Shown: positions 1 to 64,000 of the stretch, one piece after another
Layout of the letters: every line of letters begins with the position of its first letter
How positions within the stretch are numbered: position 1 is the first letter of the stretch
Assembly: GCA_017438525.1 (NCBI GenBank)
Contig: JAFRVI010000004.1
Span: 15,281-79,280 of the forward strand
Reading direction: 5' to 3'
Length of the DNA stretch: 64,000 bases
DNA from: Clostridia bacterium
Lineage (GTDB): Bacteria > Bacillota > Clostridia > Oscillospirales > RGIG8002
The notes under the pieces: generated by a model
Told to the model about the DNA's origin: nothing
Seen by the model: the letters and a program-made list of their open reading frames with translations, nothing else
Database searches by the model: none
Made by a program: the position numbers and the translations under genes

Positions 1-274
1 TATCTCCGGTCGCCTGCTTCGGATTCTTCGACTGGCGCTCGCGCACCGTACCGGTAACGCTTATTGTTGATTCCTTGTTGATTTCTTTAAATGCCGACAT
101 CATTTCGGCGGTTTCCGCTACGAGCTGCGTCGTGCCGTAAAAGTCGCGCAGCACAATGAAGGCGAAGTTTGATCCGACTTCGCGGACGTTTTCCATCCAC
201 CCGCAGAGTGTAACCGTTTTCCCCGTGTCCGAAAGGCGAAGCTCACCACAGTTATGAGTTCTTGACTGGAACAT
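1..274 (-). CDS. aspS: Aspartate-tRNA ligase, N-terminal part (runs off the left edge; not in ORF track)
   Basis: Manual translation from ATG at 274: MFQSRTHNCGELRLSDTGKTVTLCGWMENVREVGSNFAFIVLRDFYGTTQLV, the typical OB-fold N-terminus of AspRS (RTHxCGELR...LxGW...LRD..G.xQ); RBS-like GAAGG/AGGA upstream. Confidence 0.93.
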   Translation of the reverse strand, partial: MFQSRTHNCGELRLSDTGKTVTLCGWMENVREVGSNFAFIVLRDFYGTTQLVAETAEMMSAFKEINKESTISVTGTVRERQSKNPKQATGD

Positions 275-364
275 ATCTATCCTTCTTCCGTTTGAACTTA
301 TCCTTGTTATTTTCTCACATTTACGACTGATTGTCAATAGTTAAGAGCAAATCTTACATAACGG

Positions 365-393
365 TGGACAAAAGGGAAATAGTATGGTATAAT
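365..393 (+). promoter_or_regulatory. sigma-A promoter for trxA
   Basis: TGGACA-17nt-TATAAT with extended -10 TG. Confidence 0.7.
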
Positions 394-423
394 CATATCA
401 AAGAAACGTCAGGAGGTTTGAAA

Positions 424-738
424 ATGGCTGAATTGAAGATCACTTCCGAAAACTTCGACAGCGAGGTAACGAATTCGGAAATACCGGTTATTATAGACTT
501 CTGGGCGTCATGGTGCGGACCGTGCCGCATGCTTGCGCCCGTCATTGCCGAAATCGCCGAGGAGTACGCCGGAACAGTTAAGGTGGGCAAGGTGAACGTC
601 GATGAGGAGCCGGAGCTTGCTGCTGCATTCAGAGTGATGAGCATTCCAATGGTCGTGCTGATAAAGGACGGCAAAGTTGCTTCTACGTCAGTGGGATACA
701 AAACGAAGGACGAACTGATAAGCGCGCTCGGAATCTGA
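424..738 (+). CDS. trxA: Thioredoxin
   Basis: WASWCGPC active site; AGGAGG RBS before ATG 424 (ORF-track start 331 is an upstream extension through the promoter). Confidence 0.97.
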   Translation: MAELKITSENFDSEVTNSEIPVIIDFWASWCGPCRMLAPVIAEIAEEYAGTVKVGKVNVDEEPELAAAFRVMSIPMVVLIKDGKVASTSVGYKTKDELISALGI

Positions 739-796
739 CCGGCATAATCTGCGGCTGTTTGAGCGGAGATCGTTTTAAGTCCCGATGAACAGCGTT

Positions 797-835
797 AAAA
801 AATACGGATTGACCTGATGGTCAATCCGTATTTTT
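797..835. terminator. Bidirectional intrinsic terminator between trxA and tRNA-Leu
   Basis: AAAAAATACGGATTGACC-TGAT-GGTCAATCCGTATTTTT inverted repeat with A/T tails on both sides. Confidence 0.9.
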
Positions 836-921
836 GGTGCGGTCGGGGGGACTTGAACCCCCACGAGATTGCTCTCACTAGCCCCTCAAGCTAGCGCGTC
901 TGCCTATTCCGCCACGACCGC
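835..921 (-). tRNA. tRNA-Leu(GAG)
   Basis: Reverse complement GCGGTCGTGGCGGAATAGGCAGACGCGCTAGC-TTGAGGG-GCTAG...GGTTCAAGTCC...CGCACCA; long variable arm, encoded CCA, 87 nt. Confidence 0.97.
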
Positions 922-932
922 GTGCAAGAGGT

Positions 933-961
933 ATTATAATCGAATACCCCCGAGTTGTCAA
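933..961 (-). promoter_or_regulatory. Consensus sigma-A promoter for tRNA-Leu
   Basis: TTGACA-17nt-TATAAT on minus strand. Confidence 0.85.
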
Positions 962-990
962 CACTAAATTTTGATTTTTACGAAAAAAGT

Positions 991-1752
991 TTACAGTATA
1001 TTCAGTTTGCGGTTAATGATGGCGTTCGCGCCTTCAAAGCAGCCGACGCAGAGCGCGGAGAAGAATATCGCTCCGAATATCCCGTAGTCGCTCATTGTTT
1101 TTACGGATGCCTCTCCGATAAACGCGAATACCTTTTCAAAAACGCCGAATTCGAACGTCAGATAACTCAAGCCGCCGAGGACGCCGATGATCAGTACTCC
1201 GCTGATTACCGTAGCCGGAAGCCGCTGTTTCAGGAAGAGGTGGCCGACGGCTGCGGCGAGATATACGCCCGCGACGATGACCGCCGCGATCAGAAGCGCA
1301 AGCAGGGCGGCCATAAAGTTATAAAAGAATCCGAATCCCCGGTTGAAGAATACCGTTACTATCGGCGGGAGCACGGCGTGATATATCCAGTATGAGAAAA
1401 CGGAAACCGCCATTGTGCACGCGCACCATACCATAGCCGCAATGAATCTCGCGGTAAGATGCGCGCGTATCGTAACGGGCATCGTCATAGTGATTGTTCC
1501 TTCATCGCCGAGCATCGAGCGATAGACGCGCTGCGCTATAACGTACAGGGTGAGGAAGGCGCCGAGTGCCAGCACGAGATCGTTGAGTATGCGGACGACG
1601 TTTATGACGGTCTGCATGACCATTGCGTCGGATGAACCGCCGAAAAGGTTAAGCAGTCTGCCGGCGCCTGCGGCGACGAGCATAGCGGCGTAAAGCGGCA
1701 GCATAGTCTTCCAGGTAGAGATGAATTCGTGCTTGATGAGTTTTTTCAGCAT
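991..1752 (-). CDS. ABC-2-type transporter permease (6 TM)
   Basis: MLKKLIKHEF start, multiple hydrophobic segments, GDEGTITMTMPV motif typical of this permease family; overlaps ATPase stop. Confidence 0.8.
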   Translation of the reverse strand: MLKKLIKHEFISTWKTMLPLYAAMLVAAGAGRLLNLFGGSSDAMVMQTVINVVRILNDLVLALGAFLTLYVIAQRVYRSMLGDEGTITMTMPVTIRAHLTARFIAAMVWCACTMAVSVFSYWIYHAVLPPIVTVFFNRGFGFFYNFMAALLALLIAAVIVAGVYLAAAVGHLFLKQRLPATVISGVLIIGVLGGLSYLTFEFGVFEKVFAFIGEASVKTMSDYGIFGAIFFSALCVGCFEGANAIINRKLNIL

Positions 1753-2444
1753 TTGAATTCCTCCGTATACAAGGCGTGGACCGATTTGCCGTTATCGGCA
1801 CGCATTTTCTCCGCATCTGCGTAACGCGTTATTCTGCCCGCGGAAATAAACGCGGCGTCCTGAATTATACGCTCAACGTCGGACGGAGTCTGTGACGTGA
1901 TGATTACCGAGCTGTTATCCGGACGGCCGGAAACGATCGAGTCGAGGACGTAGCTTAAAGTCGCCGTATCAACGGATTTGACGGGATCGTCGAGCAAATA
2001 GAGCTTTGCGGCGCGGCTGACGGTTAGTGAAAGACGCAGCTTCTGAACGCTGCCCTTTGATAAATCCGCTAATTTATTCTTTGGCTCCACGCCGAGATCG
2101 GAGAGCATGGCGAGCGCTTTGCGTTCATCAAAATCCGCGTAGAAATCGCGGTAAACGCGCAGTATGCCGGCGACTGAATCGCGTTCGTTAAAGCCGTCTT
2201 TATCCGGAAGGAACGCGGTGATCCGCTTCGTTTCCGCTCCCGGCGTTTTGCCGTCGATGAGCAGTTCTCCGCCATTCGGCGTAAGCAGGCCGGCGGCGAG
2301 CTTCAAAAGCGTAGTTTTTCCGCTGCCTTTCGGTCCGAACAAGCCGACGATACGGCCCGGCTCGACAGTGAGATCAAGTCCGTTTACGGCGGGAGTATCG
2401 CCGTAGTTCTTTATCAGGTTTTTGCATTCAAGGATGGGGGACAA
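1746..2444 (-). CDS. ABC transporter ATP-binding protein, degenerate catalytic motifs
   Basis: Walker A GPKGSGKTT, signature LSKG, Walker B LYLLDD (E replaced), H-loop region TSQ; TTG start with GGAGGTG RBS. Confidence 0.88.
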   Translation of the reverse strand: MSPILECKNLIKNYGDTPAVNGLDLTVEPGRIVGLFGPKGSGKTTLLKLAAGLLTPNGGELLIDGKTPGAETKRITAFLPDKDGFNERDSVAGILRVYRDFYADFDERKALAMLSDLGVEPKNKLADLSKGSVQKLRLSLTVSRAAKLYLLDDPVKSVDTATLSYVLDSIVSGRPDNSSVIITSQTPSDVERIIQDAAFISAGRITRYADAEKMRADNGKSVHALYTEEFKC

Positions 2445-2469
2445 AACGCCACCTCCGTTTCTGTTCGTT

Positions 2470-2501
2470 AAAAGCCGCGGCTGTCGGATGGCGGCCGCGG
2501 C
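2470..2501 (-). terminator. Possible weak terminator after DUF1846 gene
   Basis: GCCGCGGC-12nt-GCCGCGGC stem followed by TTTT on minus strand. Confidence 0.45.
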
Positions 2502-2507
2502 GAAGGA

Positions 2508-3995
2508 TTATTTTCTGTAAAGTCGCTTGCCGCGAATTACCGGCTCGCTCGTGAGGTTTATCCCGAGCTTTTTGAGTGTGGATTCGTCAACGCTGGCGAG
2601 CATAACCGAGGTGTGCATTTCCGCGTGGCGAAGCTTTCCGAGCTGTTTCAACGCAAGGTCGGCAGTCGGATTCGTCGCCGCGCTTATCGCAAGAGCGATG
2701 AGTATTTCATCGGTGTGAAGGCGGGGATTGCTGTTGCCGAGTTCGACGGTCTTGAGTTTTTGGATCGGCTCGATGATGATCGGAGATATCAGCAGTATAT
2801 CGTGATGAATACCGCCGAGCACCTTAAGAGCGTTGAGCAGCGCGGCCGCTGATGCTCCGAGAAGGGAGGAGGTTTTGCCGGTAACGATGCGTCCGTCGTC
2901 GAGCTGTATCGCGGCGGCGGGTGCTCCGGTTTCCTTTTCGCGCTCAAGCGCGGCGGCAACTACAGGACGGAAGCTTTCGTCGACGCCGGCCTGCTTCATC
3001 AGCATTTCGTTTTTATAGACGGCTTCGCTGCTGACCTTGCCGTTTTTGGCGGCGCAGACCGTGTTGTAGTATCTGCGTACTATCTCCTGATTCGACGCCT
3101 CGCATACGACTTCGTCGTCAATTATGCAATTGCCCGCCATGTTGACGCCCATGTCCGTCGGAGATTTATAGGGGCATTCACCGCCGCTGATCTGCTCAAA
3201 CAGAGCTTTCAGAACGGGGAAAATCTCAACGTCGCGGTTATAGTTGACCGCGGTCGTGCCGTACGCTTCGAGATGGAAGGGGTCGATCATATTGACGTCG
3301 TTGAGGTCCGACGTCGCGGCCTCATACGCGAGGTTGACAGGGTGCTTCAGGGGCAGGTTCCAGATCGGGAAGGTCTCAAACTTAGCGTATCCGGATTTGA
3401 TACCGCACTTACTGTCGTGATAGAGCTGCGAAAGGCAGGTTGCCATCTTGCCGCTGCCGGGGCCGGGCGCCGTTATGACGACGAGCGGGTGAGTTGTCTC
3501 GATGTATTCGTTTTTACCGAAGCCGTCGTCGCTGACGATGAGAGGGATGTTTGAAGGATAACCGTCTATGCGATAGTGGCGATAGACCTTGAGGCCGAGG
3601 TTTTCAAGACGCTCCTTGAAAAGACGGCAGGCGGGCTGATCGCTGTACTGCGTTATAACGACGCTGCTGACGTAGAGTCCGCAGTCGCGGAACGCATCGA
3701 TAAGCCGCAGAACGTCGGAGTCGTAAGTTATGCCGAGATCGCCGCGGATCTTGCTGTTTTCAATGTCGGAGGAGTTGATGACAACGACGACTTCCGCCTT
3801 GTCCGCGACCTTCAGAAGCATACGGATCTTTGAGTCGGGCGCGAAACCCGGAAGTACGCGCGAAGCGTGCAGATCGTCGAAAAGTTTGCCGCCGAATTCG
3901 AGGTAAAGCTTACCGCCGAACTGGTCGATGCGTTTTTCGATGTTTTCAGACTGCATCGCGATATACTTGGCATTGTCAAAACCGACTTTGAACAT
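2508..3995 (-). CDS. DUF1846 / UPF0371 family protein
   Basis: KLYLEFGGKLFDDLHASRVLPGF, TAPGPGSGKMATCLSQLYH, YAKFETFP motifs; likely start ATG 3995. Confidence 0.9.
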   Translation of the reverse strand: MFKVGFDNAKYIAMQSENIEKRIDQFGGKLYLEFGGKLFDDLHASRVLPGFAPDSKIRMLLKVADKAEVVVVINSSDIENSKIRGDLGITYDSDVLRLIDAFRDCGLYVSSVVITQYSDQPACRLFKERLENLGLKVYRHYRIDGYPSNIPLIVSDDGFGKNEYIETTHPLVVITAPGPGSGKMATCLSQLYHDSKCGIKSGYAKFETFPIWNLPLKHPVNLAYEAATSDLNDVNMIDPFHLEAYGTTAVNYNRDVEIFPVLKALFEQISGGECPYKSPTDMGVNMAGNCIIDDEVVCEASNQEIVRRYYNTVCAAKNGKVSSEAVYKNEMLMKQAGVDESFRPVVAAALEREKETGAPAAAIQLDDGRIVTGKTSSLLGASAAALLNALKVLGGIHHDILLISPIIIEPIQKLKTVELGNSNPRLHTDEILIALAISAATNPTADLALKQLGKLRHAEMHTSVMLASVDESTLKKLGINLTSEPVIRGKRLYRK

Positions 3996-4033
3996 AAAAC
4001 ATTCCCCCGACAAATTCTTACAAATTCAGAGAT

Positions 4034-4062
4034 ATTATATTACATTTTGCCGGAAGATTCAA
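4034..4062 (-). promoter_or_regulatory. sigma-A promoter for DUF1846 gene
   Basis: TTGAAT-17nt-TATAAT. Confidence 0.7.
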
Positions 4063-4091
4063 CTGTATTTTTGAAAATAGGAATAAAAATC

Positions 4092-4120
4092 TTGATATAA
4101 TCGATGATTGATGATATAGT
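4092..4120 (+). promoter_or_regulatory. sigma-A promoter for cdd
   Basis: TTGATA-17nt-TATAGT with extended -10 TG. Confidence 0.65.
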
Positions 4121-4160
4121 ATCAATAGATGGTTATAAATAATCTCAGGAGGTGAGCTCG

Positions 4161-4550
4161 ATGAACGGAAAAACCTTGATAGAAGCCGCACGGGATGCGA
4201 GAAAAAAGTCGTATTCACCGTATTCGCATCATTCCGTAGGCGCTGCTCTGCTGGCTAAAAGCGGAAAGGTTTATATGGGCTGCAACATAGAAAACGCGAC
4301 GTTTTCACCCACTATCTGCGCCGAACGCACTGCCTTTGCAAAGGCGATCAGTGAAGGCGAACGCGAGTTTGAAGCGATTGCTGTAGTCGGAGGCGTCGAA
4401 GACGACAGGTCCGTTTGCTATCCGTGCGGCGTTTGCCGCCAGTTTATGAGCGAGTTTTGTTCCGACGATTTCAAACTATATTTTGCTGACGGTGACAATA
4501 CCGTTGAATACAGATTTGATGAAATATTGCCTCACAGGTTCTATCTGTGA
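4161..4550 (+). CDS. cdd: Cytidine deaminase
   Basis: SYSPYS, GCNIENA, CAERTA, PCGVCRQ zinc motifs; AGGAGGTG RBS before ATG 4161. Confidence 0.96.
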   Translation: MNGKTLIEAARDARKKSYSPYSHHSVGAALLAKSGKVYMGCNIENATFSPTICAERTAFAKAISEGEREFEAIAVVGGVEDDRSVCYPCGVCRQFMSEFCSDDFKLYFADGDNTVEYRFDEILPHRFYL

Positions 4551-4559
4551 GGCGTTCCT

Positions 4560-6596
4560 CTATTTGAGCTTAACACATACGGCTGTTATATCGTCGGCAG
4601 GGGAAGAGCCGTAGCTTTCTCTGCCGGTTTTCACTATTCTGCTGCATATGTTATTAACGTCTGAATCGTAAAAGCGGGAGTTTTCGATCCATTCGTCGCC
4701 GTTGTTGAGCGCCCCGTCCGAAACCATTATCAGACAGTCTCCTTTTTTCAGCTTTGAGGAAATAACGTCAAAGCGCGCTTCATTCAGTATTCCGACCGGC
4801 AGCGTCGCTGAAAAGAGTCGCCGGACGCGATTGTTCGATACCAGATAGCTTGCCGCGGCGCCGGCTTTCGCAATCGAGAATTCTCCGCTTTCAACGTCGA
4901 GCCGGCAGATATCTGCGGTGGCGAAAGACTCGTCGCCGCCTTTCAGTTTCAGTGCGGCATTCGCGAGTTTAAGAGCGGTCGCGAAAGAGAAACCGCTGAT
5001 CAGAAAGCGTTTCAGCAATCTGCAAGTCATACCGCTGTCTATCGATGCAAGCTTACCGGAGCCCATCCCGTCGCTGATGATAACAAAAAGGTGTTTTCCT
5101 TGTATGAAGTATTCACAGTTATCGCCGGAGTTTATCTCTTTCTCGTTTTTATATCGCGAGCATCCGATTTCAACGTGTTTAACGGGATCGATCATACGCT
5201 CGGTTGCTGCCGGTTCTGTTGCGATTTCTGTAGAAATATCCTCCAAAGCGTCGGATACAATCGCATATATATCGGTTGACAATTCGCGCAAATCCTGTGT
5301 TTCCGCAACGGACTCATTGTAGTGGAGCATATAGCTTCTAATTTCATTCTCCATCTCGGTTAAATGCGCGCATCTCGGAAGCGACGCCGCGGTCGCCGTG
5401 CCGTTGAGAGCGTCGTTTGCGTACTTTGCTATTCCTTTTTCTACCTCGTTTCGCTTGACGCCGCTGCAGAACTTAGTCAGCTCGCATTTGTCGCATAGAG
5501 CGGCGCGGATATGATCGACGCAGCTCTCCGGAGTCGGAGCAAGCTCTTTACTTACTTCTGACGAAACGTCGGCAATACTGTCGCCGAGATAACGGAACAG
5601 AGTGGCGGTTTCTTTAATTCTATCCGCGGCATATTCTCCCGCCGTATTTTCACGCTCACTCTCTTTTAGCAGCGAGGCGCGTGTCAGATATCTCTGGGGT
5701 ATGATTATCAGTATAAAAGCGGCGGCGAGCACTTCTATCATCTGAGGAAGTAGCTCGACAATCGGTGTGAATATCAGATTGAAGCCGAACCGCAGGGCTA
5801 TAAATCCGGCGGCGCAGGGTAGCTTTCCGAGTGGGAACAGAGTCCGCGCCGCCATAACGCACGCCGGCAGGATAAGGAAATACTCCGCTCTTAAAGCTCC
5901 CAGCGCCCATGCCGCCCCGAAGAAAGCGGAGGTGAAGAACGCTTCCGTCCCGTTCAACCTTACGGCGAAAGTGAGCGCTGCCGCCGATGCCGCTAACGCG
6001 AGCGGGCTTACGCCGAATACCTTGACCGATTCGAGCGGCAGAAGCAGCAAAAACGCAGCGGCCGCGGCATAGGCGAGTTTCGACGGCGAGAGCCCGAATA
6101 AGCTCTTGCCGTATAATTCAACGGAGTTTTTGAAGATGAAAGCCGAGCCGGCGGCGACCGCCGAAAGTCCTATCCAACCCATACTTGACGATAATTCCGA
6201 TAACTTGATATCTCCGCACAGTATTCCTGTTACCGTGAGCGCCAGAAATACCGCGATCGGCGCAATATAAGCATCGGAAACGGTTTTGCCTTTGCCTTTG
6301 AAAATGAGCCGGAAAAGCAGTATTGCCGTCATTGCCGATACCGGCGCCGCCGATTCGTAGAACGAATTGGTCATATATGAAAAGAAACCGCCGAGATAGC
6401 ACAGGAACACCCAGCTTCGCGGCATTACCGCCGCGGCTGCGACCGCGAACGGAGAAACGCCTATCGCTTTTATCGGAAGCGCGGTTATAAACCCGAACGC
6501 GGCAGCCGCAGCTGCCTTTACTCCGCTGAAGGTAAGCAGCTTTTCTGCGGTCGGCTTTAACGATTTTGCTTTTCTTTCGGTGATTGTATTGTTCAT
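4560..6596 (-). CDS. spoIIE: Stage II sporulation protein E (multi-TM + PP2C phosphatase), shortened regulatory region
   Basis: About 10 N-terminal TM segments, CDKCELTKFC Cys motif, PP2C motifs SGDN, ISDGMGSG, VSDG, ADDIT; GGAGGAGG RBS. Confidence 0.88.
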   Translation of the reverse strand: MNNTITERKAKSLKPTAEKLLTFSGVKAAAAAAFGFITALPIKAIGVSPFAVAAAAVMPRSWVFLCYLGGFFSYMTNSFYESAAPVSAMTAILLFRLIFKGKGKTVSDAYIAPIAVFLALTVTGILCGDIKLSELSSSMGWIGLSAVAAGSAFIFKNSVELYGKSLFGLSPSKLAYAAAAAFLLLLPLESVKVFGVSPLALAASAAALTFAVRLNGTEAFFTSAFFGAAWALGALRAEYFLILPACVMAARTLFPLGKLPCAAGFIALRFGFNLIFTPIVELLPQMIEVLAAAFILIIIPQRYLTRASLLKESERENTAGEYAADRIKETATLFRYLGDSIADVSSEVSKELAPTPESCVDHIRAALCDKCELTKFCSGVKRNEVEKGIAKYANDALNGTATAASLPRCAHLTEMENEIRSYMLHYNESVAETQDLRELSTDIYAIVSDALEDISTEIATEPAATERMIDPVKHVEIGCSRYKNEKEINSGDNCEYFIQGKHLFVIISDGMGSGKLASIDSGMTCRLLKRFLISGFSFATALKLANAALKLKGGDESFATADICRLDVESGEFSIAKAGAAASYLVSNNRVRRLFSATLPVGILNEARFDVISSKLKKGDCLIMVSDGALNNGDEWIENSRFYDSDVNNICSRIVKTGRESYGSSPADDITAVCVKLK

Positions 6597-6620
6597 TATA
6601 TCCTCCTCCCGTACGGTAAT

Positions 6621-6676
6621 ACTTTAACGCTTGTCCCGTCGGAATCCGTGTCAAAAAATGTTTGAAAAATCCGACA
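6621..6676 (-). promoter_or_regulatory. Spo0A-type sigma-A promoter of spoIIE with 0A-box-like sites
   Basis: TTGACA (6654-6649)-22nt-TAAAGT (6626-6621); TGNCGAA-like heptamers CGTCGGA 6637-6643, TGTCAAA 6649-6655, TGTCGGA (minus) 6670-6676. Confidence 0.55.
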
Positions 6677-6764
6677 AATTGTGTTTAATACTCTTTATTT
6701 ATCCCACAAAATGTGGTATTATATATGAAACGTATCTAAATCGACGGAATAGGATGGTGGAAAA

Positions 6765-8117
6765 ATGGAAACTGTCGGGATAATAACGCTGATTGTCGCC
6801 TGTATTGCTTGCGTTTTGTCGGCTTGCGCGTTTATTGCTGCGCTTTCCGGAAAAAAGAAGGGGGATAACCTCGAGTTAAAACGCGATATTATCGATGAAC
6901 TGCGCGCGACGCGGAGCGAGCTTTCCGTGCAGACGCAGACTGCCTCGAAAAACAGCTTTGAAAACGTCGCGGAGCTCCAGCGCAGCGTTGCTCAGAAACA
7001 GGACGTCCGCATTTCCGAGCTTTCTACTAATCTGATAGAGAGTCAGCGCGCGCTTCGTCAGTCGCTCGCAAATACGATGAGTGAAATGAACGAGCGTATC
7101 CGGGCTTTCTCGGAGCAGAACGAAAAGAAGCTCGAGAGCATCCGCGTTTCGACTAACGAAAGCATCAGACTGATGATAGAGGAAAACGGCAAAAAGCTTG
7201 ACGAGATGCGTAATACCGTTGATGAAAAACTGCAGAAGACGCTCGAAGAGCGCCTGCAGCGTTCGTTCTCCGCGGTCAGCGAGCAGCTTGAAAAGGTTTA
7301 CAAGGGCCTGGGCGAAATGAAATCCGTCGCATCCGACGTCGGCGATCTCAAGAAGGTTTTGTCCAACGTGAAGACGCGCGGAACGCTCGGTGAATACCAG
7401 CTCGGCGCGATCCTCGAACAGATACTCTCGCCTGAGCAATACGAGGTGAATATAGCGACTGTAAAAGGAAGCTCCGACAGGGTGGAGTATGCGATACGCC
7501 TTCCCGGCGACGGGGACGAATCCGTTTTCCTGCCGATAGACGCGAAATTTCCCTCGGATCTTTACCAGCAGCTTCTTGACGCGCGCGAAAGCGGTGACGC
7601 CGCCGCCGTCGAAGCAGCGGGGAAGCAGCTTGAAAGCCGCATAAGAAACGAGGCAAAAACAATACACGCCAAGTACGTTTCGCCGCCTGCGACCACGGAT
7701 TTCGGTATTCTTTTCCTTCCTTTTGAGGGCCTTTATGCCGAAGTTGTCCAGCGCGGACTTGTTGAGGTTCTCCAGCGCGAAAGCAAGATCATGATTGCCG
7801 GTCCGACGACTATGGCGGCGCTGCTTAACAGCTTGCAGATGGGCTTCCGTACTCTTGCGATAAAGAAGCACACTTCTGAGGTGTGGAACGCGTTGGCGGC
7901 AGTTAAGAGCGAGTTCGAGAAATTCGGCACCGTGCTCAAAAAGACACAGGACCGTCTCGACCAGGCGCGCGAGGAGCTCGAAACGCTCGTCGGCACGCGT
8001 ACGCGCAAGATCCAGCTGCGACTCGACGCAATGACCAAACTCGGCTCGAATGACGACGCGCTCGACTTCGGACGCGCGGTGGCGCTTATCGAGGGCGATG
8101 ATTCCGTCGCGGAATAA
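6765..8117 (+). CDS. rmuC: DNA recombination protein RmuC family
   Basis: N-terminal TM, coiled coil, KTRGTLGE.QL, LPIDAKFP, KYVSPPATTDFGILFLPFEGLYAE motifs. Confidence 0.95.
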   Translation: METVGIITLIVACIACVLSACAFIAALSGKKKGDNLELKRDIIDELRATRSELSVQTQTASKNSFENVAELQRSVAQKQDVRISELSTNLIESQRALRQSLANTMSEMNERIRAFSEQNEKKLESIRVSTNESIRLMIEENGKKLDEMRNTVDEKLQKTLEERLQRSFSAVSEQLEKVYKGLGEMKSVASDVGDLKKVLSNVKTRGTLGEYQLGAILEQILSPEQYEVNIATVKGSSDRVEYAIRLPGDGDESVFLPIDAKFPSDLYQQLLDARESGDAAAVEAAGKQLESRIRNEAKTIHAKYVSPPATTDFGILFLPFEGLYAEVVQRGLVEVLQRESKIMIAGPTTMAALLNSLQMGFRTLAIKKHTSEVWNALAAVKSEFEKFGTVLKKTQDRLDQAREELETLVGTRTRKIQLRLDAMTKLGSNDDALDFGRAVALIEGDDSVAE

Positions 8118-8220
8118 TTTGTTTGTAAATATTTGGATTTTACACTTTACAACCGGTATGTTTATGTAGTAAAATATTCGTTAGTATAATTCTGATTACA
8201 GAATGAAGTAGGGGTGCCTG

Positions 8221-8931
8221 ATGAAAGATATGTATAAAAGAATCCTGTTGAAAATCAGCGGGGAAGCCCTCGCCGGAGAATATGGCCACGGACTTGATTA
8301 TGAGACATTACAGCGCATCTCGTCGAGTGTTAAAAAGGTCTATGAGCTCGGCGTCGAGATAGCGATCGTCGTCGGCGGCGGCAATTTCTGGCGCGGAAGG
8401 CAGCACGAGAGTATGGATCGTACCACGGCCGACCATATAGGCATGCTCGCGACGACCATGAACGCGCTTGCGCTTGCGGATGCGATTCAGGAGCAGGGAG
8501 TGCCCACGCGCGTGATGACCGCTATTGAAATGAAATCAATTGCCGAGCCGTATATCAGAGGACGCGCGATCAGGCATTTCGACAAAAACCGCGTAATAGT
8601 TTTCGGCGCCGGCACGGGCAATCCTTTCTTCTCGACCGATACCGCAGCGGCGCTTCGCGCGGCCGAGATCGAAGCCGACATCATAATGAAGGCCACCAAC
8701 GTAGACGGTGTGTTCAACAAGGATCCTCATAAGTATCCCGACGCCGTCAAGATCGATGAATTGACCTACCTTGACGTTATCAATCAGCAGCTTGGCGTTA
8801 TGGATTATGCGGCCATATCGCTTTGTATGGAGAACAGGATACCCATTCTTGTGTTTAATCTCAACGACCCCGACAACATCTTCAGAGCCGTTAAGGGCGA
8901 GAAGATAGGGACAACAGTAAAGGAGTTTTGA
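8221..8931 (+). CDS. pyrH: UMP kinase
   Basis: [37 protein letters not shown]. Confidence 0.98.
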
Positions 8932-8933
8932 CT

Positions 8934-9488
8934 ATGAAAGGCACTTATCCGGAAATTGAAGCAAAAATGCAGAAGACCCTTTCCGCACTTGAAACCGAAT
9001 TCGGCACTATCCGTGCCGGCAGAGCGAACCCTGCCGTTCTCGATAAGATCAGGGTGGATTATTACGGAACGCCCACTCCCATCAATCAGATGGCTGCGGT
9101 TTCAGTACCGGAACCCCGTGTTCTCATGATCGCTCCTTGGGACGCATCTCAGATTAAAGCGATCGAGAAGGCCATACTGACTTCCGAGCTGGGCATAAAT
9201 CCGCAGAACGACGGCAAGAGCATTCGCCTCGTTATTCCTCCTCTGACCGAGGAACGCCGCAGGGAGATCGTCAAGACGCTCCACAAGTACGCCGAAGAAG
9301 CGAAGGTCTCTGTCAGAAATATTCGCCGCGACGCTATCGAAGAATTCAAGAAGCAGCAGAAGGCGAGCGAGATGACCGAGGACGATTATAAAATCTGCGA
9401 AAAGGATATCCAGGAGCTTACCGATTCCTATTCCGATAAGATCACGAAAGTCCTTGATGTCAAGGAAAAAGAGATATTAGAGGTCTGA
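8934..9488 (+). CDS. frr: Ribosome recycling factor
   Basis: IRAGRANPAVLD, NPQNDGKSIRLVIPPLTEERR; start likely ATG 8934. Confidence 0.98.
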   Translation: MKGTYPEIEAKMQKTLSALETEFGTIRAGRANPAVLDKIRVDYYGTPTPINQMAAVSVPEPRVLMIAPWDASQIKAIEKAILTSELGINPQNDGKSIRLVIPPLTEERRREIVKTLHKYAEEAKVSVRNIRRDAIEEFKKQQKASEMTEDDYKICEKDIQELTDSYSDKITKVLDVKEKEILEV

Positions 9489-9489
9489 G

Positions 9490-10215
9490 TTGAGTAAAAA
9501 GCAAGAGCTTCCGACAGCCGTTCCTGTGTCCGTGGGGATCATTATGGACGGTAACGGCCGCTGGGCAAAAAAACGAGGTCTGCCGAGAACCCTCGGACAC
9601 AGAAAAGGTGCCGGGGTTTTTCGTGATACGGTTTTGCGCTGCAAGAAGCTCGGCGTCAAATACGTTACCGTATACGCTTTTTCAACGGAGAATTGGAAGC
9701 GTTCGCAGGAAGAGATAGATTCTATTGTCGATATCCTGCGCGAATACCTTAAGAAAGCGTTTAATGAGTTCAAGGACGAGAACGTTGCGATAAGATTTAT
9801 CGGAGACGTTTCGCCGTTCCCGCAGGACGTTATAGATGAGATACGGCGATTGGAAGCTGACAGCGCCTACAACAACGGTATGGCGCTGAACGTCGCGCTG
9901 AACTACGGCGGTCGCGCTGAGATCGTTCACGCTTTCAAAGAAATGCTTTCCGATATTGAAACGGGTAAGCTTGTGAAAGAGGATATAAGCGAAGAAACCG
10001 TCGAGAATTATCTATATACCGCAGGACAGCCGTCGCCGGATCTTATCATCCGTCCGAGCGGGGAACAGCGGCTCTCGAATTTTATGCTTTGGCAGGCGGC
10101 GTATTCGGAGTTCTGGTTTGACAAGGTGCTTTGGCCTGACTTTGATGAAAAAGATCTGCTGCGCGCTTTTAACGACTTTGCGGAAAGAGACCGCAGATAC
10201 GGGGGCAGAAAATGA
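9490..10215 (+). CDS. uppS: Undecaprenyl diphosphate synthase
   Basis: IIMDGNGRWAKKRGLPR, YAFSTENWKRS, IIRPSGEQRLSNFMLWQ; TTG start. Confidence 0.97.
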   Translation: MSKKQELPTAVPVSVGIIMDGNGRWAKKRGLPRTLGHRKGAGVFRDTVLRCKKLGVKYVTVYAFSTENWKRSQEEIDSIVDILREYLKKAFNEFKDENVAIRFIGDVSPFPQDVIDEIRRLEADSAYNNGMALNVALNYGGRAEIVHAFKEMLSDIETGKLVKEDISEETVENYLYTAGQPSPDLIIRPSGEQRLSNFMLWQAAYSEFWFDKVLWPDFDEKDLLRAFNDFAERDRRYGGRK

Positions 10216-11072
10216 AGCAGAGGATAATTACCGCCTCAATACTTATACTACTTGCCGCGCCGATCTTAATTTGGTCGGATACGATCGTTCTCAATATTGC
10301 GATAGCTCTTATTTCCGCCGTCGGAATATACGAGCTTCTTTCTGCAACAAAGTACGTTCAGGATCACACGCTGACGGTGCTGAGTATTATCTACGCGGCT
10401 GCAATACCGTTTTTGTATCTCTTCCCGGGCGAAATGAGGATAGGGGTATTCATCGGGCTTGCTTTCGTATTCGTTGTATCGCTGTTTATGCTTCTCGTAT
10501 TCAAGAACAAGAAGTACAGACTTGAACACATATCCGTCGCATTTTTGATGGCGACTATCATTCCGGTATTCCTTTCATCACTTATCGTTCTGCGCAGGAT
10601 GCCCGAGACGATGGTCGTTGACGCGCGCATGAATTTTGTGTTTATGCTGCTTCCGATCGTTTGCGTTATACTTACCGATACTTTCGCGCTGTTTACTGGT
10701 ATGCTGATCGGCAGGCACAAGCTTGCTCCGTCAGTCAGCCCGAAAAAAACCGTCGAAGGCGCGATAGGCGGAGCCGTTTTCGGCGTGCTTACGTTTATAG
10801 CGGCCGGCGTTATTTCGGAGAAGGTCATAGGCGTTGACGTCAATCTTCCTTTGTTTGCCGCGGCCGGACTTCTTACGAGCGTGATAGGGCAGTTCGGAGA
10901 TTTGTTCATGTCGGTTATAAAGAGGCACTGCGATCTGAAGGATTTCGGAAGTCTTATGCCCGGTCACGGAGGCATCCTCGACAGATTCGACAGTTTGATT
11001 TTTGCGGCGCCGACCTTCCTTTTATTTGTTTACGGACTCGATTATATCGGTGTACATATGATAATTCATTGA
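10212..11072 (+). CDS. cdsA: Phosphatidate cytidylyltransferase
   Basis: SPKKTVEGAIGG, GDLFMSVIKRHCDLKDFGSLMPGHGGILDRFDS. Confidence 0.97.
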   Translation: MKQRIITASILILLAAPILIWSDTIVLNIAIALISAVGIYELLSATKYVQDHTLTVLSIIYAAAIPFLYLFPGEMRIGVFIGLAFVFVVSLFMLLVFKNKKYRLEHISVAFLMATIIPVFLSSLIVLRRMPETMVVDARMNFVFMLLPIVCVILTDTFALFTGMLIGRHKLAPSVSPKKTVEGAIGGAVFGVLTFIAAGVISEKVIGVDVNLPLFAAAGLLTSVIGQFGDLFMSVIKRHCDLKDFGSLMPGHGGILDRFDSLIFAAPTFLLFVYGLDYIGVHMIIH

Positions 11073-11086
11073 GCGGAGCATAAAAT

Positions 11087-12244
11087 ATGAATGACAATTC
11101 AGTAGCCGTTCTCGGCTCGACCGGTTCGATCGGAATACAGACGCTTGACGTGATACGCTCGCTGGGCATGCGTATCACGCTTTTGTCAGCAAAAACCAGC
11201 GTTGAGCTGCTGGAGAAGCAGATCAGAGAATTCGCGCCCGCCGCCGCCGTAATGACGGATCCGGCGGCGGCCGAAGAATTGAAGATCCGCGTTGCCGATA
11301 CGGAAACGCGGGTATATTGCGGCGAAGAAGCGCTTTCCTCGTGCATATCGGAATGCGACGCTTCGACCGTTGTGAACGCCGTTGTCGGCTTCGCCGGTCT
11401 GAAGCCCACCGTCGCCGCGATAAAAGCCGGCAAACGCCTCGCGCTCGCCAACAAAGAAAGTCTTGTCGCCGGAGGCGAATACGTTATCCCTCTCGCAAAG
11501 AAGTACGGCGTCGAGATATTCCCGATCGACAGTGAGCACAGCGCGATCTTTCAGTGTATGCTCGCTTCGTCAAATCACGACGCTGAGGTCGACAAGATAA
11601 TTCTTACCGGTTCCGGCGGACCATTCAGAGGAATGAAAGAATTCGAGCTGCGCGGCGTTACTCCCGAGCAGGCCGTCAAGCATCCGAACTGGAACATGGG
11701 GCAGAAGATATCCGTCGATTCCGCGACGCTGATGAATAAAGGGCTTGAGGTCATCGAAGCCGTTCGTCTGTTTGGCGTTCCGACTGAAAAAATCGAAGTT
11801 GTCATCCATAAAGAAAGCATCATTCACTCGATGGTGCGTTTCAGAGACGGGGCTGTCATAGCGCAGATGTCGTATCCGGATATGCGGCTGCCGATAAGCT
11901 ATGCGCTGACGTATCCGAGCAGGGAATATGCCGATTATAAGCCGGTGGATTTCGCCTTGCTCGGCAGTCTCAATTTCGAGGAACCCGACGTCGCGACGTT
12001 CAAATGCCTCGACTACGCTTACACCGCGCTCGAAATGGGCGGTAACGCGACCGCGGTCCTCAACGGCGCTAACGAAGTCGCCGTCGAGCGCTTTTTGAAG
12101 CGCGAGATCGGTTTTTGCGACATACCGCGCTGCGTGGAAACGGCCTTGCTCGGCGCCGCTCCTACCGATAACGACCTCGACGGTATCATTGACGCCGATA
12201 TGCAGGGCAGAAGGATTGCGTCGGCGGTAAAGAGAACCTGGTGA
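11087..12244 (+). CDS. dxr: 1-deoxy-D-xylulose 5-phosphate reductoisomerase
   Basis: LGSTGSIG, LANKESLV, PIDSEHSA, HPNWNMGQKISVDSATLMNKGLE. Confidence 0.98.
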   Translation: MNDNSVAVLGSTGSIGIQTLDVIRSLGMRITLLSAKTSVELLEKQIREFAPAAAVMTDPAAAEELKIRVADTETRVYCGEEALSSCISECDASTVVNAVVGFAGLKPTVAAIKAGKRLALANKESLVAGGEYVIPLAKKYGVEIFPIDSEHSAIFQCMLASSNHDAEVDKIILTGSGGPFRGMKEFELRGVTPEQAVKHPNWNMGQKISVDSATLMNKGLEVIEAVRLFGVPTEKIEVVIHKESIIHSMVRFRDGAVIAQMSYPDMRLPISYALTYPSREYADYKPVDFALLGSLNFEEPDVATFKCLDYAYTALEMGGNATAVLNGANEVAVERFLKREIGFCDIPRCVETALLGAAPTDNDLDGIIDADMQGRRIASAVKRTW

Positions 12245-12248
12245 TAAT

Positions 12249-13298
12249 ATGAATACTTTCCTCGGCATTCTTATATCTATAATCGCCTTTGCCGTAATGA
12301 TCTTCATTCACGAATTCGGACACTTCATAACCGCGAAGCTGTTCAAGGTGAAGGTCAACAAGTTCGCGCTCGGTATGGGACCCGCGCTTTTCAAATTCGG
12401 CAAGGGCGAAACCGAATACTCGCTCCGTTTGTTCCCGATCGGCGGCTACTGCGCCATGGAGGGCGAGGACGGGGAGAGCGCGGAACCCCGCGCGTTCGTC
12501 AATCAGCGTCCTTGGAAGCGTCTTATCATTCTCGCCGCAGGCGCGACGATGAATATACTGCTCGGCTTGCTGATAATGTCGATTCTCGTCTGTCAGATGC
12601 CGCTTTTGGGCACACGTATCATCGCCAACGTTCCGAAAGCGAACGAGGGCGTTCAGAGCGCGATTCAGGTAGGCGACGAGATAATTAAAGTCAATGACAG
12701 ACGGGTATATATCCCGCGCGACCTCGATTACGTACTCGCTCTTGACGACGACGGAAAGGCAGATTTCATCATCGTCAGAGACGGAGTCGAGAAAGAGCTT
12801 AAAGACGTAGAGCTTTACGTTTACACGGATGAGAAATCCGGCTCCAAAGGGACGTATTTCGAATACGGACCGGACGCGTATCAGTTTTTAGGTAAAGAAA
12901 AGACGTTTTTCGGCGTTATCGGATACAGCATATCCGAGACCGTTTCAACGGTAAGACTTGTTTTATATTCGTTTGCCAGTCTTATAACGGGCAAGATACC
13001 CGTCCGTTCGCTCGGCGGACCTGTTGCGGTCACCGAAACGGTGGTGAAAACTGTTTCAAGCGGCTGGAAGACGGTGCTCAACCTTATCGGTATGATCAGC
13101 ATAAACCTCGGCGTATTCAATCTCCTGCCGCTGCCGGCGCTTGACGGAGGCAGAATACTCTTTACGCTGATCGAGATAATTTTCAGCAAGCCCGTCAGCC
13201 GCAAGGTCGAGGGCATTATTCACACAGCAGGATTTGTGCTGCTCATAGGTCTTATGATACTTGTGTTTGCGAAGGATATCTTCTCGTTATTCGTTTGA
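12249..13298 (+). CDS. rseP: RIP metalloprotease (site-2 protease)
   Basis: HEFGH zinc motif, PDZ region, NLLPLPALDGG. Confidence 0.96.
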   Translation: MNTFLGILISIIAFAVMIFIHEFGHFITAKLFKVKVNKFALGMGPALFKFGKGETEYSLRLFPIGGYCAMEGEDGESAEPRAFVNQRPWKRLIILAAGATMNILLGLLIMSILVCQMPLLGTRIIANVPKANEGVQSAIQVGDEIIKVNDRRVYIPRDLDYVLALDDDGKADFIIVRDGVEKELKDVELYVYTDEKSGSKGTYFEYGPDAYQFLGKEKTFFGVIGYSISETVSTVRLVLYSFASLITGKIPVRSLGGPVAVTETVVKTVSSGWKTVLNLIGMISINLGVFNLLPLPALDGGRILFTLIEIIFSKPVSRKVEGIIHTAGFVLLIGLMILVFAKDIFSLFV

Positions 13299-13306
13299 GG
13301 TGTCAG

Positions 13307-14356
13307 ATGACGCGCATTGTTAAGGTAGGGAATATCTATATCGGCGGCGGCGCTCCCGTTTCCGTTCAGACGATGCTTGACGCTCCGTCATACGACGTTG
13401 AAGGCAACGTCGCGCAGGCGCTTGCGGTTCAGGCCGCAGGCGCTGATGTTCTGCGTCTTGCGGTTCCGGATGCGGACGCGCTCAAAGCGCTTGAAGCGGT
13501 CAAAAAAGCGGTCCCGATACCCGTTGTCGCCGATATACACTTCGATTATAAACTCGCTGTCGCTTCCGTGGATTCGGGAGCCGATAAAATCAGGATCAAC
13601 CCCGGGAATATCGGCGGCTCGGAAAAGGTGCGGGCGGTAATAGAAAAGTGTGCCGCCAATAATGTTGCCGTCAGAGTCGGCGTTAATTCCGGCTCGCTTG
13701 AAAAAGAACTGCTTGAGAAGTACGGCGCCGCGACTCCGGAGGCGCTTTGCGAGAGCGCGCTGAACGCCGTCAGACTTCTCGAAGAACTGAACTTTTTCAA
13801 CACCGTCGTTTCGATAAAGACTTCGTCGGTAACAGATACCGTAAAGGCGTACCGCTTGTTTTCTTCAGCGTCGGATTATCCGCTTCATATCGGCGTTACG
13901 GAGGCGGGCACCGAATGGACCGGCGCGATCCGCAGTGCCGCCGCGCTCGGATCGCTTCTGCTCGACGGGATAGGGGACACGCTTCGCGTTTCACTGACCG
14001 CTTCGCCCGTCAAAGAGGTCGAGGCCGGAATAGAGATACTCAAGGCGTGCGGACTTCGCCGCGGAGCGCAGGTAGTTTCCTGTCCGACCTGCGGCAGAAC
14101 GCGCATTGACGTCAAGACGCTTGCCGCGAGAGTCGAATCCATGCTTTCCGGATGCAAAAAGCCGATCAAAGTCGCGGTGATGGGCTGTGTCGTCAACGGC
14201 CCCGGCGAAGCGCGTGACGCGGATTTCGGCATAACCGGCGGCAACGGAGTCGGACTTGTTTTCAAAAAGGGCGAGGTAGTTGAAAAGGTAAAAGAATCCG
14301 AGCTTCTGTCTACTCTGGAAAAATACGTAAAGGAATACGAATCAAAAGATGAGTGA
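13307..14356 (+). CDS. ispG: 4-hydroxy-3-methylbut-2-enyl diphosphate synthase
   Basis: ADIHFDY, RINPGNIG, RVGVNSGS, CPTCGR, MGCVVNGPGEA; start ATG 13307 after GAGGTG. Confidence 0.97.
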   Translation: MTRIVKVGNIYIGGGAPVSVQTMLDAPSYDVEGNVAQALAVQAAGADVLRLAVPDADALKALEAVKKAVPIPVVADIHFDYKLAVASVDSGADKIRINPGNIGGSEKVRAVIEKCAANNVAVRVGVNSGSLEKELLEKYGAATPEALCESALNAVRLLEELNFFNTVVSIKTSSVTDTVKAYRLFSSASDYPLHIGVTEAGTEWTGAIRSAAALGSLLLDGIGDTLRVSLTASPVKEVEAGIEILKACGLRRGAQVVSCPTCGRTRIDVKTLAARVESMLSGCKKPIKVAVMGCVVNGPGEARDADFGITGGNGVGLVFKKGEVVEKVKESELLSTLEKYVKEYESKDE

Positions 14357-17300
14357 TAAAAGATACAAGTTTACAGACGTGTTTCAAAAAGTCGCCGTTC
14401 CCGACGAGATCGGCGCTTTAACCATAAAGAACGCTTTTCTCGAGAGGGAGAGTAACGTTCTTTATCTTAATTTACTCGAATATTTGAGCGAGGAAAGGAA
14501 GAGTGAAATTTCATCGCTGCTCACTTCGCAATTCGCTTTCAATGGCGTTGTCGTCGACTGCGCAGAGAGCGAGCCAGAAACCGAGCCCGATCCTGCCGCC
14601 GAGCCGCAGCCGACTCCGGAACACGTTGACGATACCGTTGCGGAAACGAAAGCCGATGCCGCTGCCGAAATCCCGGAAGTTCAGACTGCCGCAGAAGAGA
14701 ATACGGATATATTTACTTTTGCCGACGTACTGAACAGGGTGACGTCGAAGAGCCCGCCTGCCGCATCGCTGCTTGCCGGATGCAAATACACCGTCAGCGG
14801 CAGTACCATAACCATAACGCTGACTAAAGGAGGCAAATCCTATCTCGACGCCAGAGGAGTCACGGCGTATCTCGAGAAGCAGATGCGCGCGGCCTGCGAT
14901 AAGCCGTATACAATCGTATATGACGGAACAATCGTCGTCGACAACACCGATAATGATGAGGAAATACTTGCGTTGTCAACCGAATTGTCAACCGAAGCAA
15001 ACGTAAAAAGAGAGCGTGTTCTGCTTGGGGATAAGATAACGAAAGCAACCGTTCAGATGGCTTCGATAAGCGAGGACACGGGAAAAGTCTGCGTAGAGGG
15101 TGATATTTTCAAAATCGACACGCGCGAAACGCGTGACGGATCAAAGCTTCGCGCGACGATCTTTATAACAGATTACACCGCGTCCGTCGCCTTAAAGCTT
15201 GAGGATTATACGGACAAGCTCGGCAGAGTAATGGAAAAGCTTTCCGAGGGAACCCGCATCCGCGTGCGCGGCATAATGCGTTACGACAGGTTCTTCGGCG
15301 ATATGTGCCTTTTTGCCGACGACATAATGACCGTTCCGAAACAGACTGTGCCGGACACCGCGGAGGAAAAACGCGTCGAGCTTCATCTTCACACGAATAT
15401 GTCCTCGATGGACGGAGTGAATGATATTGCGGATTACGTTAAACGCGCTTCCGAGTGGGGACATAAAGCGATCGCCGTTACGGATCACGGGGTCGTGCAG
15501 TCGTATCCGGCCGCCGCTGCCGCTTCAAAGAAATACGGAGTGAAAATGCTCTACGGCGTTGAGGACTATTTCATTAACGACGTCGTGAAAGCGTTTGCCG
15601 GAGATGCCGATGTGTCTCTTGACGGCGAATTCACTGTATTTGATATCGAAACGACCGGCACGACGCTTTCCACGGACAGAATAACCGAGATAGCCGCCGT
15701 AAAGTTCCGCGGCGGAGAGGTCGAAGAAGAGTTCCAGACGTTCTGTAATCCCGAAAAGCCCATCAGCGAAAAGATACAGGGCATAACCGGAATAACTAAC
15801 GAGATGGTCGCGGACGCTCCCAAAGAAGGCGAGGCGGTGCGTATGTTCCTCGACTTCTGCGGAGACAGCGTGCTTGTCGCGCACAACGCCGCGTTTGATA
15901 CGAGCTTTATCGCCGCCGCCTGCGGGCGCAGCGGTATGCCTTACGCTTATTCTCACGTCGATACTATCCCGCTTTGCCGCAAGTATTATCCGCAGCTGAA
16001 GAATATGAAGCTCGACACCGTCGCGCGTTTGCTCGGCTACGGCGATTTCCGTCATCACAGGGCTCTCGACGATACGAAGGTTCTGGCCGCGATCTTCCGC
16101 GACCTTGTCGAGAAGCTAAAAGCGGACGGGGTTTCCGACACCTCCGGTCTGAACGGCGCGCTTGACGGCATGAACACAAACTCGATGCACCGTTTCCACC
16201 AGGTGCTTCTGGTTAAGAACAAGACGGGGCTCAAAAACCTTTATAAGCTCATTTCTAAAGCGCATATAGACAACTTCTATTATCAGCCCAGAATCAAAAA
16301 GAGCGATCTTAACGCCCTGCGCGAAGGCCTCATCGTCGGCAGCGCGTGCGTGGAGGGCGAGCTGTATCGCGCCGTTCTCGAGGCGCGCAGCGAAGAAGAG
16401 ATAAGAGAGATCGCCGATTACTACGACTATTTCGAGATCCAGCCGGTCGCTAATAACGAATTTCTTATAAACGACGACGATATCACCTCTGTCAACAGCA
16501 AGGATGATATCAGAGCGATAAATAAAAAGATCGTAGAGCTCGGCGAAAAGCTCGGCAAGCCGGTCGTCGCAACCGGTGACGTGCATTTCCTTACCCCCCG
16601 CGACAGCATCTTCCGCGAGGTGCTTATGGATGCGGTCGGCTTCCAATCGGGAGAAACCGAAAGCGAACTGTATTTCCGTTCGACAGACAATATGCTCCGC
16701 GAGTTCTCATATCTCGGCGAAGAGAAGGCATACGAAGTCGTCGTGACGAACACGAATAAGATAGCGGATATGATCGAAGATATCATTCCGGTGCCGGACG
16801 GGACCTTCACGCCATCTATCGAAGGTGCGGAATCGAGCTTCCGTGACAATACATATGCAAGGGCGCACGAGATCTACGGCGATCCGCTGCCCGAAATCGT
16901 AGAAAACCGCCTTGCGAAAGAGGTAAACTCGGTTATCAATAACGGTTTCTCGGTCATGTACGAATCCGCGCGCCGAATCGTTATGTTCTCCGAAGAAAAC
17001 GGCTATATTGTCGGTTCCCGCGGATCCGTCGGCTCTTCCTTCGCCGCTACTATGGCGGGCATTACGGAAATCAACCCGCTTCCGCCGCATTACGTCTGCA
17101 GGAAGTGCAAGCATTCCGAATTCATTACCGACGGAAGTGTTAAATCCGGTTTCGAGCTTGACGGGAAACCGTGCCCGGTCTGCGGCGAGATGATGATCGG
17201 AGACGGCCACGATATTCCGTTTGAAACCTTCCTCGGCTTCCACGGAGAGAAAGCGCCGGATATCGACCTTAACATTTCCGGCGAATTCCAGTCTACCGTT

Positions 17301-18692
17301 CACAAATACGTCGATTCGCTCTTCGGTGCCGAATACTGTTTCAAGGCCGGCACGATTTCGGTCATACAGGACAGGACCGCGTTCGGCTTCGTCAAAAAGT
17401 ACCTCGAAAAACGCGGAAAGCTCGTCAGCAACGCCGAGATCGAGCGTCTCGTTACGGGAGTCACCGGCGTCAAGCGCACGACGGGGCAGCATCCCGGCGG
17501 CATCGTCGTCGTGCCTAAGGGCTACGAGATATATGATTTCACGCCGGTCCAGCGTCCCGCGGATAAATCCGACTCCGACATAATAACCACGCATTTCGAC
17601 TTCAACTCGATGCACGATACGCTGCTGAAGCTCGACCTTCTCGGCCACGACGTGCCGACGCTCGCGAAGCATCTGACCGATATGACGGATACGCCCTTCA
17701 CGAGCGTTCCGCTGAATGACAATAAGGTCATGTCGCTGTTTACTTCACCGGAGGCGCTCGGAGTTGACGCAAAGCAGATCAACTGCGAGACGGGGACTCT
17801 CGGACTTCCCGAAATGGGCACGGAGTTCGTGCGGCAGATGCTAGTGGAGGCGCAGCCGAAGAAGTTCTCCGACCTGCTCCAGATCTCCGGCCTTTCGCAC
17901 GGCACGGACGTCTGGCTCGGCAACGCGCAGGACCTCATTAAAAACAATGTCTGCACGATCTCCGAGGTCATAGGCACCAGAGACGATATAATGGTCTATC
18001 TGATGCACAAAGGACTGCCGTCCGATCAGGCGTTCTCGATCATGGAAAAGGTCAGAAAGAAAAATAAGACTCTTTCCGAAGACGACGAGAAGCTTATGAA
18101 GAGCAACGGCGTGCCGGACTGGTACCTCGACAGCTGCAAAAAGATCAAGTATATGTTCCCGAAGGCGCACGCCGCCGCTTACGTTATGAGCGCGATACGC
18201 CTCGGGTGGTACAAGGTCTACCGTCCGCGCGAGTTCTACGCGGCGCTGTTCACCGTCCGTCCGGACGGCTTCGACGCCGAAACGATGTCCGGCGGCCTGA
18301 GCGGAATTAAGAGCAAGCGCGCGGCGCTGCTCGCGAAGCTGCAGGAAAGCGGGACAAAAATGTCGGCGAACGATAAGAACGCGCTTAACGTAATGGATCT
18401 CTCGATCGAGATGTATTCGCGCGGCATCAGCTTCCTGCCGGTCGATATATATAAATCCGATCCGTTCCGCTTCGTCGTGGAAGGCGACGGCATAAGGATG
18501 CCGTTCATCGCCGTCGCGGGACTCGGCGACTCCGTCGCCACCGCGCTCGCCGAAGCGCGGAAGGAATCCCGCTTCTCAACGCAGGAGGATATAAAAAACG
18601 TCAGCGGCGTTTCCAAATCCATCGTCGAGGCGATGGATCACCTCGGAGCGTTCGCGGGAATCCCAAAGAGCAGCCAGCTGACGTTCTTCTGA
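14349..18692 (+). CDS. polC: DNA polymerase III alpha subunit, PolC type
   Basis: OB fold, PHP (HLHTNMSSMDG, AVTDHG), exonuclease (FDIETTG), zinc finger CRKC/CPVC, PDIDLN, YMFPKAHA. Confidence 0.99.
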   Translation: MSDKRYKFTDVFQKVAVPDEIGALTIKNAFLERESNVLYLNLLEYLSEERKSEISSLLTSQFAFNGVVVDCAESEPETEPDPAAEPQPTPEHVDDTVAETKADAAAEIPEVQTAAEENTDIFTFADVLNRVTSKSPPAASLLAGCKYTVSGSTITITLTKGGKSYLDARGVTAYLEKQMRAACDKPYTIVYDGTIVVDNTDNDEEILALSTELSTEANVKRERVLLGDKITKATVQMASISEDTGKVCVEGDIFKIDTRETRDGSKLRATIFITDYTASVALKLEDYTDKLGRVMEKLSEGTRIRVRGIMRYDRFFGDMCLFADDIMTVPKQTVPDTAEEKRVELHLHTNMSSMDGVNDIADYVKRASEWGHKAIAVTDHGVVQSYPAAAAASKKYGVKMLYGVEDYFINDVVKAFAGDADVSLDGEFTVFDIETTGTTLSTDRITEIAAVKFRGGEVEEEFQTFCNPEKPISEKIQGITGITNEMVADAPKEGEAVRMFLDFCGDSVLVAHNAAFDTSFIAAACGRSGMPYAYSHVDTIPLCRKYYPQLKNMKLDTVARLLGYGDFRHHRALDDTKVLAAIFRDLVEKLKADGVSDTSGLNGALDGMNTNSMHRFHQVLLVKNKTGLKNLYKLISKAHIDNFYYQPRIKKSDLNALREGLIVGSACVEGELYRAVLEARSEEEIREIADYYDYFEIQPVANNEFLINDDDITSVNSKDDIRAINKKIVELGEKLGKPVVATGDVHFLTPRDSIFREVLMDAVGFQSGETESELYFRSTDNMLREFSYLGEEKAYEVVVTNTNKIADMIEDIIPVPDGTFTPSIEGAESSFRDNTYARAHEIYGDPLPEIVENRLAKEVNSVINNGFSVMYESARRIVMFSEENGYIVGSRGSVGSSFAATMAGITEINPLPPHYVCRKCKHSEFITDGSVKSGFELDGKPCPVCGEMMIGDGHDIPFETFLGFHGEKAPDIDLNISGEFQSTVHKYVDSLFGAEYCFKAGTISVIQDRTAFGFVKKYLEKRGKLVSNAEIERLVTGVTGVKRTTGQHPGGIVVVPKGYEIYDFTPVQRPADKSDSDIITTHFDFNSMHDTLLKLDLLGHDVPTLAKHLTDMTDTPFTSVPLNDNKVMSLFTSPEALGVDAKQINCETGTLGLPEMGTEFVRQMLVEAQPKKFSDLLQISGLSHGTDVWLGNAQDLIKNNVCTISEVIGTRDDIMVYLMHKGLPSDQAFSIMEKVRKKNKTLSEDDEKLMKSNGVPDWYLDSCKKIKYMFPKAHAAAYVMSAIRLGWYKVYRPREFYAALFTVRPDGFDAETMSGGLSGIKSKRAALLAKLQESGTKMSANDKNALNVMDLSIEMYSRGISFLPVDIYKSDPFRFVVEGDGIRMPFIAVAGLGDSVATALAEARKESRFSTQEDIKNVSGVSKSIVEAMDHLGAFAGIPKSSQLTFF

Positions 18693-18707
18693 TAAAAGCA
18701 TATGTTC

Positions 18708-18738
18708 GAAAGCGCCGTAAACCCGGCGCTTTCTTTTT
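18708..18738 (+). terminator. Intrinsic terminator after polC
   Basis: GAAAGCGCCG-TAAACC-CGGCGCTTTC followed by TTTTT. Confidence 0.85.
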
Positions 18739-18751
18739 AGGAAGTTTATAT

Positions 18752-18785
18752 AAAAGCATCCGTCCTTGCAAGGACGGATGCTTTT
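18752..18785. terminator. Terminator of the cobalamin/ECF operon (34-bp perfect palindrome)
   Basis: AAAAGCATCCGTCCTTGCAAGGACGGATGCTTTT equals its own reverse complement; 13 nt past S-component stop. Confidence 0.85.
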
Positions 18786-18798
18786 TAATGCAGTTAAT

Positions 18799-19473
18799 TC
18801 AAATTCCGTATTTGATCTTCAATCGCTCTATCTTTTTGCCTATCGGTTTCGCGAGGAGCAGCAGGAAGATGACGTTCGAGATCGCGTAAATTATCGTGAA
18901 CGGCAGGGAAGTGCCGATCTTCGTCACGTATACGGCAAGGTTGAATTCGTTCGTGTACCACATCGCCGTTTGAATATCCATTATCAGTGAGAATATCACT
19001 CCAGCCAGCGCGCCGTAAACGCAGGTAATTATCAGATTCCTGCGAAGCAGAGGGGCGAGCAGACCGGCGAAGAGCCCGACGAGTCCCGACGCGAGCATCT
19101 GATACGGCGTCCACGGGCCCTGCCCGAAGTAGAAGTTCGATATCAGCGCCGTCATCGCGCCGCAGATGAAGCCGGCTTCGCCGCCGAAATACATAGACAG
19201 CAGTATTATTATCGCCGTTACCGGCTTGAACGCTGGTATGACCGCGAAAACGAGCCGTCCTACGATCGACAGCACGCACATTATCGAGATCACTATAAGC
19301 TGCCTTGCGCTGTTTTCTTTTTTCTCAAACGAAATGAAGAGCGCCGCGAGCGATATGACTACGATAACGAGCGAAAGATAGGCGTAACTCTTATCAGAAA
19401 AGACGGTTGCCGCGAGCAGTACGCTTATCGGTACGGAAAGCAGCAGTATCGCGATCGAGAGTTTTTTTCTCAT
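18799..19473 (-). CDS. ECF transporter S component, CbrT-like (cobalamin)
   Basis: Start ATG 19473 (MRKKLSIAILL) overlapping ATPase stop; PAFKPVTAIII, ALISNFYFGQGPWTPYQM motifs; riboswitch context. Confidence 0.85.
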   Translation of the reverse strand: MRKKLSIAILLLSVPISVLLAATVFSDKSYAYLSLVIVVISLAALFISFEKKENSARQLIVISIMCVLSIVGRLVFAVIPAFKPVTAIIILLSMYFGGEAGFICGAMTALISNFYFGQGPWTPYQMLASGLVGLFAGLLAPLLRRNLIITCVYGALAGVIFSLIMDIQTAMWYTNEFNLAVYVTKIGTSLPFTIIYAISNVIFLLLLAKPIGKKIERLKIKYGI

Positions 19474-21095
19474 GTCCGCTTCCTTCCGTTTATTTCGCAG
19501 AGTTTCACGACGTCGTCCGCGGTCACTGCGCGGTCGTAATGGCCGCGGCTCATTCTGCTTGCGGCGGTCGTATAGAAGTTGTTTTCCGAGAAGAAGGTTT
19601 CGGGCTCTTCGACCGCGGCGACGGCGCCGTTGAAAAACAGCGCGCATCTGTCCGCGCAGGAGGCGGCGAATTCGACGTCGTGCGTAACGAGCAGCGTGGT
19701 CACGCCGTCGGCTTTGAGCTTGCGGAGTATTTCGATTACGCGCCTTTTCGCCGCGGCGTCGACGCCCTTTGTCGGCTCGTCGAGGAGAAGCAGACGCGGC
19801 TTGAGAAGAAGCATTTTCGCGAGTGCGCAGAGCTGCTGTTCGCCGCCGCTCAGGTCGTAAGGATGCTTATCCAGATAAGGCGTCACTTCGAATGGGAGGG
19901 AAGAGAGGTCTTCGCTTATTTCCGCGAGGTCTTCGCGTACCGTTTCGCGCAGGAAGACCGTCTGCACGTCCTGCGGCAGCATCGCGACGCAGTTTTTGTA
20001 TAGCTCTCCGCTTTTATAGGCGTAAATCTTTTTGCCGAAAACCTCGACTTTGCCGGAGTACGCTTTAAGCAGTCCCGCCGCGACGGAGAGCGCAGTTGTT
20101 TTGCCTGAGGCGTTGTCGCCGAGGAGGCAGAATATTTCGCCTTCTTTCACGGAAAGATTGAGATCGCAGAGCACGTCGGGAAGCTCTCTTCCGTAGCGGA
20201 AGAAGACGCGTGAAAACCGCAGCGCTTCTTTGCCTGACGTACGCTCCGGCGCGGGCAGTTCTTTGGTTTCGTTGCCGTATTTTTCTATAAAAGCGCGGCC
20301 TTCCTTGACGGTCAGCGGGTATTCGCAGTCCGCATCGAGCGCCTTGCAGACGCGCACCGCGCAGGGCATCGCGGCTTCCATTAAGTCGTTTTTGTCCATT
20401 CCCGCGGCGACGGCGCGCGGCTCGCCGTACGCGATAAGCTTGCCGTCTTTAAGCTGGATGGCTTTGTCTGCTGTGAGGAAGAGATCTTCGAGGCGGTGCT
20501 CGGAAATGATTATCGTCAAAGAAAGCTCGCGGTTGAGCTTAGCGAGAGTCGCTATGAATTCAGAAGCCGCGATCGGATCGAGCTGGCTCGTCGGTTCGTC
20601 GAGAAGCAGGAGCTTCGGCTGCGTTACCATAACGGAAGCGAGGTTGAGAAGCTGCTTCTGGCCTCCGGAAAGCTCGGAAACGTCGCGCAGGAACCAGTTG
20701 CCGATGCCGAAGTAGCTCGCCATTTCGCTGATGCGGCGGTTTATCGCGCTTTTTGAAGAGCCCGCGCTTTCAAGTCCGAACGCAAGCTCATGCCAGACCT
20801 TGTCGGTGACAATCTGATTCTCCGGCTTCTGCATAACGAAGCCGATTTCGGTCGCGGCGGTTTTTGCGTCAAGGTCGGACAGTTCGGCGCCCTTGTAAAG
20901 AATGCTGCCGGACTTTTCGCCGGCAGGGGAAAGCTCGCGCTTCAGCATGCGCAGAAGCGTGGTTTTGCCGCAGCCGGTCTCCCCGAAAAGTACGATGAAA
21001 TCTCCTTCATTCACGCTGAACGAAACGTCGTTTAACGCCTCGCGGTCGCATTTCGGATATTCGAATGTCAGATTCTTGACGTTAAGTATCTCCAT
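19470..21095 (-). CDS. ECF transporter fused A-A ATPase
   Basis: Two NBDs: GETGCGKTT/LSGGQKQ/LLLDEP and GDNASGKTT/LSGGEQQ/LLLDEP; Q-loop FVMQKPENQIV; start ATG 21095. Confidence 0.93.
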   Translation of the reverse strand: MEILNVKNLTFEYPKCDREALNDVSFSVNEGDFIVLFGETGCGKTTLLRMLKRELSPAGEKSGSILYKGAELSDLDAKTAATEIGFVMQKPENQIVTDKVWHELAFGLESAGSSKSAINRRISEMASYFGIGNWFLRDVSELSGGQKQLLNLASVMVTQPKLLLLDEPTSQLDPIAASEFIATLAKLNRELSLTIIISEHRLEDLFLTADKAIQLKDGKLIAYGEPRAVAAGMDKNDLMEAAMPCAVRVCKALDADCEYPLTVKEGRAFIEKYGNETKELPAPERTSGKEALRFSRVFFRYGRELPDVLCDLNLSVKEGEIFCLLGDNASGKTTALSVAAGLLKAYSGKVEVFGKKIYAYKSGELYKNCVAMLPQDVQTVFLRETVREDLAEISEDLSSLPFEVTPYLDKHPYDLSGGEQQLCALAKMLLLKPRLLLLDEPTKGVDAAAKRRVIEILRKLKADGVTTLLVTHDVEFAASCADRCALFFNGAVAAVEEPETFFSENNFYTTAASRMSRGHYDRAVTADDVVKLCEINGRKRT

Positions 21096-21946
21096 TTGAG
21101 TATCTCCGTTATCTCCAGGACCGCGGGCAGAAGCGCCAGCGTCCCGTAGGAAATGTAGCATGCGACTATCAGCGCCGTCGTTTCGGGGAGCGCGACGGTC
21201 GGATAGAATTGCATTGACAGTCCGCCGACTGCGGCGAAGGTTATCGCCGAAGCGGCGAGGAGTACGGTTATGATCGTGAAAACGATATCCGAAGCGTGAT
21301 ACTTATAAAGCGAAAAAGCCGTTCTGTGCTTCAATCCGTAGCCGCGCGCCTTCATCGAGTCAGCGGTGTCGATCGAGTTTTCGAGCGACCAGGTGGTGAG
21401 TATCGAAAACACGCGTGCGGAGCCCTTCAGCTTGTCCGTGATATTATCGGCGGTATAAAGTCCCATCGCCGTCTGCGTCGCTCTGATCTTTTCATGCTGT
21501 TTTTTGAAAAGCGGGATATACCGCAGCGCCGCGCAAAGTATGACGGAGGTTTTCGGGAGAACGCTTCCGACCAGATAAAGCAGCTTTTCGCCGGTCATTA
21601 CCGCGGAAAACGAGCGGAACCAGATCAGTATTCCGATTATCATTACCGCCGAGACCGCGCCGTAGATTATCGCTTCAAGCGTTACCGGCTTGTTGTTGAT
21701 AAAAAACAGCTCGGTATCTCCGTTGTGGGAAATAAGCGGGTTTATAACGGTTATGCCGAGAAACAGCAGGGAATAGAGCAGTATTCCGCTTTTTTCTCCG
21801 CTTTTTCTGACGCACAGGAGGCAAAGCGTTGCCCCGAGCAGAGAAAGAGCGAGTATAACCGGGTCGAGCACGAACATCGGCAGCAGTATTACAGTCAGAA
21901 AGTATATGAAAAGAGCCGTCGGGTGAAGGCGTTTGATATCGGTCAT
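21068..21946 (-). CDS. ECF transporter T component (EcfT/CbiQ family)
   Basis: LHPTALFIYF start, ALRYIP, WSLENSIDTADSMKARGYG with conserved A-R-G coupling motif. Confidence 0.93.
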   Translation of the reverse strand: MTDIKRLHPTALFIYFLTVILLPMFVLDPVILALSLLGATLCLLCVRKSGEKSGILLYSLLFLGITVINPLISHNGDTELFFINNKPVTLEAIIYGAVSAVMIIGILIWFRSFSAVMTGEKLLYLVGSVLPKTSVILCAALRYIPLFKKQHEKIRATQTAMGLYTADNITDKLKGSARVFSILTTWSLENSIDTADSMKARGYGLKHRTAFSLYKYHASDIVFTIITVLLAASAITFAAVGGLSMQFYPTVALPETTALIVACYISYGTLALLPAVLEITEILKWRYLTSRI

Positions 21947-23724
21947 CCGTTTTCAGCGTCCTTTCCGAGATCGAGGGTGTAAACCCATTCGATAACGTCG
22001 CCGTCCTTGATGTCGTAGCTGCCGCAACCGACGTCCGGAGTGTAATTGTTCACGCGGTATATCCATCCGGACAAAGCGCCGTACTGCATCTCCGAGAAAC
22101 CTGCGATTGAGCTTACGTATACGCTCAGAACCCCTCCGGCGTTGCCCGTGTAATTGATTTTAATCTGATTTGCGCGGGTTACCGCGAGCAGCGCGTCGAA
22201 CACCGTGTCGCCTTCATTGATAACGTATTTAGTCGGCTTGAGGATGTATCCGTCCTCGGGTATGTTCTCTTCAACGCCCTCGAGTATGCGGCAGCTGATG
22301 CTGATAGTGACGGTATTGTCACCTTCACCGGCGCTGCTCAAGTTGACGGAATAGTAATCTTTGACGGAGGTGAAGTTAAGAAGCAGAACGCCGCAGATGA
22401 GCAGGATCGCGACTACGGCGATAGGTATGACATTCTTTAGCGACGCTTTTTTCTTGATCGCAAGAATCACGCAGACGGCCGCGAACAGAAGCCCTATCGC
22501 ACCGCAAACGTAGAACTTATACGCCGACTTATTTGACGGCGCGGCCGTTTCCGAGCCGGATGACATCTCTGAAGCGCTGTCAATAGAAGAGGATAGCGAA
22601 GATACTCCGGCGCCGTCTTCTGAAGATGCGCTCGACGACTCGTCTGATGAAGCGTCGGACGATGATGAGTCGGGGGTCTCGGTATTTTCGGAGCTGCCGA
22701 GTGTTTCGCCCGAAGAACTGTCTGCCGGATCATCGGGAGTCACGACGGGCGGCTCGGGGTCCGGTTTCACGGGCTTTTTGAAAGAAAAGTAAGGCGATTT
22801 GCCGGTCGAAAAGCGTTCAGCGGCGACAAGCGCGCGCGCCGCCTGCTCGGTTGCGATCGCGTTGCGCCCCGTACCTGTTGTGTGGCAATATGATCCGTCG
22901 CTGAGCTGATAGCGCCTGAGTCCGTCGTATACGGTGTTTCCGTTCTTGATAAATGCGGTATTCTTCGCGGGATCGATGCCGAGCGCAGTAAGCGCTACGA
23001 TCACTTGCGCAGTGCTTTCGCAGGTGGGCATGGGCGGTCTTCCCATACCCATCATACTCTTGAAGTCGCCGTCGTCCGTCTGCTTTTCGGAAAGCATCGA
23101 GAGCGCTCTGTCGATCGCGGACGCTACGTCGGTTCTTGCTTTATACGGCGCAAGCGCCTGAAGAGCCATAGAAGTAACGTCGACGTCGGAAACCGCGCCG
23201 AAAAGCGACCAACCGTTATCTTGAAGCTGGCTGTCAAGGATAGCTTTTATCAGCGTGTTCCTGTCGTTTCGTGCGCTGTCGTAACCGCCGCAGTCGAGGA
23301 GGATAAGTCCGAAAATAATTCCGTTTATTCCTGTCGCGGAAAAATCTGCTTCAAGCGTTGAGTTCACAAATTCATTGCTGACTCCGGCAGCGGTATATGC
23401 AATGGCAACACGTTCTTTTTCGGTGTTGTTTTTTGGCTCGTTCGCGACAAGGTATTCATCAAGCGCGGCTATGTATTTGTCTCCGTTGAGAGACGCGTCG
23501 TGACGCATCAAATCGATAAAGAGCCAGTCGCCGTAACTGCTTCCGGCTTCTTTAACAAGTGTGTTGTCGATAAATCCCTGCAGCGTGCCGCCTTCGCTCG
23601 CAAACAGAGAAAACAGTTTTGAAGATTGAGACGCATAAGCGCTTGCAGGTAAGGCGATGCCTGCCGCGATAACGAGTATCAGCAGCAGGCATATTATTGA
23701 TTTGAATTTGAAAAGCTTTTTCAA
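21943..23724 (-). CDS. Membrane-anchored transcobalamin-like protein: prenyltransferase/squalene-oxidase-repeat barrel + Ser-rich linker + TM hairpin + DUF4430
   Basis: Signal peptide; QW-like repeats (LDSQLQDNGW, DVDVTSMALQALAP, EKQTDDGDF, ESTAQVIVALTALGID, YQLSDGSY); C-terminal YVSSIAGFSEMQYGALSGWIYRVNNYTPDVGCGSYDIKDGDVIEWVYT; TTG start. Confidence 0.8.
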   Translation of the reverse strand: MKKLFKFKSIICLLLILVIAAGIALPASAYASQSSKLFSLFASEGGTLQGFIDNTLVKEAGSSYGDWLFIDLMRHDASLNGDKYIAALDEYLVANEPKNNTEKERVAIAYTAAGVSNEFVNSTLEADFSATGINGIIFGLILLDCGGYDSARNDRNTLIKAILDSQLQDNGWSLFGAVSDVDVTSMALQALAPYKARTDVASAIDRALSMLSEKQTDDGDFKSMMGMGRPPMPTCESTAQVIVALTALGIDPAKNTAFIKNGNTVYDGLRRYQLSDGSYCHTTGTGRNAIATEQAARALVAAERFSTGKSPYFSFKKPVKPDPEPPVVTPDDPADSSSGETLGSSENTETPDSSSSDASSDESSSASSEDGAGVSSLSSSIDSASEMSSGSETAAPSNKSAYKFYVCGAIGLLFAAVCVILAIKKKASLKNVIPIAVVAILLICGVLLLNFTSVKDYYSVNLSSAGEGDNTVTISISCRILEGVEENIPEDGYILKPTKYVINEGDTVFDALLAVTRANQIKINYTGNAGGVLSVYVSSIAGFSEMQYGALSGWIYRVNNYTPDVGCGSYDIKDGDVIEWVYTLDLGKDAENG

Positions 23725-23754
23725 GGTCCTTACCTCAAGTTGTAATTGTTCGTA

Positions 23755-25302
23755 TTACGCAAGTTTAGCGGCAATGCGAAGAACGGCGAGAGCATCTGAA
23801 ACCGTGATCTCTCCGTCTTTGTCCATGTCGCAGATAGCGATAACATCATAGGTTGCGGGGGCGAGCTTAGCGGCAATGCGAAGAACGGCGAGAGCGTCGG
23901 AGACCGTGATCTCTCCGTCGTCGTCCATATCACCGGGGATCCTCGTGATCTTCGGAATGTCAACGGTGAAATCCGGAGCGAAACGCAGTACGAGCGGCAG
24001 TCCGTTTTCCGCCTTCTTTTCTATTTGTATCGCGTGAACACCTTCGGACAAGAGATCGCGCTGAACCGTGATCTTGCCTTCATCGTCGGTAACGTACTCG
24101 GTGCCTTCGAAGTAGACTGTCGCTCCCGCGACGGGGTTTACTGTCACGACGGGGGTATAGTCCAAGTCGTAAGACGTATCGGCGCTGGTGAATTTGATTA
24201 CGCGCTTATTTATTTCGGAAAGGTCAACTTCCGGATACTGCATGCCGACTCCGTAGGGATCGCCGTAGTAGAAAAGGACTGAGTCTCCGTCTGCGAGATT
24301 GACGCCGTTTATTCCGGTTGCGGCTTCGATTCCGTTGACGGTGAACAGCCAGCCGTCCCAGCCGCCGAAGGCGCCCGCGGCGTCGCCGTTTATGCTTGTA
24401 ATGTAAGGAGATGCCCCTTCGGCTCCGACTACGGTCAGGTTTTCATTCTGTTCATCTGCATAGATGATCATATCCTGAACAGTGAGACTTTCGGACGTGT
24501 ATGGAACCGTGACGTCGTCATAGAAAAGGTTTTCGTTTATGCCTTCGATGCGAAGCTTAACGGTCATCGTTTTGGGCTTCTCTGGTACGGTAACTTTATA
24601 GTCGGGAGCGAGGCGCAGGACGAGCGGAACGCCCTTGTCGCCCTTTTTATCGATCGAAAGAGAATGATCGCCGGCGGTAAGATACTGCTCCTCTATGGTG
24701 ATCTTTCCGTCTTTGTCGGTAATATAGGTCACGGGCGTTTCGCCGCCGAAGACGACCGTCATGTCGGCGCCGGGATTTTCGGTAACGGTGGGGTTATACT
24801 GTTCGTCGTATGTGGTGTCCATGCTCGTGAAGCGTATAACTCCGTTTGCGATATCTGAAACGTCGGGAACAGGGTACTGCATACCGACTCCGTAGGGGTC
24901 GCCGTAGTAGAAAACGACGCTGTCGCCTTCTTTCAGATTATAAGCGTTGACACCGACGGGCGGCTCCTCGCCGTTAACGGTGTAGAGCCATCCGGAATAC
25001 CCGCCCATCGAGCCGGCAACGTCGCCGTTTATGTCGGTGATATAGGGCGATGAACCGGTCGCGCCGACGACGGTTATAGCGTCGCTGTTATTGTCAGCGT
25101 AGATGATCAGGTCCTGTACGGTTAGGTTCGCCGATGAATACTGGATCGTCAGCGTGTCGTAATAGTAGTTCTGTGCGATTCCTTCGATACGAAGGGTAAC
25201 GGTCATCTGGTGCTGAGCCCCGGCGAATACCGCCATCGGCAGCGCAGCGGTCGCTATGGTAAGAACAAGCAGCAGCGCCAGGATCTTTTTGATGTTTCTC
25301 AT
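23755..25302 (-). CDS. Secreted tandem (DUF4430 + Ig-like)x2 protein with C-terminal type I dockerin; putative cobalamin-binding protein
   Basis: Signal peptide MRNIKKILALLLV (GGAGG RBS before ATG 25302); two 213-aa repeats each with YIT.ING...GWL.TVNG...G.....L..GDSV.FYY; two Ca-binding repeats GDMDDDGEITVSDALAVLRIAAKLA. Confidence 0.8.
   Translation of the reverse strand: MRNIKKILALLLVLTIATAALPMAVFAGAQHQMTVTLRIEGIAQNYYYDTLTIQYSSANLTVQDLIIYADNNSDAITVVGATGSSPYITDINGDVAGSMGGYSGWLYTVNGEEPPVGVNAYNLKEGDSVVFYYGDPYGVGMQYPVPDVSDIANGVIRFTSMDTTYDEQYNPTVTENPGADMTVVFGGETPVTYITDKDGKITIEEQYLTAGDHSLSIDKKGDKGVPLVLRLAPDYKVTVPEKPKTMTVKLRIEGINENLFYDDVTVPYTSESLTVQDMIIYADEQNENLTVVGAEGASPYITSINGDAAGAFGGWDGWLFTVNGIEAATGINGVNLADGDSVLFYYGDPYGVGMQYPEVDLSEINKRVIKFTSADTSYDLDYTPVVTVNPVAGATVYFEGTEYVTDDEGKITVQRDLLSEGVHAIQIEKKAENGLPLVLRFAPDFTVDIPKITRIPGDMDDDGEITVSDALAVLRIAAKLAPATYDVIAICDMDKDGEITVSDALAVLRIAAKLA
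23945..25206 (-). repeat. Internal tandem duplication, period 639 nt (213 aa)
   Basis: MTVTLRIEG at 25206 and MTVKLRIEG at 24567; shared FYYGDPYGVGMQYP and PLVLR.APD motifs. Confidence 0.9.
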
Positions 25303-25317
25303 TGTTTTTACCTCCAT

Positions 25318-25352
25318 AAAAAATACCTTTCCCGCTATTCAGGCAGAAAAGG
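25318..25352 (-). terminator. Attenuator hairpin in riboswitch expression platform
   Basis: CCTTTTCTGC-CTGAATA-GCGGGAAAGG followed by TATTTTTT just before the RBS. Confidence 0.6.
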
Positions 25353-25439
25353 CGCGTAACAAAACAAGGCCGATTGAATCGGCGTGCGTTCGCGCTTTTC
25401 GCTGCCCAAAAGCGTTCTCCGATCAAACGGAGCCGAACT

Positions 25440-25535
25440 CTCTTCCGGTAGGCGACCCGACTTGTGACGCTTTCGTCAGATACGGTAATGGCTGTTGCGT
25501 CGGATTCTCACCGCGCTTCTCCCGGGCCGGAAGAG
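25440..25535 (-). ncRNA. Cobalamin riboswitch, short (class II-like) form
   Basis: Minus strand: CTCTTCCGG...GGGAGAAGCGCGGTGAGAATCCGACGCAACAGCCATTACCGTA...AAGTCGGGTCGCCTA-CCGGAAGAG; 9-bp closing stem, GGTG-x-AATCC T-loop, B12-box-like 3' element; upstream of B12-type ECF genes. Confidence 0.85.
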
Positions 25536-25553
25536 TATTCAGTTTATGATTGC

Positions 25554-25562
25554 ATTATAGCA
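25554..25562 (-). promoter_or_regulatory. Extended -10 promoter for the cobalamin operon
   Basis: TGCTATAAT about 20 nt upstream of the aptamer; no well-spaced -35. Confidence 0.6.
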
Positions 25563-25610
25563 ATGCTAAATGTGTAAATATATGACAATTATACAACTTT
25601 ATATAAAAAT

Positions 25611-26435
25611 CTACTCATTTTGATAGGAGCGCCCGATGCGTTGTCCCATTACGACAGGGATCTCTTCTCCGGAATCGAGCTTGAACGCCTCGTCGACGGA
25701 AGCCCGTCCTTTTTCGATAAGGAGGATCACGGTACTGCCTCCGTAAAGGAATCGGCCTTTTTCTTCGCCGCGCGCGAACTTGTGGACGCCATGATAATTG
25801 TCTATCTTTCCGACAAGCATTGCGCCGACCTCTATCTGTACGGCGTCTCCGAAGTTGTCGGTGTGCATCAAAGTGTATTCGCGGCAGTTCTCGACAAACA
25901 CCGGCAGCGCTTCGAGCGCGGTAGGTCTGACGGTGTGGAGGAATCCCGGTATAAAGACGTTATCCTCTTTTTTGCCGCCGTCGAAATAACAGTAGCGGTG
26001 ATAGTTGTCAACACATAGCCGGAATATAAGGCACAGCCCGTCCTCAAACCTCTCGGCAAGCTTTTCGTCGCGGAGCAGAGAGGCGATCGTATATTTGCTT
26101 TGCTTGACCGGAAGTACGGTATCTCCGCTTATGCTGTACGCCGTCAGCAGTCCGTCGCAGGGGGAAATCAGCGCGGACGCTTCTGCGTCAATCGGACGGT
26201 ACCCTTCGCGTATCTGTCTGCAGAAACAGTCGTTGAAGCATTTGAAATCATCAGCGTAGTACTGCGACAGGTCTATGTTGTTCTTCTTGACGAACTTTTT
26301 TATTAAATGCTTGGAGAGACGTGAATCAAGATATTTTCCGCATAGACGCGAAAGCCATCTGCGTTTGATGATTTTCAAGCACAGACGGCCGAAGGCGTTA
26401 TTGTAAAGGAATATTACGGATTTGCTTTCGCTCAT
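25611..26435 (-). CDS. psd: Phosphatidylserine decarboxylase proenzyme
   Basis: FNDCFCRQ, ISPCDG, RLCVDNYHRY, EVGAMLVGKI, YGGSTV self-cleavage motif. Confidence 0.95.
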   Translation of the reverse strand: MSESKSVIFLYNNAFGRLCLKIIKRRWLSRLCGKYLDSRLSKHLIKKFVKKNNIDLSQYYADDFKCFNDCFCRQIREGYRPIDAEASALISPCDGLLTAYSISGDTVLPVKQSKYTIASLLRDEKLAERFEDGLCLIFRLCVDNYHRYCYFDGGKKEDNVFIPGFLHTVRPTALEALPVFVENCREYTLMHTDNFGDAVQIEVGAMLVGKIDNYHGVHKFARGEEKGRFLYGGSTVILLIEKGRASVDEAFKLDSGEEIPVVMGQRIGRSYQNE

Positions 26436-26449
26436 GACGGCTCACTTTC

Positions 26450-27196
26450 TTAATTGAAGATAAGCAGTATAGATATCGCGATAAACTCTATGGCGCCGAT
26501 GGCGACCATTATTAAGACCTGTTTCATCGTCGGCTTCTTGAAACTGAACTTTGCGAGAAAGAGATACCCTGTAATCAGCATGGTTACGAAATACAGGGGA
26601 GTCAGATCAACGCCGAGCGTGAGGTCGAAGATGTAGCGCAGAAGGAGAACGGTAGGGAAGATGAGCGCCGACGAAGTTACGGGAAGTCCGGTATAGGTCG
26701 TCGGTGAATCGGGCGCGGTCTGCATACGTTCGTCCTCTTTAACATTGAAATACGCGAGACGAATCAAGGCGGCAAGTGAGAATAGTACGAGCAGGGCCAT
26801 TATCAGTATCTTAAGCACTATGAAGTACCATTCCGTGTCGCCGAAAAGCTCTTTGAAAATTGCCGGCGGAACGACGGAGGAAGCCAGCGGGTATATCTTT
26901 GAGAAAAGCGGTGAGGTGTTCAGCGCAGCGTAGCCGATGCATGCGGGAAGCACGCCGAATGCAACGACATCGGAAAGGGAATCGATCTGGATCCCGAATT
27001 TGCGTCCGTTGTCGGTTCGGTCTTTTTTCGTTCTGGCGACCTTTCCGTCAAACGCGTCACAGAGACCGCAGAAGAGGAGAAAAAACGCGCCTATGTAGGG
27101 GTGTCCGTTCCCCGTAAGCGAAATGATCGAGCCGAGGGTAGCGGACGCCAAAGAAAGATACGTCAGTATAACCGTATAATCATATATTCCTATCAT
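26450..27196 (-). CDS. pssA: CDP-diacylglycerol--serine O-phosphatidyltransferase (CDP-alcohol phosphotransferase)
   Basis: DAFDGKVAR...FGIQIDSLSDVVAFG motif, RLAYFN, GLP; start ATG 27196; adjacent to psd. Confidence 0.88.
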   Translation of the reverse strand: MIGIYDYTVILTYLSLASATLGSIISLTGNGHPYIGAFFLLFCGLCDAFDGKVARTKKDRTDNGRKFGIQIDSLSDVVAFGVLPACIGYAALNTSPLFSKIYPLASSVVPPAIFKELFGDTEWYFIVLKILIMALLVLFSLAALIRLAYFNVKEDERMQTAPDSPTTYTGLPVTSSALIFPTVLLLRYIFDLTLGVDLTPLYFVTMLITGYLFLAKFSFKKPTMKQVLIMVAIGAIEFIAISILLIFN

Positions 27197-28271
27197 TGTT
27201 CTTTCTCCCCTTGAAGTAGATGTAAAGCATAAACATTCCGCATACAAATACACAGATGTAGAACGAAAGCGTGCGGCTCAAAAGCTCGAGCGTACCGGGC
27301 TGAACCGGTGACTTTACGATCAGACTGCTGAAGCCGTCTATCATAAGATAGTCGGTTACTCCTATTGAGCCGGGTATCGGAACGAAAGTGGAACCTAACA
27401 GTACATAGATCTGCATTACGAAGATGTTGAATATTTCGGCTCCGCGCCCGCCGAGCGCAATAAACGTGAACATCGTTACCGAAATGACGGATGCGCGCTG
27501 AAGAATGTTTATACCAAGCACTTTCGCCATCATTGAGCGTTTGCCGTGGAGGTATTCGGCGTATTTGTCATATTCCGCCATTTTGTCGCTGAATGTGTTT
27601 TGCAGCTTGTCTTCGTCCCGTATGATGCGGAGTTTCGCGGTAAAGTGTATCAGGCGCCTGCCGATGCTGTGGAGAAGTTTCTTGTTTTTTATAAGTATCA
27701 GCACGAGCAGCGCGAGGGTGAACTGTATAACGGTTCCTACTATTATCATAACGCGCGATACGACGCTGAACTTGAGGAACAGCGACGGCCTCGCGATAAA
27801 CGCGAAAATGCCGAGTACGGCGATCGAAAGTGTATACATCAGCAGATTGACGAGAAGCGCAATCGCCGCGAATACACCCGGGATGCCGTCCTTGATCATT
27901 ACATACGCCTGGGCGGGCTGACCGCCGGTCGCCGAAGGAGTAATCGAAGAAAAGTAGAATCCGGTCGAGGAATAGAGCAGACCGCTTTTCAGGCGTCTTC
28001 CGTATCCGAATGAACGGCAGATATACATCAGCGAAAGCGCTTCGAACAGGATGTATCCGAATGTGCCGCAGATCGCGGCGATGATCCACGGAGGAGAAGC
28101 GGTGCTGACGCTCTTGAAGAATTCGCTGAAGTGGAAGTTGCGGTTGAAAGACGTCACCGCCACGACGCTGAGAACTGCGATAACTATAAAGAGGATAGAC
28201 CACAGAACGCGATGAGAGCCGTGCTTTTGTTTGACGTCGTTCTCGCTTTCGTTTATCGGGCTATTGCTCAA
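27180..28271 (-). CDS. Lysylphosphatidylglycerol-synthase TM region / flippase-like membrane protein (UPF0104)
   Basis: FSSITPSATGGQP, VPIPGSIGVTD, RTLSFY motifs; about 8 TM; probable TTG start at 28271 after GAAAGGA. Confidence 0.85.
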   Translation of the reverse strand: MSNSPINESENDVKQKHGSHRVLWSILFIVIAVLSVVAVTSFNRNFHFSEFFKSVSTASPPWIIAAICGTFGYILFEALSLMYICRSFGYGRRLKSGLLYSSTGFYFSSITPSATGGQPAQAYVMIKDGIPGVFAAIALLVNLLMYTLSIAVLGIFAFIARPSLFLKFSVVSRVMIIVGTVIQFTLALLVLILIKNKKLLHSIGRRLIHFTAKLRIIRDEDKLQNTFSDKMAEYDKYAEYLHGKRSMMAKVLGINILQRASVISVTMFTFIALGGRGAEIFNIFVMQIYVLLGSTFVPIPGSIGVTDYLMIDGFSSLIVKSPVQPGTLELLSRTLSFYICVFVCGMFMLYIYFKGRKNNDRNI

Positions 28272-28989
28272 GTGACATTTCCTTTCGGGCGTCTGTTGCA
28301 AGGCGCTTTTTGTTAATGGATGCGAAGACTCGGTCGGCGCGTGTCAAACGACAGATGAGTAGGCCTATCTCCGCGACCAGCACTCCGGCCGGTATGTCTA
28401 TCAACACGTGCTGGTGAATCAATACAGTAGAGGCAAACACGAGCATTGTGAATACGAACGAAAACGGCGCATACCACTTTCTGATGTCTTTAAGATGAAT
28501 CGATCCGCGGAAGCATATCCAGCTCTCGAGGCAATGAATCGAGGGGAACAGGTTGATCATGGGAGTATCGATGAAATACATCCAGCTGACCAAGGTGTAA
28601 AACGGACCGGTTTGTGTGATTTCCGGCCGAGTCATCATCGTCGGATAGAAAATAAATACCATCAAGGCGATGAACTTCGCGATAATCTCGCCGGTCATGA
28701 AGCGATAGCAGAGAGATTCGCTCTCTCTCGCTATAAGAGTGAATCCGACAAACCATTGCACGTAAGAAAGCACGTAAATGATTATGAATACGGGAACGAG
28801 CGGGACGTCAACGCCGAGAAATATTGAATTAACGTTTGCCGTTGTGTCTTCCGCAAGCATATGCGGAGGACCGATCACACCGAGCACGATAAGCAGCTTC
28901 GGCAGGTAATAGGCAAGCATATTGAAACCCAGTACGGTCCAGAGCGGAACGACCGCATATCTGGGGAATATCTTCCTTAACAGCTTCAT
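28261..28989 (-). CDS. PAP2-superfamily membrane protein (AUR1/inositol-phosphoceramide-synthase-like)
   Basis: IFYPT..RP, NLFPSIH, STVLIHQHVLID catalytic His/Asp motifs. Confidence 0.85.
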   Translation of the reverse strand: MKLLRKIFPRYAVVPLWTVLGFNMLAYYLPKLLIVLGVIGPPHMLAEDTTANVNSIFLGVDVPLVPVFIIIYVLSYVQWFVGFTLIARESESLCYRFMTGEIIAKFIALMVFIFYPTMMTRPEITQTGPFYTLVSWMYFIDTPMINLFPSIHCLESWICFRGSIHLKDIRKWYAPFSFVFTMLVFASTVLIHQHVLIDIPAGVLVAEIGLLICRLTRADRVFASINKKRLATDARKEMSLEQ

Positions 28990-29049
28990 TTGCTCCTCCG
29001 GTTAAACAGACGCTGTAATCCAGTTAAATTTCGCCATATAATCATAGAC

Positions 29050-29078
29050 AGTATAACAAATTATTAAAATAATATCAA
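29050..29078 (-). promoter_or_regulatory. sigma-A promoter of the lipid operon
   Basis: TTGATA-17nt-TATACT. Confidence 0.65.
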
Positions 29079-29139
29079 GATAATTTTAACAAAGTTTTTG
29101 AAAATTATACTGCAGCGGTTTTTCGCCAAAGTCTTCGGA

Positions 29140-30417
29140 TCATATGCAGTTGTTGTCGACGCAGTTTTCTATGAATTCGGAAAACAGAGCTTCCGGCCAG
29201 GTGAACCATTCGCGCGTGTAGTTGCAAGGATTGTCAACGTCAAATCCTTCGTGAAGATGACATTTTCCGGCTTCGGTTGAAGCGATTGTTTTGAGTAGTT
29301 CGCGCCTTTCGTTGTCATCCGTCGAGGTCAATCCCTGCATTATAAGCGACATATGCCAGACATAATTCCGAGGAGTGTGCGGCGAACCTATGCCGCGGGC
29401 ATACTTTCCGGAGTAATAATAAGGGTTATCCGCGCTTAACAGGAAACGACGGGTGTTGAGATATATCTCGTCGTCCGCGGCGGAATATCCTATATACGGT
29501 ATAGACAGCAAGCTGGGAACGTTCGCGTCGTCAATCATTGAGTAATGACCCATGCCATCCGTTTCGCAGGCGTAGATTCTGCCGTATTTCCCGTGCTCAA
29601 CGATGCAGTAGTTCCGTATCCCGTCGTCTATCTCTTTGCGGAGAGCGTCGCATTCGGCTGCGAGCGATTCGTTATTGCAAACGCTGCTGAGCATTTCCGC
29701 GGCGTAACCGAGAACGACTACCGCGAACATTTCTGAAGCGGTGAGGTAACCGTAAACGCAGCCGTCGTCGCTCGGTCTGAACGCGGAGCGCGTCATGCCT
29801 GTATACGCGGCGGGCGCGCCTCTGCCGCCGTAGGGATAGTCGTCGATTGTAATCCCGTTTTCCAAGCGTATGAAGTAATACGGCGAATTCTCTTCGTGAC
29901 GCTGTTCGATTCTCCATTGATTGAGAATAATGCGCATGACGGATTCGAGTTCATTTCTTATTATTTCCGTTTTACCGGTCTGTTTATAATATAAATACAG
30001 CAGACGCAGGGGATAACACAGGGAGTCGACCTCATACTTGCGTTCAAATACCCACGGATTGTTTTTCGGCAGATCCTCCGGATGCCCTTCGCCGTTCGGT
30101 TCCTGATTGAACGCGTTGGCATACGGATCTATCCTTATATACATGAATTGACGTTTAAGCACGCCTTCAATTATTTCAGAAATCTCCGGATCGTTTGCAA
30201 GCGGTATATAATGAGATACCTGCGCTGATGAATCGCGCAGCCACATTGCCGGTATATCGCCGGTTAGCACGAAATATGTTCCGTCGTCGCATTTTCGGAC
30301 GGCTGTCTCAAGCGTGCTGGCGCAGCAGTTTCTGTACAAATCACGCAGTTTGGGATGCCTTTCGAGTTTTTCTGAATAACGATCGATTCTTTTGATAAGG
30401 GAGTCGGGGAGCTGCAT
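29140..30417 (-). CDS. Glycoside hydrolase family 125 (exo-alpha-1,6-mannosidase-like)
   Basis: TGDIPAMWLRDSSAQ, DPYANAF, ERKYEVDSLCYP, DDANVPSLL, GSPHTP, WHMSLIMQGLT, REWFTW; start ATG 30417 after GAGGTG. Confidence 0.95.
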   Translation of the reverse strand: MQLPDSLIKRIDRYSEKLERHPKLRDLYRNCCASTLETAVRKCDDGTYFVLTGDIPAMWLRDSSAQVSHYIPLANDPEISEIIEGVLKRQFMYIRIDPYANAFNQEPNGEGHPEDLPKNNPWVFERKYEVDSLCYPLRLLYLYYKQTGKTEIIRNELESVMRIILNQWRIEQRHEENSPYYFIRLENGITIDDYPYGGRGAPAAYTGMTRSAFRPSDDGCVYGYLTASEMFAVVVLGYAAEMLSSVCNNESLAAECDALRKEIDDGIRNYCIVEHGKYGRIYACETDGMGHYSMIDDANVPSLLSIPYIGYSAADDEIYLNTRRFLLSADNPYYYSGKYARGIGSPHTPRNYVWHMSLIMQGLTSTDDNERRELLKTIASTEAGKCHLHEGFDVDNPCNYTREWFTWPEALFSEFIENCVDNNCI

Positions 30418-30443
30418 AGTATACACCTCGTTTCTACGTGTCG

Positions 30444-30472
30444 ATTATATCATATATCTATTTGTCGTTCAA
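30444..30472 (-). promoter_or_regulatory. sigma-A promoter for GH125
   Basis: TTGAAC-17nt-TATAAT, extended -10. Confidence 0.7.
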
Positions 30473-30483
30473 TGATATAAAAT

Positions 30484-30523
30484 AAAAAATCGGGTATCCG
30501 CGGCAGTTGCGCGGACACCCGAT
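30484..30523 (-). terminator. Terminator after tRNA-Pro
   Basis: ATCGGGTGTCCGC...GCGGATACCCGAT followed by TTTTT on minus strand. Confidence 0.85.
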
Positions 30524-30599
30524 GGTCCGAGTGACTGGAATCGAACCAGCGGCCCCTTGAACCCCATTCAAGTACTCTACCAAGCTGAGCTACACCCGG
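30523..30599 (-). tRNA. tRNA-Pro(GGG)
   Basis: CCGGGTGTAGCTCAGCTTGGTAGAGTA-CTTGA-ATGGGGT-TCAAG-GGGCCGCTGGTTCGATTCCAGTCACTCGGACCA, 77 nt. Confidence 0.97.
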
Positions 30600-30616
30600 A
30601 TCGGTCAACGGCTAAT

Positions 30617-30645
30617 AGTCTACCACAGCTTTGCCCAAAATGCAA
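30617..30645 (-). promoter_or_regulatory. sigma-A promoter for tRNA-Pro
   Basis: TTGCAT-17nt-TAGACT, extended -10. Confidence 0.6.
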
Positions 30646-30770
30646 GAGTAATTTTCAAAAATCCCTTTAATAATTTTTCCGCCTTTTGTTTCAAGCTGCC
30701 TATTTATCATGTTGTTTCAGATAATTCGTAAATTTTCAACATATTTTTTTCATATTTTCTTTAAAATTGC

Positions 30771-30799
30771 TTGACAAAAGATTCTAATAAGTATATTAT
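30771..30799 (+). promoter_or_regulatory. Strong sigma-A promoter for zinc-ribbon gene
   Basis: TTGACA-17nt-TATTAT with AT-rich UP region. Confidence 0.8.
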
Positions 30800-30910
30800 A
30801 TAAAAGCTTGGAAACAGGCAGAATACTGCCCAGAAGGGGATTGAACCCCTCAATTACTTCCGGTTCAGGTCCGATTTTGAGCAAAAACCATTATTTTTTG
30901 GAGGAAAAAC

Positions 30911-31180
30911 ATGTACGAAGACAAGACCTTGGTATGCAAAGATTGCGGAGCCGAATTCGTGTTCACCGCCGGTGAGCAGGAGTTCTACGCGGAGAGGGGC
31001 TTCCAGAATGAGCCCTCCAGATGCAAGGAATGCAGAGCTAATCGCAAGCGCGCCAGCAGAGAGATGTTTGAGACGACCTGCTCTCAGTGCGGCGGTGTTG
31101 CCAGAGTTCCTTTCCAGCCCCGTGATGACAGACCGGTTCTGTGCAGCGAGTGCTTCGCTAAGAGCAGAGAGCAGCAGTAA
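30911..31180 (+). CDS. Small zinc-ribbon protein (zf-trcl + CxxC-x17-CxxC domain)
   Basis: LVCKDCGAEFVFTAGEQEFYAERGFQNEPSRCKECR and CSQCG...VPFQPRDDRPVLCSECF; GGAGG RBS. Confidence 0.92.
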   Translation: MYEDKTLVCKDCGAEFVFTAGEQEFYAERGFQNEPSRCKECRANRKRASREMFETTCSQCGGVARVPFQPRDDRPVLCSECFAKSREQQ

Positions 31181-31230
31181 TATGCGCTTCTGCATACCAA
31201 GTAGCATATAAATGCTTACAAGGTAAAAAT

Positions 31231-31268
31231 AAATGCGTTCCGATTTTTACGGAACGCATTTACTTTTT
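31231..31268 (+). terminator. Terminator after zinc-ribbon gene
   Basis: AAATGCGTTCCG-ATTTTTA-CGGAACGCATTT then ACTTTTT. Confidence 0.8.
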
Positions 31269-31316
31269 ATAATCAATGTGTTATAATATTGACAGCAAAC
31301 GAAAGGAAGTGTAATT

Positions 31317-31511
31317 ATGGTTGACAAGAATTGGGTTATCGGAACCGTTCTCGATAAGTATCCCGACACGGCTGAGCTTTTCCTCGGTATCGGAATGCAT
31401 TGTCTCGGATGCCCAGGAGCGAGAAGCGAAACGATCGAGCAGGCATGTATGGTGCACGGAGCCGACTGCGACGCTCTCATCGACGAAATCAACGCTCTCA
31501 TAGGAGAATAA
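31317..31511 (+). CDS. DUF1858 domain protein (hybrid-cluster-associated redox disulfide domain)
   Basis: IGTVLDKYP...GMHCLGCPGARSETIEQAC.VHG. Confidence 0.9.
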   Translation: MVDKNWVIGTVLDKYPDTAELFLGIGMHCLGCPGARSETIEQACMVHGADCDALIDEINALIGE

Positions 31512-31524
31512 TCAAATCCTGCCG

Positions 31525-31550
31525 AAAGCCGCCTGAACGGCGGCTTTTTT
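31525..31550 (+). terminator. Terminator after DUF1858 gene
   Basis: AAAGCCGCC-TGAAC-GGCGGCTTTTTT. Confidence 0.8.
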
Positions 31551-31564
31551 CGTGCATTTTTTTA

Positions 31565-31593
31565 TTGAAAGCGCGGGCGCGATGTGCTATAAT
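31565..31593 (+). promoter_or_regulatory. sigma-A promoter for trmK operon
   Basis: TTGAAA-17nt-TATAAT, extended -10. Confidence 0.75.
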
Positions 31594-31621
31594 GCAACTG
31601 TAAAGCATCGGAGGAATTGAG

Positions 31622-32299
31622 ATGAAACTGCCGCAGCGACTTGAATACGTTTTCTCGTTAACGGAGAAATGCCGATGTGCTGCCGATATCGGCACGGATC
31701 ACGGCAAACTTGCCGCGGCTCTCGTCCTTTCCGGTCGCGCCGAACGAGTTATTGCGAGCGACGTAAACGCCGGACCTCTTTCGAAGGCGGAAGAGCTTTC
31801 GGAAAAACTGGGCTTTACCGATAAAATCGACATTCGGCTCGCAGACGGTCTCAGCGGCATGGAAAACGCCGGAGTCGATCAAATAATAATCGCAGGTATG
31901 GGAGGAGAGCTTATTGCGTCGATTATCGATGCGGCTCAGTGGGTGAAGAATCCGGATGTATATCTCGTTCTCCAACCTATGACGACTTCGCCGGAACTGC
32001 GCCGCTATCTCGTTTCATCGGGATTCCGCATTAAAAGGGAAGGAGCCGTCATCGAAGACGGCAAACCGTATGAGGTAATTACCGCCGTGTACTCCGGAGA
32101 TATACGGGGCTGCACTCCCGAAGAAGCCGAAATCGGCGGAAACTTCGAGGGCGACGAGCAGGCCGTGAGAGCGCTTCTCGTCAAAAAGCGCAGCGCGCTC
32201 GAAAAGCGTCTCATCGGCGCTGAAAGAAAGAACGACGGCGAGGCGGACGTTATCAACCGCTTAATCAGCAGGATAAATACACGTTTGGAGGAACTATAA
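31622..32299 (+). CDS. trmK: tRNA (adenine22-N1)-methyltransferase
   Basis: ADIGTDHG, ASDVNAGPL, RLADGL, IAGMGG, LVLQPM. Confidence 0.95.
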   Translation: MKLPQRLEYVFSLTEKCRCAADIGTDHGKLAAALVLSGRAERVIASDVNAGPLSKAEELSEKLGFTDKIDIRLADGLSGMENAGVDQIIIAGMGGELIASIIDAAQWVKNPDVYLVLQPMTTSPELRRYLVSSGFRIKREGAVIEDGKPYEVITAVYSGDIRGCTPEEAEIGGNFEGDEQAVRALLVKKRSALEKRLIGAERKNDGEADVINRLISRINTRLEEL

Positions 32300-33078
32300 T
32301 GGCTTCTGTGGGAGAAATACTTAATTTCTTATGGAAGGCGGCTCCGCCGGAGCTTGCCGAGGGCTTCGATAACGTCGGGCTTATCGCCGGCGACGAAGAG
32401 ATCAACGTCACAAAAGCGCTGCTGGCGCTCGATATCACCGAGGAGGTCATTGCCGAGGCGGTCGAGCAGAAAGCTCAGCTTATCATAAGCCATCATCCCG
32501 TCGTCTTCGGGAACGTCAAACGCTTCACGCCTCAGGATTACGTTTCAAAACGCGCGTATTCGCTAGTCAGAGCCGGTATTTCTGCGATATGTATGCACAC
32601 GAATCTCGACGCCGCCGACGACGGAGTGGGCGAGACGCTGGCAAAAAAGCTCGGACTGACGGATATCCGCGAAATCGAAGGCACCGGTGAAAACGGCAAC
32701 TGCGGACGCATTGGCTTCCTTGAAGAACCCGTTGAGCCCGAATGGCTCGCCTTGCGCGTGAAAGACGCGCTCGGATGCGATGCGGTGAGGTACGTCGCCG
32801 GCGACAAAAAGATCAGCACGGTCGCCGTTATCGGCGGCAGCGGCGGCGACTTCGCGGAGCTCGTAATGAATTCCGGCGCCGACGCTTTCGTTACCGCCGA
32901 CGTGAAGCATCATCAGTTCATATACGCCAAAGACAGCGGATTTACCCTCATAGACGGCGGGCATTACGAGACCGAGTATCCGATTATTCCGGAATTAAAA
33001 TCGCGTCTTGAAGAAGAATTCACCATGGTGAAGTTTGTTCTTTCCGAGCGCGGTAGCGTTATTAAAACCCTCTATTAA
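32299..33078 (+). CDS. Nif3-like dinuclear metal center protein (YbgI/YqfO family)
   Basis: FDNVGL, LIISHHP, HTNLDAA, TADVKHH, DGGHYETE. Confidence 0.95.
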   Translation: MASVGEILNFLWKAAPPELAEGFDNVGLIAGDEEINVTKALLALDITEEVIAEAVEQKAQLIISHHPVVFGNVKRFTPQDYVSKRAYSLVRAGISAICMHTNLDAADDGVGETLAKKLGLTDIREIEGTGENGNCGRIGFLEEPVEPEWLALRVKDALGCDAVRYVAGDKKISTVAVIGGSGGDFAELVMNSGADAFVTADVKHHQFIYAKDSGFTLIDGGHYETEYPIIPELKSRLEEEFTMVKFVLSERGSVIKTLY

Positions 33079-33087
33079 GGATCGATT

Positions 33088-34800
33088 ATGGCACTTGACG
33101 CTGCGTTTTTGAAGTTAATATGCGCCGAACTGAACGAGCGCGCCGTGGGGGCAAAGGTGGATAAAGTCTACCAGCCCGAACGCGACGAGTTCGTCTTTTT
33201 CCTGCGCGGATTTCACGAAACGCTGAGGTTGCGTATCTCCGCGTCGTCCGCGAGTCCCGCGGTATATTTCACAGAGCATTCGAAGGATAATCCGAAGCAG
33301 GCGCCGACGCTTTGCATGCTCGCCCGCAAGCTTTTCACCGGCGGCAGGTTCGTAGCCGCCGAGCAGCCGGGTATGGAGCGTGTGGTTACGCTTAAATTTG
33401 ATTGTACCGACGAAATGGGCGACAAGGTCGAGCGGCGCGTCGTCGCCGAAATTATGGGGCGCAGCAGCAATATCCTGTTCACCGACGGAGACGGAAGGAT
33501 AATCGAATCCGTCAAGCATTCCGGCGCGGATCCTGACGCCGTCCGCTGCGTAATCGCCGGTATGCCTTACGTTATGCCGCCCAAGCAGAATAAAGCCGAT
33601 CCGTATTCGCTTACCGGGGAATCGCTGTCGTCGATCCTGTCCGCGTCCGACGAATCGCTGTCGGACGCTTTGCTGCATAACGTCGCCGGCTTTTCGCCGA
33701 TAGTCTGCAGGGAACTCGCGTTCAGGGCTTCCGGCGACGCCGAAACGCCCGCGGCGCACGCTGACGCAGAAAGAGTATACGCGGAACTCGACAGTCTGCT
33801 TTCGGAGCTCGAAAACGGCGGGAATCCTTCGGTAGTCTGCCGCGCCGACGGGACGGCGGCGGACTTTTCGTTCTTTTCACCGTCCGTTTACGGCGGCGCG
33901 ATGGAAATCAAAAAGCTCGACAGTCCGTCCGAACTGCTCGATTTCTTTTATTACGAACGCGACCGCGCCGAGCGGCTGAAGCAGCGCACTTCCGAGCTTT
34001 CGCGGCTCGTCTCGCGCAGCATCGAGCGAGCGGTCAGAAAAGCCGCGGCGCAGAGCAGGGAACTCGCGGAATGCGAAAACGCGGAAGAACTCCGCGTGCG
34101 CGGCGAATTGATAAACGCCTATCTGCACGAGATAAATCCCGGATCGTCCGTCGCCGTAGTCAAAAACTATTACGATAACTATAACGAGATACATATCCCG
34201 CTCGACAGCGCTCTTTCTCCGCAGCGCAACGCGCAGAAGTACTTCCGCGAATACCGCAAAAGCTATACCAGAAAGAAAAAGCTTGCCGAGCAGCTCGAAC
34301 TCGGCGAAGCGGAGATCGAATGGCTCCGCACGGTCGCGGACGAGCTCACGCTCGTTGAAACTCCCGAAGATATTTCGCGTATACGCGAGGAGCTCGTCTC
34401 CGAGGGGTATCTGCGTCCCGCGCCTTCGAAAAATACCAAAAAGCCCGTCAAAAGACCCGAATACTCTTTTGAGTGCGTCACCACTTCCGACGGTTTCAAG
34501 GTCTATTACGGGAAAAACAACCTCCAGAACGACGCGCTGACCATGCGTTTCGCTTCAAACAGCGATATATGGTTTCACGTCAGGGAAAGCTTCGGCGCTC
34601 ACGTCGTGCTTCGTCTCGAGGGCAGGGAACCAACCGAAACCGCCGTTTACGAGGCCGCGAAGATCGCCGCCGCGCACAGCAAATCGGCCGAAGGCACGAA
34701 GGTTTCGGTTGACTACACGGAAATCCGCAACGTACGAAAGCCGAAGGGCTCGAAACCGGGTAAAGTCTTCTACGTAAACTTCAAGACGATAATTGTGTAA
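33088..34800 (+). CDS. rqcH: Ribosome quality control protein RqcH/Rqc2 (NFACT family)
   Basis: MALDA, ERVV.L.F, AEIMGRSSNI, NAQKYFREYRK, GKNNLQNDALT, WFHV..SFGAHV, VDYT. Confidence 0.93.
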   Translation: MALDAAFLKLICAELNERAVGAKVDKVYQPERDEFVFFLRGFHETLRLRISASSASPAVYFTEHSKDNPKQAPTLCMLARKLFTGGRFVAAEQPGMERVVTLKFDCTDEMGDKVERRVVAEIMGRSSNILFTDGDGRIIESVKHSGADPDAVRCVIAGMPYVMPPKQNKADPYSLTGESLSSILSASDESLSDALLHNVAGFSPIVCRELAFRASGDAETPAAHADAERVYAELDSLLSELENGGNPSVVCRADGTAADFSFFSPSVYGGAMEIKKLDSPSELLDFFYYERDRAERLKQRTSELSRLVSRSIERAVRKAAAQSRELAECENAEELRVRGELINAYLHEINPGSSVAVVKNYYDNYNEIHIPLDSALSPQRNAQKYFREYRKSYTRKKKLAEQLELGEAEIEWLRTVADELTLVETPEDISRIREELVSEGYLRPAPSKNTKKPVKRPEYSFECVTTSDGFKVYYGKNNLQNDALTMRFASNSDIWFHVRESFGAHVVLRLEGREPTETAVYEAAKIAAAHSKSAEGTKVSVDYTEIRNVRKPKGSKPGKVFYVNFKTIIV

Positions 34801-34816
34801 AATTTTTATAAAAATC

Positions 34817-34857
34817 GCGCCGTTTCTATTGAAACGGCGTTTTGAATGTGGTATAAT
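34817..34857 (+). promoter_or_regulatory. rqcH terminator-like hairpin overlapping the guaA promoter
   Basis: CGCCGTTTC-TATT-GAAACGGCG-TTTT contains TTGAAA (34829)-17nt-TATAAT (34852), extended -10. Confidence 0.65.
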
Positions 34858-34890
34858 TCGTCCATATTTTTAATAAAGGGGTAGAGGTAA

Positions 34891-35874
34891 ATGAGCGGAA
34901 ACGTGCGTCCTGCAGAAATGAAAAGAATCGAAACGAAAGAACTGGCCGAACAGTTCATTCAGCAGCAGATCAAAGAGCTGCGCGAACAGATCGGCGACAA
35001 GAAAGTCCTTCTCGCTCTCTCCGGCGGCGTCGACTCCTCCGTGGTCGCGGCTCTGCTGATCAAGGCGATAGGCAAGCAGCTTACCTGCGTTCACGTCAAC
35101 CACGGTCTTCTCCGCAAGGGCGAGCCGGAGCAGGTCGTCAAGGTTTTCCGCGATCAGATGAACGCCAACCTTATTTACGTTGACGCCGTCGACCGCTTCC
35201 TCGATAAGCTCGCGGGCGTTTCCGATCCGGAAACGAAGCGCAAGATCATCGGCAAGGAGTTCATCGACGTCTTCGCCGAAGAAGCCGCAAAGCTTGACGG
35301 CATCAAGTTCCTCGCTCAAGGCACTATCTACCCGGATATACTCGAAAGCGACGGAGTAAAGGCGCACCACAACGTCGGCGGTCTGCCGCCGGAGCTTGAT
35401 TTTGAGCTTGTAGAGCCCGTTAAGCTCCTTTTCAAGGATGAAGTCAGAGTCGTCGGCGAAGCCCTCGGACTGCCGCACGGTATGGTTTACCGTCAGCCGT
35501 TCCCGGGTCCCGGCCTCGGCGTCCGCTGCACCGGAGCTATAACCCGCGACCGCCTCGAAGCGCTCCGCGAAGCCGACGCGATAGTTCGGGAGGAGATCGG
35601 AAAACTCCCCGAAACGCCCTGGCAGTATTTCTGCGTGATTCCCGACCTTCAGTCGACCGGTATCAAATACGTTGACGGCCAAGGCAAGCGCTATATGGGC
35701 TGGGCGGTCATCATCCGTGCGATCAACACGATAGACGCCGTGACCGCCGCTGTGCCGGAGATACCGTTTGCCGTCCTCTGCAAAATGCGCGATCAGATCG
35801 TCAAGATCCCCGGAGTCAACCGCGTCCTTTGGGACATCAGCGAAAAGCCCGTCGCCACGATAGAATACGAATGA
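34891..35874 (+). CDS. guaA: GMP synthase, ATP-pyrophosphatase + dimerisation domains only (no glutamine amidotransferase domain)
   Basis: LALSGGVDSSV, HVNHGLLRKGE, KRKIIG, LAQGTIYPD, KAHHNVGGLP, RQPFPGPGL, KPVATIEYE; 327 aa, no GATase Cys/His/Glu motifs. Confidence 0.9.
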   Translation: MSGNVRPAEMKRIETKELAEQFIQQQIKELREQIGDKKVLLALSGGVDSSVVAALLIKAIGKQLTCVHVNHGLLRKGEPEQVVKVFRDQMNANLIYVDAVDRFLDKLAGVSDPETKRKIIGKEFIDVFAEEAAKLDGIKFLAQGTIYPDILESDGVKAHHNVGGLPPELDFELVEPVKLLFKDEVRVVGEALGLPHGMVYRQPFPGPGLGVRCTGAITRDRLEALREADAIVREEIGKLPETPWQYFCVIPDLQSTGIKYVDGQGKRYMGWAVIIRAINTIDAVTAAVPEIPFAVLCKMRDQIVKIPGVNRVLWDISEKPVATIEYE

Positions 35875-35889
35875 TCGGATAGTATAGTC

Positions 35890-35923
35890 AACGACCGGTC
35901 GGAGTCAGCTCCGACCGGTCGTT
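35890..35923. terminator. Bidirectional terminator between guaA and acetyltransferase
   Basis: AACGACCGGTCGGAG-TCAG-CTCCGACCGGTCGTT 15-bp stem. Confidence 0.85.
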
Positions 35924-36555
35924 TTGCTTAGATTGTGTTTGTTGTACAGTTCGCAATCTGAGATGCGCAGGTCTTTGAAGTAAAACTCTTTGTCACGTTC
36001 GCCGATCGGGCGGAGGACGCGGCAGGGAACGCCTACGGCGACTACGTTTGCGGGAATATCCTTCGTTACCACGCTTCCGGCGCCTATCACGCTGTTGTCG
36101 CCGATGCTCACGCCGGGCAGAATAACGCTTCCGGTTCCGATCCAGCAGCATTTGCCGATATGAACGGGCGCGTTGTACTGATACTGCTTTTCGCGGAGCT
36201 CCGGAAGAATCGGATGCGCGGCGGTGCAAACGGTTACATTGGGGCCGAACTTGGTATTGTCACCCACATATATATGCGCATCGTCAACCAGCGTCAGATT
36301 AAAATTAGCGTATATATTGCTGCCGAAATGGACGTGCTTTCCGCCGAAATTAGCGTGAAAAGGCGGCTCGATGTAGCAGTTTTCTCCGATCTCCGCGAAC
36401 ATCTCCCTGAGCATTTCCTCGCGCTTGTTCAGCTCGGTCGGACGCGTCGCGTTGAAGTCGTACAGCTTGTCAAGACACGCGATCTGCTCCTTGAACAGAG
36501 CTTCATCCATAGGATAATACAACTTCCGGGAGTGCATTTTTTCTTTGATATCCAT
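35905..36555 (-). CDS. Sugar O-acetyltransferase (maltose/galactoside acetyltransferase, hexapeptide repeat)
   Basis: IEPPFHANFGG, FNLTLVDD, hexapeptide repeats IG..CWIG..SVILPGVSIGDNSVIGAGSVVTKDIP. Confidence 0.93.
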   Translation of the reverse strand: MDIKEKMHSRKLYYPMDEALFKEQIACLDKLYDFNATRPTELNKREEMLREMFAEIGENCYIEPPFHANFGGKHVHFGSNIYANFNLTLVDDAHIYVGDNTKFGPNVTVCTAAHPILPELREKQYQYNAPVHIGKCCWIGTGSVILPGVSIGDNSVIGAGSVVTKDIPANVVAVGVPCRVLRPIGERDKEFYFKDLRISDCELYNKHNLSKTTGRS

Positions 36556-36560
36556 ATCCG

Positions 36561-37793
36561 TTACAGAGCGAAATTGCCGTCGATAAAGACCGGCGTTTCT
36601 TTGCCGTCCGCGCCGACGCCGACGATCGAGAGGTCAGCCGTGCCGACCATAAAGTCCTCGTGCGTGACGGATGAGTTAAGCCCGGCGGCGTTCAACTCTT
36701 CGCGCGACATGGACGCCCCGCCCGCGACGCAGGGATAAGCGTCGCCGAAGGCAAGGTGGCAGGATGCGTTTTCGTCAAAGAGCGTGTTGTAAAACAGCGT
36801 TTTCATATCGGATATCGGCGATTTGAAGGGCACGAGGGCGACTTCGCCGAGGTAGCTCGCGCCTTCGTCGACCGCGATCGCGGCTTTGAGGATATCTTCG
36901 TTTGTCCTTGCGGTCGCGCTTACAATCCTGCCGTCTTTGAATTCCATAACTATGCCGTTGATGACGTTGCCGTCCTTGACCAGCGGCATGGAGGCGACGA
37001 CTCTGCCGTTGACTCCGTCGCGCTTCGGCGCGGTGAAAACCTCTTCAGTCGGCATATTCGCGACGAAGACCTGTCCTTTCGTCGTAACTTCGCTGCCGCC
37101 GAGCCATACGTGGTTATCGGGCAGTTCTATCGTCAGATCGGTGCCTATGGAATTAGAGTAACGCAGCTTTTTGAAGGCGAGGGAAGTGAGCTTTTCGCAT
37201 CTCGCCGCAAGGGTGGCGATGTGTTCGCGCCAGCGTTCGACCGCGTTTCCGCTTCCGTCGATGCGAAGCGCGGAAAAGATCTTGTTCCACAGGCCGTCGA
37301 CGGCTTCTTTGTCAGAAAGGTCTGGCGATACCTTTTTCGCCCACGATACGATCGGGATCGAAGCGACGCACCACGGGAAGTCGTTGCGCATCTGCATATT
37401 GCGGTAGTCTTCCATAGCGGCGCCCGCGACGCGCTCCCATCCAAGCAGACGGGCGGGGTCGACGCCCTTCATACTTTCCGGGTCGGACGCGTAGATCGCG
37501 AGCTTTGCCGCGCCGTCGTCCGCGAGATCCATAAGGAAGTCGCGTCTCCATGACGGGAATGATTCAAAAATCTTGTCTTCGGCGCGAAGGAACTTCTCGC
37601 GCGCGAGATAATCGTCCGACCAGTTCACGACAACTTCCGCGCATCCGGCGTCGTAGGCTGCCGTTGCGCAAAGACGCACAAACTCAGCGCAGTCGACGGG
37701 CGCGTTGATGAGAAGGCGCTGGCCTTTTCGGATATTTACGCCGACTTCAACGAGCAGCCGCGCGTATTCTGTAAGCATTTCTTTGTTAATCAT
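36561..37793 (-). CDS. Aminopeptidase, M29 (AmpS/PepS) family
   Basis: YARLLVEVGVNI, ANMPTEEVFTAP, GEVALV, FDENASCHLAFG, SVTHEDFM; start likely ATG 37793. Confidence 0.94.
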   Translation of the reverse strand: MINKEMLTEYARLLVEVGVNIRKGQRLLINAPVDCAEFVRLCATAAYDAGCAEVVVNWSDDYLAREKFLRAEDKIFESFPSWRRDFLMDLADDGAAKLAIYASDPESMKGVDPARLLGWERVAGAAMEDYRNMQMRNDFPWCVASIPIVSWAKKVSPDLSDKEAVDGLWNKIFSALRIDGSGNAVERWREHIATLAARCEKLTSLAFKKLRYSNSIGTDLTIELPDNHVWLGGSEVTTKGQVFVANMPTEEVFTAPKRDGVNGRVVASMPLVKDGNVINGIVMEFKDGRIVSATARTNEDILKAAIAVDEGASYLGEVALVPFKSPISDMKTLFYNTLFDENASCHLAFGDAYPCVAGGASMSREELNAAGLNSSVTHEDFMVGTADLSIVGVGADGKETPVFIDGNFAL

Positions 37794-37803
37794 AGATTTC
37801 ACC

Positions 37804-38670
37804 TCAAATTATCGTCACGCCGGTTTTTGAAGGCGTGGTTATATATGACAGTATCGGCTTGTGGAGGCGTTTTTTACACTTTTCCGCGATGATGCGCGAA
37901 TCGAAAACGCCGAAGACGGAAGTTCCGCTGCCGGACATGCAGGACGCTTTCGCGCCGTTTTCGAGGAGCTTTTCGGCGATATGCCTGACTGTGCCGACGC
38001 AGCTTTCGGTTATCGGCTGCAGTTTGTTCGCCATATGCAGGCACAGAGTGTCGAGATCGCCTTCGTTCAGCGCGTTGACGGCGGCCGTGTTGTTCACTTC
38101 GGGAAGCGATCCGCCGTATTCGTCATATAGCGCGAATGCTTTGGGAGTAGACATTCCGCGCAAGGGCTTTGCGATAAGAATATAGCAGTCGGGCATATCG
38201 GGAAGCTTCGTTATTATTTCGCCGACGCCTTCGCAGAGCGCCGTTCCGCCCGTAAGGCAGAACGGAACGTCCGCGCCGAGTTTCAAACCAAGCTCTTTCA
38301 GCTCGTCAAGCGAGAGTCCGCAATCAAAGAATTTATTCAGACCGACGAGCACCGCCGCGGCGTCCGCGCTTCCTCCGGCAAGTCCGGCGGAAACCGGTAT
38401 CCGCTTTTTGAGGTCGATATGCACGTTGTGCGGCAGCGACATGGTATCAAGAAACAACCTCGCGGTCTTGAACACGAGGTTGTTTTCGTTTACGGGTATG
38501 CGCGTGCTTCCGGATGAAAAGAGGATGCCTTCTGAAATGCTGTCGATAGTTATTACGTCGGCGAGCGCGACCGACTGCATTATCATCGAAAGAGAGTGGT
38601 ATCCGTTATCCGTGAAGCCCGTCACGTCGAGCGTAAGGTTTATTTTTGCGTGTGCCTTGAGAGTTATCAT
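37804..38670 (-). CDS. ispE: 4-diphosphocytidyl-2-C-methyl-D-erythritol kinase
   Basis: AHAKINLTLDV, KRIPVSAGLAGGSADAAA, GADVPF, MSGSGTSVFG. Confidence 0.96.
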   Translation of the reverse strand: MITLKAHAKINLTLDVTGFTDNGYHSLSMIMQSVALADVITIDSISEGILFSSGSTRIPVNENNLVFKTARLFLDTMSLPHNVHIDLKKRIPVSAGLAGGSADAAAVLVGLNKFFDCGLSLDELKELGLKLGADVPFCLTGGTALCEGVGEIITKLPDMPDCYILIAKPLRGMSTPKAFALYDEYGGSLPEVNNTAAVNALNEGDLDTLCLHMANKLQPITESCVGTVRHIAEKLLENGAKASCMSGSGTSVFGVFDSRIIAEKCKKRLHKPILSYITTPSKTGVTII

Positions 38671-39839
38671 TTCTTCAGTTCGGCAATGAACGTGCCGATC
38701 CTTTCGAGAGCTTCAACAAGGTGGTTGACGGAGTAGGAGTAGGAAATGCGTACGAATCCTTCGCCGGATGCGCCGAAGGCGTTTCCCGGTACGACCGCGA
38801 CCTTCTTTGAATGGAGCAGGCGGGTGCAGAATTCTTCGCTCGTGAGTCCGAGTTTTGAGACATTCGGGAAAACGTAGAACGCTCCGAGCGGCTCGAAGCA
38901 GGGGAGCCCGAGCTTGCGGAGTCCGTCGACGACGAGCTTGCGGCGCATATCGTAGCTTTCGCGCATATTCGCGATGTCTTCATCGCCGTCGCGCAGCGCC
39001 TCTATCGCGGCGTACTGCGCAGACGTTGGCGCGCACATGATGCAGAACTGATGTATCTTCAGCATCTGCTTTAATATCGGAGCGGGAGCGCAGGCGTATC
39101 CGAGGCGCCAGCCGGTCATCGCGTACGCCTTCGAGAATCCGCTGACGAGGACGGTGCGCTCGCGCATACCGTCTATCGAGGCGATGGAAACGTGGCCTTC
39201 GCCGGTATAGGTAAGCTCGCCGTAAATCTCGTCGGAGAGAATCATTATATCCGTTCCGCGCAGGAAACCCGCGAGAGCTTCGAGGTCGCTTTTGCGCATT
39301 ACCGCGCCGGTCGGATTGTTCGGGAAGGGGAGTACCAGCAGTTTTGTTTTAGGCGTAATAAGCGGCTTAATGTCGTCGACGGTCAGCCGGAATTCGTTTT
39401 CCTCACGCGTGGGAACGGGAACGGGAACGCCGCCCGCGAGGGACGTTATCGGCGAATAACAGACGAAGGACGGCTCCGGAATGAGAACTTCGTCGCCCGG
39501 AGAAACCAGCGCGCGTATCGCTATATCTATCGCCTCGCTGCCGCCTACGGTAACGACGACTTCGGACTTTGGATCGTAATTCAGCCCGAAGCGCCGCGAA
39601 AGGTAGCGGCTTATCTCATCGCGAAGCGGAGCAAGACCGCGGTTGGCGGTGTAGAAGGTCTTGCCCGTTTCAAGCGAATATATGCCCGCTTCGCGAATGT
39701 GCCACGGGGTCATGAAGTCGGGTTCTCCGACGCCGAGCGTTATAACGTCGTCCATTTCGGCGGCGATGTCGAAGAACCTTCTTATGCCCGACGGTTTGAT
39801 CGCGCATACTGCGGGGTTGAGAATCTTATCGTAATCCAT
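38667..39839 (-). CDS. PLP-dependent aminotransferase class I/II (YugH/AlaT-like)
   Basis: PSGIRRFFD, LGVGEPDF, PNNPTG, SDEIY, SGFSKAYAMTGWRLG. Confidence 0.93.
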   Translation of the reverse strand: MDYDKILNPAVCAIKPSGIRRFFDIAAEMDDVITLGVGEPDFMTPWHIREAGIYSLETGKTFYTANRGLAPLRDEISRYLSRRFGLNYDPKSEVVVTVGGSEAIDIAIRALVSPGDEVLIPEPSFVCYSPITSLAGGVPVPVPTREENEFRLTVDDIKPLITPKTKLLVLPFPNNPTGAVMRKSDLEALAGFLRGTDIMILSDEIYGELTYTGEGHVSIASIDGMRERTVLVSGFSKAYAMTGWRLGYACAPAPILKQMLKIHQFCIMCAPTSAQYAAIEALRDGDEDIANMRESYDMRRKLVVDGLRKLGLPCFEPLGAFYVFPNVSKLGLTSEEFCTRLLHSKKVAVVPGNAFGASGEGFVRISYSYSVNHLVEALERIGTFIAELKK

Positions 39840-40318
39840 CAGAACAGGCCTTCCTCACGGACCGGCGGCTCGTTTTCAACGAAAACAACGCCGTCATCCT
39901 TGTATTTCTTGAGCATAAAGTGCGTCGCGCAGGAGAGTATCTGTTCGAGAGGAGCGAGGCGGGAGGAAACGAAGGTCGCGACGTCCTTCAGCGTCTTTCC
40001 CTCGACGACCGCGAGGAAATCGTAGGCGCCGGAAACGAGATACAAGCTCTTCACCTCGGGGAATTGGAAGATGCGTTCGGCGACTGCCTCGAAGCCGTGT
40101 CCGCGCTGCGGAGTGACCTTGATCTCTATAAGTGCGGTGGTGGTGTCCTTTTCGGTTTTGTCCCAGTTGACTACGGCGGAGTAGCAAACGATGGTCTTGT
40201 TCTTTTCGAGCTCCGCAACGGTTTTCGCGACCTCTTCAACGCTCATTCCGAGCATACTGGCGAGCTGTTCGTTCGTAAGTTTTGCATTGTTTTTGAGAAG
40301 TTCAAGCAGCTTTAACAT
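39839..40318 (-). CDS. Lrp/AsnC family transcriptional regulator (YugG/AlaR-like)
   Basis: N-terminal HTH; KVTPQRGHGF..AERI..FPEVKSLYLVSGAYD; coupled to aminotransferase. Confidence 0.92.
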   Translation of the reverse strand: MLKLLELLKNNAKLTNEQLASMLGMSVEEVAKTVAELEKNKTIVCYSAVVNWDKTEKDTTTALIEIKVTPQRGHGFEAVAERIFQFPEVKSLYLVSGAYDFLAVVEGKTLKDVATFVSSRLAPLEQILSCATHFMLKKYKDDGVVFVENEPPVREEGLF

Positions 40319-40341
40319 GTGTTTTTCCTCCGTTTCGTTAA

Positions 40342-41199
40342 TCAGAATTCGACAAGCTTTGGCTTGCGGTCATTATAGACGGTGTAATGGGTGAATCCTG
40401 CCGCCTTCGCGATATCGACGGCAACGTTGAAATCCGCGGCGACGACGTCGGCAGTGTGTGCGTCGGAGCCGATCGTGATCATTTCGCCGCCGAAAGATTT
40501 ATAGAGCCGAACGAGGTCAGGCCAGGGATCAGTGACGCGATAGTCGTGATTGCGAACTCCGCCGGTGTTGATTTCCAGCGCTCTGCCTGAATCGACTACG
40601 AGGCGGAAGATGCGGCTTATTTCTTTGTCGAAAAGGGAAAGGTCTTTTATCCCGAGGAAACCTTTGTACCGCATGGGATAGGTCAGATGCGCGAGCACGT
40701 CGAAATCGCAGGTCTCGCACATTTCGATAATCTCCTCAAAATACATCTTCAGCATGCCTTCGGGATCGGGAAGGGCTTCCATAAAATAGAAGTCGACGTT
40801 TCCGCGGATATTGTGCATCGACCCGAGCAGGCAGTCGAACTTGTAGTTGTCGAGCAGATAACGCTCATCGTCGTGATTCTGCGTGGCTTCGCCGACCTCG
40901 GCGCCTCTCTTTACCTTCAACACCGGTTCGAATTCAAGCGCCGCCCGCGCTATTGAAGCGTAGGACGCGGCGAGGACGTCGCGGCACTCTTTATATCCGC
41001 AGTCATAGTGGTCTGTAATACAGATCTCGGCAAGCCCGGCTTTGACTGCGGCGGAACAGACGTTGAATATATTCTCTTTAGAATCCGGCGACGCTTCGGT
41101 ATGAGTATGATAGTCTGCGAGTTTCTTGATTTCATCAGTCGCAAAGGGGGACGGAAGCGGGGCGGGATGTGTTCTTTCGATAGTTGCGAGCGTACTCAT
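40342..41199 (-). CDS. PHP-family histidinol-phosphatase (HisJ/HisK-like)
   Basis: DYHTHT..SPD, CITDH, GSMH, LAHL.YP, LEINT, GSDAH. Confidence 0.88.
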   Translation of the reverse strand: MSTLATIERTHPAPLPSPFATDEIKKLADYHTHTEASPDSKENIFNVCSAAVKAGLAEICITDHYDCGYKECRDVLAASYASIARAALEFEPVLKVKRGAEVGEATQNHDDERYLLDNYKFDCLLGSMHNIRGNVDFYFMEALPDPEGMLKMYFEEIIEMCETCDFDVLAHLTYPMRYKGFLGIKDLSLFDKEISRIFRLVVDSGRALEINTGGVRNHDYRVTDPWPDLVRLYKSFGGEMITIGSDAHTADVVAADFNVAVDIAKAAGFTHYTVYNDRKPKLVEF

Positions 41200-41227
41200 A
41201 AAAACCTCTAAAAACTTGATTTTATTA

Positions 41228-41256
41228 TTGAAAAGTGCATTTCGTCGTGATATAAT
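41228..41256 (+). promoter_or_regulatory. sigma-A promoter for SGNH-dockerin cluster
   Basis: TTGAAA-17nt-TATAAT, extended -10. Confidence 0.7.
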
Positions 41257-41303
41257 GAGATGATAGAGTAGGCGTAAGCGTCTTTCTTTGAGTTGTTAAG
41301 TAT

Positions 41304-41332
41304 ATTATAAGCGTCGAATCCTCATTTTGCAA
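41304..41332 (-). promoter_or_regulatory. sigma-A promoter for PHP-Lrp-aminotransferase-ispE operon
   Basis: TTGCAA-17nt-TATAAT on minus strand. Confidence 0.7.
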
Positions 41333-41352
41333 TACTAAAAGGAGATTTTGGA

Positions 41353-42744
41353 ATGAAAAGATTCTTTTCCGTCATAATTGCCCTTTCGATAGCGGCGTCG
41401 CTTTTTATAATCTCGCCGGTAACCGCGAAAGCATTATATAAAGTAAAAATCGCCTGCATAGGCGACAGCATTACTGACGGCGGCTTTATACCGGGATACG
41501 GCTATCCCGACGGACAGGGCCTCGATGACCCCCGCTGCTATCCGAAGCAGCTTGAAGCTCTGCTCGGCGAGAACTACGAGGTAAAGAACTTCGGAGACAG
41601 CGGCAGAACGCTGATGAGCACCGCGGATTATCCTTATATTTCCGCTCCCGGCGAGCTCTATCGTGAAAGTCTTGAATATGACGCTGATATAGTTCTGATA
41701 ATGCTCGGTACCAACGACGCGAAGGTTACGAACGATCCGAGCACCACGAACTGGAAAGAGGATAGTCCGCAGCAGTTCAAGACCGATCTGGAGGCGCTTA
41801 TCGAGGTTTATCGCAATCTGCCGAGTCATCCGACGGTTTATGTGCTGACTTCGCCGACCGCGTTCAACAACGGCGCTTATAACATCGTTCCCGCCAATGT
41901 CGACACGATAGCGGAACTGCAGCGCGAGGTCGCCGCGGATCTCAACGCTCCGCTTATCGATATGCACACGCTCACGGCTGATATGGGAACTTATTTCAGT
42001 GATAACATCCACCCGAATCAGGCGGGCTACGCCCGTTTGGCGCAGCTTGTATATAATGAGCTTGTGCCGACTTTCACAGCGCCTTCCGCGCCTGTTGACG
42101 TCAGAGTCGTGAGCAACGGCAGCGGCAGGTCGATCGTTTCCTGGACGACCGGCAATAAGGGCGGACTGCCTACGCTTAATTTCAAGGTCTACATAGACGG
42201 CGAATTCATCGCGGACTTCGAACGCATGACTTACACCGCGAAAAACCTCACCAACGGCAGCGTATATGATTTCAACGTGACCGCCGTCAATTCGCTCGGC
42301 GAATCCGTTTTTTCGGAAACCGTGCAGCTTCAACCGACCGCGGCGGACCCGAAAGTCACAGGCGTTGCCGACGGAGTCGTTTACGACCTCGCGGACGGAG
42401 CGCCGAAGGCGAGCTGGAAAACGGCTACTTCAGCCACTCTCGACGGTAACGAATACGTGAAAGACACGGAAATAACAACTTTAGGCGAACATACTCTTGT
42501 CGTTACAAATGATAACGTCGTCGTTTCCGTAACCTTCACGGTTATTGATTCATCCTTTATGCCCGGAGATATGGACGGCGACGGCGAGATCACCGTCGCG
42601 GACGCGCTCGCGGTACTGCGCATTGCCGCGAAACTTGCTGATGAGACACCCGACGCTCTGCGTATTGGAGATATGGACGGCGACGGCGAGATCACCGTCG
42701 CGGACGCTCTCGCGGTACTGCGCATCGCCGCGAAACTTGCGTGA
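41353..42744 (+). CDS. Secreted SGNH/GDSL esterase 1 (sialate O-acetylesterase-like) + Fn3 + Ig-like + dockerin
   Basis: Signal peptide; SGNH blocks GDSIT, NFGDSG, GTND, DNIHP; Fn3 (SWT..GLP..FKVY...Y.F.V.AVN..GES); double GDMDGDGEITVADALAVLRIAAKLA. Confidence 0.88.
   Translation: MKRFFSVIIALSIAASLFIISPVTAKALYKVKIACIGDSITDGGFIPGYGYPDGQGLDDPRCYPKQLEALLGENYEVKNFGDSGRTLMSTADYPYISAPGELYRESLEYDADIVLIMLGTNDAKVTNDPSTTNWKEDSPQQFKTDLEALIEVYRNLPSHPTVYVLTSPTAFNNGAYNIVPANVDTIAELQREVAADLNAPLIDMHTLTADMGTYFSDNIHPNQAGYARLAQLVYNELVPTFTAPSAPVDVRVVSNGSGRSIVSWTTGNKGGLPTLNFKVYIDGEFIADFERMTYTAKNLTNGSVYDFNVTAVNSLGESVFSETVQLQPTAADPKVTGVADGVVYDLADGAPKASWKTATSATLDGNEYVKDTEITTLGEHTLVVTNDNVVVSVTFTVIDSSFMPGDMDGDGEITVADALAVLRIAAKLADETPDALRIGDMDGDGEITVADALAVLRIAAKLA
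42565..42741 (+). repeat. Near-identical coding repeats (dockerin halves, 102-nt period); further copies at 43956, 45314, 45416 and 23758-23934 (minus)
   Basis: GATATGGACGGCGACGGCGAGATCACCGTCGCGGACGC (38 nt) identical at 42568, 42670 and 43956. Confidence 0.9.
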
Positions 42745-42788
42745 TAAATCTTTTCATTTTATATTCACAACCGAAAGGGGGGCAGCGT

Positions 42789-44132
42789 GTGAAAAGATTG
42801 GTTTCGCTTATTACAGCGTTATCGCTCATGATGTCGCTTCTCATTATCCTTCCGACAGAGGTTAAAGCCGTTTACAAGGCGAAAATCGCATGCGTAGGCG
42901 ACAGCATTACATACGGATACGGTCTCGACGATCCGCGAAGCTTCCCGTCGCAGCTCGGCGTGCTTCTTCAGGAAAACTACGAAGTCAGGAACTTCGGCGC
43001 GGGCGGCAAGACGCTTATGAGCACCGGAGATACCCCTTATACGCAATATATCGAGTATCAGCCGAGTCTTGAATATGAAGGCGATATCGTTCTGATAATG
43101 CTCGGCACGAACGACGCCAAGTATTATAACTGGCATCCCGATTCTTCTCCGGCCGTTCTGAAGCGCGAACTGAAACAACTTGTTCAGACATACCGCGATC
43201 TGCCGAGCAAACCCACGGTGTTCATTATGACGTCCCCGACGCTTTTCGAGGGATGCCACCACGACTTCATACCATCTAACGTCGATACGATCGCGCAGCT
43301 TCAGCGTGAAGTTGCAGAGGAGATCAACGCTCCGCTTATAGACCTGCACACGTTCACCGCGGATATGGAGCAGTATTTCGAGGATAAAATCCACCCGAAT
43401 GCCGATGGATACGCCTTGATCGCCGATTACATCGACGATATTATCGTCGCTAACGAGGGAACGCTTCCCGGAGCTCCGAAAGACCCTTACGTTTTAAGAA
43501 ACTCCAGCGGAAGGTCTATCGTTATGTGGAGCACCGGACCGAAGGGCGGACTGCCGCTTCTCTCGTTCAACGTCTACATTAACGGCGAATTCTACGGAAA
43601 CAGCCGCAGCACAACGTTTACCGTAACTAAGCTTACGAACGGCGTTACTTATGAAATGACGGTTACTTCGCTTAACGCAAACGGCGAATCAGAGCGGTCC
43701 GAGGTCGTAATACTCGAACCGACGGCGGACGATCCGAAGGTTACCGGCGTTGAAGACGGCGGCGTTTACGATCTCTCCGAGGTCGCACCGCCGAAGGCAA
43801 GCTGGAAAAAAGCAACGTCCGCAACCCTCGACGGCGCTGAATACGCTAAAGATACCGAAATAACCGCCCCGGGCGAGCACGTCCTCGTCATCACTAACGA
43901 AAACGTAACCGTTACTGTCACCTTTACGGTTATCGCTCGCGAAACCGCCGCAGGTGATATGGACGGCGACGGCGAGATCACCGTCGCGGACGCTCTCGCG
44001 GTACTCCGCATCGCGGCGAAACTTGCCGACGAAACACCCGACGCTCTCCGCGTCGGAGATATGGACGCCGACGGCGCGATTACGGTTTCCGACGCTTTGA
44101 GAGTTCTTCGTATCGCCGCTAAGCTCGCGTAA
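42789..44132 (+). CDS. Secreted SGNH/GDSL esterase 2 + Fn3 + Ig-like + dockerin
   Basis: GTG start 42789 after GAAAGGGG; GDSITYG, NFGAGG, GTNDA, DKIHP; same C-terminal modules. Confidence 0.88.
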   Translation: MKRLVSLITALSLMMSLLIILPTEVKAVYKAKIACVGDSITYGYGLDDPRSFPSQLGVLLQENYEVRNFGAGGKTLMSTGDTPYTQYIEYQPSLEYEGDIVLIMLGTNDAKYYNWHPDSSPAVLKRELKQLVQTYRDLPSKPTVFIMTSPTLFEGCHHDFIPSNVDTIAQLQREVAEEINAPLIDLHTFTADMEQYFEDKIHPNADGYALIADYIDDIIVANEGTLPGAPKDPYVLRNSSGRSIVMWSTGPKGGLPLLSFNVYINGEFYGNSRSTTFTVTKLTNGVTYEMTVTSLNANGESERSEVVILEPTADDPKVTGVEDGGVYDLSEVAPPKASWKKATSATLDGAEYAKDTEITAPGEHVLVITNENVTVTVTFTVIARETAAGDMDGDGEITVADALAVLRIAAKLADETPDALRVGDMDADGAITVSDALRVLRIAAKLA

Positions 44133-44146
44133 GAAAGGGTAAGGAT

Positions 44147-45490
44147 ATGAAAAAAGCGCTGTCATTACTGGTTTTGCTTTCGATAGTCATTTCCGTTTGC
44201 GCGTTTGCGCCGTTCGTTGCCGAAGCGGCGCAGGTGATCAAAGTAGCTTGCATCGGCGACAGCATAACGTACGGCTACGGGCTTACGAGCTCGATGAGTT
44301 ATCCGACAAAGCTCGAGGGATATTTGGGCTCCAACTATGAGGTGACGAATTTCGGCGAGGGAAGCGCTACCATGCTTTCTGACGGCAAGAAGCCGTATAT
44401 CAGTCTTGATATTTATCAGCAGAGTCTGCAGTACGATTGCGACATAGTCGTTATCATGCTCGGCACGAACGACGGCAAGGAGTTTAACTGGGAAGGCAGT
44501 AATCCGAGAATAAACAAGTTCAAAAGCGAGCTTTCCGATCTGATTGATACCTACCGCGCGCTTCCTACTCATCCGACCGTTTACGTAATGACATCCCCCA
44601 CGGTTTTCGAAAACGGGAGTTACGGCATCGTTCCCGCAAGAGTAACCGAAATATCCGGACTTCAAAAGGAAGTAGCCGCGGAAAAGGACTGTCCGGTTAT
44701 CGATATGCACACTCTGACCGCAGATCAGAAGGATAAATTCCGCGACGACTACGTGCATCCCGAGGAATCCGGATACGACTTCATCGCGCAAAAAGTCGCG
44801 GAGCATATTCAGGCCTATCCCGGACGCGTCCCGGGTATCCCGCACAGTCTCGAAGTAAGGGATGCATCGAAAAGCGCTATTATTTCCTGGAAAATGACTG
44901 ACAAAGGCGATCTTCCGATGATTTCATACAATGTGTATGTCAATGGGGAGCTTTCAACGACGAGTTCGGGATTGACCGCGCGAGTCGGGAAACTTGTCAA
45001 CGGTCGGGAATACGAGATCCGCATTTCCGCGGTGAATGCCGTCGGAGAATCGGCGCTTTCCGAACCTGTCCTCGCGCATCCTACCGCCGCCGATCCTAAG
45101 GTTACCGGCGTAGAAGACGGAGCCGTTTATGATCTCGCGGACGGTGCGCCGGCGGCGAGTTGGAAGACTGCGACATCAGCTACGCTCGACGGCGAAGAAT
45201 ATGTCAAAGGTACGGAGATAACCGCCGAGGGAGAACATCTGCTTGTAGTAACTAATGATAATGTTGTCGTTACGATAGCGTTCACAGTGGTTAATTCGGC
45301 ATTTATACAGGGCGATATGGACGGAGACGGCGAAGTAACGGTCGCGGACGCTCTTGCGGTTCTTCGCATCGCCGCGAAGCTTGTTCCGGAAACGTCCGAA
45401 GCAATACGCATCGGCGATATGGACGGAGACGGCGAAATCACCGTTTCCGACGCTTTGCGGGTCCTTCGTATAGCCGCAAAACTCGCATAA
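44147..45490 (+). CDS. Secreted SGNH/GDSL esterase 3 + Fn3 + Ig-like + dockerin
   Basis: GDSITYG, NFGEGS, GTNDG, DYVHP; same C-terminal modules. Confidence 0.88.
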   Translation: MKKALSLLVLLSIVISVCAFAPFVAEAAQVIKVACIGDSITYGYGLTSSMSYPTKLEGYLGSNYEVTNFGEGSATMLSDGKKPYISLDIYQQSLQYDCDIVVIMLGTNDGKEFNWEGSNPRINKFKSELSDLIDTYRALPTHPTVYVMTSPTVFENGSYGIVPARVTEISGLQKEVAAEKDCPVIDMHTLTADQKDKFRDDYVHPEESGYDFIAQKVAEHIQAYPGRVPGIPHSLEVRDASKSAIISWKMTDKGDLPMISYNVYVNGELSTTSSGLTARVGKLVNGREYEIRISAVNAVGESALSEPVLAHPTAADPKVTGVEDGAVYDLADGAPAASWKTATSATLDGEEYVKGTEITAEGEHLLVVTNDNVVVTIAFTVVNSAFIQGDMDGDGEVTVADALAVLRIAAKLVPETSEAIRIGDMDGDGEITVSDALRVLRIAAKLA

Positions 45491-45499
45491 GGAATCACA

Positions 45500-46147
45500 A
45501 TGAGCATATACGTAATCAGCGGTCACTACGGCTGCGGCAAAACGAATATTTCAATAAATCTGGCGTATAAGCTTCTGAAAGAGGGAAGCGCGGCGATATT
45601 CGATCTTGACGTCGTTAATCCGTATTTCCGTACCGCAGACTTCACGGATAAAATGCGTGCCGACGGTATCACCGTCGTTGCTCCCGTGTTCGCTAATACG
45701 AATCTTGATACACCTGCGCTGACCGGCGAATTCAGCAATATCTATACCGGAATCTACGACAACGTTATCGTGGACGTCGGCGGCGACGATTCCGGCGCGT
45801 TCGCGCTCGGTCAATATGCCGAGGGAATAGCGAAAAGCGGTTCCTGGCAGCATTGGTACGTTGTCAACTTCATGCGCACGCTGACGTTGACAACCGCTGA
45901 TAATATCGAGCTCATGCGTGATATCGAGAACGCGGGCAAACTGCCGTTTACCGGAATCATTAACAACACCAACCTCGGCGCCGAGACTACCGCCGAGCTC
46001 GTCAGAGAATCGGTCGAAAAAGCGAAATCTCTTTCCGAGGCGTCAAATCTCCCGTTGCTTTATACCTCCGTAGAGACCGGTATCGAATGCGGAGATGTCG
46101 ATTCTCCCGTTATGACGATTCAAATAACGACAAAGCGTTATTGGTAA
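45500..46147 (+). CDS. Uncharacterised P-loop NTPase (MinD/ParA/CobQ-like) preceding 2-oxoacid oxidoreductase genes
   Basis: SGHYGCGKTNISINLA, DLDVVNPYFRTAD, IVDVGGDD.GA..LG, INNTNLG.ET. Confidence 0.8.
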   Translation: MSIYVISGHYGCGKTNISINLAYKLLKEGSAAIFDLDVVNPYFRTADFTDKMRADGITVVAPVFANTNLDTPALTGEFSNIYTGIYDNVIVDVGGDDSGAFALGQYAEGIAKSGSWQHWYVVNFMRTLTLTTADNIELMRDIENAGKLPFTGIINNTNLGAETTAELVRESVEKAKSLSEASNLPLLYTSVETGIECGDVDSPVMTIQITTKRYW

Positions 46148-46202
46148 GGCCACAACGATCAATGATCGTTGACATATACTCAATCTGAAGGGAAGTAAGA
46201 AA

Positions 46203-46409
46203 ATGGCAAAAATCACAGTAGACGAAAACGTCTGTAAGGGATGCGGTCTTTGCGCGGACGCCTGTCCGAAAAAGATAATCAAACTCTCTGACAGCAAATT
46301 CAACAAAAAGGGCTATCCCGTCGCCGAAATGACCGACGAGAAAAGCTGCATCGGCTGCGCCTTCTGCGCGACCATGTGCCCGGATACGGCTATAACTGTC
46401 GAAAAGTAG
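46203..46409 (+). CDS. 2x[4Fe-4S] ferredoxin, delta subunit of 2-oxoacid:ferredoxin oxidoreductase
   Basis: CKGCGLCADACP and CIGCAFCATMCP. Confidence 0.95.
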   Translation: MAKITVDENVCKGCGLCADACPKKIIKLSDSKFNKKGYPVAEMTDEKSCIGCAFCATMCPDTAITVEK

Positions 46410-46425
46410 AAAGGAAGATGACAGA

Positions 46426-47490
46426 ATGAGCGAAAAAGTATTGATGAAGGGCAACGAAGCCGTTGCGGAATCGGCGATAAGAGCCGGCTGCAGACACTTC
46501 TTCGGCTATCCGATAACGCCTCAGACGGAAGTCGCGGCGTATTTCGCGAAGCGTATGCCCAAAATAGGCGGAACGTATCTCCAGGCGGAGAGCGAAATTG
46601 CCGCTATAAACATGGTGCTCGGAGCCGGCGGCTCAGGCGCGAGAGCGATGACTTCTTCGTCTTCGCCCGGAATCAGTCTTAAAACCGAGGGTATTTCTTA
46701 TATCTGCGGTTCCGACGTTCCGTGCGTTATTATGAATATCGAGCGCGGCGGCCCCGGACTCGGCGGAATTCAGCCCTCTCAGTCCGACTATTATCAGGCG
46801 ACGAAAGCCCCCGGCCACGGCGATCTTCACGTCATCGTCCTCGCTCCGTCCGGAGTTCAGGAGATGGCGGATATCACCTATAACGCCTTCGATCTCGCGG
46901 AAAAATACCGTATGCCTTGCCTTATCCTCGGCGACGGCATACTGGGGCAGATGATGGAGCCCGTGGAGCTTCCCGAGCCGAAGGAAGTCTCGGCGGCCGA
47001 TAAGCCCTGGGCCGCCTGCGGTCACGGAAACAAGCGTGAGCACAATATCATCAACTCGCTTTACCTCGACCCTGCGGAGCTTGAAAACAAGGTGAGAGCG
47101 AGATATGAGCGCTACGCGCAGATAGAGGAAAACGAGGTCCGTTACGAAGAGTATAAGACCGAGGACGCCGATATCATCATAACCGCGTTCGGCGCTACCT
47201 CCAGAGTCGCCAAAAGCGCGATCAATACCGCGCGAGATATGGGAATAAAGGCGGGACTAATTCGGCCCATCACGCTTTGGCCGTTCCCGAAAAAGATCAT
47301 AGCGAAGCGTGCCGAAACGGCAAAAGCGTTCCTTTCGGTCGAAATGAATATGGGGCAGATGGTCGACGACGTCCGTCTCGCCGTCAACGGCAAAAAGCCC
47401 GTATACTTCTTCGGCCGCACCGGCGGAATCGTTCCCACGGCGGAAGAGATTATCGCCGAGCTTGAAAAGATCAACGGAGGTGCGAAATGA
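46426..47490 (+). CDS. vorB: 2-oxoacid:ferredoxin oxidoreductase alpha subunit (VorB-like, 3-methyl-2-oxobutanoate dehydrogenase)
   Basis: MKGNEAVAESAI, FGYPITPQTE, QAESEIAA, TSSSSPGISL, GIQPSQSDY. Confidence 0.9.
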   Translation: MSEKVLMKGNEAVAESAIRAGCRHFFGYPITPQTEVAAYFAKRMPKIGGTYLQAESEIAAINMVLGAGGSGARAMTSSSSPGISLKTEGISYICGSDVPCVIMNIERGGPGLGGIQPSQSDYYQATKAPGHGDLHVIVLAPSGVQEMADITYNAFDLAEKYRMPCLILGDGILGQMMEPVELPEPKEVSAADKPWAACGHGNKREHNIINSLYLDPAELENKVRARYERYAQIEENEVRYEEYKTEDADIIITAFGATSRVAKSAINTARDMGIKAGLIRPITLWPFPKKIIAKRAETAKAFLSVEMNMGQMVDDVRLAVNGKKPVYFFGRTGGIVPTAEEIIAELEKINGGAK

Positions 47491-48242
47491 GCATCGTATT
47501 CAAAAAGACAAGTATGCTGACCGATGCGCCGCTGTCGTATTGCCCCGGCTGCACTCACGGAATAATCACGCGCCTCGTCGCGGAGGTCGTTGACGAGATG
47601 GGACTCGCCGGCGATACCATCGGTATCGCGCCGGTCGGATGCTCCGTCCTCGCGTATAACTTCTTCTCCTGCGATATGATCCAGGCGCCTCACGGACGCG
47701 CTCCGGCAGTCGCTACCGGCGTTAAGAGAGCGCATCCCGACAAGACCGTCTTCACCTATCAGGGAGACGGAGACCTCGCCGCGATCGGTACCGCCGAAAC
47801 TATCCATTCCGGCGCGCGCGGAGAGAATATATGCATTTTCTTCGTCAACAACGCTATCTACGGTATGACCGGCGGTCAGGTCGCTCCCACGAGTCTGCCC
47901 GGACAGGTCACGCAGACCACTCCCTACGGCCGTGACGTCAAGTATTCCGGCAACCCCATCCGCGTATGCGAAATGATGGCTACGGTTACCGGCACGGCTT
48001 ACGTCGAAAGAGTCGCGGTCGACTGCGTCAAGAACGTCCGCCACGCTAAAGAAGCCATACGCAAGGCGTTCACCATGCAGCAGGAGAAGAAGGGCCTTTC
48101 GCTCGTCGAATTCCTTTCTACCTGTCCGACAAACTGGGGACTCACCCCGGTCAAAGCGCTTGAGTGGCTTCGCGAGAATCTCATGGCGTATTATCCGCTC
48201 GGCGTTTATAAAGACGTCACCGCAGAGGAGGAAGCGAAATGA
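47487..48242 (+). CDS. 2-oxoacid:ferredoxin oxidoreductase beta subunit (TPP-binding)
   Basis: YCPGCTHG, APVGCS, HGRAPAVATG, YQGDGDL, NNAIYGMTGGQ, STCPTNWG. Confidence 0.93.
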   Translation: MSIVFKKTSMLTDAPLSYCPGCTHGIITRLVAEVVDEMGLAGDTIGIAPVGCSVLAYNFFSCDMIQAPHGRAPAVATGVKRAHPDKTVFTYQGDGDLAAIGTAETIHSGARGENICIFFVNNAIYGMTGGQVAPTSLPGQVTQTTPYGRDVKYSGNPIRVCEMMATVTGTAYVERVAVDCVKNVRHAKEAIRKAFTMQQEKKGLSLVEFLSTCPTNWGLTPVKALEWLRENLMAYYPLGVYKDVTAEEEAK

Positions 48243-48772
48243 TTGACACCAGTATCATAATCGCCGGTTTCGGCGGGCAGGGTATACTCTTCACCGGCAA
48301 GGTGCTCGCTTACGCGGGAATGGTTGACGGCATCAACGTTTCGCACCTGCCGTCATACGGCCCCGAAATGCGCGGCGGCACCGCCAACTGCACCGTCTGC
48401 CTCTGCGAAGAGCCCGTCGCTTCTCCGCTCGTGACGCGTCCCGATATGATCATCGTGATGAACCAGCCCTCTTACGACAAGTTTAAGGGCTGCGTGAAAA
48501 AGGGTGGCAAGATATTCCTCGACAGCTCGCTCATTTCCGAGTGGGAGGAAGTGGAAGGCGTGGAATCATTCGCGATCCCCGCGACCGAACTCGCGAGAAA
48601 CAACGACCTGAAAGGTCTCGCCAACATGATAATGCTCGGCAAGGTTCTTAAAGAGACCAGCATTTTCGGCGTTCCGGAAATCGAGGCCGGACTTAAAAAG
48701 GCCGTTCCCGAAAAGAAAGCGCACCTGATACCCTCCAACGTCAAAGCCGTCGAACTCGGTATGTCGCTATGA
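48239..48772 (+). CDS. 2-oxoacid:ferredoxin oxidoreductase gamma subunit
   Basis: [29 protein letters not shown]. Confidence 0.93.
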
Positions 48773-49926
48773 CCGGACGTATCGGAGCGGTTATCGCCGC
48801 CGCGGGAAGCTCCGCCAGGATGGGCGGAATCGATAAGATGCTTGCGCTCGTCGGCGGTATGCCGGTGATAGCGCGAACTTGTCTTGCCTTCGAGGCGAAC
48901 GGTAACGTTTCCGAAATCGTTGTAGTTGCAAAAAGTGATAACGTCGCCGCCGTCAGGGAAATCCTTGACGGCTGCGGCATTTCAAAGCTGAAGGCGGTCG
49001 TCGCGGGCGGCGAAACGCGCGCTGAATCCGTCAGAAACGGCGTGAACCGGCTTTCCGATTGCGAGTATATCGCCATTCACGACGGCGCCAGACCGTTCGT
49101 TTCGCAAAAACTGATTAATGAATGTGCCGAAACCGCGTATGAACACGGATCTGCTGTTCCTGTTATACCTTCTTTTGACACTCTTAAAACCGTCTCGGAC
49201 GGAGTCGTTACCGGAACAGTAGACAGAAGCGCCGTTTACCGTGTGCAAACACCGCAGATCTTCAAAACGGAGCTTTACGTCAAAGCGCTTGACAAGTTTG
49301 CCGACAGCGGATTCACGGACGACTGCGCCATGCTTGAGGAGGCAGGTGAAAACGTCGCAGTTTGCGGCGGCGACGAGGAGAATATCAAAATCACCGTGCC
49401 GTCAGACTTGAAATACGGTACATTCCTTGCGGAAGGGGATAATAAAGTGATAAGAACCGGTTTCGGATATGACGTACACCGCCTCGTCGAAGGCAGAAAG
49501 CTGATTCTTTGCGGCGTTGACGTTCCGTTCGAAAAAGGATTGCTCGGGCATTCAGATGCCGACGTCGCGCTGCACGCGCTTATGGACGCCTTACTCGGAG
49601 CCGCGGCGCTCGGAGATATCGGCGGACTTTTCCCGGACAACGACGACAAATACGCAGGCGCAAACAGTATGAATCTGCTGAACACCGTCGTTGACATTGT
49701 TTTTGACAACGGGTATACAATCGGCAATATAGATGTTACGATCATTGCGCAGCGCCCGAAGCTTGCTCCGTTTATCGATGAAATGAGACGCTATATCGCT
49801 TCGGCGTGCCGGATCGAGACCGGGTGCGTGAGTGTCAAGGCGACCACGGAGGAAGGACTCGGTTTCACCGGTTCAGGCGAAGGCATTTCGGCAACTGCCG
49901 TTTGCACGTTAAACGGCAAAACGTAA
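48769..49926 (+). CDS. ispDF: Bifunctional IspD/IspF (MEP cytidylyltransferase + MEcPP synthase)
   Basis: [30 protein letters not shown] (IspD); [23 protein letters not shown] (IspF). Confidence 0.95.
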
Positions 49927-49952
49927 CAATTCTTATAATTCTTTAACGCTGC

Positions 49953-49994
49953 GCCTTTTGCGCGAGCCATACGCTCCGCGAAAGGCGTTTTTTT
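49953..49994 (+). terminator. Terminator after ispDF
   Basis: CGCCTTT(T)GCG...CGCGAAAGGCG followed by TTTTTTT. Confidence 0.7.
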
Positions 49995-50063
49995 ATTATC
50001 ACGATAAAGCCGCGGGCCGATCCCGCACACGGCGGAGCCGCATATAATAGACGGGTGATCAAT

Positions 50064-50267
50064 ATGAAAAAGATTATTTTCCGTTCAATGTCGACCGCGC
50101 TCAACGCCGCGGACGTTTTGAAATCTCATGGCATAATTTCCCGTCCGGTACGCGGAGGAAACGCAAGATGCGGTTGCTGTATAGAACTTGTGCTGAACAG
50201 CGGCAGCTTTTCCGAAGCGGAACGGATACTTGATGCACACGCCTTCAAATATGAAGTGAGTGATTGA
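50064..50267 (+). CDS. DUF3343 family small protein
   Basis: F.S.S.AL.A..VLK..GI....V......GCC.EL pattern; coupled to cysteine desulfurase. Confidence 0.65.
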   Translation: MKKIIFRSMSTALNAADVLKSHGIISRPVRGGNARCGCCIELVLNSGSFSEAERILDAHAFKYEVSD

Positions 50268-51396
50268 ATTGATATACTTTGATAACGCGGCGACGACTTT
50301 TCCAAAGCCGAACGCCGTTATTAACGCCGTTATCAATACGGCGCGAAGGCGCTGCGGCAATCCCGGCAGGGGAGGGCACGCGCTTGCCCGCGCCGCCGAC
50401 GCCGAAGTTTACCGTTGCAGAAAGGCAATCAAAGAATTCTTTAACGCGCCGTCAACAGACAGCGTTGTGTTTACGAATAACACAACCGCGGCGCTTAACA
50501 CCTGCATTTTCGGATTGATTAATTCCGGAGACCGCGTTATTACCACAGATTATGAGCATAATTCCGTCAGACGCCCGCTTCATCGTCTGAACGGGGTAAC
50601 CGTCAGAAAAGCAAAGGTGGACTTTGACAGCGCCGACGCAACACTCGCGGAGTTCAAAAAAATGCTTGCCGACGGCGCGGAATGGCTTGTTGTTTCACAC
50701 GCGTCAAACGTATGCGGCAAAACGATACCGTTGCGCGAAATATGCGTTGCCGCGCACATGGCGGGAACGCGCGTCATCGTTGACGCCGCGCAGTCGGCCG
50801 GTTACCTGAAAATCAACGTTGATGCAGATAAAATAGATTATTTGTGCGCGCCCGGACACAAGGGACTGTACGGACCGCAAGGCACCGGCTTTATCATTAT
50901 AAACGGTGCAGCGCCTAAACCTTTGCTTGTCGGCGGGACAGGGAGCAATTCGTTATCTCCGGATCAGCCGGATTACACTCCGGACGCGCTTGAAAGCGGG
51001 ACGCTGAACGTTCCCGCGATCAGCGGACTACGTGAGGGGATAAGCTATTTGAATTCTATCGGAGCAGAGAACCTTCACAAGCGCGAGATTTCTCTTGTTC
51101 AAAGAGCGTATCGCGGGCTCGAAAGCATAAACGGGGTTATTCTTTACACTTCCGCGCCTTCCTTGAACGACTCGCCGGTGCTTACGTTCAACCTGAAAGG
51201 GAAGACTTCATTTGAAGCCGCACGGCTTTATGATAATTACGGAATATGCCTTCGCGCAGGATACCATTGTGCGCCCGACGCCCATGCGAAACTCGGTACT
51301 TCAGAGTACGGAACGGTCCGTTTGAGTGTCGGAGCGTTCAATACGGCGCGCGAAATCGATTATTTCCTCAAAATCACGCAAAAAATATTAAAATAA
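50260..51396 (+). CDS. Cysteine desulfurase family protein (aminotransferase class V)
   Basis: YFDNAATT.PKP, GNPGRGGH, EHNSV.RP, DAAQSAG, PGHKGLYGPQG, ESGTLN, RAGYHCAP. Confidence 0.93.
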   Translation: MIELIYFDNAATTFPKPNAVINAVINTARRRCGNPGRGGHALARAADAEVYRCRKAIKEFFNAPSTDSVVFTNNTTAALNTCIFGLINSGDRVITTDYEHNSVRRPLHRLNGVTVRKAKVDFDSADATLAEFKKMLADGAEWLVVSHASNVCGKTIPLREICVAAHMAGTRVIVDAAQSAGYLKINVDADKIDYLCAPGHKGLYGPQGTGFIIINGAAPKPLLVGGTGSNSLSPDQPDYTPDALESGTLNVPAISGLREGISYLNSIGAENLHKREISLVQRAYRGLESINGVILYTSAPSLNDSPVLTFNLKGKTSFEAARLYDNYGICLRAGYHCAPDAHAKLGTSEYGTVRLSVGAFNTAREIDYFLKITQKILK

Positions 51397-51409
51397 TCTA
51401 CAAAACTAT

Positions 51410-51438
51410 TTGCGTATTAGGAAAATGTATGCTAAAAT
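51410..51438 (+). promoter_or_regulatory. sigma-A promoter for cdaA-cdaR
   Basis: TTGCGT-17nt-TAAAAT, extended -10. Confidence 0.6.
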
Positions 51439-51509
51439 ATAAGCAGGAAACTACAGACCTTTTAAACTGTTGATTTTCAAGCATAAAGAGAAAGGAAGAC
51501 AAATCGGGT

Positions 51510-52352
51510 ATGACGATACAACTATTCGGTTTATCGCCGATATACGTTCAGTGGAACGACTTACTCGACATACTGATCGTTGCTTTCGTCGTGTATAAAG
51601 CGATCAAGCTTTTCAAAGAAACCCGTGCCATTCAGCTTTTGAAGGGCGTGGCGTTGCTCGTTGCGGCGTTTTTCGTTTCCGGTTGGCTTGAGCTGCGGAG
51701 CTTGAACTTCATCCTCCGCAACACGCTTGAAATTGGTTTGTTTGCCCTTATCGTTTTGTTCCAACCTGAGCTGAAGCGTGCGCTTGAACGCCTCGGCGGC
51801 AGACGTTTACGCAAATTCTTCGGATTCAGATCTTCCGGTGAAGATGCTGATATCAAAACGCTCAATATGATCGACTCCATTTGCGAGGCGGTCGGATACT
51901 TCAAAGAGACGAAAACCGGCGCGCTGATCGTTATAGAGCGTACGACACCGATCGGCGACATCATAGCGACAGGTACCTCGATCGACGCGGATATTTCCGC
52001 ACGGCTTCTTGAGAATATCTTTTTCAAGGGCGCCGCGCTTCACGACGGAGCTGCTGTTATCCGTGACAACAAGCTCTGCGCAGCCGGCTGCTTGCTTCCG
52101 CTTTCACAGAACATGACGATCAGCGCGGAGCTTGGCACGCGTCACCGTGCCGCAATCGGTATGAGCGAAAACAGCGACGCCGTCGTGATAATCGTATCTG
52201 AAGAGACCGGCTATATCTCCGTTGCCCTCGGCGGCGGTCTGCAGAAAAATCTTTCAAAGGACCAGCTCAACTCCAAGTTGAGAACGATACTGCTTCAGAA
52301 CACCGGCGAACGCGGGAGGTTCTTCCGTTCGCAGAAAGGGGGCAAGCAATAA
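51510..52352 (+). CDS. cdaA: Diadenylate cyclase CdaA
   Basis: 3 TM, FQPELKRALE.LG, GALIVIER, LHDGA, LGTRHRAA.G.SE. Confidence 0.97.
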   Translation: MTIQLFGLSPIYVQWNDLLDILIVAFVVYKAIKLFKETRAIQLLKGVALLVAAFFVSGWLELRSLNFILRNTLEIGLFALIVLFQPELKRALERLGGRRLRKFFGFRSSGEDADIKTLNMIDSICEAVGYFKETKTGALIVIERTTPIGDIIATGTSIDADISARLLENIFFKGAALHDGAAVIRDNKLCAAGCLLPLSQNMTISAELGTRHRAAIGMSENSDAVVIIVSEETGYISVALGGGLQKNLSKDQLNSKLRTILLQNTGERGRFFRSQKGGKQ

Positions 52353-53641
52353 TGAAAACCGATCTCAAAGCTAAAGCTAAGTCGTGGTTTACAAAAGACA
52401 AGATACTGCTTTATATCATTTCGTTCGTTGTTGCCGTTGCCCTCTGGGCCGCTGTAATCATCTACGCCAATCCCGATACCACCATCGTCATACAAAAAGT
52501 CCCAGTTCGCATAAATACAAGCTCGCAGGACGCTGTATCGCTTTCAATAGTTTCCGGCAAGATTGAAACCGTTGACGTTGAAGTAAAAGCGCCGCGCAGT
52601 CAAGTCCCGTCGCTTAACACCGAAAGCGTTACTGCGGAGATCGATCTGACCGGCGAAACAAAATCCGGCACTTATGAAAAAGCGATAGAAGTATCGTCGA
52701 ACAGCGAGTTCGTTAAGATAATCTCCGTTTCGCCCGCGACTACTACTATTGTTCTCGACGTTACTGAGAGCAAGACGCTTCTGATCGAAGTTGACGACGG
52801 CGGATACGCTGCTCCGGAAGGGTATTATATCGCTTCTCCATCCCTTTCAACCGACAGTGTCAAGATTACCGGCCCGAAGGCGGTCATCGATGGCGTATCG
52901 AGGGCTGTGGTCGATGTTCAGATTGAAGAGGACAGCGTCGGTATTATCGACTTTAGGGACTGTCCGATTCGCTTCGTTGACGCAAATGGCGAGGATGTCG
53001 ACTTTGCCTCCGCAACTGCGGATGTCGATAAGGTTACCGTATCCGTGCCGATCATCAGGCGTAAGGTCGTTGAACTGAAGCTTGATTTCACGAACACGCC
53101 GATGCTTACAGACGACTATTACAAGCTGACCTATTCGATAGGCGATGAAACCTACTCCGAGCTTGAGGATATTGAGATCGCAGCTGTCGACGACGTTTAT
53201 GAGGAGATATCGTCTATAACGATCGGCACGCTGGATTTCTCAAGGATTTATTCCAGAAGCTACACGACTGAATTTACGCTTGATATGCCTACCGGCGTTA
53301 CGAATATTTCCGGTATAACAACTGTTGGCGTTACAATCGAATTCACGGGAATGACGACAGACAGCATAACCATTCTGCCGGAAGATATCATCCTGAAGAA
53401 CGTCCCGTCCGGTAAGACCGCGGCCATAACTTCAAAGTCGCTCCGTGTGACGATTTGCGGTTCTTCTGCTTCAGTTAAACTCGCAAAGAGTAACGGAGTT
53501 GAAGCTGCGGTAACACTTTCCGCCACATCTGCCGGCGTACGCGAATACCCGGTTTCCATCAATTTCGGTGAGCTCCAGAACGTCTGGGTCTACGTTTCCG
53601 ACGGCGCATCCGCCCCGGCAGTTAATGTGGAAATTAAATAG
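52352..53641 (+). CDS. cdaR: CdaR/YbbR-domain regulator
   Basis: N-terminal TM (AVALWAAV), repeated YbbR beta-sandwich domains (V.ITGPK..I), follows cdaA. Confidence 0.85.
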   Translation: MKTDLKAKAKSWFTKDKILLYIISFVVAVALWAAVIIYANPDTTIVIQKVPVRINTSSQDAVSLSIVSGKIETVDVEVKAPRSQVPSLNTESVTAEIDLTGETKSGTYEKAIEVSSNSEFVKIISVSPATTTIVLDVTESKTLLIEVDDGGYAAPEGYYIASPSLSTDSVKITGPKAVIDGVSRAVVDVQIEEDSVGIIDFRDCPIRFVDANGEDVDFASATADVDKVTVSVPIIRRKVVELKLDFTNTPMLTDDYYKLTYSIGDETYSELEDIEIAAVDDVYEEISSITIGTLDFSRIYSRSYTTEFTLDMPTGVTNISGITTVGVTIEFTGMTTDSITILPEDIILKNVPSGKTAAITSKSLRVTICGSSASVKLAKSNGVEAAVTLSATSAGVREYPVSINFGELQNVWVYVSDGASAPAVNVEIK

Positions 53642-53657
53642 CATGTGATTCAATACC

Positions 53658-53728
53658 GCATCATCTCTCGCTCAATTCGGGCGAGAGATGATGCTATACT
53701 CCGGCGGGAAGCACCTTCCCGCGCTTTT
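53658..53728 (+). terminator. Two hairpins after cdaR (16-bp stem without U-tract, then GCGGGAAG/CTTCCCGC-GCTTTT)
   Basis: GCATCATCTCTCGCTC-AATTC-GGGCGAGAGATGATGC; second stem 53704-53721. Confidence 0.6.
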
Positions 53729-53766
53729 GGTTAGTTAATGAAGTTTTACGATATAAGAGGGAAGTT

Positions 53767-55782
53767 ATGCGAAAGAACTGGATAGTCAAGATCCCCGACA
53801 AAACCGCGGAGCGTTCGATCATGTCCGAACTGCATTTATCGCGCGTAACCGCGAGCGTGCTCGCTTCGCGCGGTTTTAAGGACACCGCGGAAGCGGAAGA
53901 ATTCCTTTCCCCGAAGCACGAATCCGAGCCGGATCCGATGCTTATGACTGATATGGACAGGGCCGTCGCGAGAATACGCGATGCAATGTGTTCTGATGAA
54001 ACTATCGGGATAATCGGAGACTATGACGTGGACGGAATAACCGCCACTGCAATTTTATTCAAGTATTTTTCGCGCGCCGGTGTACGCGTAATCTATCATA
54101 TTCCGTCCCGCGACGGCGAGGGATACGGCATCAGTGTAGACACGCTGCGGCGCCTAAAGGAGCTCGGATGCTCTCTCGTTATATCAGTTGACTGTGGTAT
54201 CACGGCTGTTGAAGAGGCGGAGTTCGCAAGGTCCATCAACCTCGATATGATAGTTACAGACCATCATGAAGTTGGGGAGACCATCCCCGACTGCACTGCT
54301 GTAATCAATCCCAAGCGTCCCGGAGACGCGTATCCTTATTCAAAGCTTTCGGGAGTCGGAGTTGCTTATAAGCTTATCTGCGCTCTTGGAGTCAAGGAGC
54401 ATAACGAGGAATACATCGCCTTTGCCGCGCTCGGTACGCTCGCGGACATGATGCCCGTCACAGGCGAAAACCGCAATCTCGTTATCAAAGGAATGCAATA
54501 TATCCGTTCAGGCGTAAATGTCGGTCTTTCTCAACTCATGAGTAAAGCCGGCGTATCTGCAAACCGATTCAACTCATTCTCGGTTTCTTTCATACTCGCT
54601 CCGAGGATGAATGCTGCCGGCAGGATAGAGAGTGCCGAAACCGCGTTGAAGCTTCTGCTCGAAGATGACGAATACGCTGCCGGACTGATAGCCGAAAAAC
54701 TCTGCTCACTGAACAAGACGCGGCAGGAAACCGAAGCCGAGATATTCCGCCAGGCAGTTGAAACAGTCGAAAGTGACGAGAGCTATAAAGATGATAAAAT
54801 TATAGTACTCTATAACGAAAGCTGGCACCAGGGTGTTATCGGCATCGTTGCGGCAAAGATTACCGAGAAATATGAAAAACCCGCTATACTTTTCACCCTT
54901 GCCAACGGGACCGGTAAAGGATCCGGGAGAAGCGTATCCGGATTCTCTATACATAAAGCCGTATCCGACTGTTCAGAGCTGCTGACAAATTTCGGCGGGC
55001 ATGAGTATGCGGTCGGACTCGGTATCGAAATTGAAAAGATCCCCGAATTCCGAAAGAAGATCAACGAGATTACCTCGCAGATCGATATTCCTCCGAGGCA
55101 ACTGGAAATAGACACGGAAATATACCCCGACGAGCTTTCTATTGATACCGTGAGGAGTATCGGGGTGCTTGAACCTTATGGAGAGGGAAATGCGCAGCCG
55201 GTTTTCATACTCTGCGACGCAAAACTTACGTACCTGAAGCTTGTCGGTGAAAAGCATACCCGCATATCCCTGCGATGCGGACGTCTCGGATACGATGCGA
55301 TTTATTACAATGCGATTCCCGAAGGTCTTGATGTTTCCGTCGGCGACGCTGTCGATGTCGCGTTCACGCTCGGCATAAACGAGTATAACGGACAGGAGAA
55401 CCTCCAAATCATTGTCAAAGATATTTCGCCTGCCGGCACATTCGACGCTGATATCGAGCGTTTCAGAGTCGTTAAGGCAAGCGGTATGCTTGAGGACAAA
55501 AACGATGTCCCCGGTTTTTCCGACTTTGAGCGCGTTTACAGGGCGCTTCTTCGTTCCGGAGAGGGCATTATCCGCCCCGATGCGTTCGCTTCCGAGCTTT
55601 CGGCGATCGGTGAACCGATATCCACCCTCAAACTGCTGATAATACTTTCCGTGTTTTCCGAGCTTTCGCTCGTAAACGTATCCAACAACGGTTCTTCACT
55701 TGATTTCAGCGTGATCAAAGACGCTCCGAAGACCGACCTTTCGCATTCCGAACTCTTGAGGAGAATAAAACAAAATGTCTGA
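53767..55782 (+). CDS. recJ: Single-stranded-DNA-specific exonuclease RecJ
   Basis: GDYDVDGIT, SVDCG, TDHH, GTLAD, PRMNAAGR, GSGRS, FGGHEYAVG. Confidence 0.97.
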   Translation: MRKNWIVKIPDKTAERSIMSELHLSRVTASVLASRGFKDTAEAEEFLSPKHESEPDPMLMTDMDRAVARIRDAMCSDETIGIIGDYDVDGITATAILFKYFSRAGVRVIYHIPSRDGEGYGISVDTLRRLKELGCSLVISVDCGITAVEEAEFARSINLDMIVTDHHEVGETIPDCTAVINPKRPGDAYPYSKLSGVGVAYKLICALGVKEHNEEYIAFAALGTLADMMPVTGENRNLVIKGMQYIRSGVNVGLSQLMSKAGVSANRFNSFSVSFILAPRMNAAGRIESAETALKLLLEDDEYAAGLIAEKLCSLNKTRQETEAEIFRQAVETVESDESYKDDKIIVLYNESWHQGVIGIVAAKITEKYEKPAILFTLANGTGKGSGRSVSGFSIHKAVSDCSELLTNFGGHEYAVGLGIEIEKIPEFRKKINEITSQIDIPPRQLEIDTEIYPDELSIDTVRSIGVLEPYGEGNAQPVFILCDAKLTYLKLVGEKHTRISLRCGRLGYDAIYYNAIPEGLDVSVGDAVDVAFTLGINEYNGQENLQIIVKDISPAGTFDADIERFRVVKASGMLEDKNDVPGFSDFERVYRALLRSGEGIIRPDAFASELSAIGEPISTLKLLIILSVFSELSLVNVSNNGSSLDFSVIKDAPKTDLSHSELLRRIKQNV

Positions 55783-57934
55783 ACTCGAAACTATGTGGAA
55801 CCAACTTGAAGATAAACTGCGCTCCACAGGTCTTCCATATGAATACGACAGAATAAAGCTTGCTTTTGACACCGCATCCAAAGCGCATGGTGAACAACGT
55901 CGAAAGACCGGTGAGCTGTATATTCATCATCCCGTCGAAGTCGCCATAATCCTCGCGGATATCAATCTCGATAACGAGACGATCATGGCAGCTTTGCTTC
56001 ACGATGTTGCAGAAGACACCGATATGACGATAGAAGATATTCGCAAGCTGTTCGGTGATCAGGTTGCGGAGCTTGTCGACGGTGTAACGAAGCTCGGTCA
56101 AATCTCTTACTTCACTTACGTCGAGCAGCAGGTGGAGAATATGCGCAAAATGCTTATCGCGATGGCGAAGGATGCGCGCGTTATCATCATAAAGCTTGCA
56201 GACCGCCTCCACAATATGCGTACGATCGAAGGGCTCGACCCGCAGAAACAGCGCGACAAGGCGAAGGAAACTATGGAAATCTTCGCCCCGCTTGCGCACC
56301 GGCTTGGTATCCAGCGCATAAAACACGAACTCGAAGACAGAGCCGTTCACGTCCTCGATCCCATCGGCTGCCGCGAGATAGAAGAAGCCCTTGAGGAACG
56401 CAGTCAGTCACGAGACAAAATACTTGAATCCATACGCCTTAAGCTTGAGGAACGTCTTTCCACATCCGGTATAAAGCTTCATATCGAAGGCAGGCGCAAG
56501 AGCGTCTATTCGATTTATCGCAAAATGTTTATGCAGGGCAAGTCTCTTGATGAGATCTACGATATTTTCGCGTACAGGATCATCGTTGATACGGTTGCAG
56601 ACTGCTATGCGATACTCGGCATCGTGCATGATGAGTTTACGCCGATTACATCGCGCTTCAAAGACTATATTTCCACACCGAAGCCGAATATGTATCAGTC
56701 GATACATACCACTGTCGTCGGCAACGAAGGCATTCCCTTTGAAGTCCAGATACGCACATGGGATATGCATTATACGGCTGAATACGGAATCGCTGCACAC
56801 TGGAAGTATAAGTCCGGCGAAAAAAACAGCAAGGATCTGGAAGAGCGCCTCGCCTGGGTAAGACGTCTGCTCGAAAATCAGGAAGACGACGATCCCGAAG
56901 ACGTTATGCAGTCACTGAAGCTCGACCTTTCCCTCGACGAAGTTTTCGTTTTTACTCCGAAAGGCGACGTCATCAATCTGCCCACGGGTTCATGCGTCAT
57001 AGACTTCGCATACGCGATTCACAGCGGCGTCGGCAACAGCATGGTCGGCGCAAAGGTCGGGGGCAAAATCGTGCCTTTCGACTACGTACTGCAAAACGGC
57101 GATATAGTTTCGATAATCACGACGTCTGCCGAAGGCCATGGTCCGAGCCGCGACTGGCTGAAGATAATCAAGACGAGCGAAGCCAGAAACAAGATACGTC
57201 AATGGTTCAAAAAAGAGCGCCGTGAGGAGAATATCGAGCAGGGTAAATCGATGCTCGAGGTTGAGCTTCGCGCGAACTTTATCAGCGTTCCCGACGAGAG
57301 CAGGGAAGAGTTTTTAGACGGGATCGCGCAGATTTATAAGTATCCGAACGCTACTGAGCTTTTCAACGCTATCGGCTACGGCGGCATCAGTGTTTCGAGA
57401 ATGATTCCGAAAATTAAAGAAGAATTCACGAAGCAGTTCCGCGATGTTGCAATACAATCCCACGCTGTTTCCGCGCAGAAGAAGATCTCGGGCGGCGTGA
57501 TCATAGAAGGGCTGGATAATTGCCTTGTCAAATTCGCCAAATGCTGCAATCCCGTGCCCGGTGACGACATTATTGGCTTTGTAACGCGCGGATACGGCGT
57601 TTCCGTCCACAGAAAAGACTGCCGTGTTATCAACGATCACATTAAAACCAACGGCAACGAGCGCATTTTAAGCGCTTCCTGGGCTGCAAGCGCAAACGAA
57701 CGTTTCATTGCATCGATAAAGATAATCGCTCACGACAGATACGGGCTCCTTGCGGATATAACTCAGCTTTGCGCTCAGATGCATTTACTCCTCACGTTTG
57801 TCAACTCGAGATTATCCAAAGACGGCTCCGTTGTTACCGACATAACACTCGAGGTTGAAAGTTCCTCACATCTGGAGCAGATCTGCGCGCGGCTTGAAAA
57901 GATAAGCGGAGTAACCGAGATAAAGAGAGTATAG
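55775..57934 (+). CDS. relA: Bifunctional (p)ppGpp synthase/hydrolase (RSH, long)
   Basis: HD domain (LLHDVAED), KLADRLHNMRT, KPNMYQSIHT, EVQIRT, AAHWKYK, TGS, CCNPVPGD, ACT. Confidence 0.98.
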   Translation: MSELETMWNQLEDKLRSTGLPYEYDRIKLAFDTASKAHGEQRRKTGELYIHHPVEVAIILADINLDNETIMAALLHDVAEDTDMTIEDIRKLFGDQVAELVDGVTKLGQISYFTYVEQQVENMRKMLIAMAKDARVIIIKLADRLHNMRTIEGLDPQKQRDKAKETMEIFAPLAHRLGIQRIKHELEDRAVHVLDPIGCREIEEALEERSQSRDKILESIRLKLEERLSTSGIKLHIEGRRKSVYSIYRKMFMQGKSLDEIYDIFAYRIIVDTVADCYAILGIVHDEFTPITSRFKDYISTPKPNMYQSIHTTVVGNEGIPFEVQIRTWDMHYTAEYGIAAHWKYKSGEKNSKDLEERLAWVRRLLENQEDDDPEDVMQSLKLDLSLDEVFVFTPKGDVINLPTGSCVIDFAYAIHSGVGNSMVGAKVGGKIVPFDYVLQNGDIVSIITTSAEGHGPSRDWLKIIKTSEARNKIRQWFKKERREENIEQGKSMLEVELRANFISVPDESREEFLDGIAQIYKYPNATELFNAIGYGGISVSRMIPKIKEEFTKQFRDVAIQSHAVSAQKKISGGVIIEGLDNCLVKFAKCCNPVPGDDIIGFVTRGYGVSVHRKDCRVINDHIKTNGNERILSASWAASANERFIASIKIIAHDRYGLLADITQLCAQMHLLLTFVNSRLSKDGSVVTDITLEVESSSHLEQICARLEKISGVTEIKRV

Positions 57935-57950
57935 CTTCCGGAGACGTCAT

Positions 57951-59381
57951 ATGAAGTTTGAACATATAGGACATTCCTATATTCAGTACGCCGAAAACGT
58001 CGCGCGCATGTTTTTCAGAGACTCTACGGATGCCGCTGTTACAACTAAACTGTCGCGCTGCGAAGACGTAACGCGGCTATCGGCTTCCGTTGCTTATGGC
58101 GGGAAGACCGAAGCCGCGGATATTATTGTCAACAACAACTCGTGCGATTATGTCAAGGATTGTAAACACGGCCTCGGCGTGTGCGTATACAACGCTTGCG
58201 GCGCCGTTACAGGTATTTCTTTGCCGTTCGGCGTGCTCTGCGGCGTCCGTCCGGCGAAAATAGCGACCGATATCCTGCTTGCCGGAGGCAGCGAAGAAGA
58301 CGCGTACAGGCATTACGTAGACGATCTTAAGGTGTTTCCGGAAAAAGCGCGGTCCTGCGTAGCGGTTGCGTCAGAACAGAAAGACCTTCTGGCGCGCGAT
58401 AATGAAAAACGCTGCAATCTTTACGTTTCAATCCCGTTTTGCCCGAGCAGATGCAATTACTGCTCCTTCGTCAGCCATTCGATAGAACGCGCCGGAAAGC
58501 TCGTCGAGCCCTATCTGGATATACTGATAGATGAGTTGAAAACCGCGGCAGAGATTATCAAAGACGCGTCTTTGATAAACGACGCTGTGTATGTGGGCGG
58601 GGGAACGCCCGGGATCCTTTCGGCTGATCAGACTCGTCGACTTTGCAGCGCTGTAAATAAACACTTTCCCAACCGCACTGAATTCACTTATGAATTCGGC
58701 AGGGCAGACGTAGCTTCCGCGGATAAGTTCGATATTCTTAAATCGTCCGGCGTGACAAGAATCTGCATAAATCCTCAGATACTCTCGGACGAGGTTCTTG
58801 AAAAGAACGGACGGCGTCATACCGTCGAACAGTTTTACAATGCTTTCAAAGCCGCGAGAAACGCAGGGTTTGACAATATCAACTGTGACGTTATCGCCGG
58901 ACTTCCGTATTCAACCGCAGAAGTGTTTTCCGATACCGTAAGAAACCTTATCGCGCTCGGGGCGGACGATATAACGATGCACACGCTTGCTTTGAAGCGT
59001 TCTTCCGACTACTACGAAGAATCGCTGAGTATTGACCATGGCCTTGCCGAGAGTTCCTTTGACGCCGCCGAAAAGATCCTTCACGAAGCCGGATACCGTG
59101 AATACTATATGTACCGACAGAAGCGCGCCGGAGGCAACCTTGAAAACAAAGGATATGCTCTCAGCGGCAAAAAAAGCATTTATAATATACTTATGATGAG
59201 CGACGCCGAAACAGTAATTTCCGTAGGCTCAGGCGGGATCACGAAGCTTGTTGCCGACGGCGGTAAGACAATCAAACGCATATGCAACTATAAATACCCG
59301 TACGAATACATAGAGAAACCGGATAAGATAAAACAAAACTCATCTTTTATCAAAGAATTTTATTCTGCAAGGAGTATATGA
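57951..59381 (+). CDS. hemZ: HemZ-type radical SAM protein
   Basis: LCGVRPAK, LYVSIPFCPSRCNYCSF, GGGTP, INPQ, YYMYRQK..GNLEN.GY. Confidence 0.9.
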   Translation: MKFEHIGHSYIQYAENVARMFFRDSTDAAVTTKLSRCEDVTRLSASVAYGGKTEAADIIVNNNSCDYVKDCKHGLGVCVYNACGAVTGISLPFGVLCGVRPAKIATDILLAGGSEEDAYRHYVDDLKVFPEKARSCVAVASEQKDLLARDNEKRCNLYVSIPFCPSRCNYCSFVSHSIERAGKLVEPYLDILIDELKTAAEIIKDASLINDAVYVGGGTPGILSADQTRRLCSAVNKHFPNRTEFTYEFGRADVASADKFDILKSSGVTRICINPQILSDEVLEKNGRRHTVEQFYNAFKAARNAGFDNINCDVIAGLPYSTAEVFSDTVRNLIALGADDITMHTLALKRSSDYYEESLSIDHGLAESSFDAAEKILHEAGYREYYMYRQKRAGGNLENKGYALSGKKSIYNILMMSDAETVISVGSGGITKLVADGGKTIKRICNYKYPYEYIEKPDKIKQNSSFIKEFYSARSI

Positions 59382-59382
59382 T

Positions 59383-60315
59383 ATGAGCGGAAGAATAATC
59401 AAACTTGAAGAAATAGTGTCTGAATTCGAAAAGGACCCGCGCGGCTATATCGACGCGGCTGAAAACGAATACAAATCCAGGCTCAAAGCAATCTCCGACC
59501 GCGTGCTGTACAGCGATGAGCGGCGCGACATCCTTTTGATTTCCGGGCCGTCAAGTTCCGGAAAGAGCACGACCGCGGAGCTTATCCGTCAGAACCTCGT
59601 TGCAGGCGGTATGGATTGCGTTACGCTGTCGACGGACGATTTCTTCTTTGACAAGGACGAGATGAACGCCTACGAAGTCGGATTCGACTTCGAGTCTCCT
59701 ACTATTGTCAACGAACTGCTGCTTCTCGATAAAATCAACCAGCTTTTCGTTCGGGGCGAAGCGTATCTGCCGCGATTTGACTTTGTAAGCGGACGCAAGG
59801 TCTACAAATCGCAGAAAGAAAAGTTGTCTTCCAGGGGCGCTTTGATCATAGAGGGAATTCACGCGCTCAACAAGGACGTTATCGCGGTCGGAAACGAAAT
59901 CGACACAGTCAGAGTCTACGTTTCAACCGCTTCTTCGATCGCGCTTGACGATGAAGTCATATCAGGCAGGGACCTCCGCCTCGCCCGACGCATAATACGC
60001 GACAGCAAATTCAGGGGAACTCCGCTCGAAGGCACCGTGGATATGTGGGAGAGTGTATGCGCCGGTGAAGATAAACACATTGCTCCGCATAAGGATTCCG
60101 CCGATTACGTAATAGATACCCTTATGCCGTATGAGCCGTTTATGCTGCGCAAAAGAATGATCAAGCTTATCAACGCCGCCTTCAGAAAATATGCGCACGA
60201 TCCGGATATCGAAGCGCTGACAAGACTATATGAAAGGTGCCCGGACGCCGATTCCGGAATGATCCCCGGCGATTCGCTGCTGCGCGAGTTTATCGGCGGA
60301 GGCATCTATGGGTGA
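59383..60315 (+). CDS. Uridine-kinase/nucleoside kinase-like P-loop protein
   Basis: ISGPSSSGKST, STDDFF, EGIHALN, RRIIRD..FRG. Confidence 0.85.
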   Translation: MSGRIIKLEEIVSEFEKDPRGYIDAAENEYKSRLKAISDRVLYSDERRDILLISGPSSSGKSTTAELIRQNLVAGGMDCVTLSTDDFFFDKDEMNAYEVGFDFESPTIVNELLLLDKINQLFVRGEAYLPRFDFVSGRKVYKSQKEKLSSRGALIIEGIHALNKDVIAVGNEIDTVRVYVSTASSIALDDEVISGRDLRLARRIIRDSKFRGTPLEGTVDMWESVCAGEDKHIAPHKDSADYVIDTLMPYEPFMLRKRMIKLINAAFRKYAHDPDIEALTRLYERCPDADSGMIPGDSLLREFIGGGIYG

Positions 60316-61336
60316 GTTGAGACGTTCCGATTACTTCTACGATCTTCCGGAAGAACTCATCGCACAGACGCCCGCGGAAAAGCGCGATTTCTCCCGTCTG
60401 ATGACCGTCAATCGACATACGGGAGAAACGTCGGATAAGCATTTTAACGACATAATAGACCTGCTTGAGACGGGCGATTGTCTGGTGTTGAATAACACGA
60501 AAGTCATACCCGCGAGGGTATTCGGCAGGAACGAGGCGGGCAGAGAGTTCGAAGTTCTCCTGCTCCGCGACAGGGGAGACGACGTCTGGGAATGCCTGCT
60601 GCGTCCGGCGCGCAAAGCGAAGGAAGGCGAGCCGATAGTTTTCGGAGACGAGCTGACAGGCAGGGTAACCGACGTTATCGAAGACGGCAACCGCCTGATC
60701 AAGTTTGAGTATAATGGCATTTTCAACGAAATACTCGACCGTGTCGGTACCGCACCGCTGCCGCCGTACATAAAGAGCCGCGCCTCCGATCCGTCACGCT
60801 ACCAGACGGTCTATGCGAAATACGACGGGTCTGCCGCTGCGCCGACGGCCGGTCTCCACTTTACGGATGAACTCCTTGAAAAAATACGCGCCAAAGGCGT
60901 CGATACCGCTTTTCTTACGCTTCACGTCGGTCTCGGCACGTTCCGTCCCGTTAAAGAAGACGACCTTACGAAACACGTTATGCACAGCGAGTGGTACGAG
61001 CTGCCTGAGGATGCCGCCGTTAAAATCAACGCCGCCAAGCGGCGCGGCGGACGCGTTATCTCCGTCGGCACTACCAGCTGCCGCACCCTCGAAACCGTCG
61101 CGTCAAAGTTCGGCGAAATACGCGCAGACAGCGGGGAGACGAGCATCTTCATTTATCCCGGATATGAATTCAAATGCATCGACGCGCTGATAACAAATTT
61201 TCATCTGCCGGAAAGCACGCTGATAATGCTCGTTTCGGCATTTTCGAGCCGCGAGATAATACTCAACGCGTACAAGGAAGCCGTTGAAAAGAAATACAGA
61301 TTCTTTTCCTTCGGCGACGCTATGCTCTTATATTGA
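60308..61336 (+). CDS. queA: S-adenosylmethionine:tRNA ribosyltransferase-isomerase
   Basis: YDLPEELIAQ, NNTKVIPAR, PLPPYI, YQTVYA, SAAAPTAGLHFT, HVGLGTF, TNFHLPESTL, RFFSFGDAM. Confidence 0.98.
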   Translation: MGELRRSDYFYDLPEELIAQTPAEKRDFSRLMTVNRHTGETSDKHFNDIIDLLETGDCLVLNNTKVIPARVFGRNEAGREFEVLLLRDRGDDVWECLLRPARKAKEGEPIVFGDELTGRVTDVIEDGNRLIKFEYNGIFNEILDRVGTAPLPPYIKSRASDPSRYQTVYAKYDGSAAAPTAGLHFTDELLEKIRAKGVDTAFLTLHVGLGTFRPVKEDDLTKHVMHSEWYELPEDAAVKINAAKRRGGRVISVGTTSCRTLETVASKFGEIRADSGETSIFIYPGYEFKCIDALITNFHLPESTLIMLVSAFSSREIILNAYKEAVEKKYRFFSFGDAMLLY

Positions 61337-61344
61337 GGTAATTT

Positions 61345-62481
61345 ATGGCAAAATTCACTCTGCTGAAAACCGAAGGAAACGCACGCCTCGGCCGATTCGA
61401 AACCGTCCACGGCACAGTCGAAACACCGGCGTTCATGAACGTCGGGACCGCCGCGGCGATAAAGGGCGGTTTGTCTACCGCCGACCTCGAGGAGATCGGC
61501 TGCCAGGTCGAACTGTCTAACACGTATCACCTGCATCTGCGTCCGGGCGACGAGGTGATAAAGACGCTCGGCGGAATACATAAGTTTTTCAGCTGGGACC
61601 GTCCGGTGCTTACCGACAGCGGCGGATTCCAGGTGTTTTCGCTTGCGCCCCTGCGTAAGATAAGCGAAGAGGGTGTGGCGTTCGCCTCTCATATCGACGG
61701 ACGGAAGATATTCATGCGCCCCGAAGACAGTATGCGCATACAGTCAAATATTGCATCCACAATAGCGATGGCGTTCGACGAATGCGTCGAGAACCCCGCG
61801 AAGTACGACTACGCCGCCGTTTCATGCGAACGCACCGCGCGCTGGCTCGCGCGCTGCAAAGCGGAAATGGAGCGTCTCAATTCGCTTCCGGATACCATAA
61901 ACAAGCAGCAGCTTCTTTTCGGGATAAATCAGGGCTGCACTTTTGACGACCTGCGCGTTGCGCATATGCAGCGGATTGCCGAAATGGACCTTGACGGATA
62001 CGCCATCGGAGGACTCGCCGTAGGCGAATCAAACGAAGAGATGTATCATATCATCGAGCAGGTCGAGCCGCATATGCCCACGGATAAGATACGTTATCTT
62101 ATGGGGGTCGGCACTCCCGCTAATATAATCGAAGGCGTCGCGCGCGGCGTCGATCTTTTCGACTGCGTTATGCCCGCCAGAAACGCCAGGCACGGACATC
62201 TATTCACACATAACGGCATAATCAATCTCAATAACGCCAAATACGTTACCGACGCTTCGCCGATTGAGGACGGGTGCGGCTGTCCGACCTGCCGCAGATA
62301 CTCCAAAGCGTATATCCGCCATCTTTTGAGGGCCGACGAAGCGCTCGGCAAGCGCCTCGCGGTAATACACAACCTCTGGTTCTACAATCACCTTATGGTC
62401 GAGATAAGAGATGCGATTGCGGAAGGACGTTTCGCCGCCTATGCCGCGGCCGCCATCCCCAAGGTTTCGGTAAGGATCTGA
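61345..62481 (+). CDS. tgt: tRNA-guanine transglycosylase
   Basis: LSNTYHL, LTDSGGFQVFSL, FDEC, IGGLAVGE, YLMGVG, FDCV.P.RN.R.G, CGCPTC...HN zinc site. Confidence 0.98.
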   Translation: MAKFTLLKTEGNARLGRFETVHGTVETPAFMNVGTAAAIKGGLSTADLEEIGCQVELSNTYHLHLRPGDEVIKTLGGIHKFFSWDRPVLTDSGGFQVFSLAPLRKISEEGVAFASHIDGRKIFMRPEDSMRIQSNIASTIAMAFDECVENPAKYDYAAVSCERTARWLARCKAEMERLNSLPDTINKQQLLFGINQGCTFDDLRVAHMQRIAEMDLDGYAIGGLAVGESNEEMYHIIEQVEPHMPTDKIRYLMGVGTPANIIEGVARGVDLFDCVMPARNARHGHLFTHNGIINLNNAKYVTDASPIEDGCGCPTCRRYSKAYIRHLLRADEALGKRLAVIHNLWFYNHLMVEIRDAIAEGRFAAYAAAAIPKVSVRI

Positions 62482-62495
62482 ACGCAGTATCATTC

Positions 62496-62523
62496 ATACC
62501 CGCGGTCTCCGCGGGTATTTTTG
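62496..62523 (+). terminator. Terminator after tgt
   Basis: ATACCCGCGG-TCT-CCGCGGGTAT-TTTT. Confidence 0.85.
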
Positions 62524-62606
62524 TTTGCTCAAATGTAATAGTATCGTCACGCCGGCAATATACTTTCTTGTACAAGGCACAAATACGCTGTAAGGAGGAT
62601 TATGCT

Positions 62607-64000
62607 ATGGGCCTGTTGTTCGAAAGCGGCGATATCGATATTTTAGAGCCGGTTTTGGAAGAAAAAAGCGAGTGCAGACTCGAAACGGAAGTCTATTTGC
62701 CGGATTATCTTCCGGACGTTCAGAAATTACTGAGAAGTGAAATAATTCCGCGTGTGGCCTCCAGAGATATGCTTGCGGGACGCATCACGATTGAGGGAGA
62801 AGCTGAGATACGGATTTTCTACAAATCGTCAGACGACTCCGTCAGCTGCGCCGTGACACATAAGGAGTTTTCCCACACGTTCGCCGTCAGCGAACCTGAC
62901 GCGGACTATGACGTTTCAACCGAAACCGTAGGAAGCATCAATTCCGTGAGGGCGTCGGGACCGCGCAAAATCGCAGTCAAAGCGGAAATAACAACGTCCG
63001 TTATCGCTGTCAAAAAGTCCGTCCTTCAGATCGTCGAAACAGTTTCCAATGGGATCGAAGCGCGAAAAGAGCGTATTTCGGCCATATCAAACGCCGAAAG
63101 TTCAGAACGTGAAATACGCGTCACCGAGGAGATCGAGCTGCCGGAAACACTTCCGGAAATATCCGCGCTCCTTTACGCAGAAGCAAAAGCGAAGGTCGCC
63201 GACGCAACGGTATCCAACGGCAGATTCGTTATCAAAGGAGATCTGACCGTCAAGCCCGTATGCCTCGCATCCGACGGAAAACTCGTCGACTGTGAATTCA
63301 GTTTCCCGGTCAGTCACATCTTTGATATCCCGAATCTTGATGAGGGCTACGTCTGTGACGCTGAATTACAGATAGTCAGCGTTTACGCCGAAGCAGAGCA
63401 AAGTTCAGAAGGGAAAAACAGGGTGATAGACTGCGAGGTCGTGATGAACGCGATCCTGCACGCTTACAAAACATCCGAATACGAAATCATCACCGACGTA
63501 TTCTCTCCGTGCAGCGAGCTTACCGAAGAATACGTCGAGGCAAAGTATCTAACCTGCTATGACTTCTATCACGATGAGAAGAATGTCAAAGGGCAGATCA
63601 AAACCGAAAACGCCGTATCTTCGATAATCAATGTTTACACTTCGCCGCGAATTATGCGCGTTTCCGCAGATAACGGATGCCTGAAGGCCGAGGGGATCGT
63701 CAATGCCGATATTATTTACGTTTCCGATGGCAGTGGCGTATGTTCCAAAAAAGCCGACATACCGTTTGAATTCTCATTCCCGTACAACTGCGATTTCCAA
63801 CTCAGATGCGAAACGAACGTTTCTGTCGCTGCGGTCAGCTACAATATTTCCGGTGAAAACAGCGTCGATCTGCGGTGCGACGTAGCCATAAAGGCATCGG
63901 TTTGCGCCGAACGCAGATTGCGCGTGGTAAGCGAAGTCGCTTCGGCGGGTGAAAAGGAATCCTGCGGCCGCTGTCCGATAATCCTGTACTTCGCCGAAAG
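62607..64000 (+). CDS. SPOCS/DUF3794 spore coat morphogenetic protein (SipL/SpoVID-like), runs off right edge; not in ORF track
   Basis: AAGGAGG RBS, ATG 62607: MGLLFESGDIDILEPVLEEKSECRLETEVYLPDYLPDVQKLL; second repeat EEIELPETLPEISALL; ends ...PIILYFAE, the usual start of a C-terminal LysM domain. Confidence 0.8.
   Translation, partial: MGLLFESGDIDILEPVLEEKSECRLETEVYLPDYLPDVQKLLRSEIIPRVASRDMLAGRITIEGEAEIRIFYKSSDDSVSCAVTHKEFSHTFAVSEPDADYDVSTETVGSINSVRASGPRKIAVKAEITTSVIAVKKSVLQIVETVSNGIEARKERISAISNAESSEREIRVTEEIELPETLPEISALLYAEAKAKVADATVSNGRFVIKGDLTVKPVCLASDGKLVDCEFSFPVSHIFDIPNLDEGYVCDAELQIVSVYAEAEQSSEGKNRVIDCEVVMNAILHAYKTSEYEIITDVFSPCSELTEEYVEAKYLTCYDFYHDEKNVKGQIKTENAVSSIINVYTSPRIMRVSADNGCLKAEGIVNADIIYVSDGSGVCSKKADIPFEFSFPYNCDFQLRCETNVSVAAVSYNISGENSVDLRCDVAIKASVCAERRLRVVSEVASAGEKESCGRCPIILYFAE

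Follow-up and report, generated by a model that had tools for sequence, protein, structure and literature searches.

A dockerin-bearing tandem DUF4430 protein as a probable outer component of a corrinoid uptake system in a gut Clostridia bacterium

Introduction

How might a Gram-positive gut bacterium capture corrinoids outside its wall, and what would keep such a binder at the cell? These questions are raised by a gene for a 515-aa protein in a 64-kb stretch of DNA (the window, by which the whole stretch analysed is meant), the host of which is an uncultured ruminant-gut Clostridia bacterium. Gut and rumen communities are shaped by competition for B12-type cofactors, and the B12-capture machinery of Gram-positive bacteria is almost unstudied next to BtuG and BtuH of Bacteroides. 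A B12-scavenging role was predicted for SLBB surface proteins encoded in CbiO/CbiQ operons by Burroughs, Balaji, Iyer and Aravind (Burroughs et al., 2007; PMC1796856). The evidence assembled below makes it probable that the 515-aa protein is the outermost, tethered component of a corrinoid (B12 family) uptake system, one that is apparently repressed by B12.

Architecture of the 515-aa Protein

The longest open reading frame at the locus, 23755..25317 on the minus strand, would encode 520 aa; translation actually begins at the ATG at 25302, in line with the gene calls in databases, which are of 515 aa and begin MRNIKK. The gene and its parts are as follows.

25311..25315, minus strand: Shine-Dalgarno sequence GGAGG, 8 nt before the ATG at 25302, read directly from the sequence
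23755..25302, minus strand: coding sequence, 515 aa plus stop, for a signal peptide, two (DUF4430 + Ig-like) units and a dockerin
25222..25302, minus strand: signal peptide, residues 1-27, predicted cleavage between VFA and GA, no lipobox
24862..25209, minus strand: DUF4430/SLBB beta-grasp of unit 1, about residues 32-147, with the variant loop GGYSGWLY (Pfam, Foldseek, motif analysis)
24571..24861, minus strand: Ig-like/prealbumin-like beta-sandwich of unit 1, about residues 148-244, all-beta in the AF2 model with pLDDT >85
24223..24570, minus strand: DUF4430/SLBB beta-grasp of unit 2, about residues 245-360, with the loop GGWDGWLF, which is the family consensus
23941..24222, minus strand: Ig-like beta-sandwich of unit 2, about residues 361-454 (repeat alignment, AF2 model)
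23758..23940, minus strand: dockerin, with an EF-hand-type loop in each of its two 24-residue segments, which are nearly identical and read DMD[DK]DGEITVSDALAVLRIAAKLA

This layout had been proposed in an earlier note on the same DNA, and Pfam, self-alignment and AF2 modelling bear it out. The signal peptide, which reads MRNIKKILALLLVLTIATAALPMAVFA up to the cleavage site and GA beyond it, is modelled as a helix over residues 2-25, contains no Cys, and is the sole hydrophobic segment of the protein by Kyte-Doolittle analysis. The best self-offset of the protein is 213 aa (110 identical positions vs. 53 for the next best), the DNA is 47% identical to itself at an offset of 639 nt (background ~32%), and when the two halves are aligned locally the score is 653, shuffled sequences giving 39 ± 7. 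The period of 213 aa or 639 nt given in the note is thereby confirmed; a single 3-aa indel between the halves makes the units 213 and 210 aa long, respectively. Tandem Repeats Finder did not detect the repeat in this gene because the 639-nt period lies beyond the 500 nt that the program can handle and because the copies have diverged too far.

Pfam DUF4430 (PF14478) is matched twice (E 6.5e-25; 87.8 bits vs. a cut-off of 23.8), and every family-conserved motif is present in both units, namely RIEGI, GW-x-x-VNG, YYGDPYGVGMQYP, FTS-DT-YD, and G-PLVLR-APD. The Ig-like domain of unit 1 gives weak matches to Big_1 (Pfam) and to the X-module of a scaffoldin type II X-Doc (E 0.07); in relatives, the corresponding region matches Big_1, SpaA, and CarboxypepD_reg.

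The AF2 model of the protein (pLDDT 90.5) finds its best PDB fold matches in the beta domains of transcobalamin, haptocorrin, and intrinsic factor. By Foldseek, the DUF4430 domain, a beta-grasp with an insert after the helix, superposes on the human transcobalamin beta domain (5no0/5np4) with TM 0.79-0.80 and rmsd 2.7-2.8 Å, the closest fit being to 5no0 (TM 0.80, rmsd 2.7 Å), and it also matches 3u7z, a solved bacterial DUF4430. The earlier note was to be given up if structure prediction returned no transcobalamin beta-domain fold; since that fold is predicted, its reading holds on this point. The likeness was reached by fold comparison only, as PDB sequence and profile searches with the protein and with two alignments returned no transcobalamin match. 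The transcobalamin beta domain in isolation binds Cbl and Cbi (PMC5599065), and each beta domain of the 515-aa protein is, from its genomic context, predicted to bind a corrinoid as well. The protein thus has the beta-domain fold in common with human transcobalamin, intrinsic factor, and haptocorrin, but differs from them in having two such domains, each with an Ig-like domain, plus a dockerin, and no N-terminal alpha6/alpha6 toroid (no alpha-helical domain is present in the AF2 model). Its sequence identity to the human carriers is ~22%, a likeness that does not imply a receptor-binding function.

Duplication and Loop Divergence

A difference between the two DUF4430 copies had been singled out in the note, and it is real, both of the quoted motifs being found: SMGGYSGWLY in unit 1 and AFGGWDGWLF in unit 2. 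The motif falls in the insert/strand-3 region described as ligand-contacting by Burroughs et al. (2007; PMC1796856). One account is that the duplication is neutral or serves capacity only, both units binding the same ligands and the loop differences being drift within the tolerance of the family. In its favor, the unit has been duplicated in tandem at least three times independently (sister units occur within each of P0017, P0018, and the dockerin clade), GGWDGW occurs in both units of several two-unit relatives, GWDGW stands in both units of one orthologue (P0010), and Tyr at the first aromatic position is also common in single-unit relatives. Against it, the G-x-YSGW of unit 1, with Y-S for the W-D of GWDGW, is kept in 11 of the 12 orthologues even though these are only 70-89% identical overall, and such retention indicates purifying selection on the variant. 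The neutral or capacity-only account leans towards the probable, while the retained variant lends modest support, drawn from sequence comparison, to a different corrinoid preference of the two units.

Dockerin and Retention at the Cell

Pfam Dockerin_1 (PF00404) matches residues 461-512 of the 520-aa frame at 26.0 bits (cut-off 22.9), and the two duplicated loop-helix segments typical of dockerins (~22 residues each) are present; here they read DMD[DK]DGEITVSD followed by ALAVLRIAAKLA. The predicted Ca2+ ligands of the EF-hand-type loops are Asp at positions 1, 3, 5, and 12 and Thr at position 9, and helices are modelled at residues 467-477, 485-491, and 501-514. The best PDB matches in sequence and fold are, weakly, type I dockerins of C. 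thermocellum (2ccl_B by Foldseek, TM 0.81; 2ccl_B/1ohz_B by phmmer, a weak E of 0.018), and the name Dockerin_1 covers all types. The 'type I' of the earlier note, to which that name and these matches point, is thus tentative. A search with the dockerin alone returned short fragments only, uninformative as to cargo or cohesins. The single Cys of the protein lies inside the dockerin. No LPxTG, N-terminal Cys/lipobox, or SLH match was found in the 515-aa protein by Pfam and sequence scan and, beyond the signal peptide, there is no TM segment, which leaves the dockerin, as the earlier note had it, as the one device for retention that can be seen.

Dockerins in this position are a recurrent solution rather than the singular design that had been implied: at least 15 of the best 150 family representatives carry one, and four of these are two-unit clusters. 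Most relatives have a sortase, TM, or SLH anchor in place of the dockerin, and single-unit relatives end in xPxTG with TM and basic tails, SLH, CWB2, or TM segments. In L014, a 240-aa protein composed of a signal peptide, a cohesin, and a TM anchor is encoded directly upstream of a two-unit dockerin homologue. Three further secreted proteins encoded in the window have near-identical dockerins, which marks this dockerin as the standard tag of the organism. Because anchors are interchangeable in the family and a membrane-anchored cohesin gene adjoins the gene of the L014 relative, we infer that the 515-aa protein is tethered to the cell and that its dockerin would, by analogy, dock in a Ca2+-dependent manner into the cohesin of a cell-associated anchoring protein.

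An alternative is that the protein is a released or complex-borne scavenger, the dockerin either joining a non-anchored scaffoldin with GDSL esterases or being vestigial, such that the binder would act as a diffusible 'corrinophore' or on plant particles. Consistent with this, Pfam returned no cohesin for the 64-kb window (41 window ORFs), for one 10-kb flank, or for the orthologous locus, and by tblastn neither the window nor any of the loci compared contains a homologue of the L014 cohesin. Many genomes hold dockerins without recognisable cohesins. The three window proteins with near-identical dockerins are GDSL esterase-fn3 proteins (at 41353-45490), which suggests a common enzyme-type scaffold. 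Set against these points are the cell-holding devices (sortase signals, TM tails, and SLH) that take the position of the dockerin elsewhere in the family, the membrane anchor of the candidate cohesin partner in L014 itself, and the profit that competitors would draw from a diffusible B12 binder; release is accordingly considered unlikely, and tethering through a cohesin is the preferred reading. On inspection, part of P0233 resembled a cohesin, but it was rejected because it had no Pfam cohesin match.

Operon and Leader RNA

The 515-aa gene is followed on the same strand by four further genes and preceded by a structured leader.

25414..25549, minus strand: AdoCbl/cobalamin-riboswitch-like aptamer (RF01482, 25.2 bits vs. 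a cut-off of 50, E 0.01, full model 1-149)
25318..25414, minus strand: long hairpin and U-run that stop just short of the Shine-Dalgarno sequence, interpreted as an expression platform of the terminator type
21943..23724, minus strand: gene for a 593-aa transcobalamin-like protein, the next gene (Pfam, AF2)
21068..21946, minus strand: EcfT (CbiQ family) transmembrane component (Pfam CbiQ, E 3.9e-8)
19470..21161, minus strand: fused EcfA-A' ATPase; ORF maximum, the true start probably lying slightly downstream of 21161
18799..19647, minus strand: CbrT-homologous ECF S component; ORF maximum, the likely start being at ~19473, which gives ~224 aa like the orthologues

The 593-aa protein comprises a signal peptide, an alpha/alpha toroid, a Ser-rich disordered linker, TM helices at 401-423 and 429-448, and a C-terminal DUF4430. 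The 11 best fold matches of its AF2 model (pLDDT 79.9) in the PDB are all to carriers of full length, namely transcobalamin, intrinsic factor, and haptocorrin (TM 0.51-0.65), and the protein is read, from this model, as a membrane-anchored full transcobalamin-like protein that reproduces the whole alpha + beta architecture of the human carriers. The EcfA-A' protein contains ABC_tran twice and scores 309.7 and 289.1 bits with NCBIfam ECF_ATPase_1/2, just under the respective cut-offs of 315 and 330; its L001 orthologue is 541 aa long. The S component, which matches Pfam ECF-ribofla_trS, aligns by phmmer with 6fnp_A (ECF-CbrT; E 4.1e-8) over residues 10-177 of 182, 6FNP being the B12 transporter ECF-CbrT of L. 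delbrueckii (PMC5997447). All parts of an ECF-CbrT-type importer, i.e., a CbrT-like S component, EcfT, and two EcfA ATPase domains, are consequently present at the level of the operon.

In the leader, the minimum free energy hairpin (-41 kcal/mol, z -2.4) is followed by UAUUUUUU, and a terminator-like site is found at 25353..25325 on the minus strand. At the gathering score, the leader of the window falls outside the cobalamin riboswitches (Rfam clan CL00101). Of 13 loci, however, 11 have a cobalamin-class match at the corresponding position, and four of these exceed the Rfam threshold: directly upstream of homologues, scores above the cut-off were obtained in L006 (50.1 bits), L014 (95.3), L018 (88), and L017 (40.6), with the leaders of L004, L008, L009, L010, and L016 below it. 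The orthologous locus has a leader with the same AdoCbl-type match, and six aligned homologous leaders agree in a conserved core and in a P1 helix whose pairs show compensatory changes. As homologous leaders reach the threshold and the leader of the window aligns with that of L006, compensatory pairs included, the latter is expected to work like a cobalamin riboswitch, and the operon appears, judging from its sequence, to be under B12-riboswitch control.

It is the leader, the transcobalamin-like neighbour, and the EcfT, EcfAA', and CbrT-like S components that point to corrinoids as the probable ligand class, and they make the corrinoid link stronger than could be seen when the earlier note was made. 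That the ligand here is heme, or a different tetrapyrrole of non-corrin type, as has been proposed for Lsa1836-1840 of L. sakei, is very improbable, for although mutant phenotypes and docking have tied lsa1836-1840, the only experimentally studied operon of this type, to the uptake of heme (10.1101/864751) and an iron-dependent repressor gene lies divergently upstream in L004/L005, the riboswitch matches stand directly upstream of the genes in the 11 loci counted above, the S component is homologous over its full length to CbrT, a transporter of B12, and the domain fold is that of B12 carriers.

Proposed Function and Relation to Known Systems

Under the corrinoid reading, low intracellular cobalamin would allow the riboswitch-like leader to permit terminator read-through, as the RNA matches and the hairpin suggest, and the five-gene operon would be expressed. 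The 515-aa protein would then be exported by Sec, its signal peptide being removed, and its dockerin would plug Ca2+-dependently into a cell-associated cohesin, with the two DUF4430/SLBB domains held on Ig-like spacers outside the wall. Each beta domain may take a corrinoid on its nucleotide-loop face, like the isolated human transcobalamin beta domain, and the ligand could be relayed to the membrane-anchored 593-aa transcobalamin-like protein, to the CbrT-like S component, and, by way of EcfT/EcfAA', into the cell; the order of hand-off among the three binding proteins is purely inferred. Two units per chain would double capacity or avidity and may also broaden the range of cobamides. A more ambitious proposal, which we regard as doubtful, is that gut Clostridia mount a riboswitch-regulated vitamin-capture antenna by cohesin-dockerin pairing, and that its diverged beta domains (G-x-YSGW vs. 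GWDGW) catch cobamides of different lower ligands, or cobinamide, before these are passed to the membrane-anchored bacterial transcobalamin and ECF-CbrT. Should the selectivity for cobamides differ between the units, the protein would offer a natural means of telling cobamides apart.

The 515-aa protein is most likely a new anchoring form of the B12-binder family predicted in 2007. The hairpin-insert beta-grasp, the signal peptide, and the Ig-fold fusion are common to it and to the SLBB family of Burroughs et al. (2007; PMC1796856), and the operons described there likewise contain a second SLBB paralogue, an alpha/alpha-toroid fusion, and ECF-type transporter genes, with a predicted B12-scavenging role. 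The fusions listed in that work are, however, to Gram-positive anchors, FIVAR, fasciclin, and propeller domains, with 0 occurrences of dockerin, and its description includes neither a tandem copy of the complete SLBB-Ig unit nor control by a riboswitch nor an S component of the CbrT type. Dockerin tethering and tandem bivalency appear not to have been described before.

The ECF transporters of L. sakei (the ECF-like Lsa1836-1838; 10.1101/864751) and of L. delbrueckii (ECF-CbrT; PMC5997447) resemble the present one in having a CbrT-type S component, and in L. sakei accessory proteins resembling the alpha and beta domains of transcobalamin are secreted as well. Dockerins and tandem units are missing from both systems: Lsa1839 and Lsa1840 are single-domain proteins assigned to heme (10.1101/864751), and ECF-CbrT was characterised without extracellular accessory proteins (PMC5997447). 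The likeness to BtuG, BtuH, and BtuJ of Bacteroides is functional, with no homology claimed; these are surface, high-affinity corrinoid binders in riboswitch-controlled loci that feed a membrane transporter, but a lipid anchor fixes them in the outer membrane of a Gram-negative cell, and the transporter they supply is the TonB-dependent BtuB (PMC8941943). The text of that paper gives no support to a classification of BtuH as a DUF4430 protein (PMC8941943). In the amylosome of Ruminococcus bromii (PMC4611034), a non-cellulolytic cohesin-dockerin assembly, the dockerin is similarly an all-purpose address label for proteins that gut Clostridia secrete, the cargo there being polymer-acting enzymes and here a predicted vitamin binder behind a riboswitch-like leader.

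The locus and its relatives provide a testable parts list, consisting of a riboswitch, a putative antenna of tethered beta domains, a bacterial transcobalamin bound to the membrane, and an ECF-CbrT importer. They also extend the cargo of the cohesin-dockerin system from enzymes to a predicted micronutrient binder, for which one relative encodes an adjoining candidate dedicated cohesin anchor. Lastly, in a scan of genome contigs, a set without the source species, the relatives found were distant and single-unit only, and came from Pseudoruminococcus, Ruminococcus, Butyrivibrio, and Oscillospiraceae.

Architecture and fold of the window protein

The open reading frame at 23755..25317 (minus strand) spans 520 aa, and its upstream in-frame ATG falls within the Shine-Dalgarno sequence; the interval 23755-25302 proposed in an earlier note is nevertheless correct, given the spacing of that sequence from the later ATG and the identical protein in public gene calls, which is 515 aa long and starts MRNIKK.

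25311-25315, minus strand: Shine-Dalgarno GGAGG, 8 nt 5' of the ATG at 25302

Two short reading frames, one of 97 aa that shares DNA with both the riboswitch-like leader and the gene's 5' end (25256-25549, plus strand) and one of 77 aa that lies out of frame within the dockerin-coding region (23730-23963, minus strand), look like chance ORFs.

The feature is real and was correctly read by the earlier note, whose description of a signal peptide, two DUF4430-Ig units and a dockerin, with no other anchor, is confirmed in full by the repeat, Pfam and hydrophobicity analyses. Self-comparison of the protein yields a single standout offset of 213 aa (110 identical positions vs. 53 for the next best), and that of the DNA a 639-nt offset at 47% identity vs. 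a background of ~32%; the two halves align with one 3-aa gap and a score of 653, vs. 39 +/- 7 for shuffles. Tandem Repeats Finder reported nothing at this spacing, since a 639-nt period is above its 500-nt limit and the copies have diverged. Pfam recognizes two copies of DUF4430 (E 6.5e-25) and a Dockerin_1 domain (26.0 bits, curated cut-off 22.9) with which the chain ends. Apart from the N-terminal signal peptide (predicted to be cleaved between VFA and GA), the protein has no hydrophobic segment, and it lacks a lipobox Cys, LPxTG and any SLH match. All family-invariant motifs are kept by both units.

The transcobalamin beta-domain fold is likewise borne out by an AlphaFold2 model built from an alignment of 80 homologues (mean pLDDT 90.5, pTM 0.72), for which transcobalamin, haptocorrin and intrinsic factor rank first in a Foldseek search of the PDB. 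The model superposes on the isolated human transcobalamin beta domain (5no0, 5np4) with a target TM of 0.79-0.80 and an rmsd of 2.7-2.8 A over 110 columns, and the next match is 3u7z, a solved bacterial DUF4430 protein. Over its last 60 residues the model matches 2ccl_B, a type I dockerin of C. thermocellum, with a TM of 0.81 (Foldseek), whereas the corresponding sequence match is weaker (E 0.018). The ~100-aa domain that follows each DUF4430 is modeled as an all-beta sandwich; its matches, all weak, are to Ig-like or prealbumin-like bacterial families and to the X-module in a scaffoldin X-dockerin (E 0.07).

The dockerin as a probable retention module

Proteins of this general kind have been known, by prediction, since 2007, when bacterial transcobalamin-like SLBB proteins were described with signal peptides, Gram-positive anchors, and Ig-fold or alpha/alpha-toroid fusions, as well as in paralogous pairs within CbiO/CbiQ operons, and were predicted to scavenge B12 (Burroughs, Balaji, Iyer and Aravind, 2007; PMC1796856). 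Dockerins, in contrast, go unmentioned in that work, and literature searches pairing them with cobalamin or B12 yielded no relevant paper; as far as could be found, a dockerin tether in this family is undescribed. What is new is the bivalent tandem arrangement and the tethering by a dockerin, with a cohesin gene in one relative as backing. A specialist will not find this very surprising, as many non-enzyme cargos are known to carry dockerins; the locus offers a way into B12 capture by Gram-positive bacteria that is clean and testable.

The nearest homologues, two-unit dockerin proteins encoded in 'Clostridia bacterium' MAGs, number 14 (68-100% identical); behind them come more than 100 single-unit proteins of ~300 aa whose C-termini bear an SLH domain, a TM tail, or xPxTG with a TM segment and basic tail. 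When 1.84 billion cluster representatives were searched exhaustively with HMMER, 161 representatives of the family scored E <= 1e-30, and the number rose to 535 at E <= 1e-10. Of the 150 best, 19 look dockerin-tagged by pattern (15 of them Pfam-confirmed), and four clusters (the window's, P0241, P0243, and P0251) combine two units with a dockerin, the dockerin sequences being quite different. A tree of the units places the tandem duplication independently in at least three lineages, and all dockerin-bearing relatives examined lie in the same operon type. Given the variety of anchors among relatives, the dockerin is one of several interchangeable retention modules, and a recurrent one. Eleven single-unit relatives (P0269, P0280, P0305, P0308, P0318, P0328, P0331, P0337, P0346, P0368, and P0373) have no C-terminal TM, sortase, SLH, or dockerin element and end in a short amphipathic Phe/Lys/Ile-rich tail (e.g., ...FFSKLADFFKNLFKR), which may be another type of membrane or wall attachment.

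Whether the dockerin is used can be approached through other dockerins in the window and through one homologous locus, L014.

41353-45490, plus strand: three tandem secreted paralogues (463, 463, and 447 aa), each GDSL esterase/lipase + fn3 + dockerin
L014 1837-2559, plus strand: cohesin gene (240 aa), directly upstream of the two-unit DUF4430-dockerin homologue P0241
L014 2597-2779, plus strand: cobalamin riboswitch (95 bits), between the cohesin gene and the P0241 gene

The B12 binder's dockerin differs very little from those of the GDSL-fn3 paralogues (GDMDGDGEITVADALAVLRIAAKLA, twice), so the module is taken as the organism's standard tag and as being under selection. The L014 cohesin protein, with its signal peptide, Pfam cohesin domain, acidic/Ser-rich linker, and C-terminal TM helix with basic tail, has the features expected of a dedicated membrane anchor for the antenna; no homologue of it was found in the window. 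Because no cohesin gene was seen in the window, in 10 kb of extra flank, or at the orthologous locus, the window protein could possibly be a diffusible or particle-bound scavenger, but this reading is disfavored by the cell-bound anchors of its relatives, and retention on the producer's surface via cohesin-dockerin pairing is probable.

Significance of the second unit

A simple gain of capacity or avidity is the default explanation for the second unit. The earlier note had suggested different corrinoid preferences, and real differences in selectivity remain a rather doubtful prospect: GGWDGW, the consensus of the family, is found in unit 2, and G-x-YSGW takes its place in unit 1 of 11/12 orthologues (only 70-89% identical), and the model places this loop motif at the end of the insert and start of strand 3, a region of the SLBB domain described as ligand-contacting (Burroughs et al., PMC1796856), but Tyr is common at the unit-1 position among single-unit relatives, other two-unit proteins have identical motifs in both units, and one orthologue has reverted.

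Operon and leader

The window gene opens an operon of five genes on the minus strand, which a riboswitch-like leader precedes.

21943-23724, minus strand: toroid + beta neighbor (593 aa), next gene of the operon
25414-25549, minus strand: AdoCbl-riboswitch-like leader (Rfam AdoCbl, full-length, sub-threshold)
L001 9752-9891: related sub-threshold leader
L008 9711-9879: related sub-threshold leader
L009 9705-9873: related sub-threshold leader
L010 9722-9844: related sub-threshold leader

Behind its signal peptide, the 593-aa protein has an alpha/alpha toroid, which a disordered Ser-rich linker and two transmembrane helices connect to a C-terminal DUF4430. Full-length transcobalamin, intrinsic factor, and haptocorrin account for the eleven best PDB matches of its model (TM 0.51-0.65, ~600 columns), with prenyltransferases and terpene cyclases ranking below, and the protein is read as a membrane-anchored bacterial transcobalamin-like protein; as the linker and two-helix hairpin join toroid and beta domain, both halves should face outward. 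It has 550 homologues at E <= 1e-5, and this toroid-containing family carries SLH, CWB2 and, once, dockerin (P0233) modules. The 3' genes encode EcfT (CbiQ), a fused EcfA-A' ATPase, and an S component that matches, over its whole length, CbrT of 6FNP (E 4e-8), an ECF transporter for vitamin B12 and cobinamide characterized structurally and functionally (PMC5997447). One relative, P0206 (1011 aa), joins Big_2 and DUF4430 to a weak ECF-ribofla_trS segment (Pfam, E 5e-4) and may be a binder fused straight onto an ECF S component.

The window leader scores 25.2 bits against Rfam AdoCbl (E 0.01), under the gathering cut-off of 50 and thus outside formal Rfam membership, and a long hairpin with a U-run follows the aptamer-like region, ending at the Shine-Dalgarno; the orthologous locus of MAG GCA_017620395.1 gives the same match at 29 bits. 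Sufficient upstream DNA was available for 13 distinct homologous loci, and 11 of them have a same-strand cobalamin-clan match directly upstream of the DUF4430 gene, above curated cut-offs in four (L006, 50.1 bits; L014, 95.3; L018, 88; L017, AdoCbl-II, 40.6). Alignment of the window leader with five homologous leaders reveals a common conserved core, GGTGAGAATCC...GCCATTACCGTA...AAGTCGGG, and a closing helix with compensatory changes in 7/8 pairs. Although the window match alone is weak, this comparative evidence is strong, and the operon appears, from sequence, to be corrinoid-regulated. The sub-threshold leaders (25-40 bits, cut-off 50) have the core and covarying helix in common with a leader passing RF00174, and may be a cobalamin-riboswitch variant under-detected by current models. 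Heme, which has been claimed as the ligand of an operon of this type in L. sakei, lsa1836-1840 (10.1101/864751), is contradicted here by the upstream cobalamin riboswitches and the homology of the S component to CbrT. At L004/L005, a divergent gene for an iron-dependent (DtxR-type) repressor (6719-7117, minus strand) lies upstream of a single-unit homologue operon and adjoins a near-threshold cobalamin riboswitch (27.4 bits).

Proposed mechanism

The window protein is very likely a corrinoid-uptake accessory protein. From the domain folds, operon content, family-wide riboswitch-class leaders, interchangeable anchors, and cohesin neighbor in one relative, a fairly plausible overall mechanism can be drawn. 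Low B12 would permit read-through of the leader; the protein would be secreted and its dockerin plugged into a cell-associated cohesin; each beta domain would bind corrinoid by itself, by analogy with the isolated human transcobalamin beta domain, which does so alone (PMC5599065); and the corrinoid would be relayed to the membrane-anchored alpha+beta protein and thence to CbrT/ECF.

Genomic surroundings

Identical or near-identical sequences occur in gut, sheep-gut, and bovine-gut metagenomes. Just upstream (25611-28989, minus strand) lie genes for PAP2, LPG_synthase_TM-family, CDP-alcohol phosphatidyltransferase, and phosphatidylserine decarboxylase proteins and a GH125 alpha-mannosidase, syntenic in the orthologous MAG; this phospholipid cluster is ordinary and unrelated to the B12 binder. 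Elsewhere in the window are the housekeeping genes of a spore-forming Firmicute: those for PolC, SpoIIE, SipL, and RelA and for the synthesis of isoprenoids and phospholipids.

Follow-up and report, generated by a model that had tools for sequence, protein, structure and literature searches.

Why should a protein resembling the carriers of vitamin B12 and three secreted esterases end in the same dockerin? The question is raised by two loci in the DNA analysed here, a 64-kb stretch of the genome of a rumen member of the Clostridia (to be referred to as the window). It can be approached through the dockerins themselves, the proteins that carry them, and the anchors found in their place in homologous proteins.

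Dockerins of the four secreted proteins

Eight Ca-binding loop/helix halves are present in the window, two in each of four secreted proteins. The dockerin of the DUF4430 protein g20 is encoded by nucleotides 23758-23934 (minus strand), and those of the esterases Est1, Est2 and Est3 by nucleotides 42565-42741, 43953-44129 and 45311-45487 (plus strand). The sequence-only reading had counted eight halves in four genes, and the translations, a DNA pattern, a loop scan and Pfam agree on this number. The degenerate DNA pattern for one half has eight matches in the window, with 0.00 expected from 100 shuffles, and a relaxed six-frame scan of the 64 kb for EF-hand/dockerin loops finds no further ones. 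All four proteins pass Pfam Dockerin_1 (PF00404), with 26.0 bits for g20, 29.8 bits for Est1 and 28.4 and 32.7 bits for the other two esterases (gathering cutoff 22.9 bits). All four also start with a signal peptide, with a basic n-region, a hydrophobic core and an AxA-like site, as read by inspection.

The consensus of this type-I-like subtype, D-M-D-x-D-G-x-I-T-V-[AS]-D-A-L-x-V-L-R-I-A-A-K-L, occurs twice in each dockerin. The Ca loop has the form D-M-D-x-D-G-x-[IV]-T-V-[AS]-D in all eight halves and is followed by a helix. The Ca ligands (D1, D3, D5 and D12) and positions 10 (V), 17/18 (L-R) and 22 (K) are invariant, and position 11 is Ala or Ser. The near-invariance of positions 10/11, 17/18 and 22 described in the sequence-only reading is thus seen in the aligned halves, and the two exceptions described with it are present in the translations (Cys instead of Gly at the start of half 2 in g20, and Val instead of Ile in half 1 of Est3). 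Positions 10, 17, 18 and 22 are the same in both halves of each dockerin, the symmetry that is looked for in a dual binding mode. Because the two halves are symmetric, these dockerins may bind cohesin in two modes.

The dockerins of the esterase paralogues are 85-92% identical, compared to 49-62% for the SGNH and Fn3+X parts. Recent duplication or gene conversion was rejected as the source of this likeness because the codon differences between halves are mostly synonymous (on average 9.7 synonymous and 2.6 non-synonymous among the 25 codons of a half, about 4:1). The alignment and the codon comparison indicate that the halves are kept alike by purifying selection and not by recent copying, so that the earlier statement of one dockerin subtype on unrelated cargo stands, with the subtype under selection. 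PDB sequence searches, with the whole proteins and with a dockerin profile, are dominated by calmodulin EF-hands and give no close solved dockerin.

The DUF4430 protein and its operon

The g20 protein (23755-25302, minus strand) has a signal peptide, two units of a DUF4430 domain and an Ig-like domain, and the C-terminal dockerin. Its reading frame is open to 25317, but the start is most likely at 25302 (MRNIKK), giving a protein of 515 residues, the length of the database copy as well. Pfam DUF4430 (PF14478) matches in two stretches with 87.8 bits. The AF2 model of the first DUF4430 unit has a pLDDT of 96.2, and the top 18 Foldseek matches to this unit in the PDB are all β-domains of haptocorrin, transcobalamin or intrinsic factor, or the DUF4430 structure 3u7z from R. 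gnavus. The similarity to the carrier β-domains has a Foldseek probability of 1.00 and a TM score of about 0.7. Cobalamin-bound entries are among the matches, including the isolated human transcobalamin (TC) β-domain bound to cyanocobalamin (TM 0.68-0.70). The sequence identity is 10-22%. Unlike the transcobalamin-type carriers, g20 contains tandem β-domains, each with an Ig-like domain, and no α-domain in the same chain. Our literature search found no characterised bacterial DUF4430 protein and no description of a B12 binder as dockerin cargo.

g20 is the first gene of a conserved five-gene operon (g20, g19, EcfT, EcfA-A′ and EcfS). The g19 protein (21943-23724, minus strand) consists of a signal peptide, an α/α-toroid domain, a Ser/Asp-rich linker, two TM helices (at about residues 401-456), and a C-terminal DUF4430 domain (Pfam, 62.1 bits). 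A profile of its N-terminal domain finds terpene-cyclase toroids in the PDB (E=3e-8), and no sequence match to the TC α-domains. The single-sequence AF2 model of the toroid (pLDDT 36) is unusable.

The remaining three genes, all on the minus strand, encode every part of an ECF transporter (the T and S components and a pair of ATPase domains), with Pfam scores that all exceed the cutoffs. EcfT, of the CbiQ family (21068-21946), scores 33.7 bits with PF02361 (cutoff 25). The fused double ATPase EcfA-A′ (19470-21161) has two PF00005 domains and scores 309.7 bits with TIGR04520, just below the cutoff of 315, and 289.1 bits with TIGR04521; translation probably begins a few codons downstream of position 21161. 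The last gene (18799-19473) encodes the S component, the substrate-capture membrane protein (PF07155, 45.6 bits, cutoff 26.7). Orthologues of 224 residues are found at the same position in three related loci (L013-L015), which have all five operon genes. The S component scores best with a riboflavin-type (RibU-type) model, and therefore corrinoid is a putative substrate of this transporter.

The 5′ leader of the operon contains an aptamer like that of AdoCbl riboswitches (25414-25549, minus strand). It is a full-length match to RF01482 (clan CL00101), with a below-threshold score of 25.2 bits versus a gathering score of 50 (E=0.012 in a search of 361 nt), and an Rfam scan of the whole window gives no cobalamin riboswitch at the gathering threshold. 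The aptamer core is nearly invariant across five orthologous loci, whose proteins are 68-85% identical. A terminator hairpin, with an 11-bp stem followed by a T-run, is located directly upstream of the g20 start (25325-25353, minus strand). The stem is maintained in the orthologues by compensatory changes (alignment columns 206-208/220-222), and the terminator is probably the expression platform of the riboswitch. Both the structured leader and the expression platform are conserved in the sense orientation upstream of the B12-related genes in the five orthologues.

The "vitamin binder" of the sequence-only reading is thus well supported, on two counts: the DUF4430 fold matches only the β-domains of B12 carriers, and the gene belongs to an ECF operon whose leader resembles a riboswitch. 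Judged by the structural model, g20 is likely to be a vitamin B12-capturing protein.

The esterase array

A promoter-like site (TTGAAA-17-TATAAT with an extended TG, 11 of 12 positions matching) is located upstream of the esterase genes (41228-41256, plus strand), and no strong terminators are found between the three genes. Est1 (41353-42744, plus strand) has a signal peptide, an SGNH/GDSL esterase domain (Lipase_GDSL_2, 92.2 bits), an Fn3 domain (28.3 bits), a β domain of about 70 residues, and the dockerin. It scores 133.7 bits with the C-terminal domain of the NCBIfam AxeA1 model, below the equivalog cutoff. The same architecture is found by Pfam and NCBIfam in Est2 (42789-44132, plus strand) and Est3 (44147-45490, plus strand). 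The start of Est2 was corrected to the GTG at 42789, giving 447 residues, and the 447-residue form is present in the protein library (P0039). A protein identical to Est3 is found on ruminant-gut metagenome contigs.

The catalytic domains score 87-100 bits with PF13472, and SGNH blocks I (GDS), II (G), III (GTND) and V (DxxH) can be read in all three. The three esterases that had been proposed are therefore real, with intact catalytic blocks. Their relationship to the acetylxylan esterase AxeA1 of Prevotella ruminicola is confined to the catalytic domain: the scores with the AxeA1 model (NF042968) are 130-145 bits, where the equivalog cutoff is 700, and only model positions 270-459, the C-terminal 190, are aligned. 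In contrast to AxeA1, the three proteins have no counterpart of its N-terminal 270 positions, and the Fn3 domain, β domain and dockerin are added. When searched by itself against the PDB, the SGNH domain gives weak, generic lipase matches, and therefore no clue to the substrate. The similarity to AxeA1 suggests that the esterases are probably deacetylases of acetylated glycans, for example xylan.

The dockerin in the position of a cell-wall anchor

The DUF4430 cargo was compared with its 120 closest homologues, and in 102 of these the C terminus is a sortase signal or a TM anchor: 78 have a PxTG-type sorting signal, a TM segment and a basic tail, and 24 have a C-terminal TM segment. One other has an SLH domain, and one homologue carries the source name 'LPXTG-motif cell wall-anchored protein'. 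A dockerin is found at the C terminus of 15 homologues, all at least 68% identical and all from this clade. Comparison of the C termini indicates that the dockerin has replaced the sortase or TM anchor in this clade. Because the homologues carry these anchors at the same position, the dockerin is most likely a surface tether, which would hold the tagged proteins on the cell surface.

Both loci, with the dockerin, are kept in the water-buffalo rumen MAGs RGIG8119 and RGIG8183, in GCA_017620395.1 and in several metagenome contigs. The strict dockerin DNA pattern is matched by two related MAGs among species-representative genomes, a set without the window's own genome, and the relaxed pattern by three metagenome contigs.

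Cellulases, cohesins and the cargo of the dockerin subtype

Pfam annotation of essentially all ORFs gives no cellulase, CBM or cohesin in the window, and a custom cohesin HMM finds no match in the six-frame translation, as the sequence-only reading had stated for cellulases and cohesins. The sole glycoside hydrolase (GH) in the window, of family GH125, has no dockerin. With Pfam and the custom HMM, no cohesin is found in the 10 kb beyond the 3′ end of the window or in the clade loci L001-L008, L010, L011, L013-L015 and L017, which together span about 100 kb. The anti-sigma-like and propeptide-like proteins beside the operon in relatives were considered as cryptic cohesins and rejected, as they have no match to the cohesin HMM. 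A homologue search with an alignment of the cohesin module returned two fragments only, and a search by the dockerin alone gave contig-end fragments, which are unfit for a census of cargo.

Pfam families are available for 59 carriers of the dockerin subtype. Their cargo is mostly BspA-type LRR, Big_3, Cleaved_Adhesin and Big_2, with just one GH and two CBM families (GH16 and CBM_4_9 included). In the clade sequence examined, the dockerin is carried by the B12 binder and the esterases, and also by an S8 peptidase and by small proteins that are propeptide-like.

These observations bear on whether the four proteins belong to an ordinary plant-cell-wall cellulosome or hemicellulosome, with acetylxylan esterases beside dockerin-bearing GHs on a classical scaffoldin, encoded outside the window, that the B12 binder would share. 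The match of the SGNH domains to the catalytic part of AxeA1, the rumen habitat, and the presence of CBM_4_9 and GH16 among the subtype carriers would fit such an assembly, as would R. flavefaciens, where carbohydrate esterase (CE) modules are common, ordinary cellulosome cargo (20 proteins) (PMC2930009). The word "non-cellulosomal" in the sequence-only reading is doubtful as it was worded, and is unproven because the esterases resemble AxeA1. However, the LRR, Big and adhesin domains that dominate the 59 carriers and the mixed cargo within the clade argue against a fibre-degrading complex, and the clade sequence covered, which exceeds 150 kb, contains no cellulase, CBM or scaffoldin. The combination that strictly defines a cellulosome, dockerin-bearing cellulases or GHs with a CBM-bearing scaffoldin, does not occur in the sequence examined. 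We consider this explanation unlikely.

Proteins with both a cohesin and a dockerin of this subtype do exist, about 10-12 among the best 150 matches to the dockerin profile (custom HMM), and 5 of the 59 subtype carriers have a Pfam Cohesin domain, which lends indirect support to a cohesin partner. Their contigs have GC contents of 43-58% and tetranucleotide correlations of 0.36-0.88, versus at least 0.95 for clade contigs of at least 8 kb. These values point to other rumen organisms as the source. Three cohesin-bearing contigs (L012, L016 and L018) were rejected as parts of this genome on the same measures, GC and tetranucleotide composition.

Alternatively, the genome may have no cohesin, and the dockerin may be a Ca-dependent stabilising or wall- or polymer-binding module, or have a partner other than cohesin, with its constraint arising from that interaction. 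The lack of a cohesin in the clade sequence examined and of a close solved relative of the subtype is in line with this, and Peer et al. (FEMS Microbiol Lett, 2009) reportedly found many genomes with dockerin-like modules and without detectable cohesins. On the other hand, the residues under very strong purifying selection are, in each of the two halves, exactly those by which dockerins canonically contact cohesin, and fusions of the same subtype to genuine Pfam cohesins recur in other bacteria of the rumen. Moreover, a specific receptor is needed because the dockerin occupies the position of the cell-wall anchor. Orphan dockerins are in our view quite improbable, and a common cohesin-bearing scaffoldin in this genome is plausible.

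Proposed mechanism

The explanation that we favor, with slightly better than an even chance of being correct as a whole, is that the shared dockerin plugs a B12-capture protein and the esterases into a cohesin anchor on the cell surface. The dockerin would be a non-covalent, Ca-dependent plug that holds the four proteins there, and the dockerins would bind one kind of cohesin, displayed by an anchoring protein whose gene lies in another part of the genome. The AdoCbl-riboswitch-like leader and its terminator would control the five-gene corrinoid uptake operon. With its two transcobalamin-β-like domains, the dockerin-tethered g20 protein would be the outermost part of the uptake system and capture corrinoid away from the membrane. 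The g19 protein would be anchored in the membrane, with the α/α-toroid and DUF4430 domains both predicted to face outward, and the ECF transporter (T, A-A′ and S) would import the corrinoid. The three diverged SGNH esterases would form a co-transcribed array, with the Fn3 and small β domains as spacers. Precedents for mostly non-CAZyme dockerin cargo on surface cohesins are found in R. bromii (PMC4611034) and R. flavefaciens (PMC2930009).

A bolder form of this proposal, which we regard as speculative and very unlikely to hold in full, is that cohesin-dockerin pairing has been repurposed as an exchangeable display rack for nutrient scavenging. In this clade it would have taken the place of sortase anchoring for a Gram-positive 'corrinophore' with tandem transcobalamin-β-like domains, which would capture B12 at some distance from the membrane and hand it to a membrane-anchored α+β binder and the ECF importer, and docking may even cross species, as the dockerin code is common to cohesin-bearing proteins of other rumen species. 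That the subtype is a rumen-community code for attachment to the cohesins of other organisms or to shared scaffolds is highly improbable: near-identical recognition helices (44/59-50/59 residues) do occur on contigs of 43%, 46%, 56% and 58% GC, including cohesin carriers, one of them sampled together with a window-like contig, but this likeness is more simply accounted for if the module has a common origin or was transferred horizontally, and B12 captured for the cell's own ECF importer is useful only on the surface of the producer.

Implications of the proposed surface tethering

Vitamin B12 is a resource for which gut and rumen microbes compete, and this competition shapes their communities. 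To our knowledge, its capture at the cell surface is understood for Bacteroides (BtuG) and hardly at all for Gram-positive anaerobes. Proteins with DUF4430 and Ig-like domains are a widespread family, usually anchored by sortase, and are likely extracellular corrinoid binders that feed ECF importers. One lineage appears to have given up covalent anchoring to the wall in favor of a dockerin, a natural experiment on the function of dockerins outside cellulosomes, and the B12 binder is a concrete dockerin cargo with an assayable ligand. Tethering of this kind would add support to the idea that rumen cohesin-dockerin systems are general devices for surface display, beyond fibre degradation. Should the esterases be deacetylases of xylan and share this rack, the scavenging of carbohydrate and cofactor would be coupled.

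Comparison with known systems

BtuG/BtuB of Bacteroides and ECF-CbrT of Lactobacillus mediate surface capture and import of B12. The proposed system would share their logic, in which a high-affinity corrinoid binder on the surface serves a dedicated importer under B12-riboswitch control. BtuG is a β-propeller lipoprotein of Gram-negative bacteria, and its fold is unrelated to that of g20. The S component here, in contrast to CbrT, scores best with RibU-type models. We know of no description of dockerin tethering in either system.

The overall organization of the dockerin is similar to that of the type I dockerin of C. (Acetivibrio) thermocellum (Xyn10B/XynY), with a duplicated segment of 22-24 residues that combines a helix with an EF-hand-like Ca loop. 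Among the dockerins in the PDB, 1ohz and 2ccl from this organism match best, though only weakly (E=0.018-0.2). They differ in the recognition residues, V-[AS]/L-R/K here versus S-T/K-R in C. thermocellum. Symmetric halves are described as the basis of the dual-binding mode (PMC5429695).

As in R. flavefaciens, symmetric dockerin halves and esterase cargo are found here in rumen Clostridia. The group 4 dockerins of R. flavefaciens are internally symmetric and bind ScaE, which is attached to the cell wall (PMC2930009). This organism has roughly 220 dockerins, about 50% of them on CAZymes, and a defined sca gene cluster. Esterases, peptidases, LRR proteins and numerous proteins of unknown function are among the carriers, and some of the interactions were suggested to structure the cell surface rather than digest fibre (PMC2930009). 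In comparison, the dockerin subtype here is different, and the clade has no cellulases in the sequence examined.

R. bromii is a non-cellulolytic gut Firmicute with a few cohesin proteins, some of them anchored on the cell surface (PMC4611034). [quoted passage not shown] Secreted proteins with C-terminal dockerins are common to both. The cohesins of R. bromii are known, and their binding has been measured (PMC4611034); in the present system a cohesin is predicted. The cargo also differs: instead of amylases, the dockerins here are carried by SGNH esterases and a DUF4430 protein resembling B12 binders. The system would join the cohesin-dockerin systems already known for display outside cellulosomes, with a B12 binder among its cargo.

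Four dockerins of one type

The window carries four dockerins, at 23758-23934 on the minus strand and at 42565-42741, 43953-44129 and 45311-45487 on the plus strand, and each range translates as the sequence-only reading had described. The first is the C-terminus of a 515-520-residue protein (g20, 23755..25302, minus strand). The other three are the C-termini of the products of three consecutive plus-strand genes, the SGNH esterases Est1 (41353..42744), Est2 (42789..44132) and Est3 (44147..45490). All four proteins exceed the gathering score of Pfam Dockerin_1, and sequence tests place their dockerins in type I. The claim of eight dockerin halves is borne out by a degenerate DNA pattern for a half-dockerin, which has eight matches in the window against none expected from shuffled sequences. 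A relaxed six-frame scan of the window for EF-hand-type loops returns the same eight halves and no others. The Ca ligands do not vary. Neither do the putative recognition residues at positions 10, 17/18 and 22, in line with the sequence-only reading, and position 11 is Ala or Ser.

Judged from the sequences, this likeness is kept by selection and is not the result of recent copying. The halves share 54-64 of 75 nucleotides in most comparisons, and their codon differences (mean over 25 codons) are 9.7 synonymous and 2.6 non-synonymous. The dockerins of the three esterase paralogues share 85-92% identity, compared to 49-62% for the SGNH domains and 56-62% for the Fn3+X regions. Therefore, one dockerin type has been held constant on diverging cargo, as expected from a common binding partner. 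The synonymous excess and the closer likeness of the dockerins than of the rest of the paralogues argue for a shared specificity under selection. The dockerin observation is real, and its support is firmer than a reading of the sequence alone could know.

The esterase locus

Est1-3 have a common layout, with a signal peptide, an SGNH/GDSL domain, an Fn3 domain, a β domain of about 70 residues and the dockerin. All four catalytic blocks are present in the SGNH/GDSL domains, and sequence tests place the three proteins in the SGNH family. The catalytic domains score 130-145 bits against the C-terminal domain of the NCBIfam acetylxylan esterase AxeA1, far under the equivalog cutoff. A strong promoter-like site lies 5′ of Est1, and convincing terminators are absent between the esterase genes.

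The longest open reading frame of Est2 has a GTG start overlapping the Est1 stop codon (42741-42789). The database form, of 447 residues, starts at the GTG at 42789, 16 codons later. Assemblies frequently break within the three-esterase array, and four related contigs (L001-L004) begin inside it. On another related metagenome contig (L011, 8320-9623), a frameshift splits the third esterase into a 355-residue catalytic part and a 96-residue dockerin frame.

A predicted corrinoid uptake operon

The other dockerin-bearing protein, g20, has a signal peptide and two units of a DUF4430 and an Ig-like domain before the dockerin; its start is probably at 25302 rather than 25317. The assignment to DUF4430 is supported by both sequence and fold. 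An AlphaFold2 model of the first repeat (72-sequence alignment) has a pLDDT of 96.2, and its best matches in a Foldseek search of the PDB are haptocorrin, transcobalamin and intrinsic factor. Among them is the isolated human transcobalamin β-domain, both free and with cyanocobalamin (TM 0.68-0.70). The ranks before 19 are occupied only by B12 carriers and by 3u7z, a DUF4430 structure from R. gnavus.

The g20 gene is the first of a minus-strand operon, followed by g19 (21943-23724), EcfT (CbiQ), a fused EcfA-A′ ATPase and an ECF S component, and sequence tests identify the operon as an ECF system. The same five-gene order is found in three related loci (L013, L014 and L015). The S component scores best with riboflavin-type (RibU-type) models, whereas the operon context points to B12. 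Its gene (18799-19473, minus strand) is hidden in naive longest-ORF calling by a spurious 161-residue frame (18794-19279).

The second protein, g19, has a signal peptide, an α/α-toroid related to terpene cyclases (E=3e-8), a Ser/Asp-rich linker, two transmembrane helices and a DUF4430 domain of its own. The two helices lead us to infer that both soluble domains face outward. In this unusual layout, the long linker and the two-helix membrane hairpin keep the toroid and the DUF4430 domain apart, and g19 looks like a transcobalamin-like α+β binder with a membrane anchor set between its two parts.

The 290-nt leader of the operon gives a full-length match to the AdoCbl riboswitch model RF01482 that, at 25.2 bits (E=0.012 over the region searched), is below the Rfam gathering threshold, yet it is riboswitch-like in comparative analysis. 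The aptamer match is followed by a terminator, an 11-bp hairpin with a T-run. Over five orthologous loci, whose proteins are 68-85% identical, the aptamer core shows hardly any change, and compensatory changes keep the terminator stem paired. The leader (25325-25549, minus strand) may be a divergent cobalamin-riboswitch variant missed by the Rfam gathering score.

Corrinoid uptake is the best reading of the g20 fold, the gene content and order of the operon, and the riboswitch-like leader. The same evidence supports g20 as the vitamin binder proposed earlier, here a predicted one. The searchable literature contains no characterised bacterial DUF4430 protein and no paper linking dockerins with DUF4430 or cobalamin binders.

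A surface anchor in relatives at the position of the dockerin

The g20 cargo without its dockerin served as query, and the C-termini of the 120 closest homologues form two sets. A C-terminal dockerin is present in 15 of the 120, all at least 68% identical, and these are the tandem-unit proteins of the clade formed by the source organism and its relatives. A PxTG-type sorting signal with a hydrophobic segment and a basic tail ends 78 others, mostly single-unit proteins of about 300 residues from Clostridia, Acutalibacteraceae, Ruminococcaceae and Herbinix. The remainder have a transmembrane segment (24), an SLH domain (1) or a truncated or other C-terminus (2). One homologue bears the source name LPXTG cell-wall-anchored protein.

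The dockerin of g20 thus occupies the exact position of the cell-surface anchor in its relatives. This is the strongest evidence here on the role of the dockerin, and it supports its assignment as a predicted tether to a surface receptor, not a decoration.

Organism and conservation

The window has a GC content of 52% and lies on a contig of about 149 kb. SpoIIE is inside the window, and SpoIVA and SipL, also spore-formation genes, are just downstream. Proteins identical or nearly identical to those of the window occur in ruminant gastrointestinal metagenomes, and the strict dockerin pattern matched only two of 185,579 species-representative genomes, both water-buffalo rumen MAGs. Synteny is found with the esterase locus in RGIG8119 (JAFZUW01) and with the DUF4430 locus in RGIG8183 (JAFZXI01); orthologous loci are also present in the NCBI MAG GCA_017620395.1 (JAFZQJ01) and several metagenome contigs. 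The three-esterase array, the DUF4430 operon and the dockerins on both are conserved across the clade.

The sole glycoside hydrolase of the window is an apparently cytoplasmic GH125 exo-α-1,6-mannosidase (29140-30426, minus strand). It adjoins a phospholipid-synthesis cluster (PAP2, an LPG-synthase-like protein, CDP-alcohol phosphatidyltransferase and PS decarboxylase) whose synteny is kept in all relatives.

Distribution of the dockerin subtype and the search for a cohesin

When a profile built from the four dockerins is run on 1.84 billion cluster representatives, it matches 8,035 proteins at E ≤1e-3 and 515 at E ≤1e-10. Among the best 150 of the 8,035 matches, 59 have one or more strict halves (ITV[AS]DALx[AV]LR[IV]AAKL). 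The Pfam domains on these 59 are chiefly BspA-type LRR (10), Big_3 (6), Cohesin (5), Cleaved_Adhesin (4) and Big_2 (4), and the only CAZyme-type families are CBM_4_9 (two) and GH16 (one). Overall, proteins other than CAZymes predominate among the carriers of the subtype.

Cohesin-like modules are detected with a custom HMM in about 12 of the best 150 matches, usually in proteins where a signal peptide precedes one or two cohesins, followed by repeats of Ig or Cys-rich type and finally a dockerin. Five proteins (P0050, P0115, P0131, P0150 and P0068; L012, L016) are scaffoldin-like, with an N-terminal cohesin, long arrays of Cys-rich repeats of about 35 residues and a dockerin. The repeat motif resembles ATCTEPGEETRxCxxCG, and a proper Pfam family was not found for it.

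In some relatives (L015, 16687-20982; L013, 16706-19139), an insertion between the ECF operon and polC, absent from the window, encodes an ECF-type sigma factor, an anti-sigma-like membrane protein, a Peptidase_S8 and small propeptide-like proteins. The peptidase has a dockerin of a different subtype, and the propeptide-like proteins bear the subtype of the window. The layout resembles the sigma/anti-sigma control of cellulosome genes.

The window itself has no cohesin, as had been noted, either by Pfam on essentially every open reading frame or by HMM on six frames. None was found in the 10 kb past its 3′ end or in the loci examined from clade relatives. The contigs with cohesin and dockerin proteins of the subtype have GC contents of 43%, 56% and 58%, and their tetranucleotide correlation to the window is 0.36-0.88, compared to at least 0.95 for clade contigs of at least 8 kb. 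By composition they come from other organisms, and they were rejected on this ground as part of the source genome. A common scaffoldin in the source genome, the central proposal of the sequence-only reading, is a putative one.

An instructive analogue is one of these contigs, from a different Clostridia organism of higher GC (L018, 773-11092) in a sample shared with a window-like contig. There, a tandem array of four GDSL esterases, each with its dockerin at the N-terminus, is followed directly by a Peptidase_M23-Cohesin-Dockerin protein and by a two-cohesin protein bearing the dockerin subtype of the window.

Comparison with known systems

The interpretation proposed earlier is partly supported overall. 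The available sequence does not define a cellulosome in the strict sense. The label of non-cellulosomal is nevertheless questionable, given the type of the esterases. In R. flavefaciens, cellulosomes regularly carry carbohydrate esterases (PMC2930009), and Est1-3 therefore give no argument for the label.

The closest known system by way of working is the amylosome of R. bromii, in which a few cohesin proteins fix dockerin proteins to the cell (PMC4611034). Amylases are only 4 of its 26 dockerin proteins, and among the others are membrane proteins, peptidases and a 'putative terpene cyclase' (PMC4611034). The wall-anchored ScaE of R. flavefaciens is the partner of its symmetric group 4 dockerins, for which a role in structuring the cell surface has been suggested (PMC2930009). 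By its sequence features, the system in the window is a further case of this known class, cohesin-dockerin surface display, with a putative cohesin. Its cargo, a likely corrinoid binder whose relatives are sortase-anchored, is of a kind not described in the searchable literature.

Follow-up and report, generated by a model that had tools for sequence, protein, structure and literature searches.

A conserved tandem triplet of putative SGNH carbohydrate esterases with C-terminal dockerins in a small-genome Clostridia bacterium

Genes and genomic context

The window analysed here, a 64,000-nucleotide stretch of contig JAFRVI010000004.1 from an uncultured, ruminant-gut Clostridia bacterium, contains three intact open reading frames arranged in tandem on the + strand: g1 (41353-42744; 463 aa), g2 (42789-44132; 447 aa, GTG start) and g3 (44147-45490; 447 aa). 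All share the module order signal peptide, SGNH esterase, Fn3, 72-aa Ig-like (Big_3-like) module and type I dockerin. These occupy residues 1-27, 28-240, 241-328, 329-400 and 405-463 of g1; the signal peptide, SGNH and Fn3 modules of g2 precede an Ig-like module at about 311-384 and a dockerin at 388-447, and the signal peptide of g3 is followed by SGNH (27-226, block II GEGSAT), Fn3 (232-308), Ig-like (313-384) and dockerin (385-447) modules. Shine-Dalgarno sequences lie upstream of g1 (AAAGGAGA) and before the GTG codon of g2 (AAAGGGGGG), the latter start being shared by the database gene call P0019. Pairwise E values of about 1e-150 place the paralogy far above chance, and the open reading frames, Pfam domains and invariant catalytic blocks agree with an earlier, sequence-only reading of this DNA that had described three paralogues of one architecture with intact catalytic residues.

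Upstream of g1, a promoter-like site on the + strand (41228..41256; TTGAAA-17-TATAAT with a TG extension) matches 11/12 consensus positions, and four lineages whose spacer sequence has otherwise diverged show no change in either hexamer or in the TG. The downstream genes (45500..49926, + strand) encode a 215-aa P-loop NTPase-like protein, a ferredoxin, the alpha, beta and gamma subunits of a 2-oxoacid:ferredoxin oxidoreductase (OFOR) and IspDF. Only 9 nt separate g3 from the next gene, whose ribosome-binding site reaches into the stop codon of g3; gaps in relatives measure 2-10 nt. No credible + strand terminator was found between the array and 49971, the first terminator-like hairpin and T-run after the array lying at 49971..49988 (+ strand). 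Judged by this layout, the triplet probably heads an operon and is co-transcribed with the 45500..49926 genes, such that a single conserved promoter ahead of g1 would drive the esterase, oxidoreductase and IspDF genes. The neighbours are housekeeping genes and, as had been noted before, no glycoside hydrolase (GH) adjoins the array, the nearest being a GH125 about 11 kb upstream.

Synteny of the triplet is kept in several MAG lineages, and the samples that yielded the related MAGs were of ruminant gastrointestinal origin. A contig scan against a set without near genomes returned relatives at <=45% identity. Two genomes of the same genus (G001 and G003) have neither the triplet nor the P-loop gene next to it, reflecting either absence of the locus or an assembly gap. 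The host genome itself is about 1.85 Mb and 97% complete, and the 41 genomes searched include no other genus of its family.

The SGNH catalytic domain

All three proteins match Lipase_GDSL_2 (PF13472) at 87-100 bits (E 1e-24 to 1e-28; Pfam cut-off 32.9) and carry the SGNH/GDSL superfamily blocks I (GDS), II (G), III (GxND) and V (DxxH) with their Ser, Gly, Asn and His. The corresponding GDSIT, NFG, GTND and DxxH blocks are invariant in 3/3 copies and in 31 family members. An AF2 model of the g3 SGNH domain (pLDDT 95.7) adopts a three-layer alpha/beta/alpha flavodoxin-like fold, for which Foldseek retrieved solved SGNH esterases at TM 0.7-0.8 and probability 1.00, including carbohydrate acetylesterases and acetylxylan esterases, with aryl esterases and TesA among the top matches. 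By analogy with the family, each enzyme would use the fold's Ser-His-Asp triad and Gly/Asn oxyanion hole to cleave acetyl esters on sugars.

Assignment of a substrate through PDB sequence and fold searches was abandoned, the matches being generic to SGNH proteins; these searches found no solved structure closer than 24% identity to the domain. Remote sequence matches (E 1e-6 to 1e-10) included 2wao/4xvh, 5b5s, 2o14 and 6hfz, which we take to represent families CE2, CE3, CE12 and CE17, respectively. The AxeA1 acetylxylan esterase model NF042968 matched g1-g3 at 130-145 bits (E 1e-38 to 1e-42) across model positions 270-459 only, not at the full length and >=700 bits, N-terminal domain included, that define the equivalog. 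As a control, relatives fused to SASA, sialidase or carbohydrate-binding modules (CBMs) matched the AxeA1 domain too, at 146-250 bits; the match therefore carries no xylan specificity and was rejected as a sign of xylan.

CBM2, CBM3 or F5/8-type-C modules occur as fusion partners in relatives at 41-46% identity, and in the SGNH domain tree the g1-g3 family groups with F5/8C(+dockerin)-fused Clostridia proteins. SASA (PF03629)- and BNR/sialidase-fused members of the broad SGNH subfamily, 31-37% identical to g3, form the other major branch (support 98/93), and a Pfam search of g1-g3 gave no PF03629 (SASA/DUF303) match at E <= 0.01.

Divergence, age and selection of the paralogues

Two tandem duplications, both old, gave rise to g1-g3, and the tree resolves three orthologue clades, one per paralogue, in syntenic ruminant-gut MAGs. 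The paralogue clades received 97-100% support, whereas the paralogue groups were recovered in 0% of bootstrap trees of the Ig-dockerin region, a sign of tail exchange. Amino-acid identity between paralogues is 49-61% for SGNH, 34-53% for Fn3, 72-82% for the Ig-like module and 85-92% for the dockerin. The claim that the C-terminal modules are more alike than the catalytic domains thus applies to the Ig-like and dockerin modules but fails for Fn3, the most divergent module of all.

Columns fixed within clades and different between them number 35/219 in SGNH, 4/88 in Fn3, 0/74 in the Ig-like module and 0/70 in the dockerin. Those in SGNH adjoin the catalytic blocks, bearing out the earlier placement of catalytic divergence in loops next to the active site. 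Block II reads DSGRT in g1, AGGKT in g2 and EGSAT in g3, and g1 alone has an insertion after block I (DGGFIPGYGYPDGQG), features that had been described correctly and that are conserved within the respective orthologue clades. Past block III, g1 carries a second insertion, about 6 residues long, that had escaped the sequence-only reading. In g3 a Ser stands 5 positions past the block II Asn, a position that we take to be that of the oxyanion Gly of E. coli TAP. Within each clade the SGNH domain is under strong purifying selection (orthologue omega 0.03-0.12). With three stable clades and clade-specific differences concentrated in SGNH beside the catalytic blocks, the proposal of a diversified panel is supported. 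Since the paralogues differ in loops around the active site, their substrate or positional preferences most likely differ, each enzyme presumably deacetylating a different glycan or ring position.

Recent gene conversion was considered as the source of tail likeness in the window and rejected, as there is no long near-identical DNA and dockerin DNA is 76-83% identical. Synonymous sites in the window are near saturation in all modules, with dockerin pS (0.50-0.65) slightly below values elsewhere (0.65-0.90). Clear gene conversion is confined to relatives: it shows in L005, a lineage with two copies, where tail dS is 0.14-0.18 and the remainder of the gene is saturated, and in L003-type g1/g2 tails. 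The likeness of the Ig-like and dockerin modules appears to be the product of strong purifying selection plus episodic gene conversion, the latter shown in relatives. Purifying selection and occasional conversion among neighbouring copies would keep the Ig-dockerin tail matched to its cohesin.

Accessory modules and surface display

Scores for fn3 (PF00041; 28.3-33.2 bits, cut-off 25) and Dockerin_1 (PF00404; 28.4-32.7 bits, cut-off 22.9) exceed their cut-offs in g1-g3, and the dockerins show the paired EF-hand-like Ca-binding repeats, each with a helix behind it, of type I dockerins, with a duplicated DMDGDGEITVxDAL motif. Dockerin models superimpose on C. thermocellum type I dockerins at TM 0.74-0.85 (normalised to target length) and rmsd 1.5-2.0 A; the Ig-dockerin model of g3 has pLDDT 92.6. 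The 72-aa module ahead of the dockerin is predicted to fold as a small Ig-like beta-sandwich. It has no direct Pfam match, PF07523 (Big_3) included, yet aligns by hhalign with the genome's own PF07523 copies (probability 90%, E 1.4e-6, 60 columns), and for this profile-profile match the label Ig is fair. The module occurs in about 20 ORFs of the genome, often as 2-3 tandem copies, and most dockerin proteins lack it; a strict X-dockerin dyad in the style of type II dockerins was rejected on these grounds. Together, the Fn3 and Big_3-like Ig modules would serve as spacers.

Pfam and phmmer searches of the genome detected two single-cohesin proteins, one TM-anchored (301 aa) and one a small Coh-Big_2-Doc adaptor (323 aa), and no scaffoldin with several cohesins, which leaves the earlier proposal of display on a scaffold unsupported. 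The count of two is a lower bound, because many cohesins are missed by sequence searches and detectable only through structure prediction (PMC13463774). The dockerins themselves are plainly present, and their pairing with cohesins at the cell surface is inferred: each C-terminal type I dockerin would plug its enzyme into a single-cohesin protein, either the TM-anchored one or the cohesin-dockerin adaptor.

Substrates and alternative readings

We put a probability of roughly 0.55 on the reading that g1-g3 are secreted SGNH-type carbohydrate O-acetylesterases, derived from old tandem duplications, specialised since and displayed by cohesins. Our best guess for the substrate, somewhat short of an even chance, is O-acetylated hemicellulose of plants, as polymers or as oligosaccharides (fragments of acetyl-xylan, acetyl-mannan or xyloglucan). 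These would be released by other rumen microbes and then deacetylated at the surface, which would let a glycanase-poor bacterium use them. In favour of the carbohydrate esterase reading, the genome also encodes five paralogous acetyl-mannan esterases of CE17-like type whose dockerins are N-terminal (6hfz, E 9.5e-52), as well as two GH130 genes. GH10, GH43, GH5 and GH26 models found no match in the genome, and a partner xylanase or mannanase was not found.

The genome encodes 74 dockerin ORFs, including about 19 GH16-WD40 proteins and a CHAP-ricin protein; GH16-propeller, LRR (BspA-type), phosphatase, GH92, CHAP and adhesin-like types predominate. Such a set is no less in keeping with microbial or eukaryotic-cell glycans than with plant fibre, and its lack of classical fibre-degrading GH families lends some weight to a role in removing O-acetyl groups from glycans in the envelopes of other microbes, whether MurNAc 6-O-acetyl in peptidoglycan, capsules, exopolysaccharides or the wall glycans of fungi or protozoa, as a surface kit dismantling neighbours or debris. 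The GH125 and two GH130 genes would also suit this, pointing to mannoside or N-glycan catabolism, and peptidoglycan-acting SGNH esterases do exist, Ape1 (4k3u) being among the remote PDB matches. However, that match is distant (E about 7e-6) and the nearest fused relatives bear CBM2, CBM3 and F5/8C rather than peptidoglycan-binding modules, and we consider such a role unlikely, if still a serious contender.

Activity on non-acetyl or non-carbohydrate esters (feruloyl, coumaroyl, butyryl, lipid or aryl), or retention of three largely redundant copies for dosage, is rather improbable. SGNH substrate range is not readable from sequence, and the aryl esterases and TesA among the top fold matches are in keeping with other esters. 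The secreted SGNH hydrolases SGNHh1060, SGNHh2017 and SGNHh2395 of Ruminiclostridium cellulolyticum, which like g1-g3 carry a type I dockerin, offer a precedent: SGNHh1060 and SGNHh2017 cleave pNP-butyrate or pNP-ferulate, and acetate is not their sole product, since hydroxycinnamates are released too (PMC12774918). Against this, all close relatives have carbohydrate-binding or glycosidase partner modules, and redundancy is hard to square with the strong purifying selection on each of the three clades and with their fixed differences next to the catalytic blocks. Removal of 9-O- or 4-O-acetyl from host mucin sialic acids, for which the ruminant gastrointestinal origin of related MAGs and the SASA- and BNR/sialidase-fused subfamily members speak, is the least favoured and very unlikely, because g1-g3 lack SASA, the 97% complete genome has no BNR_2 (GH33-type) sialidase match and the fused relatives sit in the other half of the tree.

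Returning to the carbohydrate O-acetylesterase reading, a bolder extension, which we regard as doubtful, would join the triplet with a DUF4886 protein and the five CE17-like dockerin esterases into a surface 'deacetylation front' of a small-genome scavenger. As the triplet would share one transcript with OFOR and IspDF, it would be made constitutively with growth rather than induced by substrate. If true, this would open acetyl-blocked oligosaccharides or rumen-microbe wall glycans that are inaccessible to competitors.

Relation to known systems and significance

The triplet is well preserved, yet it varies in an ordinary way on the known theme of carbohydrate esterases that bear dockerins. 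AxeA1 of Prevotella ruminicola (NF042968) has a homologous SGNH catalytic domain but an N-terminal domain of its own, roughly 270 residues long and absent from g1-g3, and lacks Fn3, Ig and dockerin modules. Cellulosome producers such as C. thermocellum and Ruminococcus flavefaciens have secreted, dockerin-bearing SGNH esterases of family CE3, although the one solved CE3 chain among the matches, 5b5s, is only remotely similar to g1-g3 (E about 1e-10, half of the domain). Unlike cellulosome producers, the host has neither a detectable multi-cohesin scaffoldin nor a GH5, GH10, GH26 or GH43 match, and the Fn3 and Big_3-like spacer pair and conserved three-paralogue array are specific to its lineage when set against cellulosomal SGNH esterases. 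The two-domain sialate O-acetylesterases of Bacteroidota (EstA/NanS type) combine SGNH with SASA/DUF303. Proteins of about 700 aa with PF13472 and PF03629 have an N-terminal SGNH domain of the same broad subfamily (31-37% identity); g1-g3 differ from the EstA/NanS type in lacking SASA, in their major SGNH branch and in a host genome without a BNR_2 sialidase match. A further parallel is offered by the single-cohesin systems of the non-cellulolytic ruminococci R. difficilis and Ruminococcus sp. HUN007, which like the host have many dockerin proteins and few GHs, and whose cohesin is anchored in the membrane through a C-terminal helix, much like the TM-anchored cohesin here (PMC13463774); the host belongs to a different lineage, with just two cohesins detectable by sequence.

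As a set, g1-g3 provide a natural series of three variants on a single compact SGNH scaffold, which separated long ago. With their differences concentrated in active-site loops, and with the nearest solved structure at 24% identity, they form a handy system for learning positional or substrate specificity. They are also a clear case of contrast between modules within a gene, in which catalytic parts diverge and docking tails are homogenised. Acetyl groups block many glycoside hydrolases, and deacetylases consequently decide access to hemicellulose and microbial glycans in the rumen. The triplet also adds to the case for dockerin-cohesin display as a general means of surface anchoring among gut Clostridia, one that is not bound to cellulose degradation.

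Domain architecture of the tandem esterases

The three tandem genes encoding secreted SGNH esterases occupy the forward strand as ORFs at 41353-42744 (g1, 463 aa), 42789-44132 (g2, 447 aa) and 44147-45490 (g3, 447 aa). The GTG start of g2 is preceded by AAAGGGGGG, and database gene call P0019 begins at the same codon. Behind Sec-type signal peptides that, as read from the sequence, end in AKA, VKA or AEA, all three proteins carry Lipase_GDSL_2/Lipase_GDSL, fn3 and Dockerin_1 domains above the curated Pfam cut-offs. The 72-aa stretch between Fn3 and dockerin had no Pfam match in g1-g3. It takes the form of a small beta-sandwich in the AlphaFold Ig-dockerin model (pLDDT 92.6), with weak, Ig-like PDB matches, and a profile of 28 of its copies from the genome aligned with the genome's own Big_3 (PF07523) copies (hhalign probability 90%, E 1.4e-6). 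The Pfam domains, Ig-like fold and Big_3 profile alignment thus bear out the SGNH-Fn3-Ig-dockerin architecture proposed by the sequence-only reading. Its claim of intact Ser-Gly-Asn-His/Asp blocks holds too, with GDSIT, NFG, GTND and DxxH invariant across the three copies and the family. Each dockerin consists of two near-identical repeats and is similar to the other dockerins of the genome. The Big_3-like module recurs in approximately 20 ORFs of this genome, with one to three tandem copies directly preceding the dockerin of many large surface proteins (for example C31:12673-18918, C29:8634-13181 and C42:4171-8688).

Diverged catalytic domains and constrained docking ends

Amino acid identity between paralogues was 49-61% in the SGNH domain, 34-53% in Fn3, 72-82% in the Ig-like module and 85-92% in the dockerin. 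The earlier impression of greater likeness in the C-terminal modules than in the catalytic domains therefore holds for Ig and dockerin but not for Fn3, the most divergent module. Clade-specific columns, conserved within orthologue clades and different between them, numbered 35 of 219 in SGNH, 4 of 88 in Fn3, 0 of 74 in Ig-like and 0 of 70 in dockerin modules. Many of those in SGNH directly adjoin the catalytic blocks: block I is followed in g1 by D and an 11-residue insertion, against Y in g2 and g3; block II varies as DSGRT, gGKT and GSAT; block III is followed by a 6-residue insertion in g1; and further differences lie on the flanks of block V. In g3, a block II residue that is a candidate for the oxyanion hole is Ser in place of Gly. 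The copy-1 insertion after block I and the three block II variants, both noticed at first reading, are clade-specific. Such clade-fixed differences beside catalytic blocks indicate functional divergence followed by conservation, evolutionary evidence in favour of the proposed diversified panel. Comparison of orthologues showed strong purifying selection on the SGNH domain (dN 0.02-0.22, omega 0.03-0.12).

Recent gene conversion as the source of tail (Ig-like plus dockerin) likeness was ruled out in the window, since synonymous sites between paralogues are near saturation in all modules (pS 0.65-0.90, with dockerin slightly lower at 0.50-0.65) and g1-g3 share no long identical DNA. The likeness is instead attributable to constraint (omega ~0.06-0.08). 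In a related locus with two tandem esterase genes (L005 6628-9341, a JGI metagenome contig), tail dS was 0.14-0.18 and SGNH and Fn3 were saturated, clear evidence that gene conversion has recently acted on the docking end only. Between the orthologues W_g1 and L2_g1, dS was higher in the tail (1.3-1.5) than in the head (0.2-0.5). The catalytic-versus-dockerin phylogeny that had been suggested as a check returned discordant trees: in the Ig plus dockerin tree, the g1, g2 and g3 groups were recovered in no bootstrap replicate and the tails of neighbouring paralogues grouped by lineage.

Distribution, synteny and transcriptional context

A search of ~5.8 billion proteins recovered the full architecture in ~34 clusters, all of metagenome or MAG origin, the named ones carrying no annotation beyond hypothetical or 'fibronectin type III domain-containing'. 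Maximum-likelihood analysis placed each of g1, g2 and g3 in its own clade of 9-10 sequences (support 97-100%), with the g1 and g2 clades as sisters. Ruminant-gut MAG contigs were syntenic, with ispE, an aminotransferase, an AsnC regulator and PHP on one side of the three esterases, and a P-loop protein, ferredoxin, the alpha, beta and gamma subunits of 2-oxoacid:ferredoxin oxidoreductase (OFOR) and IspDF on the other. In a lineage further removed, the same position is occupied by two esterases that cluster together, pointing to an independent duplication or to old homogenisation. Within the same genus, neither the triplet nor the adjacent P-loop gene was found in two further genomes (G001 and G003, the latter 97% complete) at E <= 1e-20, for which locus loss and an assembly gap are both possible.

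The first esterase gene is preceded by a near-consensus promoter-like site on the forward strand (TTGAAA-17-TGnTATAAT, 41228-41256). Across four lineages its hexamers and TG and the Shine-Dalgarno sequence are unchanged, with the sequence between them diverged. Also conserved in four lineages is an opposing, reverse-strand promoter-like site for the divergent PHP gene (TTGCAA-17-TATAAT, within 41228-41332), such that the two promoters face each other and their predicted 5' ends overlap. Intergenic gaps of 44 nt and 14 nt separate the esterases, and 9 nt separate the g3 stop from the 215-aa P-loop gene (45500-46147, forward strand) that heads the ferredoxin and OFOR genes; this last gap measures 2-10 nt in relatives. 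The P-loop protein had no Pfam match at E <= 1e-5 and a faint ParA match in relatives, and its gene keeps its position in all related loci. Given the short gaps, the conserved promoter-like site and no credible forward-strand terminator before 49971, the esterases are likely to be co-transcribed with the OFOR and IspDF genes. Approximately 5 kb upstream of the esterases lies a cytoplasmic Mac/hexapeptide gene (maltose or galactoside O-acetyltransferase type; 35905-36555, reverse strand), its position kept in the related loci L002 and L003 and the gene absent from L005.

Subfamily, display and candidate substrates

In NCBIfam the three proteins matched the AxeA1 acetylxylan esterase best (E 1e-38 to 1e-42), through its SGNH domain. 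They lack the N-terminal domain of AxeA1, and because of this their scores fall far under the equivalog cut-off. Reading this match as a sign of xylan specificity was rejected, since in a control scan relatives fused to CBM2, CBM3, F5/8-type-C, SASA and BNR/sialidase domains all matched the same model (146-250 bits); the match instead marks a broad carbohydrate O-acetylesterase subfamily. In the SGNH-domain tree, the family of g1-g3 grouped with Clostridia proteins fused to F5/8-type-C, some of them dockerin-bearing; a CBM2/3-fused group fell in the same half and a SASA-/sialidase-fused group in the opposite half. Sequence, profile and fold searches of the PDB returned generic SGNH matches only (identity <=24%, TM 0.7-0.8), among them carbohydrate acetylesterases, acetylxylan esterases, aryl esterases and TesA.

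The proposed display on a scaffold is not established, as sequence searches of the window's genome (1.85 Mb, 97% complete) detected only two single-cohesin proteins against 74 dockerin ORFs, and no multi-cohesin scaffoldin. One (L001 1408-2313, contig C51) is a 301-aa protein with a Pfam cohesin between a signal peptide and a linker, ending in a C-terminal transmembrane helix and KKKNK. The other (L031, C71:47062-48030, reverse strand) is of adaptor type, with a signal peptide, a weaker cohesin (26.1 bits, cut-off 24.1), Big_2 and dockerin in 323 aa. This count is a lower bound, as many ruminococcal cohesins come to light only through structure prediction, and the ruminococcal transmembrane-anchored single cohesins of the same 2026 study resemble the 301-aa protein (PMC13463774). 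Dockerin-bearing SGNH esterases are already well known (e.g. PMC12774918), so g1-g3 add members to a known group.

The 74 dockerin ORFs formed 29 similarity clusters, the representatives of which included GH16 with WD40 propellers (a 19-member cluster), BspA-type LRR proteins, tyrosine-phosphatase proteins with CBM4_9 and Big_3, cleaved-adhesin proteins, metallophosphatases, Cthe_2159, DUF4886, a GH78-like protein, GH92, CHAP with ricin, endonuclease/phosphatase and DUF4430 (B12-binding type); several others had no Pfam match. A GH125 exo-alpha-1,6-mannosidase gene (window 29140-30426, reverse strand), the dockerin-bearing GH92 (C9:144311-148390) and two GH130 genes (C20:1374-2318 and C40:29025-29912) suggest mannoside or N-glycan catabolism. 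Five further SGNH paralogues of ~460-497 aa bear an N-terminal dockerin (C46:2868-7400 and C62:5957-8802), and the representative tested (L013, C46:4432-5922) is a strong homologue of the Roseburia intestinalis CE17 acetyl-mannan esterase (6hfz, E 9.5e-52, residues 5-346 of 378). GH10, GH43, GH26, GH5 and BNR_2 (sialidase) had no match in this genome. The organism thus invests heavily in surface esterases yet has none of the classical endo-glycanase families tested, making plant-derived oligosaccharides and microbial glycans both candidate substrates with no firm choice between them, and sialate the weakest of the substrate readings. Overall, the locus is of moderate interest for the discordant evolution of its heads and tails, the apparent operon linkage of its esterases to central metabolism, and its setting in an esterase-rich genome of this composition.
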